A stretch of DNA of 33,748 nt from an uncultured Gammaproteobacteria bacterium. Lineage in GTDB: Bacteria; Patescibacteriota; Microgenomatia; Levybacterales; UBA12049. Each line of letters begins with the position of its first letter. The stretch's first letter is position 1. The notes beneath the pieces were generated by a model. It was not told the DNA's origin, ran no database searches, and was given only the letters and a program-made list of their open reading frames with translations. The position numbers were made by a program, and so were the translations under genes. Location of the stretch: contig CAYYAC010000002.1 of NCBI GenBank assembly GCA_964469995.1, forward strand, positions 1 through 33,748, given 5' to 3'. Below, piece after piece: positions 1 to 33,748 of the stretch.

Positions 1-387
1 TTGTAAGTCATCTTTATCTAGTTTATTTTTTTCTTTTATTTCAATAATTTTGCATCGTGATATTACAGTTGGCAATAAAGAATTTTTGTTATCGATAGTT
101 ATAATTATTAATGTATTTTCAGGAGGCTCTTCTAAAATTTTTAAAAGAGAATTTTGAGCTTGGGTAGTTAAACTATTTGTTGTATTTATCAGAATTATCT
201 TAATTGGACTTTTTATCGGTTTAAGAAATAATCTTTTTTGAATTTCAATTATGTCTTGTATTCCAACAGCTTTTTCAAAATTATTAATGTCTTCGTCTAT
301 TGGATTAACTTTTTCCAGGCTTGAAATCTTTTTGATTTCTTCACGCACTTTTTCCTGATTTTTAGAAACAATTATTATGCTTTGCAT
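1..387 (-). CDS. holB: DNA polymerase III delta-prime-like clamp-loader subunit, C-terminal part cut by window edge
   Basis: Minus-strand frame is open from ATG 387 to base 1; it is absent from the ORF track because it runs off the window. Translation MQSIIIVSKNQEKVREE...TTQAQNSLLKILEEPPENTLIIITIDNKNSLLPTVISRCKII carries the LLK.LEEPP box and SRC motif of delta-prime. There is no P-loop before them. Confidence 0.55.
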   Translation of the reverse strand, partial: MQSIIIVSKNQEKVREEIKKISSLEKVNPIDEDINNFEKAVGIQDIIEIQKRLFLKPIKSPIKIILINTTNSLTTQAQNSLLKILEEPPENTLIIITIDNKNSLLPTVISRCKIIEIKEKNKLDKDDLQ

Positions 388-390
388 GTG

Positions 391-420
391 TTGACATTTT
401 GAGTTGCTTCTAGCTATGAT
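391..420 (+). promoter_or_regulatory. sigma-70-like promoter of the pilB operon
   Basis: TTGACA 391-396, 18-nt spacer, TATGAT 415-420. In-frame ATG 428 lies 7 nt downstream with no SD. Confidence 0.5.
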
Positions 421-2149
421 AAATGCAATGCCCGATGTTCAAACCATTAATAATAATCAGACTTTAAGCGATGCTCTCCTTGCGTCTCATGCTATAACTC
501 AAGAGCAGTATAACGAAATAAAGGTTAAAAGCGCAAGCCAGGGAGTTTCTGAAGAAGAGATAATTAAAGCATCTAATTTTGTTACGGAAGATAAAATTAC
601 AGAGGCAAAGGCTAAGCTTTTAGGAATTCCCTTTGTGTCTTTAGATTCTGCTTCTTTTTCTCCTCAGGCCTTGAGTTTTGTTCCTCGCGCCGTTGCGGAA
701 AGATTTTCCCTAATCCCCTTTTTCTATGACGACAACACAAAAGTTCTATCTGTTGCAATGGCAAATCCTGTAGATTTGTCAGCTGTTGAATTTGTAAGCC
801 AAAAAACAGGGCTCACGATTAAAACTTTTGCGGCAATTCCTGCTGAAGTTGTAAGGGCTATAAACCAACAGTATAGGCAAGAACTAGTCGGTGAAGTTGG
901 AGCAGCTCTTAAAGAAACTGAAGATTTTAATAAGACCCGTACTGTTGACAGTACGCAAATTGCGCAGATTATAAAAGAAGCTCCAATTGCAAAGATAGTT
1001 GCAACTATTCTTGAGTATGCAGTAACAAGCCGCGCATCAGATGTACACATAGAACCTCAGGAAGACAGAATTAGGGTGCGTTATAGAATTGATGGAATTT
1101 TATATGACAAATTATCTTTGCCAAAAAATGTACAAGAGGCTGTTATTTCAAGAATAAAGATTCTTTCCGACATGAAAATAGATGAACACAGAACTCCTCA
1201 GGACGGCCGTTTCAATTTTAAAGTAGAAAAAGATGAAGTTGATCTTCGTGTATCTTCTATTCCAAATGTTTATGGAGAAAAAATAGTTATGAGGCTTCTT
1301 AGAAAATCTGGAGGAATTCCAACTTTGGAAGATTTAGGGCTTAATGGACCTGCTCTTAAAAGTCTTGAAACATCAATGCTTAGGCCCCACGGAATAATTA
1401 TTGTTTGTGGTCCGACAGGTTCTGGAAAAACCACAACTTTGTATGCAGTTTTGGCAAAACTTAACACAACGCGTGTTAATATTATGACTTTGGAAGACCC
1501 TGTTGAGTATCAAATTCAAGGTATTAATCAAGTTCAAATAAATCCTGGTGTTGGGCTTACTTTTGCAACGGGACTTAGGGCATTTTTAAGACAAGACCCA
1601 AACATTATTCTGGTTGGTGAAATTAGAGATCAAGAAACAACGGACTTGGCTATTCAAGCCGCACTTACAGGACATTTAGTCTTTTCAACTCTCCATACTT
1701 CAGATGCAGCAGGAGCTCTGCCCCGTCTTATTGATTTGGGTGCTGAAAATTTTCTTTTGTCTTCAACGATGAATGCAATTTTGGGACAAAGAATTGTTAG
1801 AAAAGTATGTCCTACTTGTAAAGAAGCATATAGTCCTCCTCCACAGATTTTAGAGGAATTAAAAAATGTACTTGGCAATCTTTTTCCTTCCACCCCGGAT
1901 ATTAAAATTTATAAAGGAAAAGGATGCGATCAATGTGGCAATTCAGGATATTTTGGCAGAATTGGTATTTTTGAAGTACTTCCTGTTAGCTCAAAAGTTG
2001 CAACTTTAGTTCTTGAAAAACAAGATAGTCAGGTAATTCAGAAAGAAGCTGTAGCGGAGGGAATGATAACAATGATGCAGGACGGTTTTCTTAAAGTTTT
2101 GCAAGGAATAACAACTCCGGAAGAAGTTCTTAGAGTTGCTCAGGAATAA
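404..2149 (+). CDS. pilB: type IV pilus assembly ATPase PilB (GspE family)
   Basis: N-terminal GspE_N-like region, Walker A GPTGSGKTTT, and tetracysteine CPTC...CDQC typical of PilB/GspE. Start is ambiguous (TTG 404, ATG 416, ATG 428); 428 fits the promoter geometry. Confidence 0.9.
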   Translation: MLLAMINAMPDVQTINNNQTLSDALLASHAITQEQYNEIKVKSASQGVSEEEIIKASNFVTEDKITEAKAKLLGIPFVSLDSASFSPQALSFVPRAVAERFSLIPFFYDDNTKVLSVAMANPVDLSAVEFVSQKTGLTIKTFAAIPAEVVRAINQQYRQELVGEVGAALKETEDFNKTRTVDSTQIAQIIKEAPIAKIVATILEYAVTSRASDVHIEPQEDRIRVRYRIDGILYDKLSLPKNVQEAVISRIKILSDMKIDEHRTPQDGRFNFKVEKDEVDLRVSSIPNVYGEKIVMRLLRKSGGIPTLEDLGLNGPALKSLETSMLRPHGIIIVCGPTGSGKTTTLYAVLAKLNTTRVNIMTLEDPVEYQIQGINQVQINPGVGLTFATGLRAFLRQDPNIILVGEIRDQETTDLAIQAALTGHLVFSTLHTSDAAGALPRLIDLGAENFLLSSTMNAILGQRIVRKVCPTCKEAYSPPPQILEELKNVLGNLFPSTPDIKIYKGKGCDQCGNSGYFGRIGIFEVLPVSSKVATLVLEKQDSQVIQKEAVAEGMITMMQDGFLKVLQGITTPEEVLRVAQE

Positions 2150-2152
2150 AAT

Positions 2153-3226
2153 ATGGATACAAACATACAACAGTTGTTGCAATTTACAATTCAAAACAAT
2201 TCATCAGATTTGCATCTTCTAGCTGGAATCCCTCCTGCTATAAGGATTGACGGCGCGCTAGTTTATGTTCCAAATTATCCCGCTCTCTCTAAGGAACAGA
2301 TTGAGCAAATGATTTTTTCACTTCTCTCCCCTACCCAAAAGCAACTTTTTCTTGCAAATAAGGAGCTAGACTTTTCTTTTGGTTTTGGCGGAGGAGTTTA
2401 TGGAGATAAAGGAAGATTTAGGGTAAACCTTTATTATCAAAGAGGCCTAGCAAGCGGAGCTTTTAGATTTTTGCCTCCTGTTATTAAAACAATTGAAGAT
2501 TTGGGACTTCCAAAAATTGCACACAACTTTGCATCTTTGCGTCAGGGATTTGTTTTAGTAACAGGTCCTACGGGACACGGAAAATCCAGTACTTTAGCTG
2601 CAATCATAAATGAAATAAATCTAACTCGTGCAACAAATATATTAACTATTGAAGATCCAATTGAATATATTTATCCAAACGGAAAAAGTATAATTTCTCA
2701 GCGTGAAATGGGCTCTGACACTCATTCCTGGACACTTGCTTTAAAGTCTGCACTGCGTGAAGATCCGGATGTAGTTTTAGTTGGGGAAATGAGAGATCCA
2801 GAAACAATATCTTCCGCTATTACGGTTGCTGAAACAGGACATTTGGTTTTTTCAACGCTTCATACAAATTCTGCATCTCAAACAATTGACAGAATGATTG
2901 ATTCTTTTCCGGCATATCAGCAGCCTCAGATTAGAGCGCAATTGGCTGCAACTCTTAAAGGAGTAATTTCACAGCGTCTTTTGCCAAAAATAAACGGAGG
3001 AAGAGTTCCTGCTGTTGAAATTCTTATTGGAACTCCAGCGCTTGCATCTAACATAAGAGAAGGAAAAACACATCTTATTGATTCTGTTATTCAGACTTCA
3101 GCGGATGTTGGAATGATTACCCTTGAGGCATCTTTGGCGCAACTTGTGCTCGCTGGGAGCATTAGTCTTGATATGGCAAAAAGTTATGCAATTCATCAGG
3201 AAGAATTATTGAGGTTGGTGGGATAA
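2153..3226 (+). CDS. pilT: twitching-motility retraction ATPase PilT
   Basis: 357 aa with Walker A GPTGHGKSST, an IRIDG motif near the N-terminus, no GspE_N domain, and PilT-typical size. Follows pilB after 3 nt. Confidence 0.85.
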   Translation: MDTNIQQLLQFTIQNNSSDLHLLAGIPPAIRIDGALVYVPNYPALSKEQIEQMIFSLLSPTQKQLFLANKELDFSFGFGGGVYGDKGRFRVNLYYQRGLASGAFRFLPPVIKTIEDLGLPKIAHNFASLRQGFVLVTGPTGHGKSSTLAAIINEINLTRATNILTIEDPIEYIYPNGKSIISQREMGSDTHSWTLALKSALREDPDVVLVGEMRDPETISSAITVAETGHLVFSTLHTNSASQTIDRMIDSFPAYQQPQIRAQLAATLKGVISQRLLPKINGGRVPAVEILIGTPALASNIREGKTHLIDSVIQTSADVGMITLEASLAQLVLAGSISLDMAKSYAIHQEELLRLVG

Positions 3227-3227
3227 C

Positions 3228-4433
3228 ATGAGACTTTCTTATAAAGCAATTGATAAGGAAGGAAAAGTTTCCCTGGGTCTTATAGAAGCAAAAGATGTTA
3301 ATGAGGCAGTTGTATATTTAAGAACGCGGGAACTTATTCCTATAACAGTAAAGAAAAAAGACAAAAGCAAGATTATGGAAATGATTCCTTTTATTCAGGG
3401 ATCAAAATCTGCAGATCTTATTTTCTTTACAAGACAATTGTCTTCAATGCTTACCTCCGGACTTACTCTCGTGCGTTCTCTTGAAATTCTAAAACAGCAA
3501 GTTCAAGGCGTCTATATGTTAGAAGTCATGGAGGGCGTTATTGCAGATATTGAAGGAGGGTCTTCTTTTTCTCTGGCTATTGCAAAATATCCAGCTATGT
3601 TTTCTTCAATCTATGTTTCCATTATTAAAACCGCAGAAGAATCAGGGCTTTTGGATAAAACACTTCTCCGGCTTGCAGATAATCTTGAAAAACAAGCAAA
3701 ACTTAGAAGTTCTATAAAATCCGCTCTTATGTATCCTATTATTGTTGTTATTCTTATGGTTGTCGTTGTTATTATTATGATGCTCTTTGTTATTCCTCAG
3801 CTTTCAGTCCTCTACGAGAATTTAAATATTCCACTCCCCTTGCCTACTCAAATTATTGTTAATATGTCAAAGTTTATAATAGTTTTTTGGCCGCTTGTTA
3901 TATTTTTGATAGTTGTTGCGATATCTTTGTATAGACGTTTTGCAAAATCTCCTTCTGGGAAGCTTTTTATAGATGCTACAGTCTTAAAACTTCCAGTGTT
4001 TGGAAAATTAATAAGACAAACTATACTTGCAGAATTTTCCAGAACTTTCGGGCTTTTGGTTGGAACAGGAACGCTGGTTGTTGATGCTCTTCTTCAGACT
4101 GCGGGAAGCGCAAATAACACTTTTTATAAAAACGCAATTATTGATATTTCTAAAAAAGTTGAAAAAGGAGTTACTGTCGGAGACGCTATGTCTTCTTCTA
4201 TACTTTTTCCGCCGCTTCTTGTCCAATTAACTAGAATTGGAGAACAGACTGGAAAATTAGATGATTCTCTTATCAAGGCATCTGAGTATTTTGAACGAGA
4301 GGTTGATCAGCAGGTTAAAACATTAACTACAGCAATGGAGCCTATAATCATGATATTTTTGGGTGTTGGCGTTGCTTTTCTTATTATTTCTGTTATCACG
4401 CCAATTTATAGTCTTATATCATCTATTCAGTAA
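3228..4433 (+). CDS. pilC: type IV pilus platform protein PilC (GspF family)
   Basis: 401 aa with two T2SSF-like repeats separated by hydrophobic segments. Position directly after pilB-pilT. Confidence 0.85.
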   Translation: MRLSYKAIDKEGKVSLGLIEAKDVNEAVVYLRTRELIPITVKKKDKSKIMEMIPFIQGSKSADLIFFTRQLSSMLTSGLTLVRSLEILKQQVQGVYMLEVMEGVIADIEGGSSFSLAIAKYPAMFSSIYVSIIKTAEESGLLDKTLLRLADNLEKQAKLRSSIKSALMYPIIVVILMVVVVIIMMLFVIPQLSVLYENLNIPLPLPTQIIVNMSKFIIVFWPLVIFLIVVAISLYRRFAKSPSGKLFIDATVLKLPVFGKLIRQTILAEFSRTFGLLVGTGTLVVDALLQTAGSANNTFYKNAIIDISKKVEKGVTVGDAMSSSILFPPLLVQLTRIGEQTGKLDDSLIKASEYFEREVDQQVKTLTTAMEPIIMIFLGVGVAFLIISVITPIYSLISSIQ

Positions 4434-4447
4434 TTAATTGTTCCCAC

Positions 4448-4478
4448 TTGACAACATGTTTTCAAATATGGTTATACT
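4448..4478 (+). promoter_or_regulatory. sigma-70-like promoter in front of the pilin gene
   Basis: TTGACA 4448-4453, then TTATAC/TATACT at 4472-4478 (18-19 nt spacer). ATG 4491 is 12 nt downstream with no SD. Confidence 0.45.
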
Positions 4479-4490
4479 AATAATATCTAG

Positions 4491-5066
4491 ATGAAAAGAC
4501 TGCTCACACGTTTTAAATCAAATGCTGGTTTTACCCTCATAGAACTTCTGGTTGTTATAGGTATTTTGGGTGTTCTAGCTTCTGCTTTAGTTGCAACTAT
4601 TGACCCTTTTGAGCAGTTGAACAAAGCTCAGGATGCTAATGTTAAAAACGCCTCTGTAGAATTTTTAAATTCAAACATAAGATACTTTACAACGCACAAT
4701 GCAATGCCATGGTTTGATTCAGCAGACGGAGGAACAAATTGTTATTCAACAACTACTTTGACTCAAATTTCCCTTTTGCAATTAAACAATAATTCCACCA
4801 CAACTGACCTTGGCTGTATGAAAGCTTTAATAGATGAAGGAGAATTAAAGCAGGGATTTGCAACATTTAACGGATTGAGCAAGATATTTGTAACAAACCC
4901 AAATCCACAGACTCCAGATGATCCAAACAGCGTTATTGCTTGCTATAAACCAATCTCTAAATCAGGGCAAAAAGATCCATTAGCTAAATATGCTCAAGAC
5001 GGTTCAGCTGGAACAACTTGCATATCTGCGGGTGGAGCAACACCTTGCTATTGGTGTGCACAGTAG
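4491..5066 (+). CDS. type IV pilin, candidate major pilin
   Basis: Class III signal MKRLLTRFKSNAG|FTLIELLVVIGILGVLA with Glu at +5. 191 aa, paired Cys in the C-terminal half. It has its own promoter and sits first among the pilin genes. Confidence 0.8.
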   Translation: MKRLLTRFKSNAGFTLIELLVVIGILGVLASALVATIDPFEQLNKAQDANVKNASVEFLNSNIRYFTTHNAMPWFDSADGGTNCYSTTTLTQISLLQLNNNSTTTDLGCMKALIDEGELKQGFATFNGLSKIFVTNPNPQTPDDPNSVIACYKPISKSGQKDPLAKYAQDGSAGTTCISAGGATPCYWCAQ

Positions 5067-5075
5067 AATAACCTC

Positions 5076-5828
5076 ATGCTAATTTTTTCTCTTTTGATTT
5101 TTATTCTAGGACTTTTCGTGGGATCTTTCTTGAATGTCTTTGTAGATAGAACAAAAAACGGAGAAAGCTTTATTAAAGGAAGGTCTCATTGTGATAATTG
5201 CAATAAAGATATTGCTTGGTACGATTTAATACCAGTTTTTTCTTTTCTATTTCTTAAAGGTAAATGCAGATATTGCAAGAAGTCTTTAAGTTTTTACTAC
5301 CCCATTGTAGAGGTTTCTACAGGAGTTTTATTCCTGTCTACTGTCTTTTTCCTAAATTTAGGAAGTGAGTTTTCTTTTTTGATGATGTACTGGCTGCTAC
5401 TTGCGTCTTTTTTGCTAATTACATTTTTTATTGATTTGAAATATGGGATAATTCCAGACAAGATAATTTATCCCGCTGTTTTAATGGCTTCAATTTTTAT
5501 TTTAATAGTTAGTCCTCATGCCTTTCTCTACTATCTTCTCTGCGGGCTAGGAGCGGCTATTTTTATGTATCTGCTTTCTTTTTGGGGAATGGGAGGAGGA
5601 GATATAAAGCTGTCTTTTTTAATGGGGATTGTTTTAGGTTTTCCTAAAATTATTTTAGCATTGTATCTGGCATTCTTGACAGGAGCTGTGGCTGGGGTCA
5701 TACTTATTTTATGGAGAAAAAAGAAACTTCGGGGGAGCACAATTCCCTTTGGTCCTTTTCTAGTTTTGGGAACTTTTCTAAGTCTTTTCTTTTGGGAATT
5801 CTTCATAAAACTTCTCCCAATCTTCTAA
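5076..5828 (+). CDS. pilD: prepilin peptidase / N-methyltransferase PilD (A24 family)
   Basis: Polytopic 250 aa with CDNC...CRYC zinc motif and the GGGDIKL aspartyl box. Confidence 0.85.
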   Translation: MLIFSLLIFILGLFVGSFLNVFVDRTKNGESFIKGRSHCDNCNKDIAWYDLIPVFSFLFLKGKCRYCKKSLSFYYPIVEVSTGVLFLSTVFFLNLGSEFSFLMMYWLLLASFLLITFFIDLKYGIIPDKIIYPAVLMASIFILIVSPHAFLYYLLCGLGAAIFMYLLSFWGMGGGDIKLSFLMGIVLGFPKIILALYLAFLTGAVAGVILILWRKKKLRGSTIPFGPFLVLGTFLSLFFWEFFIKLLPIF

Positions 5829-7048
5829 AAAGAAAAAAAGGCTTTACCTTAGTAGAGCTAGTGGTGGTTCTTGGTATGATTGCTGTCCTTATAACAATAG
5901 TAATTGCTATGCTAAACCCCTTAAGGCAAATTGCAAAATCAAAAGATGCACTTCGTCAACACGATTTACAGCAAATTAAAAATGCCTTGGATATTTATTA
6001 CAATGACCATAATTGCTATCCAGATTCTGTTCCGTTTGGGGGGCAATGGAAAGAAGGGTCAACTGTATATATGCAGAAGGTTCCTCAGGACCCGGATTTT
6101 GCAAAAAGTGTATATGTTTACGAAACTGATACTGCAAACTTGTGCCCCCAGTGGGCTGTATTGTTTGCTAACATGTCTGCAGCGAATGGCAGTACGCTGC
6201 TCTGTGGATTAGCTGCTTTACAAAGCTGTGTTCCTACAAATTATCAGCCTTCGTATGCATGTACACTCCTTGGAAATGTTGACTGCAATTTTATAAGTTC
6301 TAACATAGTTAGCTTCCCAACTCCTACTCCATCTACTACATCAACACCAACTCCTTCATCAGTTCCAGAACAAAAGAACTTAGTATTTGTCACAAGCACT
6401 TCATATAGCGGTAATTTAGGAGGATTATCTGGGGCAGACAATAAATGCCGGGAATTGGCTATATCTGCTGGACTTCAGGGTACATACAAAGCATGGCTTA
6501 GCTATACTGTAACTTCAGCTAAAAGTAGGATTAGTCATTCTAATTACCCTTATGTAAATGTAATTGGAGAGACTATTGCAAATAATTGGAATGATCTTAC
6601 GGATGGAAGTTTGGATAATTCTATAAATATAGATGAGACTGGCAAGAGACTTACTGCAAATGTAGGAGCGTGGACTGGAACAACATCTGACGGAAGCATA
6701 TCTAATGTATCAGGAATTAATGACAACTGTAACAGTTGGACAAACGCAACAAACAATAATGGTGTATACGGATGGGCTAATCATCCCTTGGGAGCTTTGT
6801 CGGTAGGTCCTGGATGGACATCGGCCTCACACGTAAATTGCGCTGTCTCTGATTCTTTCCCTCTGCATCTCTATTGTATTCAGCAGGATTTTTCAAATAC
6901 TCCAACGCCTACCCCTACGCCATCCCCTACTCCGAGCGGTTTCTGTTCTGCTGATTATGATTGCACAGGAAATCCCGCAAGATGTAATGTTGTACGCACT
7001 GGTCGTGGTCACTATTGTTCTTCTAATTGTGATGGAGTATGTCTATGA
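5792..7048 (+). CDS. modular pilin: class III signal + GspG-like core + P/T linker + endostatin/DUF1554-like domain + P/T linker + 6-Cys module
   Basis: KRKKG|FTLVELVVVLGMIAVL; DLQQIKNALDIYYNDHNCYP...VPQDP; LVFVTSTSYSGNLGGLSGADNKC...LHLYCIQQ; C-terminal GFCSADYDCTGNPARCNVVRTGRGHYCSSNCDGVCL. Start uncertain: ATG 5711 overlaps pilD by 118 nt, TTG 5792 by 37 nt, and there is no ATG/GTG next to the signal. Confidence 0.8.
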   Translation: MGILHKTSPNLLKRKKGFTLVELVVVLGMIAVLITIVIAMLNPLRQIAKSKDALRQHDLQQIKNALDIYYNDHNCYPDSVPFGGQWKEGSTVYMQKVPQDPDFAKSVYVYETDTANLCPQWAVLFANMSAANGSTLLCGLAALQSCVPTNYQPSYACTLLGNVDCNFISSNIVSFPTPTPSTTSTPTPSSVPEQKNLVFVTSTSYSGNLGGLSGADNKCRELAISAGLQGTYKAWLSYTVTSAKSRISHSNYPYVNVIGETIANNWNDLTDGSLDNSINIDETGKRLTANVGAWTGTTSDGSISNVSGINDNCNSWTNATNNNGVYGWANHPLGALSVGPGWTSASHVNCAVSDSFPLHLYCIQQDFSNTPTPTPTPSPTPSGFCSADYDCTGNPARCNVVRTGRGHYCSSNCDGVCL

Positions 7049-7536
7049 GAAAAGGATTTACTTTAATTGAGCTTTTGATTGTCGTTGCAATACTATCAAT
7101 TCTTTCCGTAGGAGCGATTACAATTCTAAATCCCTCTCTTCAGTTTGCAAAAGCTAACGATGCAAGAAGAAAAGCGGATCTTGCTCAGATTCAAAGAGGT
7201 CTTGAAACTTATTATAATGACAATGGAAAATATCCGCCAACTGCTCCTAGCTTTAGAATAAAGGGGCTTGACGGGAACGCTGTTAATTGGAATTCCTCAT
7301 GGCAGCCATATATTGATGTTTTGCCTAAAGATCCAAGCCCATCTAAGAATTATTTATATTTTTCACCCCTAGATGGACAGTCCTACTTCCTTTATGCTAG
7401 CCTAGATAGAGGGACTGATCCAAGTGTATGTAATGAGGGCGCACCTTGTGAGAGCTTGGTGTCTAACGATATAGAAAGTAATGCATGCGGAGGTGTGTGT
7501 AATTTTGGATTAACTAGTCCAAATGTAAGTCCATGA
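7045..7536 (+). CDS. GspG-like pilin / pseudopilin
   Basis: MRKG|FTLIELLIVVAILSIL; DLAQIQRGLETYYNDNGKYP...LPKDP; 4 C-terminal Cys. GGAG lies 7 nt before ATG 7045, and ATGA overlaps the upstream stop. The track start 7039 is possible. Confidence 0.8.
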   Translation: MRKGFTLIELLIVVAILSILSVGAITILNPSLQFAKANDARRKADLAQIQRGLETYYNDNGKYPPTAPSFRIKGLDGNAVNWNSSWQPYIDVLPKDPSPSKNYLYFSPLDGQSYFLYASLDRGTDPSVCNEGAPCESLVSNDIESNACGGVCNFGLTSPNVSP

Positions 7537-8027
7537 TTAAAAAATATTTAAATAAAAAGGGCTTTACTCTTGTTGAACTTCTTATTGTTGTCTCTATTAT
7601 TGGAGTGCTAACTACTCTTCTTATGGCAAATTTCATAGGAGTAAGGCAGCGCGCTAGAGACGCTCAGAGAAAATCCGATTTACGTCAAATTCAGTCTGCT
7701 CTTGAATTATACCGCGCAGACCAAGGTTCATATCCTACAACAAGCTCTCTTTCCGGACCTAACTCTGTTGGTAATTGCGACAGCGGAACTTCTATAAAAA
7801 GTCCCAACAATTGTTCCGTATCAACGTATATGACAACTGTTCCTAAAGATCCAATGGGCTCTTTGTATTTTAATAGTGGAAATTATTATTTTTCAGGTGA
7901 TGGGACAACGTATACTCTTGGAGCTTGTCTTGAGAATGCAAGCGATTCACAGGGGACATTAAGCTCTCCCAGCGGAAATGATGATTACTGCTCATCAAAA
8001 GTATACTACGTTCTAAACAATCCATGA
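7533..8027 (+). CDS. GspG-like pilin / pseudopilin
   Basis: MIKKYLNKKG|FTLVELLIVVSIIGVL; DLRQIQSALELYRADQGSYP...VPKDP; ATGA overlap. Confidence 0.8.
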   Translation: MIKKYLNKKGFTLVELLIVVSIIGVLTTLLMANFIGVRQRARDAQRKSDLRQIQSALELYRADQGSYPTTSSLSGPNSVGNCDSGTSIKSPNNCSVSTYMTTVPKDPMGSLYFNSGNYYFSGDGTTYTLGACLENASDSQGTLSSPSGNDDYCSSKVYYVLNNP

Positions 8028-8488
8028 ACAGAAGCTTAGGTTTTACCCTTATTGAGCTTAGTGTTGTAATTTCAATTATGGCAGTTTTAAGCACTATGGG
8101 AATTGCAGCATTTGTAAATTACAGCAGAACACAATCTCTTCAAAATGCAGCCTACGATTTAATAACAGTTTTAAATCTTGCTAAATCACGTTCTTTTTCT
8201 CAGGTGAAACCCCCAGGCTGTACAGTTTTAGATGGGTACAAAGTTTCCCTGTCAAATTCCGATAATAGTTATAAAATTGAGGCGATTTGTTTGGGAAATG
8301 CTTTCGGAACGGTTAGCAAAGATTTGCCGCAAAATATAAGTATATCTTCTGATTCTAGCTGTACATCTTCTTCTTCATTCTTTTATCCCATAATCTCAGG
8401 AGGAGTCAGCGGAAGCGGATGTATTGTTCTTTCAGGATATAATCAAAAAAAAATAATAACCGTAGACATGCTGGGGACTGTTAAATGA
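8024..8488 (+). CDS. minor pilin (GspH/FimT-like)
   Basis: MNRSLG|FTLIELSVVISIMAVL; 154 aa; ATGA overlap on both sides. Confidence 0.7.
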   Translation: MNRSLGFTLIELSVVISIMAVLSTMGIAAFVNYSRTQSLQNAAYDLITVLNLAKSRSFSQVKPPGCTVLDGYKVSLSNSDNSYKIEAICLGNAFGTVSKDLPQNISISSDSSCTSSSSFFYPIISGGVSGSGCIVLSGYNQKKIITVDMLGTVK

Positions 8489-8958
8489 AAAATCAAAAGG
8501 GACAAACATTAGTTGAGTCGTTAATTGCTTTAGCTGTGGCTGTTGTTATTGTTTCGGCAATCGTTGTGTCTGTAATATCCTCTTTAAGTAATGCTCAATA
8601 TACAAAAAATCAAAATTTAGCTAATCAATATGCATCTCAAGGAATGGAAGTTGTCAGAGGAATAAGAAATACAAGCTGGGATACAATTTCGTCTTACAAC
8701 GGAGATTATTGTTTACCTGAAAATCAGACTACTCTTATTGCAAAAGGAACAGGTTGTAGTCCAAAGCAAAATGTTGCAGGGGTGTTTCTTAGAGAAGTTA
8801 ATATTGATCACAATTCTCCATCTTGTGATCAGACATTGGGGATTACTGTGAATGTTTCCTGGTCTGATGGGAAATGCACAGATAGCTCTAATTCTTTTTG
8901 CCACGTTGTTTCTCTTGTTTCATGTTTTGGAAACAACAACGCTGTCCCAACGCCATGA
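8485..8958 (+). CDS. minor pilin (PilV/GspI-like), atypical +1 residue
   Basis: MKNQKG|QTLVESLIALAVAVVIV: Gly at -1 and Glu at +5, but Gln instead of Phe at +1. ATGA overlaps. Confidence 0.65.
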   Translation: MKNQKGQTLVESLIALAVAVVIVSAIVVSVISSLSNAQYTKNQNLANQYASQGMEVVRGIRNTSWDTISSYNGDYCLPENQTTLIAKGTGCSPKQNVAGVFLREVNIDHNSPSCDQTLGITVNVSWSDGKCTDSSNSFCHVVSLVSCFGNNNAVPTP

Positions 8959-9530
8959 TAAAACAATTTTTAAGATTTAATAATCAAAAAGGATTTACTC
9001 TCGTAGAGCTGCTTGCCGTAATAATGGTTATTGGGGTTGTTGGCGGAGTAACTGGCGCAATTTTAATATCTTCGCTTATTGGTTCTAATAAAACTAATTC
9101 CTTGGACAATGTTAGGCAAAACGGAAATTATGCTCTTTTGCAGGTTTCAAAAGCAATTGAATTTTCCAGGAATTTCTATGGAGTGAGCACAGATGGGGTA
9201 AATTACATAACAGACTGTACTCAGCCTCAGGTGTCTCCTACTCCAACGCCAACGCAATATAACTACGTAAAGATTGTTTCTTCTAATGGACAATCTGTTG
9301 TTTTTTCGTGCGGTGCAAACACAATAGCATCAAACAGCGCGTCTCTTCTAGATGTTTCAAGCGTTGCAACTACTGCGTGTTTTTTTAGTTGTTCTCAGGA
9401 CAATCTAATATTGCCTCCAACAATAGGTTTTAATTTCAGTCTTTCTAGTTCCAAAGGAGGAAATTTTGTAGAAAATAATACCTCTGTCTCTTTTAGTACC
9501 TCAGTGACGCTTAGAAACCTAAATAGATAG
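8955..9530 (+). CDS. minor pilin (PilW/GspJ-like)
   Basis: MIKQFLRFNNQKG|FTLVELLAVIMVIGVV. ATG 8955 forms an ATGA overlap with the upstream stop, so the track start 8898 is an unlikely extension. Internal SPTPTPTQ stretch. Confidence 0.7.
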   Translation: MIKQFLRFNNQKGFTLVELLAVIMVIGVVGGVTGAILISSLIGSNKTNSLDNVRQNGNYALLQVSKAIEFSRNFYGVSTDGVNYITDCTQPQVSPTPTPTQYNYVKIVSSNGQSVVFSCGANTIASNSASLLDVSSVATTACFFSCSQDNLILPPTIGFNFSLSSSKGGNFVENNTSVSFSTSVTLRNLNR

Positions 9531-9539
9531 CAAGTCTTG

Positions 9540-9569
9540 TTGACATGTAAGCTTGTGCTTTGCTACGCT
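9540..9569 (+). promoter_or_regulatory. internal sigma-70-like promoter
   Basis: TTGACA 9540-9545, 18-nt spacer, TACGCT 9564-9569, then 6 nt to ATG 9576. Confidence 0.35.
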
Positions 9570-9575
9570 TTAAAT

Positions 9576-10361
9576 ATGCTTAGAAAAAACGAAAGTGGTC
9601 AGGTTTTGCTGGCCATTGTTCTTATTATGGTAATTGGGCTTACTGTTGGTCTTTCTCTTGCTTCTCGTAGTATAACAAGTCTTAGAACATCGGAAGAAGA
9701 AATAAACTCCCAGCAAGCCCTATCTGCTGCAGAAGCAGGGATTGAACAAGTTTCAAAAACTAATTCAAACATACAAAATGGTATATTTTCAAATCGTACG
9801 TCTTACAATACTTCAATAGCTCCTGTTTCAGGAAATGACTTCTTGCTTAATGGAGGAAGTGTAATTTTGAAAGATGATAGCGCAGATATATGGCTTTCTG
9901 ATTATTCAACAGATTCTGCTAGGCTTTATCAAAATCCATGGAGCGGAAGTTTAAACATATATTGGGGAAAAGGCAGCGACGGGTGTACTCAGGCGGCTCT
10001 TGAAATAATTGTAATTTCTGGAAGCAAAGCAAGCCCTATATCTAGAAAATATGCTTTTGACCCATGCATAACAAGAAGCAGCACTAATCATTTTACTCTT
10101 GTTTCATCTGGGGGAACAGCTGCTGGAGTTAGTTTTCCATTTGGTACAACCATAAACATTAGCTCTGGGCTGATTGCAAGAGTAATTCCTCTCTATTTTG
10201 ATGCTCCCATAGGTCTTGTTGGAAGCGTTGATCTTCCTTCTCAGGGGTCTTTAATTACGTCTGTTGGAAATTCAGGAACAACAAGCAGAAAAATTACTGT
10301 TTTTCAGGGATTTCCAACTCTTCCCTCTGAATATTTCCCATATGGACTTTTTTCTCCATAG
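9576..10361 (+). CDS. PilX-like pilus component (PilX_N-type N-terminus)
   Basis: MLRKNESGQVLLAIVLIMVIGLTVGLSLASRSITSLRTSEEE...AEAGIEQ resembles PilX N-terminal domains (no Glu at +5). Track start TTG 9537 is rejected in favour of ATG 9576. Confidence 0.6.
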   Translation: MLRKNESGQVLLAIVLIMVIGLTVGLSLASRSITSLRTSEEEINSQQALSAAEAGIEQVSKTNSNIQNGIFSNRTSYNTSIAPVSGNDFLLNGGSVILKDDSADIWLSDYSTDSARLYQNPWSGSLNIYWGKGSDGCTQAALEIIVISGSKASPISRKYAFDPCITRSSTNHFTLVSSGGTAAGVSFPFGTTINISSGLIARVIPLYFDAPIGLVGSVDLPSQGSLITSVGNSGTTSRKITVFQGFPTLPSEYFPYGLFSP

Positions 10362-10367
10362 AATTTT

Positions 10368-11405
10368 ATGAATAATAAAAAATCTTTCGGGCTTGATATA
10401 GGTACAACAACTATTAAAATGGTTTCGCTTTCTCCTGGCAAAGATGGTTTTTTTGTGCTTAACGCTTCAATAATTGCTCCTATGCCGGCTAAGGGAATGA
10501 TATCTGATTCTCCCTTAGATGAAGAAGAGATGGCACAGGCAATAAAAAAAGCAGTTATTGATTCTGGAATTGAAGGAAAGTTTGTAAACATTTCTCTTCC
10601 TGAAACTAAAATCTATACAAAGGTAATTGAAATGCCTGTTTTGTCAGATAAAGAACTTTCATCTGCAATATATTGGGAGGCAGAGCAGTATATTCCCATA
10701 CCGCTTTCAAATATAACTTTCGTTTGGAGTGTGCTTAGAAGGCCAAACAAGCCTACTCCGCAAGACAAAATGGAGGTGCTTATGGTTGGTGCCCCAACTG
10801 TTCTTGTTAATAAATATAAGAGGGTTATAGCAATGGCTGGGCTTTCTATAAATTCAATGGAAACTCAGATTTTATCTGCGATAAGAGCATTAAATTCAGG
10901 TCCATCTGCTCCGCCGTCTCTTATTATTGATATTGGAGAGCTTAGTACCTCTCTGGCAATAGTCAAGGACGGTATTATGGTATTTACATATTCAACCCCA
11001 ACAGGAGGGGGAGCTATTAGCCGCGCAATTGCATCTAACTTTGGATTAGGAGAAAGAGAAGCTGAGGAATATAAAAAAACATACGGATTTGCAGATAGGG
11101 TGTTTGGTGGAAAGATAAGCCTTGCAGCTCAGCCGATTCTAATGACGATTTTAACAGAAGTAAAAAAAGCGCTATCATTTTATGGGCAAAAGTATAAAGA
11201 TAACCCAATAAAACAAATTATTCTTTCTGGAGGCACTGCAAGGCTTCCCGGGATTAATATTTTCTTTGCAAACAATTGTGGAATAGAAACTGTTGTTGCA
11301 AATCCATGGAAGAGGTTTATAAATCAGCAAATTCCAAAACAAATTTTAGATAATGGGGCAGATTATGTAATTGCTGCGGGTCTTGCAGAAAGAGATTATG
11401 AATAA
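10368..11405 (+). CDS. pilM: type IV pilus assembly protein PilM (actin-like ATPase fold)
   Basis: 345 aa; FGLDIGTTTIKMV phosphate-1-like motif and ILSGGTARLPGI. Followed by pilN/pilO-like genes. Confidence 0.8.
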   Translation: MNNKKSFGLDIGTTTIKMVSLSPGKDGFFVLNASIIAPMPAKGMISDSPLDEEEMAQAIKKAVIDSGIEGKFVNISLPETKIYTKVIEMPVLSDKELSSAIYWEAEQYIPIPLSNITFVWSVLRRPNKPTPQDKMEVLMVGAPTVLVNKYKRVIAMAGLSINSMETQILSAIRALNSGPSAPPSLIIDIGELSTSLAIVKDGIMVFTYSTPTGGGAISRAIASNFGLGEREAEEYKKTYGFADRVFGGKISLAAQPILMTILTEVKKALSFYGQKYKDNPIKQIILSGGTARLPGINIFFANNCGIETVVANPWKRFINQQIPKQILDNGADYVIAAGLAERDYE

Positions 11406-11931
11406 TAACATCAATTTAGTATCCCCTGATATAAATAATCTATCTAAGCAGGCAAAAATTCTTAGAAGATTTAAAATTATCGCAACGGTTATTGTTATTG
11501 GGGTTGGGATTACCTCTATTGCCTTATTTTTGCTTAATAGGATTTTTTCTCCTCAGGCAATTATTGTTCAGCAGGACTCAGTTAGGGCGAGTATCGCAGC
11601 TTTGCAGACAAAACATGCAAAGATATTGCTTCTTAACCAAAAACTTAATGATATTTTTAAAATACTTAAAAGTAGAACAAACTATGATTTAGTTTTGGCA
11701 AATATATTAAATCAGCCCGGAAATGATATATCTGTCACTTCCCTATCTTTGAATAAGAAGAAAATTTCTTTGGTTGTTTCCTCTTTTTCTTTAATATCAA
11801 TCAATAATTTTATAGACATGCTAAAGGGTATGGTAGATAAAAAACAATTGCTTAAAAACGTAACAATAAATAATCTTTCTTTAAATGGTAAGTTTGGATA
11901 TTTTCTAAGTTTGGACATAGAACTATTATGA
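11398..11931 (+). CDS. pilN: PilN-like bitopic pilus alignment protein
   Basis: N-terminal INLVSPD (compare the PilN INLLP motif), a single TM, and position after pilM. ATG 11398 overlaps the pilM stop by 8 nt; the track start 11371 is possible. Confidence 0.6.
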   Translation: MNNNINLVSPDINNLSKQAKILRRFKIIATVIVIGVGITSIALFLLNRIFSPQAIIVQQDSVRASIAALQTKHAKILLLNQKLNDIFKILKSRTNYDLVLANILNQPGNDISVTSLSLNKKKISLVVSSFSLISINNFIDMLKGMVDKKQLLKNVTINNLSLNGKFGYFLSLDIELL

Positions 11932-12671
11932 ACAAAGACGTTAGCATAAGTATAAAAACATTTAAAGATTTGTACATTTCATACAAGCCTTATATTACTC
12001 CATCTGTTATGGTTTTAATTTCATTTCTTCTTATTATTTTTGCAATTTTTCCGCAATTTCAGGATTTTACAACAACCCTTTCACAAAGAGAAAATGCGAC
12101 TCTTCAGCTGCAGACGTTAAGCAAAAATCTGGTAATTTTAAGATCAATTGATGAGCCTACATTAAATTCCAATTTAGCAGTTTCTCTTAAGGCTCTTCCT
12201 TCAAATAAAGATTTTGAAAGTATTTTGACAACAATTTCATCTGTTGCAAATAAATCTGGGGTAGCTTTGGGGAATTTCCAATTTAAAGTGGGAGATCTCT
12301 CAAAGGCAGATGTAATTACGGGTCAATTTCCTTCACTTTCCGTCAATGTTGTTATAAATAGTGCACCTTCTGGAACGATAAATTTTTTGACAAATATGGC
12401 GCAGTCTTTACCTGTTTCGGAAATAAAATCAATTGACTTGAATGCCTCAAGTGCTAATATATTTTTGAATTTCTATTACAAATCTGCAGGAGGTGCAAAA
12501 GTTTCTCCAGATGCGCTTATTATTCCCATATCATCAAAACAGCAAGAATTACTGAATCAGTTATCATCTTGGGATGGCGGATTATCTTCTGCTCCCTTGA
12601 TAGTGCCTGTAGAAAGCTTGACTTCTCCAACGAGCACTCCGTCGTCGTCTGCTGCTAGTTTGCCTCTTTAA
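11928..12671 (+). CDS. pilO: PilO-like bitopic protein with Ser/Thr/Pro-rich tail
   Basis: Single TM followed by a coiled-coil-like stretch, and position after pilN with an ATGA overlap. C-terminus is SLTSPTSTPSSSAASLPL. Confidence 0.5.
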   Translation: MNKDVSISIKTFKDLYISYKPYITPSVMVLISFLLIIFAIFPQFQDFTTTLSQRENATLQLQTLSKNLVILRSIDEPTLNSNLAVSLKALPSNKDFESILTTISSVANKSGVALGNFQFKVGDLSKADVITGQFPSLSVNVVINSAPSGTINFLTNMAQSLPVSEIKSIDLNASSANIFLNFYYKSAGGAKVSPDALIIPISSKQQELLNQLSSWDGGLSSAPLIVPVESLTSPTSTPSSSAASLPL

Positions 12672-13341
12672 GAAGATCTGGTCTTAATTTTTTAGTTTCA
12701 GTTTTTGACTGTTCGTTTTTCCATTTTAAAATTTTTGCGTGGTTTCCTGATATAAGAGTTTTTGGAACTGATAGATTTTTAAAAACTTCAGGTCTTGTAT
12801 ATTGAGGATATTCTAAGGAATTTTTTGAAAAGCTTTCTTCCTGCGTGACCCCATCAGGTAGTACGCCCGCTATTAAACGGGACACAGAGTCTACTATAAG
12901 CATCGTAGGAATCTCTCCTCCAGTTGTTATAAAATCTCCAACAGAAATTTCCTCGTCTATAAAATTTCCTACTCTTGCATCAATTCCTTCGTAATGTCCG
13001 CAAATTATTATTAAATGTTTTAATTTTGATAGTTCTAGTGCTTTAGCCTGATTATAAGTTTTTCCTTTTGGTCCCAAAAATATAATTTTTTCTTCTTCTT
13101 TTTTTAATTTTTTGTCTTTAGTTTTTTCAATTGCTTTTTGCAAGACGTCCACTTTTAAAATCATTCCTTTTCCGCCGCCGTATACTTTATCATCAACACT
13201 TTTGTGTTTTCCAATTCCAAAATCTCTTAAGTTAATAAAATTAATTTCTAAAAGTTTTTTGTCTTGTGCTCTCTTTAAAATTGAGAAATCAAAGGGACCA
13301 GAAAACATCTGGGGAAATAAAGTGATAATTGATATTTTCAC
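12655..13341 (-). CDS. trmD: tRNA (guanine37-N1)-methyltransferase TrmD
   Basis: 228 aa; ITLFPQMF, CGHYEGIDARV, GGEIP and ISGNHAKI motifs; GTG start. Its 3' end overlaps the convergent pilO-like gene by 17 nt. Confidence 0.9.
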   Translation of the reverse strand: MKISIITLFPQMFSGPFDFSILKRAQDKKLLEINFINLRDFGIGKHKSVDDKVYGGGKGMILKVDVLQKAIEKTKDKKLKKEEEKIIFLGPKGKTYNQAKALELSKLKHLIIICGHYEGIDARVGNFIDEEISVGDFITTGGEIPTMLIVDSVSRLIAGVLPDGVTQEESFSKNSLEYPQYTRPEVFKNLSVPKTLISGNHAKILKWKNEQSKTETKKLRPDLLKEAN

Positions 13342-13346
13342 TAAAA

Positions 13347-13580
13347 TTACGCGGTTTCTTCCAAATTTATATTGATTCTTTTTTCCTGTTTTATAGCTGG
13401 GATTCTCATGACATTTCTTATGGCTCTTATTACTTTTCCTTCTTTTCCAATAATTTTTCCCATGTTTTCTTTTGCAACATGAACTGTGAAGTTTGTAATT
13501 CCCTCTTCCTCTTTTTCGTCAATTTTTACCTCATCTACAGAAAGTATAGAAGAAACTATATATTCAAGTGTTTGTTTCAT
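13347..13580 (-). CDS. khpA: KH-domain RNA-binding protein (KhpA/YlqC family)
   Basis: 77 aa with GKIIGKEGKVIRAIR (GxxG KH motif), in the conserved slot between rpsP and trmD. rimM, usually found here, is absent. Confidence 0.75.
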   Translation of the reverse strand: MKQTLEYIVSSILSVDEVKIDEKEEEGITNFTVHVAKENMGKIIGKEGKVIRAIRNVMRIPAIKQEKRININLEETA

Positions 13581-13807
13581 GATTTTACAATTCTTTCAAC
13601 AGTGCTGGAAGGTCTTGCTCCGACAGAAACCCAATAGTCATATCTTTCTTGTTTTATAGATTTTGTTTCTGTTTTTCCGTTTTTTTCGTACCAACCCAAA
13701 TTTTCTATCGCACGACCATCACGATCAGAGCGTTTTTCTTTAACTACTATTCTATATTTGCTTTCGCCTTTTCTTCCTGTTTTTGTAAGTCTAATTGTTA
13801 CTGCCAT
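13577..13807 (-). CDS. rpsP: 30S ribosomal protein S16
   Basis: MAVTIRLTKTGRKGESKYRIVV...WVSVGARPS is an S16 signature. Confidence 0.95.
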   Translation of the reverse strand: MAVTIRLTKTGRKGESKYRIVVKEKRSDRDGRAIENLGWYEKNGKTETKSIKQERYDYWVSVGARPSSTVERIVKS

Positions 13808-13813
13808 AAGCTA

Positions 13814-13822
13814 ATTTTATCA
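13814..13822 (-). promoter_or_regulatory. extended -10 promoter abutting rpsP
   Basis: Minus strand reads TGATAAAAT, then 6 nt (tagctt), then ATG 13807. No SD. Confidence 0.45.
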
Positions 13823-14494
13823 TTATTTCTGCGTTTTCTCAAGGCTTTGATTTTTTAATGCATTTTCAGCTGCATCTTTCTCTGCATCCTGTTTTGAATG
13901 TCCAGTTCCTTTTCCTAAAACTTTATTTTCTGCAACAACCTCAATCGTAAAGATTTTATTATGTGCAGGTCCTTGTTCATCAATAACTTTGTAAGAAAGT
14001 TGCGTCTGTCCTTTGGATTGAATAAATTCTTGGAGTAGGCTTTTTGCATCTTTTAAAGTTTTTACAGACAACATTTCGGCTTTTGGCAATAAAACTCCCA
14101 TCAAAAACTCAGTTACCGCATTTATTCCCTGATCAATAAAAAGAGCGCCGACATAGGCTTCAAAACTATCAGCAAGTAAGCTTTTGTTTTCTCTTCCCTT
14201 TAGTTGTTCTTCTCCTTTTGAGAGCTTTAACATATTTCCAAAGCCAAGTTCTGAAGCAACCTGGGCAAGGCTTTCAGTATTTACCATTAAAGACCTGAGG
14301 TTTGTGAGCTCACCTTCATTAAAGGTAGGATAGTTTTTGAATAGAAATTCAGAAACTACAAAAGATATAATGCTATCTCCTAGGAATTCAAGGCGTTCAT
14401 TAGATGAGATATGTTCTTTGGTCTCATTTAAATAAGACCTGTGGGTAAACGCTTGAGAAAATAAATTTTTATTATTTAGCTTTGGTAAGTTCAT
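13823..14494 (-). CDS. rnc: ribonuclease III
   Basis: ERLEFLGDS catalytic signature and a C-terminal dsRBD (GPAHNKIF...GHSKQDAEKDAAENAL). Confidence 0.95.
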   Translation of the reverse strand: MNLPKLNNKNLFSQAFTHRSYLNETKEHISSNERLEFLGDSIISFVVSEFLFKNYPTFNEGELTNLRSLMVNTESLAQVASELGFGNMLKLSKGEEQLKGRENKSLLADSFEAYVGALFIDQGINAVTEFLMGVLLPKAEMLSVKTLKDAKSLLQEFIQSKGQTQLSYKVIDEQGPAHNKIFTIEVVAENKVLGKGTGHSKQDAEKDAAENALKNQSLEKTQK

Positions 14495-14837
14495 CTTTTA
14501 AAATGTTGCCCAGTACACCGTTTATAAAAGCAGGGCTTGTTTCTCCTCCATATTCTTTTGAAAGTTCTATTGCTTCGTCTATTACAACCTTTGGAGGTTG
14601 TTTTTTGTCAATCAAAAGTTCGAAAGTTGCTAAACGCAAAATTGCTAAATCAATTCTATTTATTTTTTCAATTGGAAATTCTGGTGCGGATTTTTTGATG
14701 TATTCATCAAGTGCGTCTTTTTTCTCAAAAACTTTCTTAGCAGATTCTCCTATTGTTTGTTTGTGAAAATCAAATCTAAATAAATCTTCAACGATTGTTT
14801 GTCGTTTTTTATGCCTTGGGTCAAGAGAGGTTTTCAT
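14472..14837 (-). CDS. nusB: transcription antitermination factor NusB
   Basis: 121 aa; RHKKRQ, ILRLATFELL and IDEAIELSKEYGGE...FINGVL motifs. TAATG junction with rpmF. Confidence 0.85.
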   Translation of the reverse strand: MKTSLDPRHKKRQTIVEDLFRFDFHKQTIGESAKKVFEKKDALDEYIKKSAPEFPIEKINRIDLAILRLATFELLIDKKQPPKVVIDEAIELSKEYGGETSPAFINGVLGNILKDELTKAK

Positions 14838-15082
14838 TAAGATTCTGTTGCTTGAGTTTCCTTTTTAGCTTTCTTTACAACAACGGAACTTCCTTTGTAG
14901 TATCCGCAGTTTTTACAAACTGTATGAGCTGTTGTTGAAGCTTTGCAATTTGGGCACAAGATAACTTGAGAAACTGAAAGCTTTATAGAAGCTCTTCTTT
15001 TTCCTTTTCTTTGAGTTGAATGTCTGCGTTTTGGTTCGTGTGGCACAGCTGTTATTATAGCTAATTTAAGGACTCCTTGCAA
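14837..15082 (-). CDS. rpmF: 50S ribosomal protein L32
   Basis: AVPHEPKRRHSTQRKGKRRA plus CPNC...CKNC zinc ribbon. Start unclear: track TTG 15082 adds 11 non-conserved residues. On the minus strand, TATAAT + 7 nt precedes the GTG of the conserved (A)VP. Confidence 0.85.
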   Translation of the reverse strand: MQGVLKLAIITAVPHEPKRRHSTQRKGKRRASIKLSVSQVILCPNCKASTTAHTVCKNCGYYKGSSVVVKKAKKETQATES

Positions 15083-15085
15083 CAG

Positions 15086-15745
15086 CTATAAAAGATTCAT
15101 TAAATCGGCCAATTTTTCAAGCAAATAATCTGGAGTTTCCAAAAGCAAAGTTTTCTTATCATGATATCCACGTGTTAGAGCAACAGAAATTACTTTAGCT
15201 TTTTTTGCAGATCTAACATCGTTTATCATGTCTCCTATATACGTTGCATCTTTTGCTTCAATTAAATAATCTTTGCATGCTTGCATTATTCCATCTGTTT
15301 TTTCAACTAGATTACCTATTATTTTATCAAAATGTTTTGTTAGTCCGTATTCATCTGCTTCTTCAATTAAGCTTTTTTGGGGATGACTGCTTATTACAAT
15401 AAGTTTTTTGCCTTTTTTCTTTATTTGGGTTAAAGTATCAAGAGCGTCTTCATATATTGTTGGCTTTATTCCCTCATTTCTAAGAACTGAGAAATGCTTG
15501 GAATACATTTTTCTAATTTCCTCAGGAGACCTTTTGCCTAATATCTGCTTTGAGTACTCATTCTCAAATTGCTTAACAGATTGACGCAGCCAGTCTTTCA
15601 AATCTTCAATGGGGCTGAGTCCTAAATCCAGTGCAACTCTGTTAAAAGCTGTTTGGACTGGAATTCTATCATCGCTTATTGTTCCGCTCCAATCAAAAAT
15701 AAAAAGCTTGCTGTCTTTTATATTTTTTTTATTTTTGTCTTTCAT
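15086..15745 (-). CDS. HAD-superfamily hydrolase, atypical motif I
   Basis: Motif I is IFDWSGTISDD (Ser where the second Asp is normally found), motif II VISSHP, motif IV GDMINDV. Confidence 0.75.
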   Translation of the reverse strand: MKDKNKKNIKDSKLFIFDWSGTISDDRIPVQTAFNRVALDLGLSPIEDLKDWLRQSVKQFENEYSKQILGKRSPEEIRKMYSKHFSVLRNEGIKPTIYEDALDTLTQIKKKGKKLIVISSHPQKSLIEEADEYGLTKHFDKIIGNLVEKTDGIMQACKDYLIEAKDATYIGDMINDVRSAKKAKVISVALTRGYHDKKTLLLETPDYLLEKLADLMNLL

Positions 15746-15752
15746 TTTATAG

Positions 15753-15761
15753 ATTATATCA
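15753..15761 (-). promoter_or_regulatory. extended -10 promoter abutting the HAD gene
   Basis: Minus strand reads TGATATAAT, then 7 nt, then ATG 15745. Confidence 0.4.
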
Positions 15762-15766
15762 AAACT

Positions 15767-17782
15767 TTAATCTGGTGAAATTTGAGTTGTTATTATGTTG
15801 TTTAATTCTTTTTGCAGAGCTGGATAATCTGATAATTTAGTTAAAACTTTCTCGGCTGCGTTTGTGGCTTTTTTGATTAAATCAAAATCAGAAAAGCTTG
15901 CCACTTTGAGTTTCGGAATTCCGTGCTGCATTGTTCCGAATATATCTCCTGCTCCTCTAAGCTTTAAATCCAGTTCTGCCAACTGGGCTCCGTTTTGAAT
16001 TTGCTCCATTCCCTTAAGTCTTGTCAGCGCATTCCCGTTTGTTGCACTTGTAAACAAAAGACAATAAGACTGCATGTCATTTCTGCCTACTCGGCCTCTT
16101 AATTGATGTAGTCCTGAAAGTCCAAATCTTTCTGCGGCTTCTATGACTATTATTGTTGCATTTGGAATATCTATTCCTACTTCAACTAAAGGTGTTGCAA
16201 CCAAAATATCAAACTTCTTATTTTTGAAGTCTTCCATGATTTTTTGTTTTTCTTTTGATTTCATTTTTCCATGTAGAAGCTGCAAGCGCAGATTTTTGAA
16301 ATCATCTTTTCTTAATTTTTCAAATTCTACCGTTGCTGCTTTTATGGTTTGCATAGTTTCAGATTCTTCTATAAATGGGCAAATGATAAAAGCTTGAGTA
16401 TGATTTGTCTTTATTTCTTTTTCAATCCATTCATATGCGCTTTTTCTTTTGTTTTCTGGAGTTAGCCAAGTTTTTATAATTTTTCTACCCATTGGCATAT
16501 CTGTTAGAAAAGACGCGTCTAAATCACCATATGCTGCAAGAGCTACAGTTCTTGGGATTGGCGTTGCAGTCATTGTTAAGAAATGAGGATTATTCCCTTT
16601 GTTTCTCACTATACTTCTCTGCTCTACTCCAAATCTTTGTTGTTCATCTATGACAACAAAGCCAAGTTTTGAAGAATCGAATTTTTTAAATAAAACTGAA
16701 TGAGTCCCAATTAAAATATCAAAATCTCCTTTTGTTTTAGAAGAGCTAGTTGCGAGTTCAATTTTTAGTCCTATTTTTTTAAAAAGTTCAGAAATAGTTT
16801 TGAAATGCTGCTGGGCTAAAATTTCAGTTGGCGCCATGAGTACTGATTTGTATCCGTTAAGGTGGGAAATATACATTGCTGCCATTGCTACTACTGTTTT
16901 TCCACTTCCAACGTCTCCTTGCAAAAGTCTATTCATTGGTTCTTCTCGGCTTAAATCTTTTAATATTTCGTTAATAGTTATTTTTTGAGAATTTGTTAAC
17001 TGGAATGGAAGAGATTTATAGAAATTGTTTAAGTCTTTTTCAAATTTATCAATTTCAAATGAAATTCCTTTTAAGTTTTTTTTCCATTCTTCTTTTTTTG
17101 TTTTTGCTTTAAGTTGAAGCAAAAATAATTCGTCAAATGCAAGTCTTTCTCTTGCTTTCTGTGAGCTTTCCAAGTTTTTTGGAAAATGAATTTCCAAAAG
17201 AGAAGTTTTTAGGTCTTCTAAGTTTTCTTTTCTAATAATTTCCTGGGGCAAGAAATCAGAGAAATCAGATGGGAGAAAATTTAGAAAATTTTTGACTTGA
17301 CGCCTTATCCATTTGGAACTTATTCCTCGAGTCTCTGGATAAACCGGAACAAGTCTTCCTGTATGAATCGTTTCTCCGTTAGTTATTAATTCATAATCAG
17401 GAGCTATCATTTGGGGAGAATTTTTGTCTTTGCTTATTTTTCCTGACAAAGAAATTTTGTCCCCCATTTTTATATTTTTTGTAATGTAGGGCTGATTGAA
17501 CCAAAGAATATTAATTATTCCCGTACTATCTTTCACTTTTGCTCGCTGAAGGTTTTTCCAGCGCCTAGTGTACTGATTTTTAATTTCTATTACTTCTCCT
17601 TGAACTGTCACAATTTCCCCAGTTTGAACTTTGGTAATTTCTGAAATTAAAGAAAAATCATCGTATCTAAAAGGAATATGTAAAATAAAATCCCAAGGAG
17701 TTTTTATCCCAAGCTTTTCAAGCCGGCTCGCAAACATTTTAAATGCTCTTCCTTGAGTTCCTATAGGAGCATAGAAATCCAT
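15767..17782 (-). CDS. recG: ATP-dependent DNA helicase RecG
   Basis: 671 aa; N-terminal wedge/OB region, Walker A GDVGSGKT, DEQQRFGV, TATPIPRT, QLRGRVGR. Confidence 0.95.
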   Translation of the reverse strand: MDFYAPIGTQGRAFKMFASRLEKLGIKTPWDFILHIPFRYDDFSLISEITKVQTGEIVTVQGEVIEIKNQYTRRWKNLQRAKVKDSTGIINILWFNQPYITKNIKMGDKISLSGKISKDKNSPQMIAPDYELITNGETIHTGRLVPVYPETRGISSKWIRRQVKNFLNFLPSDFSDFLPQEIIRKENLEDLKTSLLEIHFPKNLESSQKARERLAFDELFLLQLKAKTKKEEWKKNLKGISFEIDKFEKDLNNFYKSLPFQLTNSQKITINEILKDLSREEPMNRLLQGDVGSGKTVVAMAAMYISHLNGYKSVLMAPTEILAQQHFKTISELFKKIGLKIELATSSSKTKGDFDILIGTHSVLFKKFDSSKLGFVVIDEQQRFGVEQRSIVRNKGNNPHFLTMTATPIPRTVALAAYGDLDASFLTDMPMGRKIIKTWLTPENKRKSAYEWIEKEIKTNHTQAFIICPFIEESETMQTIKAATVEFEKLRKDDFKNLRLQLLHGKMKSKEKQKIMEDFKNKKFDILVATPLVEVGIDIPNATIIVIEAAERFGLSGLHQLRGRVGRNDMQSYCLLFTSATNGNALTRLKGMEQIQNGAQLAELDLKLRGAGDIFGTMQHGIPKLKVASFSDFDLIKKATNAAEKVLTKLSDYPALQKELNNIITTQISPD

Positions 17783-17783
17783 A

Positions 17784-17891
17784 TTACTTAAGTAGTGCTA
17801 GATATGGCAGGAAAGACATTCCAACAAGTGCAAAAGTTGCAACCGCTACAATTATTTTCCAAATCCACTGATGTCTTCTAAATATTTCCAT
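17784..17891 (-). CDS. 35-aa single-pass membrane miniprotein (below ORF-track cutoff)
   Basis: MEIFRRHQWIWKIIVAVATFALVGMSFLPYLALLK. ATG lies 7 nt after the purD stop, and its TAA is 1 nt before the recG ATG. Translated by hand from the sequence. Confidence 0.5.
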   Translation of the reverse strand: MEIFRRHQWIWKIIVAVATFALVGMSFLPYLALLK

Positions 17892-17898
17892 TTAAAAA

Positions 17899-19266
17899 TT
17901 ATACACTATTTCTAGTTAGTCTCTCAACATCCCTGTGTCCAATGTCTGTTCTAAAGTGTAGATTATCGTCGTCTATTGATATGTGATGTATTGCTTCGTA
18001 TGCTTGCTCTCTTGCCTCAACTACATTACTTCCCTCTCCCACTACATAGAAAAGTCTCCCGCCGTTTACGTAATGTCTTCCTTCGTTTACAGCTACTCCT
18101 GCTCCATAGACCGTAACATTTCTTACTTTTCTTGCAGCGCTTATTCCTTTTATTTCTTTTCCTTGAGCAAGACTAGAATCTTGTGGATATCCTTTTGCTG
18201 CTCCTGTTACAGCAACTCTAACTTTCCCATCCTGTTTAACTTTAAAATCTTTGAAGTCGCCTGAGTTTACTCTTTGACTTAATTCAAATAAATCAACTTC
18301 AAGTCCTGGTACTAATACTTGAGCTTCTGGGTCTCCCCAACGTGCATTAAACTCAACTACGCTTGGTTTTCTTTTAGCTTGTTCCTTCATTCCGCCAAGA
18401 TACAAAACTCCTTTATACCGTCTTTCATATTTTAATCCTTGAAAAGTTTTTTCAAAAATTTCATCTACAGCTTTTTGCAGCCTTTGATCTGCAAGCAAAA
18501 GTGGATTAGAGACAGCGCCCATGCCGCCTGTATTTGGTCCTTTGTCATTATCAAAGACTTGTTTATGGTCTTGGGCGTAGCCTATAATTTTAAAACCAAT
18601 GCCATTAGAAATAGCGAATGCGGAAAATTCTTCTCCGACCATTCCTTCTTCAATAAGCACAACTCTTGATGCATCAGGGTAAGTTCTTCGCAGATATGCG
18701 ATTGCTTTTTCAATCTCTCTTCTCCCCTGTGCCGGTATGACTCCTTTTCCTTCGGCAAGGCCATTTGCTTTAACAAATCTTTTTCCATCAGAAACCCTGC
18801 TTAAAACACTTTCATAATAGTCTGGTACTTTTTTACCAAATGGAGTATCCTTGAAATCCACAACATCAAATGCTGGTTGAGGAAGACCCAAAAAATCTCC
18901 TAAAGTTCTTGCGAATCTTTTGTCATATTCTATTTTTCCCGCGTTGCTGTCTGGACCTACTGCAGCAATTCCATTTTGAATATGTAGCTGTCCGCTCAAA
19001 TCCCCTCTGACTGCATCTTCTTGCGCTATATCTACAAACGCTATATCTCTTTTATAGGGAGTTAGAGCCGTTGCTATCTCTATAGTTTGCGAAGGTCTTA
19101 GAGGTATTCTTTGAATAGGAACTTGAGATGTTTCTTGCATCATGTCGTTTCCTGGAATTGCAATGATTTTATCTACATGAGGACTTTGTGAGTATTTGTG
19201 GGCAAGGGCTGCTTCTCTTCCGCCGCTTCCTATTATAACGACTGTTCTGCCGTTTTCTTTTCCCAT
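17899..19266 (-). CDS. purD: phosphoribosylamine-glycine ligase (PurD) homologue
   Basis: VVIIGSGGREAALA, AEGKGV, QDHKQVFDNDKGPNTGGMGA, VEFNARWGDPE, NGGRLFYV. ATP-grasp protein collinear with PurD over its full length. TAATG overlap with tyrS. Confidence 0.8.
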   Translation of the reverse strand: MGKENGRTVVIIGSGGREAALAHKYSQSPHVDKIIAIPGNDMMQETSQVPIQRIPLRPSQTIEIATALTPYKRDIAFVDIAQEDAVRGDLSGQLHIQNGIAAVGPDSNAGKIEYDKRFARTLGDFLGLPQPAFDVVDFKDTPFGKKVPDYYESVLSRVSDGKRFVKANGLAEGKGVIPAQGRREIEKAIAYLRRTYPDASRVVLIEEGMVGEEFSAFAISNGIGFKIIGYAQDHKQVFDNDKGPNTGGMGAVSNPLLLADQRLQKAVDEIFEKTFQGLKYERRYKGVLYLGGMKEQAKRKPSVVEFNARWGDPEAQVLVPGLEVDLFELSQRVNSGDFKDFKVKQDGKVRVAVTGAAKGYPQDSSLAQGKEIKGISAARKVRNVTVYGAGVAVNEGRHYVNGGRLFYVVGEGSNVVEAREQAYEAIHHISIDDDNLHFRTDIGHRDVERLTRNSV

Positions 19267-20432
19267 TAATTGATAGATATCTTTACAATTTTTCTTTTTC
19301 CAACTCTAAGAATTCCCTCTTCTATTTTTTCATCTGCGTTTTCTATTTTTTTATCATTAACATTCACTCCGCCTTGTCCAATTAATCTTTTTGCTTCTGA
19401 AATGCTTCCCGCAAATCCAGTGTCTGTTAATACTTGAGTAATAATAGAGTCTTTTTTTACACTAAGCTCTGTTATTTCTTCCGGTAATTCTTTATTTTGT
19501 ACTCTGCTTTCAAAATCTTTTTCTGCTTTATCTGCAGAACCGTCATCATAAAGTTCAGAGACAATAGCTCTTGCTAACTTTTTCTTTATGATTATTGGAT
19601 TTTCATTTTTAAATTCTTCTTCTATTTTTTTAATTTCTTCAAAAGAAATATTTGTAACTAAGGTAAAGTAATTTATTATCAAATTGTCTTCAACTCTCAT
19701 TATCTTTGCGTACATTTCAGAAGGTTCGTCATTTAGCCAAATTGCGTTTCCGTAAGTCTTGCTCATTTTTCTCCCGTCCGTTCCTTCAAGAATTGGAGTT
19801 GTTAAAACAAAAGATTCCCTGTTGTCTGTTGCTTTGATTAATGTTCTTCCTGCCTGCATATTAAAAGTTTGATCTGTTCCACCAAGTTGGATATCTGTTC
19901 TTAAAGTTAAGCTGTCATAGGCTTGCATTACAGGATATAAAAACTCATGAAGCCCAACCCTTTTTCCGTCGTCTAATCTTTTTCTAATGAGCTCCCGGCT
20001 TACAAAGTCACCAACGGAAAAAAGCTGACAAAGTTTTATTATTTCTAAAAATGTTAAATCTTTAAGCCATTCGCTGTTATATTTTATTTTAACTTTTGAA
20101 AAATCTAGAATTTTTTCTGCTTGCTGTTTGTAAGTTTTAAAATTTTCTTCAATTTGCTCAGAAGATATACTAGGTCTTTCGCTTTCTTTGTCTGAGGTAT
20201 CTCCAATTAGCGCAGTGAAATCGCCTATTAGTAGAGTGACATTGTGTCCTATTTCTGCAAATTTTTGAAGTTTTCTAAGAGCTACGGTATGTCCTAAGTG
20301 AATTTGTGGAGCAGTTGGATCAATTCCTAAATAGATATTTAATTTTCCACTTTCTAATTTCTTTTTTAATTCTTCCTTGCTTGGAATTATATTTGCAACT
20401 CCCCTACTAAGTAATTCATCTATATCGTTCAT
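19266..20432 (-). CDS. tyrS: tyrosyl-tRNA synthetase
   Basis: HIGH motif as HLGH, KMSKS motif as KMSKT, and a C-terminal S4 domain (RLIGQGGVNVNDKKI). ATG 20432 is preferred over track TTG 20468 because of the promoter. Confidence 0.9.
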   Translation of the reverse strand: MNDIDELLSRGVANIIPSKEELKKKLESGKLNIYLGIDPTAPQIHLGHTVALRKLQKFAEIGHNVTLLIGDFTALIGDTSDKESERPSISSEQIEENFKTYKQQAEKILDFSKVKIKYNSEWLKDLTFLEIIKLCQLFSVGDFVSRELIRKRLDDGKRVGLHEFLYPVMQAYDSLTLRTDIQLGGTDQTFNMQAGRTLIKATDNRESFVLTTPILEGTDGRKMSKTYGNAIWLNDEPSEMYAKIMRVEDNLIINYFTLVTNISFEEIKKIEEEFKNENPIIIKKKLARAIVSELYDDGSADKAEKDFESRVQNKELPEEITELSVKKDSIITQVLTDTGFAGSISEAKRLIGQGGVNVNDKKIENADEKIEEGILRVGKRKIVKISIN

Positions 20433-20438
20433 GAGATG

Positions 20439-20468
20439 ATTATACGAAGAAACAGCTTGAAATATCAA
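20439..20468 (-). promoter_or_regulatory. sigma-70-like promoter abutting tyrS
   Basis: Minus strand reads TTGATA (20468-20463), 18 nt, TATAAT (20444-20439), 6 nt, ATG 20432. Confidence 0.5.
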
Positions 20469-20476
20469 TAAACAAT

Positions 20477-20887
20477 TTATCTTCTTTGCGAACCGTCTGT
20501 GGAATACTTACGTACTCTTTTTACAACATGTTCTCTTTTTCTTCTATCTAAAATTTCTCCTGCTGCTGCAGCTCCAGAAACGATTGCTAAAATTGGCCCC
20601 ATTATCACAAAAGAAGCTGCTGTTTGTTCTAAGCTTCCGTCTCTTTTATCATCCGCAAATTTTTGATCAATTGCAGAAATCTCGTCTCTTATTTGATTTT
20701 TTCTTGTTTCATCTTGTTCATTTTTCTCTGAAGTCTGCAATTTTGTCTTTTGAGTTGCCCAGTTAATATGGTCTGCTTGAGCTCCATAATTTTCGGACGC
20801 ATACTTAAATCCAATTCCGGTAGATATGATTGCAGCGCCTGCAACGGATGACAAAAGTATTTCTTTTCCTGTTGGCATATGCCACAT
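20477..20887 (-). CDS. hypothetical membrane protein (two hydrophobic segments flanking a charged loop)
   Basis: ORF only, no recognisable family. ATG 20878 fits promoter TTGACA(20913-20908)-16-TAGAAT(20891-20886)-7 better than ATG 20887. Confidence 0.5.
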   Translation of the reverse strand: MWHMPTGKEILLSSVAGAAIISTGIGFKYASENYGAQADHINWATQKTKLQTSEKNEQDETRKNQIRDEISAIDQKFADDKRDGSLEQTAASFVIMGPILAIVSGAAAAGEILDRRKREHVVKRVRKYSTDGSQRR

Positions 20888-20906
20888 TCTATTACTTTTT
20901 ATTTCT

Positions 20907-20935
20907 TTGTCAAGAAAGTGTGTATTTGATATACT
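20907..20935 (+). promoter_or_regulatory. sigma-70-like promoter abutting the PBP gene; -35 overlaps the divergent promoter
   Basis: TTGTCA 20907-20912, 17 nt, TATACT 20930-20935, 6 nt, ATG 20942. The minus-strand TTGACA occupies 20908-20913. Confidence 0.5.
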
Positions 20936-20941
20936 TATTCT

Positions 20942-23260
20942 ATGGACTACAGGAGTAGACGTAGACGTGTATCTTTTCGAGGGACTAAGGTTGACATATT
21001 CCTCTTAAGTAAACTTTCAAGATATGCTTTTTTTGGTCTTATTGGATTCATTCTTCTCATGACCGTTCTTTTTATCTGGTATGGACGGGATTTGCCAACT
21101 CCAGGAAAACTTGTTAATTCAGACCTTTCTCAGTCGACAAGAATTTATGACAGAAGCGGTATACTTCTTTATTCTGTTTATTCCAATGAAAACAGAACAT
21201 ATGTAAAACTTTCAGACATACCTAAATATCTTCAGCAAGGTACAGTTGCAATAGAGGACAAAAATTTTTATACAAATCAAGGGTTTTCAATAACAGGATA
21301 CATAAGAGGACTTATAATAGACCCTATATTTAGAAGGCGTGTATCGGGAGGTTCTACTATTACTCAGCAGCTAGTAAAAAATGTCCTGCTTACCTCTGAG
21401 AGGTCTTTGCCCCGTAAGATAAAAGAGTTAATGCTTTCTATTCAAGTTGATAAAAAATACACAAAAGATCAAATTTTAGAAATGTATCTAAATGATGTTC
21501 CCTATGGTGGGGCAAACATTGGTGTAGAAGCTGCAGCAGAAAGTTATTTTGGAAAAAAAGTTAAAGATTTAGATTTAGCAGAGAGTGCATTTTTGTCTGG
21601 ACTTCCTCAAGCTCCAAGCGTTTACTCTCCATTTACTGGCGGAAAATATTACATTGATAGAACTGCTACTGTTTTAGACCAGATGAAAAATCAAGGAGAA
21701 ATTACCCAAAAGCAAGCAGACGCGGCGCTTGTAGAAATTAAAAATAAACAATTTACAACTCAGCAGGCAACGGGAGGGATAAAAGCTCCCCATTTTGTTA
21801 TTTACATAAAACAGCTTTTAGCGCAGCAATTTGGTGAAGCTTTGGTAGATAGCGGAGGTCTTCAGGTTACTACAACTCTTGATTACAGTATAGAAAAACA
21901 AGCTGAAGATATCGTAAAGACAGAATTAGATAAGCTTAAAGGATACAGCGTTGGGAACGGAGCTGCTATTGTTATGGATCCAAAGACTGGAGAAATACTT
22001 GCAATGGTTGGAAGCAAAGATTACTTTGACACAAAAAATGATGGAAACTTTAACGCTGCCCTGTCTAATCGTCAGCCTGGTTCTTCTCTGAAGCCTATTA
22101 TGTATGCAACAGCTTTTCAAAAAGGATATACAGCATCAAGTATGATTATGGATGTCAAAACGGACTTTCCTACCAATGATCCAAAGACTCCAATATATAC
22201 ACCAGTAAATTATGATGGTAAATATCATGGACCTATGCAGCTTAGATTTGCTTTGGGAAATTCTGTAAATGTCCCTGCAGTAAAAATGCTTGCAAAAGTT
22301 GGAATAGCAGATGTTATGACAAATGCTTACAACATGGGAATTCAAAACTGGCAGCCAACATCTGCAAATTTAGCAAGCGTTGGTTTGTCTCTGGTACTAG
22401 GAGGCCGCGAAACAAACTTATTAAATGAAGTAACAGCCTATGATGTTTTTGCAAATGCTGGAATAAGGCAAGATCCAGTTGCGATTTTAAAAGTAACAGA
22501 CGCTAAGGGAAATACACTTTTTGAAAATAAAAAACATGATGGAAGCAGAGTCTTGCCCGCTAATATAACTTTTTTGATATCTCATATTTTACTTGATAAC
22601 GTTGCCAGAACTTTGGAATTTGGCGCAAATTCTTTTCTTGTAGTTCCAGGCAAAACTGTTTCTGTAAAAACGGGAACAACAGATGATAAAAGAGATAACT
22701 GGACAGTTGGATACACGCCATCATTTGTAGTAGGAGTTTGGGTTGGAAATAATGACAATAGTCCAATGAATCCAGCTATTGCTTCTGGAATAACAGGAGC
22801 GGCTCCAATTTGGAATAAAATTATGAGTTTTGTTCTCAAAGGCAAGACTGATGAGCCTTTAGTAAAACCAGATGATGTTATAGCTCTTCAGGTAGATACT
22901 GTAGGAGGGGGTCTTCCTGTTTCTGGTCACCCAACGCGCAGTGAATATTTTATAAAAGGAACAGAGCCTACAAATACTACAATTTATCAAAAAATTCCAA
23001 TGTCTAGAAAACAAAATGGAAAAAGAGCAAATGCAGATGAAATAAGCCATGGAGATTATGACAATAAAGATTTTGTTGTTTTTGCGGAGAGCGACCCAGT
23101 ATCAACAGACGGACAAAACAGATGGCAATCTGGAATTGATGCATGGATAAATGAAAATCATAAAGATGACCCGCTTTACCATCCGCCAACTCAAACATCT
23201 GATTTTAAATATGATTCTTCTCCAACGCCGACTCCAACAGAGGTATCCCCGACTCCTTAA
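20942..23260 (+). CDS. class A penicillin-binding protein (glycosyltransferase GT51 + transpeptidase)
   Basis: N-terminal TM; EDKNFY and GGSTITQQ (GT51); SSLKP (SxxK), SVN (SxN), KTGTT. About 150 aa of C-terminal extension ends in SSPTPTPTEVSPTP. Confidence 0.9.
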   Translation: MDYRSRRRRVSFRGTKVDIFLLSKLSRYAFFGLIGFILLMTVLFIWYGRDLPTPGKLVNSDLSQSTRIYDRSGILLYSVYSNENRTYVKLSDIPKYLQQGTVAIEDKNFYTNQGFSITGYIRGLIIDPIFRRRVSGGSTITQQLVKNVLLTSERSLPRKIKELMLSIQVDKKYTKDQILEMYLNDVPYGGANIGVEAAAESYFGKKVKDLDLAESAFLSGLPQAPSVYSPFTGGKYYIDRTATVLDQMKNQGEITQKQADAALVEIKNKQFTTQQATGGIKAPHFVIYIKQLLAQQFGEALVDSGGLQVTTTLDYSIEKQAEDIVKTELDKLKGYSVGNGAAIVMDPKTGEILAMVGSKDYFDTKNDGNFNAALSNRQPGSSLKPIMYATAFQKGYTASSMIMDVKTDFPTNDPKTPIYTPVNYDGKYHGPMQLRFALGNSVNVPAVKMLAKVGIADVMTNAYNMGIQNWQPTSANLASVGLSLVLGGRETNLLNEVTAYDVFANAGIRQDPVAILKVTDAKGNTLFENKKHDGSRVLPANITFLISHILLDNVARTLEFGANSFLVVPGKTVSVKTGTTDDKRDNWTVGYTPSFVVGVWVGNNDNSPMNPAIASGITGAAPIWNKIMSFVLKGKTDEPLVKPDDVIALQVDTVGGGLPVSGHPTRSEYFIKGTEPTNTTIYQKIPMSRKQNGKRANADEISHGDYDNKDFVVFAESDPVSTDGQNRWQSGIDAWINENHKDDPLYHPPTQTSDFKYDSSPTPTPTEVSPTP

Positions 23261-25128
23261 TTTACAGAGGCTTTAAATTTTTCCTGAAGAGTTTTAATAA
23301 TTTTTTCTCTTATTTTTGAAATGTCATCTTTTGTAAGGTTGCGGCTTGGATCTTGGTAAACTATATGAAAGGTTTTGTTGTCTTCAAATTCATCTGCAAG
23401 GGAAACGTTGCTTACGAGATTGCTTTGATTTTTTATTTCCAACATTATGTCCCCTATTGTTATGTCATCTTCAATTTTGATAGAAAGGTCTTCTACTATT
23501 GGGGGATATTTAGGAATTGGCTTATATATTTTTTGCAAATTTGCTTTTTCTTCAATTTCTGAAAAATTAATTTCAACATATAATCCATCATCTAGGATTT
23601 CAATAAATGAAGATAGGTCTTTTTTAATCCCAAATTCTATAAATAGTTTTTCAACTATGCCTTTCATTTGGGCAAAGCTTAGGTTGTTTGATATTGCCGA
23701 GAGAGCATATTCTTCATTTGCTTTTTTGTCTATTCTTTTATAAATCTTTCCAAGCTCAAAAAGATTAACATTTTTTGTAAATTTTTTATTTTCCAAAAGC
23801 CCTTTTGTAAGTCCAGATTTAAGACCCGGTCGCAGATATTCAAATTCACGGCTTACGGGGTTATCTACTCTTAGTATATCTTTTTCTTTCGGGTGCCATT
23901 TTTCTAAGTCGTTTTCAGAGATAAGGCTATAGCTTTTAATTTCCGAAAATCCGCAAGCAATCAAAATTTCTTTTGCTCTTTTTTGAAGATTATAGTCTTT
24001 GAAATATGGAATTTTTTCAGAAGGAATATCTCCCGCAGGTAATTTTCTTTCTATCCTATTGTATCCATAAAGTCTGGCAATTTCTTCAATTATGTCTTCG
24101 TCAATTTTCAAGTCATTCCTAAAGGTAGGAATTTTTGTTTCAAGAATTTTGCCTGTTATTTTAGGAGAAAGTTTTAGTCTGGAAAGTATAGAAATTATTT
24201 CTTTATCAGATATTTTAAATCCTAAATGTTTTTCTATTTTCTCTAAACTTACTTTTACTTCCCAAGAGGTGAATTCTTTTTCTTTCAAGTCATAAATTTC
24301 GCTTGCCACTTCCCCGCCAGCTATTTCCAAGATTAGAGAAACACATCTTTTTAAAGTAGATAATGTATTTCCCTTGTCTACTGCTTTTTCAAAAATTGAA
24401 GAAGCATCTGATCTAAGACTTAACTTTGTGGAAGCGTTTCTTATTAAGGACGGAACTTCAACGGGAATTCTTATGAAAACGTTTTTTGTTTCTTTGTATG
24501 TCCCGGAATTTTTTCCGCCTTTAATTCCGCACAAATCTATAATTTTGCTGCTGTCTCTTATAACAACTGTCCCTTTTGGAAGTTTGTAAGAAATTCCATC
24601 AACACTTTCAAAATTTTCTCCCTCGGTAGATAATCCCACCGTCATTTCTGCTCCTTCTATTTTGTCATAGTCAAAAGTATGAAGTGGATTTCCTGTCTCA
24701 TACATAACAAAATTTGTAATATCTACAATGTTATTTATTGGTCTTGCTCCAATTTGAGTAAGTCTGTCTTTGAGCCATTTTGGAGAATCTTCCACCTTAA
24801 CATTTGAAATAATAATTCCAGAAAATCTTGGATTTATTTTAAAGTCTGTTTTTATCTTGAGAGGAAGAACTTTTTTTGGTTTTGAAATTTCATCTATTTT
24901 TGGAAGCCTTACTTTTTCGTTTTCTAAACTTGCTATTTCCCTTGCAACTCCTATGACGGAAAGCCAGTCTGGTCTGTTAGGAGTTATTTCAAGATCTAGT
25001 ATTTTTTCTCCGTCTTTTTCCTCAATTCCTTCAACGTTTAGACCTGCCTCTGTAAGCTTTTCAAAAAGCTCTTTTTCAGGCAGTGTTATTTTTACGTAAT
25101 CTTTAAGTAATGATAAAGGTACTAGCAT
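23257..25128 (-). CDS. pheT: phenylalanyl-tRNA synthetase beta subunit, short form
   Basis: 623 aa with B1, B3/B4, B5, B6-7 and B8-like order. EITPNRPDWLSVIGVAREIA follows about 45 aa after the N-terminus, so the OB-fold tRNA-binding insert of long bacterial PheT is missing. Confidence 0.85.
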   Translation of the reverse strand: MLVPLSLLKDYVKITLPEKELFEKLTEAGLNVEGIEEKDGEKILDLEITPNRPDWLSVIGVAREIASLENEKVRLPKIDEISKPKKVLPLKIKTDFKINPRFSGIIISNVKVEDSPKWLKDRLTQIGARPINNIVDITNFVMYETGNPLHTFDYDKIEGAEMTVGLSTEGENFESVDGISYKLPKGTVVIRDSSKIIDLCGIKGGKNSGTYKETKNVFIRIPVEVPSLIRNASTKLSLRSDASSIFEKAVDKGNTLSTLKRCVSLILEIAGGEVASEIYDLKEKEFTSWEVKVSLEKIEKHLGFKISDKEIISILSRLKLSPKITGKILETKIPTFRNDLKIDEDIIEEIARLYGYNRIERKLPAGDIPSEKIPYFKDYNLQKRAKEILIACGFSEIKSYSLISENDLEKWHPKEKDILRVDNPVSREFEYLRPGLKSGLTKGLLENKKFTKNVNLFELGKIYKRIDKKANEEYALSAISNNLSFAQMKGIVEKLFIEFGIKKDLSSFIEILDDGLYVEINFSEIEEKANLQKIYKPIPKYPPIVEDLSIKIEDDITIGDIMLEIKNQSNLVSNVSLADEFEDNKTFHIVYQDPSRNLTKDDISKIREKIIKTLQEKFKASVN

Positions 25129-25130
25129 AA

Positions 25131-26168
25131 TTAAAATTGTTCTAAAATTCTTAAATCTGGATTTGTTAAAAGACGTAAGTCGTCCATTTCAAATTTTAAA
25201 GTTGCCATTCTAGAAAATCCTGTTCCAAAGGCAAATCCTGAATATTCATTTGGATCTATTCCAACGGCTTTTAAAACGTTAGGATGAATCATTCCAGCTC
25301 CTAGTATTTCTACCCAGCCGCTTCTTTTGCAAAAACTGCATCCTTTTCCCTTACATACAACACAACTTATATATGCTTCAGCTCCTGGTTCTACAAAAGG
25401 AAAATTGTGGCAGACGAATTTAACTTTTGTTTTCTCTCCAAAAAATTGTTTTAAAAAATAATCCAGTGTGCCAAAAAGATGAGCCATGGAAACATTTTTA
25501 TCAACCATAAATCCTTCAACTTGCCAAAATTCAAATCCATGAGATGCATCAACCTGCTCATATCTAAAAACTTTTCCTGGAACTATAACTCTGAATGGGG
25601 GTTTTATTTTTTCCATTACCCTCCCCTGCATATTTGATGTCTGAGTTCTAAGGAGCATTTCTCCAGGAGAATAGCTTGTTCCTTGTGTGTCCATAAATAG
25701 GGTTTGCTGTGTATCCCGGGCCGGATGATCTTTTGGAATATTTAAAACTTCAAAATTATAATGGTCGCTTTCTATTTCTGGACCGTCTGCAACTTGAAAT
25801 CCAAGAGACTTAAAAATCTCAATGGTTTCATACATGACCTGGCTTATTGGATGCATATGTCCTATTTTTGGAGCGATTCCTGGAACTGTTCTGTCTATGC
25901 TTTCTTTCTTTTTAGACATAAATTCGTTTGAAAGCTGTTCTAGTTTTTCTTCAATACTTTGTTCTATTGTTTTCTTTATTTCATTTGCGAGCATTCCAAC
26001 TTCTGCTCTTTTCTCAATTGGAATTTTAGGAAGTTCTTTTAAGGCAATAGTTAACTTTCCGCTTTTTCCTAAGAATTGCAGTTTTGTTTCCTCTAATGAT
26101 TTTTTGTCCTCCGCCTCAAAAATAAAAGACAGCGCAGTATTTTTAATATTTATAAGTTCGTCTTCCAT
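25131..26168 (-). CDS. pheS: phenylalanyl-tRNA synthetase alpha subunit
   Basis: 345 aa; class II motifs (HPARD, FRYE, GFAFGTGFSRMA). Lies 2 nt upstream of pheT. Confidence 0.95.
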   Translation of the reverse strand: MEDELINIKNTALSFIFEAEDKKSLEETKLQFLGKSGKLTIALKELPKIPIEKRAEVGMLANEIKKTIEQSIEEKLEQLSNEFMSKKKESIDRTVPGIAPKIGHMHPISQVMYETIEIFKSLGFQVADGPEIESDHYNFEVLNIPKDHPARDTQQTLFMDTQGTSYSPGEMLLRTQTSNMQGRVMEKIKPPFRVIVPGKVFRYEQVDASHGFEFWQVEGFMVDKNVSMAHLFGTLDYFLKQFFGEKTKVKFVCHNFPFVEPGAEAYISCVVCKGKGCSFCKRSGWVEILGAGMIHPNVLKAVGIDPNEYSGFAFGTGFSRMATLKFEMDDLRLLTNPDLRILEQF

Positions 26169-26175
26169 AAATTAG

Positions 26176-26183
26176 ATTATACA
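26176..26183 (-). promoter_or_regulatory. extended -10 promoter abutting pheS
   Basis: Minus strand reads TGTATAAT, then 7 nt, then ATG 26168. No SD. Confidence 0.45.
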
Positions 26184-26191
26184 CAATTTAT

Positions 26192-26446
26192 TTATTTTTT
26201 TAACGTGTCTCTTAAAAAAATAGGAATTAATCCATCTTTTCTAGTTCGTATGGTTTCTGGAATTTCTATCTGTACCCCAGAAGGGCAATTTTCTTCTCCT
26301 ACCCCCTGTGCAATTGAGTCTTGTCGTGCCCTGCTTCTTGCAACATTAATAGGAGTAGGCTGCATTGCAGCTTCTACAGCGATATCCAATATAGGACAAC
26401 CAAAGCAATTTCCTGATTTTAATTTTATACAACTTTCTCTTTCCAT
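26192..26446 (-). CDS. hypothetical small Cys-containing protein (84 aa)
   Basis: MERESCIKLKSGNCFGCPIL...; AGGTG lies 6 nt before ATG 26446 (track GTG 26455). No family recognised. Confidence 0.5.
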   Translation of the reverse strand: MERESCIKLKSGNCFGCPILDIAVEAAMQPTPINVARSRARQDSIAQGVGEENCPSGVQIEIPETIRTRKDGLIPIFLRDTLKK

Positions 26447-26467
26447 AATATTCACCTACTTTCCCAC

Positions 26468-26492
26468 AAAAAAATCCCTCCGTGGAGGGATT
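26468..26492 (-). terminator. intrinsic terminator downstream of rplT
   Basis: Minus strand reads AATCCCTC-CACG-GAGGGATT followed by TTTTT. Confidence 0.75.
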
Positions 26493-26579
26493 CCGTGTAG
26501 CTTCTTTTACACTAAATCACCTCCCGGTTTGGGATGTAAAATAGTGTTTAAAGAAATTTCTTAACATATATTTATATTA

Positions 26580-26930
26580 CTAATTGCTTTTGACAGAGTC
26601 AACTATTTTTTTGAAAGTTTCAATATCGTTTACTACTAAATCACTCAAAATTTTTCTATCAAGTTCTATCTTTGAATTTTTAAGTCCATTTATTAATCTG
26701 CTGTAAGATATTCCCTCTACTTTTGCTGCCTCTCCAATTCTTATTATCCAAAGACCTCTTATATCTCTTTTCCTAAGTTTTCTTCCGTGATACGCATATG
26801 AGCCAGCATGAAGCGCTGCCTCTTTAGCATTTCTAACAAGCCTTCTCTTGCTTCCTAAAAAGCCTTTTGTAAGACCCAAAAGTTTATTGTGTTTTCTTTT
26901 TGAAACTACTCCTCTTTTTACTCTAGCCAT
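26580..26930 (-). CDS. rplT: 50S ribosomal protein L20
   Basis: MARVKRGVVSKRKHNKLL...AYHGRKLRKRDIRGLWIIRI is an L20 signature. AAGGAG lies upstream. Confidence 0.95.
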   Translation of the reverse strand: MARVKRGVVSKRKHNKLLGLTKGFLGSKRRLVRNAKEAALHAGSYAYHGRKLRKRDIRGLWIIRIGEAAKVEGISYSRLINGLKNSKIELDRKILSDLVVNDIETFKKIVDSVKSN

Positions 26931-26931
26931 A

Positions 26932-27084
26932 TTATTTTTCTCCTTTAAAACTTTTTACATTTGGAGTTTTAATGAATTTTGTAATTCTCTCCATGTATCT
27001 TCCAAAGTTTCTGTAAGAAGCCGTTGCACTTCTTTCAGAATTCGTTTGCTTGAAATTAATGTTCCTGTTTTTCTGGTTTTTCAT
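26932..27084 (-). CDS. unannotated 50-aa basic protein between rpmI and rplT
   Basis: Hand translation: MKNQKNRNINFKQTNSERSATASYRNFGRYMERITKFIKTPNVKSFKGEK. Its ATG overlaps the rpmI stop (TAATG), and its TAA is 1 nt before the rplT ATG. It fills the whole 153-nt gap. Confidence 0.55.
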   Translation of the reverse strand: MKNQKNRNINFKQTNSERSATASYRNFGRYMERITKFIKTPNVKSFKGEK

Positions 27085-27281
27085 TACTTTGCTCCAAGCA
27101 ATTGTTTAATTTTCTTAGCAAAAGCACCAGTTAATACTCCTGTTTCATTTTGCCTTCTTATTCTGCTTTTTGATTTTTTTAATTTGTGATGTCCAGCGTA
27201 TTGATGGGAAAACAAAACCTTACCGGTTTTTGTAACCTTAAATCTGCGGCTCACTGATCTCTTGATTTTCTTCTTTGGCAT
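27084..27281 (-). CDS. rpmI: 50S ribosomal protein L35
   Basis: MPKKKIKRSVSRRFKVTKTGKV...HHKLKKS is an L35 signature. Confidence 0.9.
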   Translation of the reverse strand: MPKKKIKRSVSRRFKVTKTGKVLFSHQYAGHHKLKKSKSRIRRQNETGVLTGAFAKKIKQLLGAK

Positions 27282-27828
27282 TTTTTCCTTTCTTGTCTGG
27301 CGAAATAAGACATAAAAGTTGTTTTCCTTCTAAGTGCATTTCTCTATCTATTTTAGATATATCAGACAAACTATCAATTGTTTTTCTTAATACTTCTTGT
27401 CCAAATTCTGGATGTGTTATTTGTCTTCCTCTAAATTTCACAACCAATTTGACTTTATTTCCGTCTTCTAAAAACCCTCTAGTTTTTCTTTTGACTACTT
27501 CTAAATCGTGCTCGTTAATAAAAGGACCAAGTCTTACTTCTTTTGTTTCAGAAGTCTTGGTCTTTTTCTTTTCTTCCTGTCTTTTTTTCTCCTGCTGGTA
27601 CAAAAACTTTTTAAAATCTACAATTTTTGCAACCGGTGGAGTGGCGGCTTCTGCTATCTCGACCAGATCAAGCCCTTGTTCTCCCGCCAATCTCAATGCT
27701 TCTTGTTTTGTTAATACTCCTATTTGCTTATTTTCACTGTCCAGTACTCTAAGAGTGGCAGCAAATATCCGCTCATTAGTTCTATAAAATTTTCTATTAT
27801 CCTGTTTTCTTTTAAAGTTTCTGCTCAA
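27238..27828 (-). CDS. infC: translation initiation factor IF-3
   Basis: TNERIFAATLRVLDSENKQIGVLTKQEALRLAGEQGLDLVEI and a C-domain KVKLVVKFRGRQITHPEFG. Start uncertain (IF-3 genes often use atypical starts). The C-terminal tail overlaps rpmI by 44 nt. Confidence 0.9.
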   Translation of the reverse strand: MSRNFKRKQDNRKFYRTNERIFAATLRVLDSENKQIGVLTKQEALRLAGEQGLDLVEIAEAATPPVAKIVDFKKFLYQQEKKRQEEKKKTKTSETKEVRLGPFINEHDLEVVKRKTRGFLEDGNKVKLVVKFRGRQITHPEFGQEVLRKTIDSLSDISKIDREMHLEGKQLLCLISPDKKGKNAKEENQEISEPQI

Positions 27829-29014
27829 TTTCTTTTTTTAGGACAGCTTGGAACTCTGAAATTGTTAATGTTTTAGAGTCCCCTTTTCTATCTCTTACTG
27901 AAAGCATATTGCCATCAGCAACTTCTTTCTCCCCTATTATACCTAAATAAGGCACTTTTTGTAAAGTGGCTGTACGTATCTTGGCTTGAAGGGTTTCAGA
28001 ACGTCCATCAACCTCAACTCTTATTCCCTCTTTTCTGAGTATCTCCGCTAGTTTTTCTGCATGCTCTTTTTGATTATCTGTTATTGGAAGTATCATAACT
28101 TGAACCGGAGCAAGCCATAATGGAAAAGCACCTTGGAATTGTTCTGTTAATATTCCAATAAATCTTTCCAGGCTTCCTGTAATTGCGCGGTGTACTATAA
28201 CGGGTCTTTTAGGTTCTCCATCATTGTCTATATATTCTAGTTTTAATTTCTCTGGAATTTGAAAATCAAGTTGGATGGTGGCCACTTGCCATTCTCTTTT
28301 TTGAGAATCTTCTATTTGAATATCAATTTTAGGTCCGTAGAATGCTCCGTCTTTTTCTTTTGTTCCATACTCTACATCTGATGCTTTTAGAGCTTCTTTA
28401 AGTCCCTCTTCTGCCTGGTCCCAAAGTTTTTCATCACCCATTGCGCTGTCAGGCTTTGTTGAAAGATAAAACTTTGGTTTAAAATTAAAACTTTTATAAA
28501 AATCTACAACAAGGTTTAATAAGCTTTGTATTTCTGCTTGAATTTGGTCAGGGCGCACATAAATATGTGCATCATCAATAGTAAATTGTCTGACACGGAA
28601 AAGTCCGCCCAATACTCCGGATAATTCGTTTCTGTGTAAAATTCCAAAATCAGAATATCTAATTGGTAAATCATGATAGCTTCTTGTTGTGTTAGAAAAT
28701 ATAAGAGCGGATTCTGGACAGTTCATTGGCTTTAAGGAATAACTTTCATCTTCTACATCTAGGTTGAACATATTTTCTTTATAGTGTTCCCAATGTCCTG
28801 AATTTTTAAACAATTGGCTTTTAGTCATAACAGGTGTTGAGATTTCTGTATAGCCTTCTTTAGCAAGTAAATCGCGGATAAAGCTTTGTAATGTTAAGTA
28901 AATTTTCCATCCTTTTGGGTGCCAAAAAACAGCACCAGGTGCTACTTCATGAAAAGAAAATAGATCTAATTCCTGACCGATTTGCCTGTGATCTTTAAGG
29001 TTTGAGTTGTCCAT
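27812..29014 (-). CDS. thrS: threonyl-tRNA synthetase, catalytic + anticodon-binding domains only
   Basis: 400 aa starting KDHRQIGQELDLFSFHEVAPGAVFWHPKGW, which matches about residue 240 of E. coli ThrRS. The Zn ligands are retained (MNCPES, DDAHIY, VHRAITGS). Confidence 0.9.
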   Translation of the reverse strand: MDNSNLKDHRQIGQELDLFSFHEVAPGAVFWHPKGWKIYLTLQSFIRDLLAKEGYTEISTPVMTKSQLFKNSGHWEHYKENMFNLDVEDESYSLKPMNCPESALIFSNTTRSYHDLPIRYSDFGILHRNELSGVLGGLFRVRQFTIDDAHIYVRPDQIQAEIQSLLNLVVDFYKSFNFKPKFYLSTKPDSAMGDEKLWDQAEEGLKEALKASDVEYGTKEKDGAFYGPKIDIQIEDSQKREWQVATIQLDFQIPEKLKLEYIDNDGEPKRPVIVHRAITGSLERFIGILTEQFQGAFPLWLAPVQVMILPITDNQKEHAEKLAEILRKEGIRVEVDGRSETLQAKIRTATLQKVPYLGIIGEKEVADGNMLSVRDRKGDSKTLTISEFQAVLKKEIEQKL

Positions 29015-29019
29015 GAGGC

Positions 29020-29241
29020 TTATTTTAGCAACTGAGAGTTGTTTTGTAAAACGTTTCTTATAATCTCGGTAACAAAGTTGCCAAAGAATGGAATTAAATC
29101 AACTTTTGAAAAAATAAAAATAAGAATGGCTACGATAATTGTGCTGCCAAGAAAAACACCCAAAGACCAGGCAATTCCGCCAATAAAATTATCTATAAAC
29201 ATTTTTTTTCTGTTCCTGTGAACTGCCTCGTTGGGCTGCAT
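29020..29241 (-). CDS. hypothetical small membrane protein (73 aa)
   Basis: MQPNEAVHRNRKKMFIDNFIGGIAWSLGVFLGSTIIVAILIFIF... On the minus strand TATACT + 6 nt precedes ATG 29241; the track start is TTG 29259. Confidence 0.5.
   Translation of the reverse strand: MQPNEAVHRNRKKMFIDNFIGGIAWSLGVFLGSTIIVAILIFIFSKVDLIPFFGNFVTEIIRNVLQNNSQLLK
29022..29050 (-). promoter_or_regulatory. sigma-70-like promoter abutting thrS
   Basis: Minus strand reads TTTACA (29050-29045), 17 nt, TAAAAT (29027-29022), 7 nt, ATG 29014. Confidence 0.5.
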
Positions 29242-29284
29242 GGAATTAGTATAGTACAATTATGTTTGCGAGGAAAGCGAGGTA

Positions 29285-30193
29285 TTATTTTGTAATAGTT
29301 CCTGTGACTGGAAAAACTTCGTAAAAGTTTTGAGGGAAAACTATATAAGGAAAGTCTCCTTTAACAGCTGGTTTTCCGGCAAGTCCTACATTTAAAGATC
29401 TTCTACTAGCTTCTGCCAAATATTCAGCATAACTTTTTCCAATAGCTCTTCCGCCGATTGCAAGACCAAAGCTGTTGCATGCTAATTCCTTGGCTAAGAC
29501 AAGTTCGTCCAGAGTAAGGTGCTCTTTTTTGTCAAATATCATAACTGATATTCCCATTCTTTGGCACGCTTCAATAGTAAAGGTTGTCGTTATAATTTCA
29601 GCATCTGTTTTAAAGAACGGACCTTTAAGAAACGGGCTATCGCTTTTTAAATGACGAAGTACAGTTGTATTTTCATTATTTCTTGTATCTATCAAAGTGT
29701 ATGCAGGCTGTTGAGTTTGTATTTGCAAAGGATAATTGTCTGCTAGCGCATTAATAGCCACAAGATTATCTGGAAGCACAAATATGTTTTGAGTAACTGA
29801 CTTGCCTCTTCCAACTGCAAGGGTGGCATCTTTTCCTTGAATTCTTGTTGGTATAGCATAATCCTGAGAAAGAGCAACTTCTACGGCATCAAGTAGTGCA
29901 GTTGCAGCTTTTTCATCAATAGGATTTGGAGCAAAATTTTCTATGGTAGTAATTCCGTCATCAAAAATACTTTTATGTTTTATTGTTTGAGTCTCAGGCA
30001 TACCTCTCTCTGCGAAAGCAGATTTAAGCTCTTTAGAAAATAAAACACCAGGATTTGCTGTTGCACCAGCTTTTGGTTGTTCGGCAGTTGCTTGTGGAAC
30101 AGCCTTGGGTGCTGTATCCGAACATCCTGCAAGAGCCAAGCTAAGTAGAGTTGCTTGACCTATTCTAGAAGCTCCTTCTTTCAAATTCCACAT
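29285..30193 (-). CDS. hypothetical lipoprotein
   Basis: Signal peptide with lipobox LSLALAG|C. 302 aa, no family recognised. Confidence 0.6.
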   Translation of the reverse strand: MWNLKEGASRIGQATLLSLALAGCSDTAPKAVPQATAEQPKAGATANPGVLFSKELKSAFAERGMPETQTIKHKSIFDDGITTIENFAPNPIDEKAATALLDAVEVALSQDYAIPTRIQGKDATLAVGRGKSVTQNIFVLPDNLVAINALADNYPLQIQTQQPAYTLIDTRNNENTTVLRHLKSDSPFLKGPFFKTDAEIITTTFTIEACQRMGISVMIFDKKEHLTLDELVLAKELACNSFGLAIGGRAIGKSYAEYLAEASRRSLNVGLAGKPAVKGDFPYIVFPQNFYEVFPVTGTITK

Positions 30194-30202
30194 AAGATAG
30201 CT

Positions 30203-30231
30203 ATTCTAACATAAAAACTATAGGCTGTCAA
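30203..30231 (-). promoter_or_regulatory. consensus promoter of the lipoprotein gene with CCTATAGTT spacer motif
   Basis: Minus strand reads TTGACA (30231-30226), 17 nt (gCCTATAGTTtttatgt), TAGAAT (30208-30203), 9 nt, ATG 30193. Confidence 0.55.
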
Positions 30232-30242
30232 CTGTGGGGACT

Positions 30243-30319
30243 TGGTGGGCCCAAGAGGATTCGAACCTCTGACCTTTACAATGTCAATGTAACGCTCTAA
30301 CCAACTGAGCTATGAGCCC
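30243..30319 (-). tRNA. tRNA-Val (anticodon GAC), CCA encoded
   Basis: GGGCTCA-TA-GCTC-AGTTGGTTA-GAGC-G-TTACA-TTGACAT-TGTAA-AGGTC-AGAGG-TTCGAAT-CCTCT-TGGGCCC-A-CCA. The cloverleaf was folded by hand. Confidence 0.9.
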
Positions 30320-30337
30320 GCGTTCACTATTTTACCA

Positions 30338-30550
30338 TTATGCTCCCATATTTTCTACGTGGCTTTGCCATTCAAATCTTCTCCTGGCGATTTCTTCCAC
30401 CTGGGCAACAAAAACTATGGTTGAAATAAGATTTGTCATCTCTTGTGTTTGAGGAGCACTTACTTCAAATTCCTGCTGAACATTTCTTGTATATCGTTCA
30501 AATCCTGGCATTACTGATATGTTTGGTAAATTTTCTTTCATATTTGACAT
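30338..30550 (-). CDS. hypothetical 70-aa protein
   Basis: MSNMKENLPNISVMPGFERY...; GGAGG lies 7 nt before ATG 30550. An alternative in-frame GTG at 30586 has its own GGGAGG. Confidence 0.5.
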   Translation of the reverse strand: MSNMKENLPNISVMPGFERYTRNVQQEFEVSAPQTQEMTNLISTIVFVAQVEEIARRRFEWQSHVENMGA

Positions 30551-30678
30551 AAAAAAACCTCCTTTTGGGAGGTTGTAAACACACAAAACCTCCCTTAACT
30601 AAATGTTAAGAAGAAGGTTTTTGATTGATTGATTTCTTTTCATAAAATAATATTAAATCCTTGCAACTTTCTTGTCAA
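30551..30678 (-). promoter_or_regulatory. promoter + 14-codon leader ORF + alternative hairpins (attenuator candidate)
   Basis: TTGACA 30678-30673, 17 nt, TAATAT 30655-30650, 6 nt, ATG 30643. Leader ORF is MKRNQSIKNLLLNI with stop at 30601-30599. GGGAGGTT 30594-30587, AACCTCCC 30574-30567, GGAGGTT 30562-30556, then T-run. Confidence 0.45.
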
Positions 30679-31296
30679 CTACCCTACTTGAGTAGCAACG
30701 CTTCTTTCGTTAGAAAGTCCAAAGGATGTTCCGTGTTTTTTAAACATTGACCAATACTTTTTGTCTTTTTTGCTGTGCATTGCAGACATCCAGCCAACAG
30801 ATTCTTCAATTCTCATTCTTGCAGTTTTAACAATTGTATACATCCATTGGAATAAATTTTCGTGATATTTTCCTGGATTAACAATTTGAGGCTGGACAAC
30901 AACATCTTTAAATTGTGATTCCAGCTCTTGTGAAGACTGAGCTAATTTCTGTATTTCGCTTAGAATTTCTTCAACTCTTGCTTTTATTTCTCTGTTTTCT
31001 GAAGAAGACGTCTTGTCTGCGTGTATAATTTCGCGTCTGTAGTCTATTGCAGGCTCTATTTCTGAATGAGATGCCTTTTTGAGATCTAATGCTTCTCCTT
31101 CATGCAAATCTCCGCCAGTCTTAGCTGGTTTTTTCTGTTCTTTTACACCAAACATCTGTTCTATAAAATCCGAAGCCCCAGGAGCCACTAAATCAGAAGT
31201 AATTGAATCGCCAATACCACCCAGCATATTTCCCAATGCTTCAACAGGATTTTGATTAATGAAATGACGAGATTGTGTTTTTGATTTTTTACTCAT
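30679..31296 (-). CDS. hypothetical protein (205 aa, central coiled-coil-like segment)
   Basis: ORF only: EILSEIQKLAQSSQELESQFK heptad-like stretch and a Trp/Lys-rich C-terminus. No family recognised. Confidence 0.5.
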   Translation of the reverse strand: MSKKSKTQSRHFINQNPVEALGNMLGGIGDSITSDLVAPGASDFIEQMFGVKEQKKPAKTGGDLHEGEALDLKKASHSEIEPAIDYRREIIHADKTSSSENREIKARVEEILSEIQKLAQSSQELESQFKDVVVQPQIVNPGKYHENLFQWMYTIVKTARMRIEESVGWMSAMHSKKDKKYWSMFKKHGTSFGLSNERSVATQVG

Positions 31297-31313
31297 AGCC
31301 GGTATTCAAATTA

Positions 31314-32141
31314 TCACAAGTTTTTGAGGAAATCAAGCGTTTTTTGCTGTCTTAAAATGCTAGCTAAAAGATAGCTATTTGCTGAAAGTGATTTTCTTTC
31401 ATTTTCATCTTTTGCTTTTGCAATTGCTTCGTCAATTTCTTTTTGTTCTACTGTTATATTTTCTGTTTGGGCAACTTTTTGAAGAGCAAATTCAATTTTT
31501 ATATCATTTTCTGCTTTTATGGCGTAGTCTTTTTTCAAATCTTCCGATGTCTTTCCTGTTGACGAGAGGTATTGGTCAAGAGACATACCTAATTTTTTAA
31601 CTTCATCAAGAGTCTGTGCCAATAGCCTTTGAGTTTCCTGCTCTACAATAATAGAAGGAACTGTTAATTTAGTGGATTTAACAAGAGCAGAAATAAGTTC
31701 ATCAAAATTTACTTCCGCTTGTTCTTTGCCTGGAACTATAATTTTGTTTTTTGAAGTTATCTTTTTTACTTCTTCTTTATAGTTTCCAAGATCAATAACA
31801 GGAGCTTCACATGTCTCAGCAGTAAAAATTAAATCTTTTCCGCTTTCTATTTTTTCAATGTGAACTCTTGGATTAATAATTGGCTGCAGATTGTGCTCTT
31901 TAACTGCTTCTGAATATCCTTGAGGCAAAACTGTTCTTAAAAGCTCTTCTTCTACTTTTTGATTATCAATTCGCTCTTCTACTAATTTTTTAGGAGCTTT
32001 TCCTTTTCTAAAACCTGGAACCTGTGCTTGTTTTGAAAAATCTTCAAGAATAGCTGTTCTTGTTTTATCAAGAGTTGTGGCTGGAACTGTAATAGTTAAA
32101 GTTATTGTTCCGTTGTCTGATTTTACGATTTTAGAATTCAT
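31314..32141 (-). CDS. tig: trigger factor lacking the PPIase domain
   Basis: N-domain with the ribosome-binding signature GFRKGKAP runs straight into C-domain-like helices; 275 aa versus about 430 aa typically. ATG 32141 is used because the track start 32177 runs into the tRNA. Confidence 0.75.
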   Translation of the reverse strand: MNSKIVKSDNGTITLTITVPATTLDKTRTAILEDFSKQAQVPGFRKGKAPKKLVEERIDNQKVEEELLRTVLPQGYSEAVKEHNLQPIINPRVHIEKIESGKDLIFTAETCEAPVIDLGNYKEEVKKITSKNKIIVPGKEQAEVNFDELISALVKSTKLTVPSIIVEQETQRLLAQTLDEVKKLGMSLDQYLSSTGKTSEDLKKDYAIKAENDIKIEFALQKVAQTENITVEQKEIDEAIAKAKDENERKSLSANSYLLASILRQQKTLDFLKNL

Positions 32142-32150
32142 AATTTTAAG

Positions 32151-32232
32151 TGGGCCGGAGAGGACTCGAACCTCCAAGGGTTACCCCACATGGTCCTAAA
32201 CCATGCGCGTCTACCAATTCCGCCACCAGCCC
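32151..32232 (-). tRNA. tRNA-Leu (anticodon UAG), class II long variable arm, CCA not encoded
   Basis: GGGCTGG-TG-GCG-GAATTGGTAGA-CGC-G-CATGG-TTTAGGA-CCATG-TGGGGTAACCCTT-GGAGG-TTCGAGT-CCTCT-CCGGCCC-A. TATAAT (32258-32253) lies 20 nt upstream. Confidence 0.9.
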
Positions 32233-32265
32233 AAAGCTTAGGCGCAGTCCACATTATAACAGACT

Positions 32266-32817
32266 CTAGATAGAAATTGAAAGAGTGTCTGCAGGGTTTT
32301 TAAGCCTGAAGGCTTCCATCTGGTTCATGATGTTTTGCACTCTTACAGCCCATGTAGGAGAAGAAGCATACATACTACCTATTTCCCAAATATCCTCAGC
32401 TCCCCAAGCATCTATATAACGTGTTCTAAGCCCCTCAGATACGGTATCTATACCATTTTCCCATGAAGTAAAGTAAATAGTGTTATCTCCATAAATTCCC
32501 CATCCCCAACCATTATATGACCCGTAAGGAATATGCTGTCCGTAAGTAGATTCAAGACCTGAAATAGCAGCAACAAATCTCCAGTCAAGGTTATATTTAT
32601 CCGCGTCAGCTACAAAAGTTCTAGCATAAGGCGCAAGAGGTGAACCGTTACTTTCAAGGAATTTTCTGAGAATTTTTACTCTTGTATCTTCCTGTTTTAC
32701 GCTTGTGTCTGCAATAAGCACAGCAGATGCACCAGCCGCTTTCTGAGAAGCATTGGCTTTTGGAGTTATAAACGAGAGGATTGAAAGGACAAGAAAAAAC
32801 AATATAAGTCTTTTCAT
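32266..32817 (-). CDS. secreted lysozyme-like (glucosaminidase / lytic-transglycosylase-like) protein, paralogue A
   Basis: Signal peptide MKRLILFFLVLSILSFITPKANA|S. AISGLESTYG...GWGWGIYG block. Paralogous to 32996-33586. Confidence 0.45.
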   Translation of the reverse strand: MKRLILFFLVLSILSFITPKANASQKAAGASAVLIADTSVKQEDTRVKILRKFLESNGSPLAPYARTFVADADKYNLDWRFVAAISGLESTYGQHIPYGSYNGWGWGIYGDNTIYFTSWENGIDTVSEGLRTRYIDAWGAEDIWEIGSMYASSPTWAVRVQNIMNQMEAFRLKNPADTLSISI

Positions 32818-32844
32818 ATTTATATTGGCCTCTTTCAAGACCAA

Positions 32845-32889
32845 TAAAAAATCCTAACGTACGCATGTATAAGACGCATACCTTAGGAT
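32845..32889 (-). terminator. strong hairpin + U-tract located between a promoter and the paralogue-A start
   Basis: Minus strand reads AUCCUAAGGUAUGC-(11 nt)-GCGUACGUUAGGAU (13 of 14 positions pair, one a G-U wobble), followed by UUUUU. Confidence 0.65.
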
Positions 32890-32898
32890 CTGATATGA

Positions 32899-32942
32899 AT
32901 TGTATCAGATAACTATAGGTTTGTCAAGTATTTAACTATAGG
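32899..32942 (-). promoter_or_regulatory. promoter of paralogue A flanked by two AACTATAGG repeats
   Basis: Minus strand reads TTGACA (32927-32922), 17 nt, TACAAT (32904-32899). Plus-strand AACTATAGG sits at 32911-32919 and 32934-32942. Inverted repeat CTGATA-N7-TATCAG at 32890-32908 overlaps the -10. Confidence 0.5.
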
Positions 32943-32995
32943 ATATAAAGATAGACAAAGTGGCAAATCTGAAGCTAAATTTACAGTTTTTAGGA

Positions 32996-33586
32996 CTACA
33001 AAGAGGCAGAAGCAAGGGATAAAACTCCCATGAAGTGGTTAACTGAGTCTGCCCAAGAGCCTGTATTTGTAGGTGTATATTTCTTCATTATTTGGTCAGG
33101 GGTTTTGAGTCCCTTATTAATGTAGTTAGCTGCCAAGGTCTTGCTTACCTGATTTATAGCTTGTGGGTAGTTATCAAAGGTAGTTAAAGTTTTCCCGTAA
33201 ATTCCAAATCCCCAGCAGTTGTTTGAGCCTGCTTTAATCTTTTTGCAAAGATTGCTCTCCTGCATTGCAATCGCGGGAAGAAGTCTAAAGTCTATGTTGT
33301 ATCTATCTGCGCTGTCTATAATGCTTTGGGCAAATGGTTCAAGTGGAGATTTGTATTGATTGAAAAAACTTTTAACTATCTCAACACGGGCGTCTTTTTG
33401 ATCAATTATTCCAACCAGATTATTTTCAGCTGTAGGAAGTGCAGCGTACGCAGTTGCCTGATTTGAAGCTGAAAGTGTATTTAATCTGCCTGATTGAGAT
33501 GAGATGAAATATAAAGAAAGAGCGCTGGAAAGAAGTAAAACAGGGGGTACAAAAAAGAATAAACCGAGCAGTAATACCTTTTTCAT
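32996..33586 (-). CDS. secreted lysozyme-like protein, paralogue B
   Basis: N-terminal hydrophobic signal/anchor. AIAMQESNLC...NCWGFGIYG block collinear with paralogue A. Confidence 0.45.
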   Translation of the reverse strand: MKKVLLLGLFFFVPPVLLLSSALSLYFISSQSGRLNTLSASNQATAYAALPTAENNLVGIIDQKDARVEIVKSFFNQYKSPLEPFAQSIIDSADRYNIDFRLLPAIAMQESNLCKKIKAGSNNCWGFGIYGKTLTTFDNYPQAINQVSKTLAANYINKGLKTPDQIMKKYTPTNTGSWADSVNHFMGVLSLASASL

Positions 33587-33663
33587 ACTAAGTTAATTAT
33601 AGTCCCACATACCATACCGGATGTCAAGTTTTGAGCTTGAATTAGTGCTATAATCGGAAATAG

Positions 33664-33746
33664 GCCCGGGTGGCGAAATGGCAGACGCGCAGTGTTCAGA
33701 ACGCTGTTTCCGTAAGGAAATGGAGGTTCAAGTCCTCTCCCGGGCA
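33664..33746 (+). tRNA. tRNA-Leu (anticodon CAG), class II, at window edge
   Basis: GCCCGGG-TG-GCG-AAATGGCAGA-CGC-G-CAGTG-TTCAGAA-CGCTG-TTTCCGTAAGGAAAT-GGAGG-TTCAAGT-CCTCT-CCCGGGC-A. TATAAT 33649-33654 lies 9 nt upstream of the 5' end. Confidence 0.85.
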
Positions 33747-33748
33747 CA

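What the first reader, a model, noticed from the sequence alone, without database searches (positions are those of the whole stretch)
391..30678. Recurrent promoter-at-ATG geometry: operon-first genes look leaderless
Eleven first-in-unit genes have a -10 hexamer ending 6-7 nt before the ATG, no SD in between, and usually a -35 box 16-18 nt upstream. The sites are: pilB TTGACA(391)-18-TATGAT(415)-7-ATG428. PilX-like TTGACA(9540)-18-TACGCT(9564)-6-ATG9576. rpsP TGATAAAAT(13822-13814)-6-ATG13807. HAD TGATATAAT(15761-15753)-7-ATG15745. tyrS TTGATA-18-TATAAT(20444-20439)-6-ATG20432. Membrane ORF TTGACA-16-TAGAAT(20891-20886)-7-ATG20878. PBP TTGTCA(20907)-17-TATACT(20930)-6-ATG20942. pheS TGTATAAT(26183-26176)-7-ATG26168. 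thrS TTTACA-17-TAAAAT(29027-29022)-7-ATG29014. Small membrane ORF TATACT(29253-29248)-6-ATG29241. Leader ORF TTGACA-17-TAATAT(30655-30650)-6-ATG30643. Sigma-70 holoenzyme normally initiates about 7 nt past the -10, so the predicted +1 is the A of the ATG. Internal genes instead use ATGA/TAATG overlaps or clear SDs (GGAG before 7045, AAGGAG before rplT, AGGTG before 26446, GGAGG before 30550). The PBP promoter and the divergent membrane-ORF promoter also share overlapping -35 boxes (20907-20913). Three aaRS genes (tyrS, pheS, thrS) therefore have no room for T-box or attenuator leaders. Caveat: TAnnnT hexamers are common in AT-rich DNA; the paired -35 boxes are the stronger evidence.
Basis: partly seen in the sequence, partly recalled or inferred. 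Interest (0 to 1): 0.65.

Follow-up and report, generated by a model that had tools for sequence, protein, structure and literature searches.

The report
Leaderless-type promoters in a Levybacteria contig
In this contig from an uncultured ultra-small bacterium (Candidatus Levybacteria, candidate phyla radiation), most transcription units have an ordinary bacterial promoter whose -10 box ends 6-7 bases before the start codon, so their mRNAs probably begin at the AUG; this layout is well known in Actinobacteria and Deinococcus, but I found no report of it for this lineage.

Summary
All 11 sites are at the stated coordinates. I found three more: rpmF (GTG 15046), a 35-codon ORF (ATG 17891) and a mini-ORF (ATG 26567).

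- **Statistics in the window.** 12 of 42 gene starts have TANNNT ending 6-7 nt upstream, against 5% of all ATGs (p about 1e-6). The full configuration (-10 at 6-7 nt plus a -35 or TG extension) occurs at 16 of 935 ATGs, and 10 of those are true gene starts (p about 2e-10).
- **Conservation.** The window is Candidatus Levybacteria (CPR). In orthologous loci of relatives, the box (often TGnTAnnnT) stays 6-8 nt before the ATG of pheS, tyrS, the PBP gene, thrS, DUF5665, rpsP, pilB, the PilX-like gene and rpmF. The flanks diverge, and terminators often sit directly upstream.
- **Independent gene calls.** In relatives, 18 of 40 operon-first genes show the box, against 8 of 57 internal genes. Non-CPR control loci show about 1%.
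- **TSS signature.** The base before the ATG is a pyrimidine in 90% of the 6-nt sites.
- **SD use.** SD cores are rare (11% against 62% in controls).

Verdict: a bacterial leaderless ('group C'-like) architecture in an undescribed lineage. The mechanism is known, so interest is moderate.

The parts
391..430 (+). pilB promoter and start: TTGACA(391-396)-18-TATGAT(415-420)-7-ATG428
   Evidence: Orthologs L165-L167 keep TANNNT 7 nt before ATGCC.
4448..4493 (+). Major pilin gene with a short leader: TTGACA-19-TATACT-12-ATG4491 (predicted 5' UTR about 5 nt, no SD)
   Evidence: Relatives have a strong -35 and a 10-25 nt spacer.
9540..9578 (+). PilX-like gene: TTGACA-18-TACGCT-6-ATG9576
   Evidence: L162 has TTGACA-17-TACGCT-6-ATG and L164 has TTGACA-17-TACTCT-6-ATG.
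13805..13842 (-). rpsP: TTGAGA-17-TGaTAAAAT-6-ATG13807; the promoter lies in the 3' end of rnc
   Evidence: Four relatives keep TTGAG..TGnTAnAAT 6-8 nt before the ATG.
15044..15082 (-). rpmF (new site): TTGCAA-17-TATAAT-7-GTG15046, a leaderless-type GTG start
   Evidence: L163 has TATAAT-6-ATG and L164 has TAAAAT-6-ATG.
15743..15761 (-). HAD hydrolase: TGaTATAAT-7-ATG15745 (weak -35)
   Evidence: L162 has TGgTATATT-6-ATG.
17889..17927 (-). 35-codon membrane sORF (new site): TTGAGA-18-TATAAT-6-ATG17891; recG is coupled to it (TAAtATG)
   Evidence: The sORF is called in L163, and its C-terminus is conserved upstream of recG.
20430..20468 (-). tyrS: TTGATA-18-TATAAT-6-ATG20432
   Evidence: Eight of the 11 relatives, and three more, have TGnTATACT 6 nt before the ATG while flanks are unrelated.
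20876..20913 (-). 133-aa membrane ORF: TTGACA-16-TAGAAT-7-ATG20878; its -35 overlaps that of the PBP promoter
   Evidence: No ortholog was recovered.
20907..20944 (+). Class A PBP: TTGTCA-17-TGaTATACT-6-ATG20942
   Evidence: Five of the 12 full-length relatives keep a TGGTATAcT/TATAAT box 6 nt before the called ATG (L101, L104, L094, L087, L097). Spacers are 7-9 nt in three others, and the remaining starts look mis-called.
26166..26203 (-). pheS: TTAAAA-16-TATAAT-7-ATG26168
   Evidence: About 27 of 37 printed relatives keep a TANNNT box 5-8 nt before the ATG, and 23 of these carry the TG extension. Several have a terminator hairpin directly upstream.
26565..26602 (-). 16-codon mini-ORF (new site): TTGACT-17-TAATAT-6-ATG26567, upstream of the rplT terminator and orf87
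29012..29050 (-). thrS: TTTACA-17-TGcTAAAAT-7-ATG29014; the promoter lies inside or over the DUF5665 gene end
   Evidence: Thirteen of the 15 relatives keep a T(T/G)(T/A/G)ACA-type -35, an extended TGnTAnAAT/TAAGAT -10 and a 6-7 nt spacer. The other two (L107, L106) have N-extended calls.
29239..29276 (-). DUF5665 small membrane protein: TATACT-6-ATG29241 (weak -35)
   Evidence: Relatives have TGnTATACT-6-ATG, or GTG in L101, L102 and L104.
30191..30231 (-). orf302, near-leaderless: TTGACA-17-TGtTAGAAT-9-ATG30193
30641..30678 (-). 14-codon mini-ORF: TTGACA-17-TAATAT-6-ATG30643. The transcript continues into a three-segment GGGAGG / CCUCCC / GGAGG+U7 structure and the SD-led 70-aa ORF (ATG 30550).
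31294..31336 (-). DUF5660 gene, near-leaderless: TTGATT-17-TGaTAATTT-11-ATG31296
   Evidence: The promoter is conserved in 9 relatives, with an 8-13 nt spacer.
33584..33627 (-). orf196, near-leaderless: TTGACA, then GACTAT or TATAAT, 9-12 nt before ATG33586
   Evidence: In the four relatives that carry GACTAT, its spacer is 7 nt in L087, 8 nt in L108 and L090, and 12 nt in the window.
26930..26950 (-). Contrast: rplT start with AAGGAG 9 nt upstream (internal, SD-type)
32139..32258 (-). Contrast: tRNA-Leu(UAG) with its own TATAAT promoter, followed 8-9 nt later by the tig ATG (32141), with no SD
   Evidence: The spacing is the same in 5 relatives.

Best explanation
**Organism.** The window comes from a Candidatus Levybacteria (Microgenomates, CPR/Patescibacteria) genome.

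**Heads of units.** Most heads of transcription units are served by a housekeeping sigma-70-type promoter. It has a -35 like TTGACA, a 16-18 nt spacer, and a -10 TAnnnT that often carries the TGn extension. Its -10 box ends 6-7 nt before the start codon. RNA polymerase starts about 7 nt past the -10, so the transcript should begin at, or one base before, the A of the AUG (GUG in rpmF). Such an mRNA has no room for an SD. It would be translated by the leaderless route known from other bacteria, in which the ribosome with initiator tRNA binds a 5'-terminal AUG directly.

**Other genes.** Genes inside units are translated by stop/start overlap or close coupling (ATGA, TAATG, TAAnnnATG). A few (rplT, rpmI, orf87, the 70-aa ORF) have SD-like sequences. 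A minority of heads (pilin1, orf302, orf196, DUF5660) have spacers of 9-13 nt and so predicted leaders of 2-6 nt.

**Consequences.** tyrS, pheS and thrS cannot carry T-box or attenuator leaders. Promoters are often embedded in the 3' end of the preceding gene.

**Shown versus inferred.** Shown: the motifs, their positional enrichment, their conservation and their restriction to unit heads. Inferred: the actual transcription start and the leaderless mode of translation.
For: - **Geometry:** all sites verified.
- **Enrichment in the window:** 12 of 42 starts against 5.1% of all ATGs, p 9e-7. Ten of the 16 full promoter-ATG configurations in the window are true gene starts, p 2e-10.
- **Lineage:** pheS is 85% identical to Levyibacteriota MAGs.
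- **Relatives, positional profile:** in 33 loci (325 kb) TANNNT peaks at spacer 6 (25% of starts; 19% with TG). In 1.2 Mb of non-CPR control loci it is about 1% with the same pipeline.
- **Ortholog footprints:** pheS, tyrS, PBP, thrS, DUF5665, rpsP, PilX-like, pilB, HAD and rpmF keep the box at 6-8 nt while flanks diverge. Terminator hairpins abut the pheS -10 in several relatives.
- **Independent gene calls in relatives:** 18 of 40 operon-first genes against 8 of 57 internal genes have TANNNT at 6-7 nt. Several of the 'internal' ones are rpsP, HAD and rpmF, which have their own promoters.
- **Start-site signature:** among 90 unique spacer-6 sites, 62% carry TG at -15/-14, and 90% have a pyrimidine at -1 against 62% of other starts (p 1e-7). 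This is the known Y(-1)R(+1) preference.
- **SD cores:** 11% of starts in the window and 9-13% in relatives, against 62% in controls.
- **RNA families:** no T-box or other leader RNA in Rfam.
- **Definition matched:** the geometry matches GeneMarkS-2 'group C', defined as a Pribnow box 6-8 nt from the start of first genes in operons, with 25-50% of operons affected (PMC6028130).
Against: - **No TSS data.** No RNA run holds the window. One RNA run that matched a relative gave only short 90-95% contigs with no 5'-end pile-ups.
- **Non-independence.** The relatives' sites are orthologous, so the pooled percentages and p-values overstate independence.
- **Coding constraint.** For rpsP, HAD and thrS the promoter lies in the upstream gene's coding end, so part of its conservation could be coding constraint, and these genes may also be read from longer transcripts.
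- **Weak -35 boxes.** HAD, DUF5665 and pheS have weak -35 boxes.
- **Spacer 7.** Sites with spacer 7 may have a 1-nt leader.
- **Start choice.** Start codons were taken as the first ATG, supported by N-terminal alignment but not by protein data.
Confidence: 0.85

Rival explanations
1. The promoters are real but transcription starts 1-6 nt before the AUG at most sites. On this reading the mRNAs have very short leaders rather than none, and initiation may use an unknown short-leader mechanism.
For: Six of the 13 window sites have spacer 7, and four further heads have spacers 9-13. At spacer-7 sites the -1 base is a purine in half the cases.
Against: The main peak in relatives is at spacer 6 (25%, against 8% at spacer 7). 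Spacer 6 puts the canonical +1 exactly on the A, and the -1 pyrimidine rule holds for 90% of those sites. In other bacteria, leaders of 5 nt or less are treated as functionally leaderless.
Confidence: 0.1
2. For the tightly packed genes (rpsP, HAD, thrS, pheS) the -10/-35-like sequences are conserved mainly as codons of the upstream gene, or act only as minor internal promoters. These genes would mostly be translated from polycistronic RNA by coupling.
For: The gaps to the upstream gene are only 15, 21, 5 and 23 nt. The thrS and rpsP boxes lie in coding sequence that is itself conserved.
Against: The same geometry is found where the promoter is purely intergenic (pilB, tyrS, PBP, PilX-like). 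In relatives the pheS -10 follows a terminator hairpin directly. TG and -35 elements sit at the right spacing at rpsP and thrS in every relative that has an alignable start.
Confidence: 0.12
3. The TAnnnT box is a translation signal on a leadered mRNA (a non-SD, A/U-rich ribosome-binding element as in Bacteroidota 'group B'), not a promoter.
For: SD cores are near background, so some SD-independent signal must exist. A/U-rich upstream regions are known to help initiation.
Against: The box comes with a -35 at 16-18 nt and TG at -15/-14. It is enriched at operon-first genes rather than at all genes, whereas group B motifs occur before all genes (PMC6028130). Terminators or the divergent partner's promoter leave no upstream transcript.
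Confidence: 0.04
4. The pattern is chance in AT-rich DNA combined with a biased choice of start codons.
For: The window is 35% GC. TANNNT occurs at about 2-3% of positions. Promoter-like matches in the window as a whole are not far above shuffles (59 vs 51.6 and 55 vs 46).
Against: - Positional p-values are 1e-6 to 1e-10.
- The pattern is conserved across orthologs.
- It is present with independent gene calls.
- It is absent in AT-rich Firmicutes controls.
Confidence: 0.01

Closest known systems
GeneMarkS-2 'group C' bacterial genomes (frequent leaderless transcription; Lomsadze et al. 2018, PMC6028130), typified by Mycobacterium tuberculosis, M. smegmatis, Corynebacterium, Streptomyces and Deinococcus deserti
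   Same: A Pribnow box lies 6-8 nt before the start codon of first genes in operons. Roughly 25-60% of units are affected. 5'-terminal AUG or GUG starts are used. A different signal is used at internal genes.
   Different: - The lineage is a low-GC (35%) CPR/Microgenomates bacterium, whereas group C is mostly high-GC Actinobacteria and Deinococcus-Thermus.
- The -10 is very often the extended TGn type, with a good -35.
- Promoters are frequently embedded in the preceding gene's end.
- SD cores are near background even at internal genes.
- There is no experimental TSS map here.
Classical single leaderless mRNAs of E. coli and its elements (lambda cI from PRM, Tn1721 tetR)
   Same: A sigma-70 promoter starts transcription at the A of the AUG. 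Translation needs no SD (own knowledge).
   Different: In E. coli these are rare exceptions. Here it is the commonest layout for heads of units, including housekeeping genes (aaRS, r-proteins, PBP).
Parcubacteria subgroup lacking the 16S anti-SD motif (Tsurumaki et al. 2022, PMC9297842)
   Same: It is a CPR lineage with reduced ribosomes and little use of SD pairing.
   Different: That paper reports loss of the anti-SD only for a Parcubacteria subgroup (detected in 48% of Parcubacteria). It does not report loss for Microgenomates. This window still has SD-like sites at rplT, rpmI and two small ORFs. The paper does not discuss leaderless promoters.
T-box and leader-peptide control of aaRS genes (Bacillota T-box; E. 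coli pheST attenuator, thrS operator)
   Same: The genes are the same (tyrS, pheS-pheT, thrS-infC-rpmI-rplT cluster).
   Different: No leader exists here. The gaps are 44, 23 and 5 nt, the -10 box is 6-7 nt from the ATG, and there is no Rfam hit.

Membership tests
Bacterial leaderless ('group C') gene-start architecture | -10 (Pribnow) box 6-8 nt upstream of the start codon of first genes in operons | tested here: met
   There are 13 sites in the window at spacer 6-7. A peak at spacer 6 is seen in relatives.
Bacterial leaderless ('group C') gene-start architecture | A substantial share (about 25% or more) of transcription units affected | tested here: met
   About 13 of about 22 heads in the window (my tally from the table). 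With independent gene calls in relatives, 18 of 40 operon-first genes. The whole genome could not be counted.
Bacterial leaderless ('group C') gene-start architecture | The motif is a promoter, not an RBS: it is accompanied by -35/TG elements and restricted to unit heads | tested here: met
   Eleven of the 13 sites have a -35 with at least 4 of 6 matches at 16-18 nt or the TG extension (HAD by TG only); rpmF and DUF5665 have neither under that rule. TG is present in 62% of spacer-6 sites. Operon-first against internal genes gives an odds ratio of 3.1.
Bacterial leaderless ('group C') gene-start architecture | Other genes use RBS (SD) sites | tested here: inconclusive
   SD-like sites occur at rplT, rpmI, orf87 and the 70-aa ORF. 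Overall SD-core frequency is 11%, close to chance, and most internal genes are overlapped or coupled.
Bacterial leaderless ('group C') gene-start architecture | Mapped transcription start coincides with the start codon | not testable with these tools
   No RNA run holds the window. The one run for a relative was uninformative.
T-box leader (RF00230) upstream of aaRS genes | A structured leader RNA of about 200 nt or more between promoter and aaRS start | tested here: not met
   Rfam at gathering threshold finds only tRNAs in the window and in 5 relatives. The gaps are 44, 23 and 5 nt. The Firmicutes loci meant as a positive control also gave no hit, so the physical lack of room is the stronger argument.

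The most novel reading that the evidence does not exclude
SD-independent expression is the default mode of Levybacteria and of at least some neighbouring Microgenomates.

- The promoter itself defines the translation start for about half or more of all units, including aaRS, ribosomal-protein, cell-wall and pilus genes.
- Promoters are routinely embedded in the previous gene's end.
- Remaining genes are read by stop/start coupling, or from 5' ends made by tRNA processing (tig, 8-9 nt after tRNA-Leu).
- SD pairing is kept only for special cases. These include the two mini-ORF / GGGAGG-CCUCCC-GGAGG switches, where a leaderless mini-ORF could couple leaderless-initiation capacity to termination or SD exposure.
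Probability: 0.3. Interest if true: 0.6.

Novelty: new member of a known kind. Interest (0 to 1): 0.4.

Why it matters
- **Annotation.** If confirmed, Levybacteria (and probably other Microgenomates) are a low-GC, reduced-genome lineage to add to the bacteria that rely heavily on leaderless mRNAs. Gene finders that expect an SD mis-place starts in these MAGs. Examples are the called pilB start inside the -10 box in L165 and the truncated or extended calls for the PBP gene and trmD.
- **Regulation.** Leader-based regulation of aaRS and ribosomal-protein genes is structurally excluded, so these organisms must regulate at the promoter or not at all.
- **Ribosome biology.** The finding links to the reduced CPR ribosome (short bS1, missing uL30 and bL9; PMC9297842) and to ideas that leaderless initiation is ancestral.
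- **Limit.** The mechanism itself is not new.

Tried and rejected
1. **Whole-genome analysis and 16S anti-SD.** No 16S 3' end is present in any of the 164 fetched loci.
2. **RNA evidence.** There are no RNA runs for the window or for L084. Only DNA runs of one soil study hold the window. Run X5 for relative L101 gave short, 90-95% identical contigs from other strains and no 5'-end pile-ups.
3. **T-box positive control.** Two Firmicutes pheS loci gave no Rfam hit at gathering threshold, so that control is uninformative.
4. **Literature.** No paper in the held library links 'leaderless' with Candidate Phyla Radiation, Patescibacteria, Saccharibacteria or Microgenomates in the sense meant here. 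The TM7x TSS paper (PMID 35975994) is not held.
5. **Paralogy of the two small ORFs.** The test was invalid: the orf82/70-aa query was translated one base out of frame, so the 'no hits' result against orf87 says nothing either way.
6. **Chance explanation.** Rejected.
7. **Non-SD RBS explanation.** Rejected because of the -35/TG elements and the restriction to unit heads.

Full report
**What the window is.** The 33.7-kb window has 35% GC. Pfam identifies these genes:
- a type IV pilus cluster: pilB, pilT, pilC, pilins, pilD, pilM, pilN, pilO;
- trmD, a KH protein gene, rpsP, rnc, nusB, rpmF, a HAD hydrolase gene, recG, purD;
- tyrS and a class A PBP gene;
- pheS-pheT and thrS-infC-rpmI-rplT;
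- DUF5665 and DUF5660 genes, and tig.

There are also three tRNAs. PheS is 83-87% identical to proteins of Candidatus Levybacteria/Levyibacteriota MAGs and metagenome contigs. The organism is therefore a Levybacteria member of the Microgenomates (CPR/Patescibacteria).

**Checking the observation.** The overlapping divergent -35 boxes at 20907-20913 are also present. Three further sites have the same geometry:
- rpmF: TTGCAA-17-TATAAT-7-GTG15046;
- a conserved 35-codon membrane ORF: TTGAGA-18-TATAAT-6-ATG17891, with recG coupled to its stop;
- a 16-codon mini-ORF: TTGACT-17-TAATAT-6-ATG26567.

Four more heads have the same kind of promoter with a 9-13 nt spacer: pilin1, orf302, DUF5660 and orf196.

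**Is it more than chance?**
- Of 42 gene starts, 12 have TANNNT ending 6-7 nt upstream. The rate over all 935 ATG trinucleotides on both strands is 5.1% (binomial p 9e-7).
- A stricter test required TANNNT at spacer 6-7 together with a -35 (at least 4 of 6 at 16-18 nt) or a TG extension. Only 16 ATGs in the window qualify. Ten of them are the first ATG of a real gene, two open the mini-ORFs, and four look like noise.
- True gene starts make up about 4.5% of ATGs, so this gives p 2e-10.
- Generic promoter-like matches over the whole window are not much above shuffles. The signal is therefore in the position, not in the number of hexamers.

**Relatives: positional profile.** I fetched 33 Levybacteria-like loci around pheS (325 kb). 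I also fetched seven loci around trmD and the pilus genes, which come with independent gene calls. With one simple ORF pipeline:
- TANNNT peaks at spacer 6 in 25% of gene starts in the relatives, and 19% carry TG at -15/-14;
- four Woesebacteria-like loci show 24%;
- 1.2 Mb of non-CPR loci (mostly Enterococcus, Granulicatella and similar) show about 1%.

**Relatives: ortholog by ortholog.**
- The box stays 6-8 nt before the conserved ATG while the surrounding sequence is unrelated. This holds for pheS in about 27 of the 37 printed relatives, 23 of them with the TG extension. Exceptions include L003 (GTG start with a GAGGAG SD), L105, L106 and L112, and L001 has spacer 9.
- The same holds for tyrS, PBP, thrS and DUF5665, and for rpsP, PilX-like, HAD and rpmF.
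- For pilB the box TANNNT is 7 nt before ATGCC in four genomes.
- In several relatives an intrinsic terminator hairpin with a T-run directly abuts the pheS -10 box. No upstream transcript can then supply a leader.
- N-termini align from residue 1 for most orthologs, which supports the chosen start codons.

**Operon-first versus internal genes.** I used the collection's own gene calls for 97 genes in relatives and the GeneMarkS-2 rule for first genes in operons. Of 40 operon-first genes, 18 have TANNNT at spacer 6-7. Of 57 internal genes, 8 do. Several of these 'internal' cases are rpsP, HAD, rpmF and a Mur ligase gene, whose promoter lies in the previous gene's end.

**Start-site signature.** Among 90 unique spacer-6 sites, 62% have the TG extension and 90% have a pyrimidine at -1, against 62% of other starts (p 1e-7). 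This fits the known pyrimidine(-1)/purine(+1) preference of RNA polymerase, with +1 on the A of the ATG. These sites are partly orthologous, so the p-values overstate independence.

**SD use and internal genes.**
- An SD core (GGAG, GAGG or AGGA at -18 to -5) is found at 11% of starts in the window and 9-13% in relatives, against 62% in the controls.
- SD-like sequences do precede rplT, rpmI, orf87 and the 70-aa ORF at 30550.
- The GGAGG before 30550 is also the 3' arm of a terminator-like hairpin.
- Most internal genes overlap or nearly touch the previous stop codon.
- The literature reports that the anti-SD motif is missing only in a Parcubacteria subgroup, and that CPR bS1 is short (PMC9297842). 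I could not read this genome's 16S.

**aaRS leaders.** tyrS, pheS and thrS lie 44, 23 and 5 nt behind the upstream gene. Rfam at gathering threshold finds nothing but tRNAs in the window and in five relatives. The intended Firmicutes positive control gave no T-box hit. The argument therefore rests mainly on the lack of room.

**Mechanism.** The best explanation is the known bacterial leaderless architecture. A sigma-70-type promoter places +1 on the AUG, and the 5'-terminal AUG (or GUG) is then translated without an SD. The motifs, their position, their conservation and their restriction to unit heads are shown. The transcription start and the mode of initiation are inferred.

**Comparison with what is known.** The geometry and frequency match GeneMarkS-2 'group C': a Pribnow box 6-8 nt from the start, with 25-50% of operons affected, mostly in Actinobacteria and Deinococcus-Thermus (PMC6028130). 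The differences are:
- the lineage, which is low-GC CPR;
- the frequent extended -10;
- promoters embedded in upstream genes;
- near-background SD use.

**Prior knowledge.** Full-text searches found no paper that links leaderless mRNAs with CPR, Patescibacteria, Saccharibacteria or Microgenomates. Earlier AI notes of this scan reached the same conclusion on other Levybacteria genomes and on another piece of this genome. They are leads, not independent evidence.

**What could not be done.**
There is therefore no whole-genome count, no 16S tail and no bS1/IF3 inventory.
- No RNA run holds the window.
- One RNA run for a relative gave only short contigs of other strains and no 5'-end pile-ups.

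**Verdict.** This is a new member of a known kind. Interest is moderate, because the mechanism is established and only the lineage is new.

Noticed in passing
window 32846-32927 (-): A conserved module stands directly before the wall-hydrolase-like gene. It consists of TTGACA-17-TGaTACAAT, then a 45-nt hairpin (AGATCCTAAGGTATGC...GCATACGTTAGGAT, about -21 kcal/mol) and a U-run. Promoter and hairpin are nearly identical in L087, L088, L089, L090, L101 and L108, although the flanking proteins are only about 55% identical. In L088 and L089 the downstream gene is not adjacent. An A/G change keeps a G-U pair only on this strand. It is a candidate small RNA of about 55 nt, or a 5' attenuator. There is no Rfam hit.
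   Followed up: partly
window 32141-32258 (-): The tig ATG (32141) lies 8-9 nt after the 3' end of tRNA-Leu(UAG), with no SD and no promoter in between. The tRNA has its own TATAAT (32258-32253). The same tRNA-to-tig spacing is found in 5 relatives. tRNA 3' processing would leave a tig mRNA with a leader of about 9 nt.
   Followed up: partly
window 30550-30678 (-) and 26446-26602 (-): There are two similar arrangements. Each has a leaderless-type mini-ORF (14 and 16 codons), then three segments (GGGAGG, CCUCCC, GGAGG(G)) plus a U-run. These can form alternative hairpins, the last of which is terminator-like and holds the SD of, or precedes, a small ORF (70 aa; 84 aa, Cys-rich). They are possible translation-sensing attenuators. 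Homology between the two downstream ORFs was not validly tested, because one query was read out of frame.
   Followed up: partly
window 27812-29014 (-): ThrRS is only 400 aa, with the class II core and anticodon-binding domain only. It lacks the N-terminal TGS and editing domains.
   Followed up: no
window 27812-27828 (-): infC appears to start at TTG, overlapping the thrS end by 17 nt. In most relatives the first in-frame ATG is about 60 codons in, which suggests a conserved non-ATG start, as known for infC autoregulation.
   Followed up: no
window 30319-30337 (-): tRNA-Val has an extended -10 (TGGTAAAAT) that ends 9 nt before the mature 5' end, so its precursor leader would be only 2-3 nt. 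Promoters abut RNA genes as well.
   Followed up: no
L166 1074-2780: Four consecutive small genes of a relative each have a -10 box 6-7 nt before the ATG. Each is preceded by the same repeated sequence CGAAAATTTGGTTTTGA in the -35 region. This may be a shared operator or an alternative -35.
   Followed up: no
L101 15298-15367, L104, L094: The divergent tyrS/PBP intergenic region (about 70 nt) of some relatives holds two leaderless-type promoters. Between them are ACTAGT/CTAGT-rich inverted repeats, a possible shared operator.
   Followed up: no

What the first reader, a model, noticed from the sequence alone, without database searches (positions are those of the whole stretch)
5792..7048. Pilin fused to an endostatin/DUF1554-like domain and a 6-Cys module: candidate pilus-displayed adhesin
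Seen in sequence: a class III signal (KRKKG|FTLVELVVV) and a GspG-like pilin core (DLQQIKNALDIYYNDHNCYP...VPQDP) are followed by a PTPTPSTTSTPTPSS linker (about 6317-6361). Next come about 175 aa (about 6371-6896) reading LVFVTSTSYSGNLGGLSGADNKCRELAISAGLQGTYKAWLS ... YPYVNVIGETIANNWNDLTDGS ... AWTGTTSDG ... NDNCNSWTN ... HVNCAVSDSFPLHLYCIQQ. A second TPTPTPTPSPTPS linker and a terminal C-x5-C-x6-C-x10-C-x3-C-x3-C module follow. From memory, the middle block lines up motif for motif with the collagen XVIII endostatin domain (LVALN..[81 protein letters not shown]) and with the bacterial DUF1554 family known from Leptospira. Inference: a lectin-fold binding domain on a flexible stalk attached to a pilin would be presented on the pilus, which fits a host- or surface-attachment role in a small-genome episymbiont. 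I know of no characterised pilin with this architecture.
Basis: partly seen in the sequence, partly recalled or inferred. Interest (0 to 1): 0.75.

Follow-up and report, generated by a model that had tools for sequence, protein, structure and literature searches.

The report
Pilus subunit carrying an endostatin-like domain
A pilus subunit from an ultra-small Levybacteria-type (CPR) bacterium carries a domain related in sequence and predicted fold to animal endostatin, which makes it an uncharacterised example of the known "modular pilin" way of putting a binding domain on a pilus.

Summary
ORF 5792-7048 (+) encodes:
- a prepilin signal (KRKKG|FTLVE) and a pilin core
- a Pro/Thr linker
- a 174-aa endostatin/DUF1554 domain
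- a second Pro/Thr linker
- a 6-Cys C-terminal mini-domain

The endostatin link is now tested. Pfam Endostatin and DUF1554 both score above their gathering cut-offs. A family profile hits solved endostatins at E=5e-14 with all four cysteines aligned. A confident AlphaFold model (pLDDT 92) matches only endostatin structures (TM 0.70-0.78).

The gene lies directly after pilD in a complete type IV pilus operon. About 115 relatives share the pilin core, and many are about 240 aa: core, linker and Cys module only. Syntenic orthologues sit after pilD. The window protein is therefore this carrier pilin with an endostatin module inserted in its linker. A relative has a ConA-like lectin domain in the same place, and others carry beta-helix, fn3 or Ig-like modules.

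This is a new variant of a known kind, the modular pilins (S. sanguinis PilB/PilC, Saccharibacteria PilX2). About 31 other pilin-DUF1554 fusions were found, but none with this three-part layout. Adhesin function and ligand remain inferred. The domain is acidic and lacks endostatin's zinc site and two loop arginines.

The parts
5792..7048 (+). Whole gene for the three-module prepilin (418 aa from TTG 5792). Alternative start ATG 5711; the public gene call starts at GTG 5864 and loses the signal peptide.
5792..5842 (+). Class III (prepilin) leader ending KRKKG. The predicted PilD cleavage is between G17 (5840-5842) and F18 (5843-5845), with Glu at mature position +5.
   Evidence: N_methyl 26.4 bits, cut-off 21.2; TIGR02532 22.6 bits, cut-off 16.3
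5843..6313 (+). Pilin module: a long N-terminal alpha-1 helix followed by a beta-sheet head with 6 Cys. It belongs to a CPR 'carrier' pilin family that is encoded directly after pilD.
   Evidence: pLDDT above 90 for most of aa 20-175, helix 20-73; alpha-1 matches solved pilins
6314..6364 (+). Pro/Thr/Ser linker 1 (FPTPTPSTTSTPTPSSV).
6365..6886 (+). Endostatin-fold / DUF1554 module (aa 192-365). Its four Cys (219, 313, 350, 362) align with endostatin's four Cys. The module is acidic (pI about 5.1).
6887..6940 (+). Pro/Thr linker 2 (DFSNTPTPTPTPSPTPSG). Its DNA is repeat-related to linker 1.
6941..7045 (+). C-terminal 6-Cys mini-domain (C-x5-C-x6-C-x10-C-x3-C-x3-C). It is conserved at the C-terminus of 47 other members of the pilin family and has no Pfam or PDB match.
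   Evidence: (pLDDT 86-93)
5076..5828 (+). pilD prepilin peptidase, whose 3' end overlaps the start of the fusion gene.
   Evidence: A24_N_bact 109.5 bits, Peptidase_A24 54.9 bits
4491..5066 (+). 191-aa prepilin between pilC and pilD, the likely major pilin.
   Evidence: first 60 aa nearly identical in the L087 orthologue
404..4433 (+). pilB (404-2149), pilT (2153-3226) and pilC (3228-4433): the assembly and retraction ATPases and the platform protein.
7039..10361 (+). Five further prepilins (7039-7536 and 7533-8027 are GspG-like; then 8024-8488, 8485-8958, 8898-9530) and a pilin-like ORF (9537-10361). None has a recognisable extra domain.
10368..12671 (+). pilM (10368-11405), a pilN-like gene (11371-11931) and a pilO-like gene (11928-12671).

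Best explanation
The gene encodes a modular type IV pilin of a Levybacteria-type CPR bacterium.

**Shown**
- A prepilin signal and pilin core are followed by a flexible Pro/Thr linker, an endostatin-fold DUF1554 domain, a second linker and a 6-Cys mini-domain.
- The four cysteines of the endostatin-fold domain align with endostatin's four; I infer that they form its two nested disulfides.
- The gene lies directly after pilD in an operon that also holds pilB, pilT, pilC, pilM, pilN-like and pilO-like genes and six other prepilin genes.
- The pilin core and Cys module belong to a conserved carrier pilin family. The endostatin module sits in that family's linker.

**Inferred mechanism**
1. PilD cleaves after Gly17.
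2. The hydrophobic alpha-1 helix, with Glu5, takes the subunit into the pilus built by the neighbouring machinery. It is probably a low-abundance subunit at or near the tip, beside the 191-aa major pilin.
3. The linker (about 5-6 nm if extended) holds the 18-kDa module away from the filament, where it binds a surface ligand. For an episymbiont the likely target is a component of the host cell envelope.
4. PilT-driven retraction then pulls the two cells together.

The ligand is unknown. It should not be assumed to be heparin-like or a matrix protein.
For: **Pilin identity**
- N_methyl and TIGR02532 score above their cut-offs.
- The mature N-terminus aligns from residue 1 with solved pilins (Geobacter PilA, GspG 5wda).
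- The AlphaFold model shows helix 20-73 and a beta-sheet head, with pLDDT above 90 for most of aa 20-175.
- pilD is adjacent and the pilus machinery is complete.

**Endostatin module**
- Pfam Endostatin scores 35.8 bits for the whole protein and 38.4 for the domain alone (cut-off 29.4). DUF1554 scores 30.3 and 33.3 bits (cut-off 27.5).
- PDB endostatin hits: E=1.4e-7 with the single sequence and E=4.8e-14 with the family profile, all four Cys aligned.
- The domain model has pLDDT 91.9 and pTM 0.89.
- The five top Foldseek hits are all endostatin domains (E from 8e-11 to 1e-9, TM 0.70-0.78); nothing else is significant.

**Carrier family and insertion**
- In the 17-sequence alignment, the relatives run from pilin core through linker to Cys module with no intervening domain.
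- Orthologues sit directly after pilD, in the same gene order, in L001, L087 and L085.
- P0254 has a Laminin_G_3 lectin-type domain in the same nested position.
- Other family members carry beta-helix, fn3 or Ig-like modules.

**Adhesin precedent**
- S. sanguinis PilB (vWA module) and PilC (lectin module) (PMC8179133, PMC9934059).
- TM7x PilX2, needed for host binding (PMC11623550).
- Leptospira endostatin-like Len proteins, which bind laminin, fibronectin and factor H (PMC2063517).

**Local context**
This is the only pilin in the operon with a recognisable extra domain.
Against: - There is no direct evidence that the protein enters a pilus, where it sits in the filament, or what it binds.
- The domain differs from endostatin in functional features. 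It is acidic (pI 5.1, against 9.3 for endostatin). The His-rich N-terminal zinc segment is missing. The two arginines of the GMRGIRGAD loop are Leu and Ser here.
- It is not a Len orthologue: NF047482 scores 24-28 bits against a cut-off of 300. Ligand transfer from either characterised relative is therefore unsafe.
- The pilin core resembles GspG, which is a major-type pilin, not the tip minor pilins GspH to GspK. Tip location is therefore a guess.
- The full-length model gives no reliable arrangement of the domains relative to each other (pTM 0.46).
Confidence: 0.62

Rival explanations
1. The protein is a membrane-anchored surface protein and not a pilus subunit. The prepilin helix serves only as a membrane anchor or a short pseudopilus stub, and the endostatin module is displayed at the cell surface on its Pro/Thr stalk.
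For: The closest DUF1554 modules (52-54% identity: P0049, P0046) belong to non-pilin proteins. P0046 has an N-terminal transmembrane anchor followed by a Pro/Thr linker, so simple surface tethering is how the nearest modules are displayed. The core resembles GspG pseudopilins.
Against: Glu5 and a canonical cleavage site are kept. The gene lies inside a pilus operon with pilT. The family keeps a fixed position after pilD. A 17-residue linker is short for crossing a cell wall.
Confidence: 0.13
2. The protein is pilus-displayed, but the endostatin module is not a host adhesin. It could bind the cell's own envelope or matrix, environmental polymers or mineral surfaces, or it could have an enzymatic or signalling role.
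For: In non-pilin proteins DUF1554 is found with dockerin, Laminin_G_3, PKD, phosphodiesterase and fn3 domains, the partners typical of extracellular polymer-binding or degrading proteins. The domain is acidic and lacks endostatin's known binding features. No host is known for Levybacteria.
Against: The only tested bacterial relatives are adhesins. Modular minor pilins tested so far mediate attachment (PMC8179133). No catalytic motif or enzyme-family hit was found.
Confidence: 0.15
3. The protein is the major subunit of its own fully decorated ('bottle-brush') pilus, not a rare subunit.
For: The core is of the GspG or major-pilin type. Its alpha-1 helix shares the pattern of the 191-aa pilin (FTL[IV]EL...[ND]P). 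The flexible linker could in principle allow the module to sit on every subunit (my inference).
Against: A separate 191-aa pilin with a highly conserved N-terminus lies in the usual major-pilin position, between pilC and pilD. The operon has only one pilB/pilC set. The family's C-terminal cargo varies from none to about 800 aa, which is typical of accessory subunits.
Confidence: 0.08
4. The architecture is an assembly artefact: a chimeric join at the repetitive Pro/Thr-coding DNA placed an unrelated DUF1554 gene fragment inside a pilin gene.
For: The two linkers share short DNA repeats (6317-6354 and 6902-6933), which can confuse assemblers. No other protein in 262 relatives has exactly this three-part layout.
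Against: It would need two in-frame joins that restore the same pilin family on both sides. GC3 of the insert (0.28) matches the core (0.31) and the neighbouring genes (0.21-0.30). An independent relative has the same nested layout with a different insert, seen on two separate assemblies (P0254; L085 and L086).
Confidence: 0.02

Closest known systems
Modular type IV pilins: Streptococcus sanguinis PilB (vWA module) and PilC (ConA-like lectin module) (Raynaud et al. 2021, PMC8179133; Shahin et al. 2023, PMC9934059)
   Same: Both have an N-terminal pilin module joined by a linker to a binding domain that is not specific to pilus biology. Both are encoded in the pilus locus of a bacterium without an outer membrane. 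The proposed role, presenting an adhesin on the filament, is the same.
   Different: The module here has the endostatin/DUF1554 fold, which has not been studied on any pilus. The linkers are long and Pro/Thr-rich. The module is nested between the pilin core and a conserved 6-Cys C-terminal mini-domain. No experimental data exist.
Saccharibacteria (TM7x) minor pilins PilX2 (beta-propeller) and PilX1 (jelly-roll) (PMC11623550)
   Same: Both are CPR/Patescibacteria pilins with C-terminal accessory domains. PilX2 is required for efficient host binding, which is the role proposed here.
   Different: The phylum differs (Levybacteria against Saccharibacteria), as do the carrier pilin and the module fold. 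PilX1 and PilX2 lack a canonical PilD signal, whereas this protein has one.
Collagen XVIII / XV endostatin (NC1) domains (PDB 1koe, 1bnl, 1dy0, 1dy1, 1dy2)
   Same: The fold matches (TM 0.70-0.78). Four cysteines align. The GxxGGxxGAD-x2-C, AWLS-like, W-T and LYC-x-E motifs are shared.
   Different: Identity is about 21%. The domain is acidic, not basic. It has no N-terminal His-rich zinc site. The loop arginines are replaced. It is attached to a pilin and not to a collagen trimer.
Leptospira interrogans LenA-LenF endostatin-like outer-membrane proteins (DUF1554; PMC2063517)
   Same: Both are bacterial surface-exposed DUF1554 domains. The Len proteins are the only bacterial members with tested function, which is binding of laminin, fibronectin and factor H.
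   Different: This is not an orthologue: NF047482 scores 24-28 bits against a cut-off of 300. The Len proteins are outer-membrane (lipo)proteins of a vertebrate pathogen. This protein is a pilin of an environmental CPR bacterium.
Other uncharacterised pilin-DUF1554 fusions in metagenomes (for example P0131, P0160, P0044, P0053)
   Same: Each has a prepilin, a Pro/Thr linker and a DUF1554 module. About 31 were found across several pilin classes, mostly from Patescibacteria.
   Different: In most of them DUF1554 is the extreme C-terminus, ending LYCFEQ. None keeps the 6-Cys module after it. Their DUF1554 modules are only 39-48% identical to this one.

Membership tests
Type IV pilin / class III signal peptide proteins (PF07963, TIGR02532) | A short basic leader ending in Gly, then Phe or Met at +1, a hydrophobic stretch and Glu at +5. 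| tested here: met
   KRKKG|FTLVEL. N_methyl scores 26.4 bits (cut-off 21.2) and TIGR02532 scores 22.6 bits (cut-off 16.3).
Type IV pilin / class III signal peptide proteins (PF07963, TIGR02532) | A long N-terminal alpha-1 helix followed by a globular beta-sheet head ('lollipop' shape). | tested here: met
   The AlphaFold model has helix 20-73 and then four strands, with pLDDT above 90 for most of aa 20-175. Alpha-1 aligns from residue 1 with solved pilins. The whole-model Foldseek hit to C. difficile PilA1 was not significant (E=0.23).
Type IV pilin / class III signal peptide proteins (PF07963, TIGR02532) | Prepilin peptidase and assembly machinery encoded nearby. | tested here: met
   pilD is adjacent and overlapping. 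pilB, pilT, pilC, pilM and pilN/pilO-like genes are in the same operon.
Type IV pilin / class III signal peptide proteins (PF07963, TIGR02532) | Cleavage and N-methylation by PilD, and incorporation into a filament. | not testable with these tools
   This needs proteomics of sheared pili or N-terminal sequencing.
Modular pilins (sensu Raynaud et al. 2021) | A pilin module plus at least one extra domain that is not specific to pilus biology, joined by a linker. | tested here: met
   Pilin core, Pro/Thr linker, then a DUF1554/Endostatin domain.
Endostatin / DUF1554 domain superfamily (PF06482, PF07588) | Profile score above the curated gathering cut-off. | tested here: met
   Endostatin scores 35.8 bits for the whole protein and 38.4 for the domain alone (cut-off 29.4). 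DUF1554 scores 30.3 and 33.3 bits (cut-off 27.5).
Endostatin / DUF1554 domain superfamily (PF06482, PF07588) | Endostatin three-dimensional fold. | tested here: met
   The model has pLDDT 91.9. The five top PDB hits are all endostatins, with TM 0.70-0.78 and probability 1.00.
Endostatin / DUF1554 domain superfamily (PF06482, PF07588) | Four conserved cysteines forming two nested disulfides. | tested here: met
   C219, C313, C350 and C362 are invariant in the 44-sequence alignment and align with endostatin's four Cys. That they actually form bonds is inferred.
Animal endostatin proper (collagen XV/XVIII NC1) | N-terminal His-rich zinc site, a basic heparin-binding surface, and a location at the C-terminus of a collagen chain. 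| tested here: not met
   No His-rich N-terminal segment; a Pro/Thr linker is there instead. The pI is 5.1, against 9.3 for endostatin. The loop arginines are Leu and Ser. The carrier is a pilin. Which residues form the zinc and heparin sites is from my memory of the endostatin literature.
Leptospira LenA/LenB and LenF families (NF047482, NF047483) | Score above the NCBIfam equivalog cut-off. | tested here: not met
   24.3-28.6 bits against 300, and 20.3 bits against 400.
GspG major pseudopilin (TIGR01710, PF08334) | Score above the curated cut-offs. | tested here: not met
   TIGR01710 scores 37.7 bits against 88.85, and T2SSG scores 15.5 bits against 21. This is a resemblance only, although some family members pass T2SSG (P0260, 27.6 bits).
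Calcium-dependent C-type lectin domains | A significant fold or profile match to C-type lectin domains, and a carbohydrate-binding motif. | tested here: not met
   No Lectin_C hit in Pfam. The best C-type lectin structure, LOX-1, gave E=1.8 and TM 0.27-0.35. The viral C-type lectin-like hit gave E=0.77.

The most novel reading that the evidence does not exclude
The pilin encoded after pilD in Levybacteria and related Microgenomates may be a cassette-like display scaffold. The repetitive Pro/Thr-linker DNA between the pilin core and the 6-Cys cap would act as a recombination hot spot. Binding modules (endostatin/DUF1554, ConA-like lectin, beta-helix, Ig, fn3) would be swapped in there from other surface proteins. 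The module present would then set which host or surface the episymbiont can attach to. On this reading the endostatin fold is an ancient bacterial cell-surface recognition module, later used at the end of animal collagens. A bacterial collagen-like protein ending in DUF1554 (P0106) hints at that link.
Probability: 0.25. Interest if true: 0.65.

Novelty: new variant of a known kind. Interest (0 to 1): 0.45.

Why it matters
How CPR bacteria recognise and attach to their hosts is largely unknown outside cultivated Saccharibacteria. There, one accessory-domain pilin has been tied to host binding.

This locus offers a concrete, testable candidate in an uncultivated lineage. It is a single pilin with a well-predicted, disulfide-stabilised 18-kDa module that could be expressed alone and used as a probe to look for the host or ligand.

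The carrier-pilin pattern gives a simple way to mine CPR genomes for likely attachment determinants: the same core and position after pilD, with different inserted modules. Standard gene calls often cut off the signal peptide, and Pfam scores for relatives often fall just below threshold, so these proteins are under-annotated.

The finding also widens the known settings of the endostatin fold. Until now it had been studied only in animal collagens and Leptospira surface proteins.

Tried and rejected
- **Mixed alignments for full-length prediction.** Alignment A2 (whole hits) and A3 (pilin family plus trimmed DUF1554 fragments) were misaligned by MAFFT; the DUF1554 rows showed only 14-23% identity to the query. 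I dropped them and made separate domain (A4) and pilin-family (A5) predictions.
- **Foldseek with the full-length model against PDB.** No significant hit; the best was C. difficile PilA1 at E=0.23. The pilin fold assignment therefore rests on sequence and on the model's secondary structure.
- **Genome-collection scan with the pilin-family alignment.** It returned mostly generic GspG-like pilins from many phyla, matching only residues 10-110 or so. It did not help with taxonomy or synteny.
- **Source lookup for the window's own protein.** Nothing is on record. I inferred the taxon from PheS instead.
- **Close relative with PheS 85% identical (L088).** The contig ends at trmD, just short of the pilus operon, so the insertion could not be dated.
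- **6-Cys module.** No Pfam hit and no PDB sequence hit.
- **Viral structure library.** Nothing significant.
- **Promoter and terminator scan of 1-13000.** Counts were no higher than in shuffled sequence (46 against 39.8 +/- 6.1, and 7 against 9.0 +/- 3.4). It gives no information on expression level. Upstream regions show no clear ribosome-binding sites that would settle the start codon.
- **Foreign-DNA or chimera hypothesis.** Rejected on composition and family consistency.
- **Literature.** No paper links endostatin with pilins in a meaningful way. The term 'IPR011448' occurs in no paper's main text, so its identity with DUF1554 rests on my memory.
Full report

Yes. A single ORF on the + strand ends at 7046-7048. 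From TTG 5792 it encodes 418 aa, arranged as follows:
- **Leader:** MGILHKTSPNLLKRKKG, followed by FTLVEL.
- **Pilin core:** runs to aa 174.
- **Linker 1:** FPTPTPSTTSTPTPSSV (6314-6364).
- **Middle block:** 174 aa (6365-6886).
- **Linker 2:** contains TPTPTPTPSPTPS (6887-6940).
- **C-terminal module:** exactly C-x5-C-x6-C-x10-C-x3-C-x3-C (6941-7045).

The protein has 16 cysteines: 6 in the core, 4 in the middle block and 6 in the tail.

The start codon is uncertain.
- ATG 5711 gives a 44-aa leader, and TTG 5792 a 17-aa leader. Both overlap pilD, which ends at 5828.
- The public gene call (P0001, 394 aa) begins at GTG 5864, inside the alpha-1 helix, so it has lost the signal peptide.
- The start does not affect the mature protein.

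**2. The endostatin/DUF1554 claim**

It holds on every test I could run.
- **Pfam:** Endostatin (PF06482) scores 35.8 bits for the whole protein and 38.4 for the domain alone (cut-off 29.4). DUF1554 (PF07588) scores 30.3 and 33.3 bits (cut-off 27.5).
- **Single sequence against PDB:** mouse and human endostatin at E=1.4e-7 to 9e-6, and the collagen XV domain at 6e-4.
- **Family profile against PDB:** a profile of 44 bacterial domains (A4) reaches E=4.8e-14 over almost the whole domain. All four invariant cysteines align with endostatin's four.
- **Predicted fold:** an AlphaFold model built on A4 is confident (pLDDT 91.9, pTM 0.89). Its five top Foldseek hits in PDB are all endostatin domains (1dy1, 1bnl, 1koe, 1dy0, 1dy2; E from 8e-11 to 1e-9; TM 0.70-0.78; about 21% identity). 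The next hit, the C-type lectin-like LOX-1, is not significant (E=1.8).
- **Viral structures:** nothing significant.

The domain is therefore a true endostatin-fold member of the bacterial DUF1554 branch. Three limits apply:
- **Not a Leptospira Len orthologue.** NF047482 scores 24-28 bits against a cut-off of 300.
- **Endostatin's functional hallmarks are missing.** There is no His-rich N-terminal segment. The two arginines of the GMRGIRGAD loop are Leu and Ser. The pI is 5.1, against 9.3 for endostatin. The roles of those endostatin residues are from my memory of the literature.
- **"Lectin fold" is true only by structural classification.** No evidence here points to sugar binding.

**3. The pilin part and its context**

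- N_methyl and TIGR02532 pass their cut-offs.
- The mature N-terminus aligns from residue 1 with solved pilins.
- The full-length model shows a 54-residue alpha-1 helix and a beta-sheet head, with pLDDT above 90 for most of aa 20-175.
- GspG-type models score below threshold, so "GspG-like" is only a resemblance.

The gene lies in one tightly packed operon: pilB, pilT, pilC, a 191-aa prepilin, pilD, this gene, five further prepilins, a pilin-like ORF, pilM, a pilN-like gene and a pilO-like gene. No other pilin in the operon has a recognisable extra domain.

PheS from the window is 85% identical to a sequence named Candidatus Levybacteria, and unnamed hits reach 89%, so the organism is a CPR/Patescibacteria member.

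**4. What the relatives show**

Two searches together gave 262 related proteins, which I classified with small HMMs.

*(a) A carrier pilin family.*
- About 115 of the proteins share the pilin core, with 40-60% identity for the relatives checked by BLASTP.
- Many are 230-290 aa, built as signal, core, Pro/Thr linker and the same 6-Cys C-terminal module (47 by HMM).
- In the alignment, the window protein differs from these by one block of about 190 aa (the DUF1554 domain and a second linker) inserted within the linker.
- Orthologues occupy the same position directly after pilD, in the same gene order, in L001, L087 and L085. In L087 the flanking genes have diverged to a similar degree: pilD 58%, major pilin 52%, next pilin 71%, and this core 59%.

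*(b) Other cargo on the same family.*
- P0254 has a Laminin_G_3 (ConA-like lectin) domain in the same nested position, with the Cys module retained. It too is encoded directly after pilD.
- Others carry a Pel9A-like beta-helix, fn3 or Ig-like domains. Five more carry DUF1554, with or without additional domains.

*(c) DUF1554 on several pilin classes.* It is fused to GspG-like, GspH-like and other pilins, about 31 proteins in all. It is nearly always the extreme C-terminus, ending LYCFEQ. Only the window protein combines core, DUF1554 and Cys module.

*(d) Likely origin of this module.*
- The window's DUF1554 module is closest (52-54%) to modules of non-pilin proteins. One of the closest, P0046, is a CPR surface protein with an N-terminal membrane anchor and a Pro/Thr linker.
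- It is more distant (39-44%; rank 74-203 of 344) from the modules on pilins of its own family.
- This suggests independent acquisition by module shuffling. The identity differences are modest, so it is a suggestion and not proof.

A misassembly is unlikely. The sequence on both sides of the insert belongs to one family. The reading frame is kept. The insert's GC3 (0.28) matches the core (0.31) and the neighbouring genes (0.21-0.30).

**5. How it most likely works**

*Shown.* The architecture, the homologies, the operon context and the insertion relative to the family.

*Inferred.*
- PilD cleaves after Gly17.
- The alpha-1 helix, with Glu5, brings the subunit into the pilus assembled by the neighbouring machinery. 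It is probably a low-abundance subunit beside the 191-aa pilin. That pilin sits in the usual major-pilin position, and its first 60 residues are almost unchanged in L087.
- The Pro/Thr linker holds the 18-kDa disulfide-stabilised module away from the filament, where it can bind a surface ligand.
- PilT-driven retraction then draws the cells together.

*Precedents for the adhesin role.*
- S. sanguinis PilB and PilC (PMC8179133, PMC9934059).
- TM7x PilX2, whose deletion halves host binding (PMC11623550).
- Leptospira Len proteins, which are endostatin-like and bind laminin, fibronectin and factor H (PMC2063517).

The ligand cannot be carried over from endostatin or the Len proteins, for the reasons given in section 2. 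The 6-Cys module is predicted with confidence (pLDDT 86-93) but matches nothing known. Its role is open.

*Rivals.* I consider four: a membrane-tethered protein that never enters a pilus, a pilus-displayed module with a non-host ligand, a major subunit of a fully decorated pilus, and an assembly artefact. Each is listed with its evidence in the rival section.

**6. Comparison with what is known, and novelty**

The class is established. Raynaud et al. defined modular pilins and counted 1,219 proteins in 264 architectures. The most common extra domain there is PF13385 (Laminin_G_3), with 229 proteins. Their table also lists two proteins as IPR012902-IPR011448. I believe IPR011448 is DUF1554, but I could not verify that mapping here.

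No paper in the searchable library connects endostatin or DUF1554 with pilins.

I therefore rate this as a new variant of a known kind:
- **Module type:** uncharacterised on any pilus.
- **Layout:** nested three-part arrangement, not seen in any of the 262 relatives.
- **Family pattern:** a carrier pilin family that hosts different inserted modules at one site, which does not appear in the papers I searched.

It is not categorically new, and a pilus specialist would not be greatly surprised. Interest is 0.45.

**7. Limits**

No coordinates, PAE or multimer modelling were available, and no reads could be mapped. The function is untested. Tip versus body location in the filament is a guess.

Noticed in passing
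window 5792-5866; also P0254, P0023, P0060, P0177, P0260: Automatic gene calls for this pilin and several relatives start downstream of the real start. Here the call starts at GTG 5864, probably to avoid overlap with pilD, and so removes the class III signal peptide. Several relatives also score just under the Pfam DUF1554 cut-off (24-26 bits against 27.5). Pilin-DUF1554 fusions are therefore under-counted in domain-architecture databases.
   Followed up: partly
P0106 (384 aa; sequence): This bacterial secreted protein has collagen-like Gly-X-Y repeats followed by a C-terminal DUF1554/endostatin-like domain. That is the same order as in animal collagens XV and XVIII.
   Followed up: no
L085 2231-3676 (P0254) and L085 4828-7023: In a groundwater CPR genome (GCA_964364925.1), the pilin encoded after pilD has a Laminin_G_3 domain nested between the core and the 6-Cys module. 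A second, 731-aa pilin in the same operon also carries Laminin_G_3.
   Followed up: partly
L001 3270-7146: In the syntenic operon that carries P0009, a TMEM260-like gene (PF11028) and two family-2 glycosyltransferase genes lie between a pilin gene and pilD. This hints at pilin or linker glycosylation. The window has no such genes at that place. L001 also has a 330-aa pilin with an SdrD_B domain.
   Followed up: no
P0123-P0135 and others: Some very large proteins (up to about 3,000 aa) carry many tandem DUF1554 domains; up to 12 were counted by HMM. The domain is far more widespread in environmental bacteria than its Leptospira-centred description suggests: 32,663 representatives matched the full-length query (pilin core included) at E<=0.001, and 137 of the 262 proteins classified are non-pilin DUF1554 proteins.
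   Followed up: no
L003 2298-3141: A nucleotidyltransferase/HepT-like toxin-antitoxin pair lies between the pilin-DUF1554 gene P0028 and the downstream GspG-like pilin genes.
   Followed up: no
window 4491-5066 compared with L087 608-1150: The likely major pilin is almost identical over its first 60 residues between two genomes whose PilD proteins are only 58% identical, while its C-terminal half has diverged strongly. It ends in a Cys-rich CYWC motif.
   Followed up: partly
window 29285-30193 (-), 20477-20887 (-), 30679-31296 (-): Two ORFs (302 aa and 136 aa) have no Pfam match, and a third is a DUF5660 protein. They sit among housekeeping genes (thrS-like, infC, pheST, tig). I did not examine them further.
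   Followed up: no
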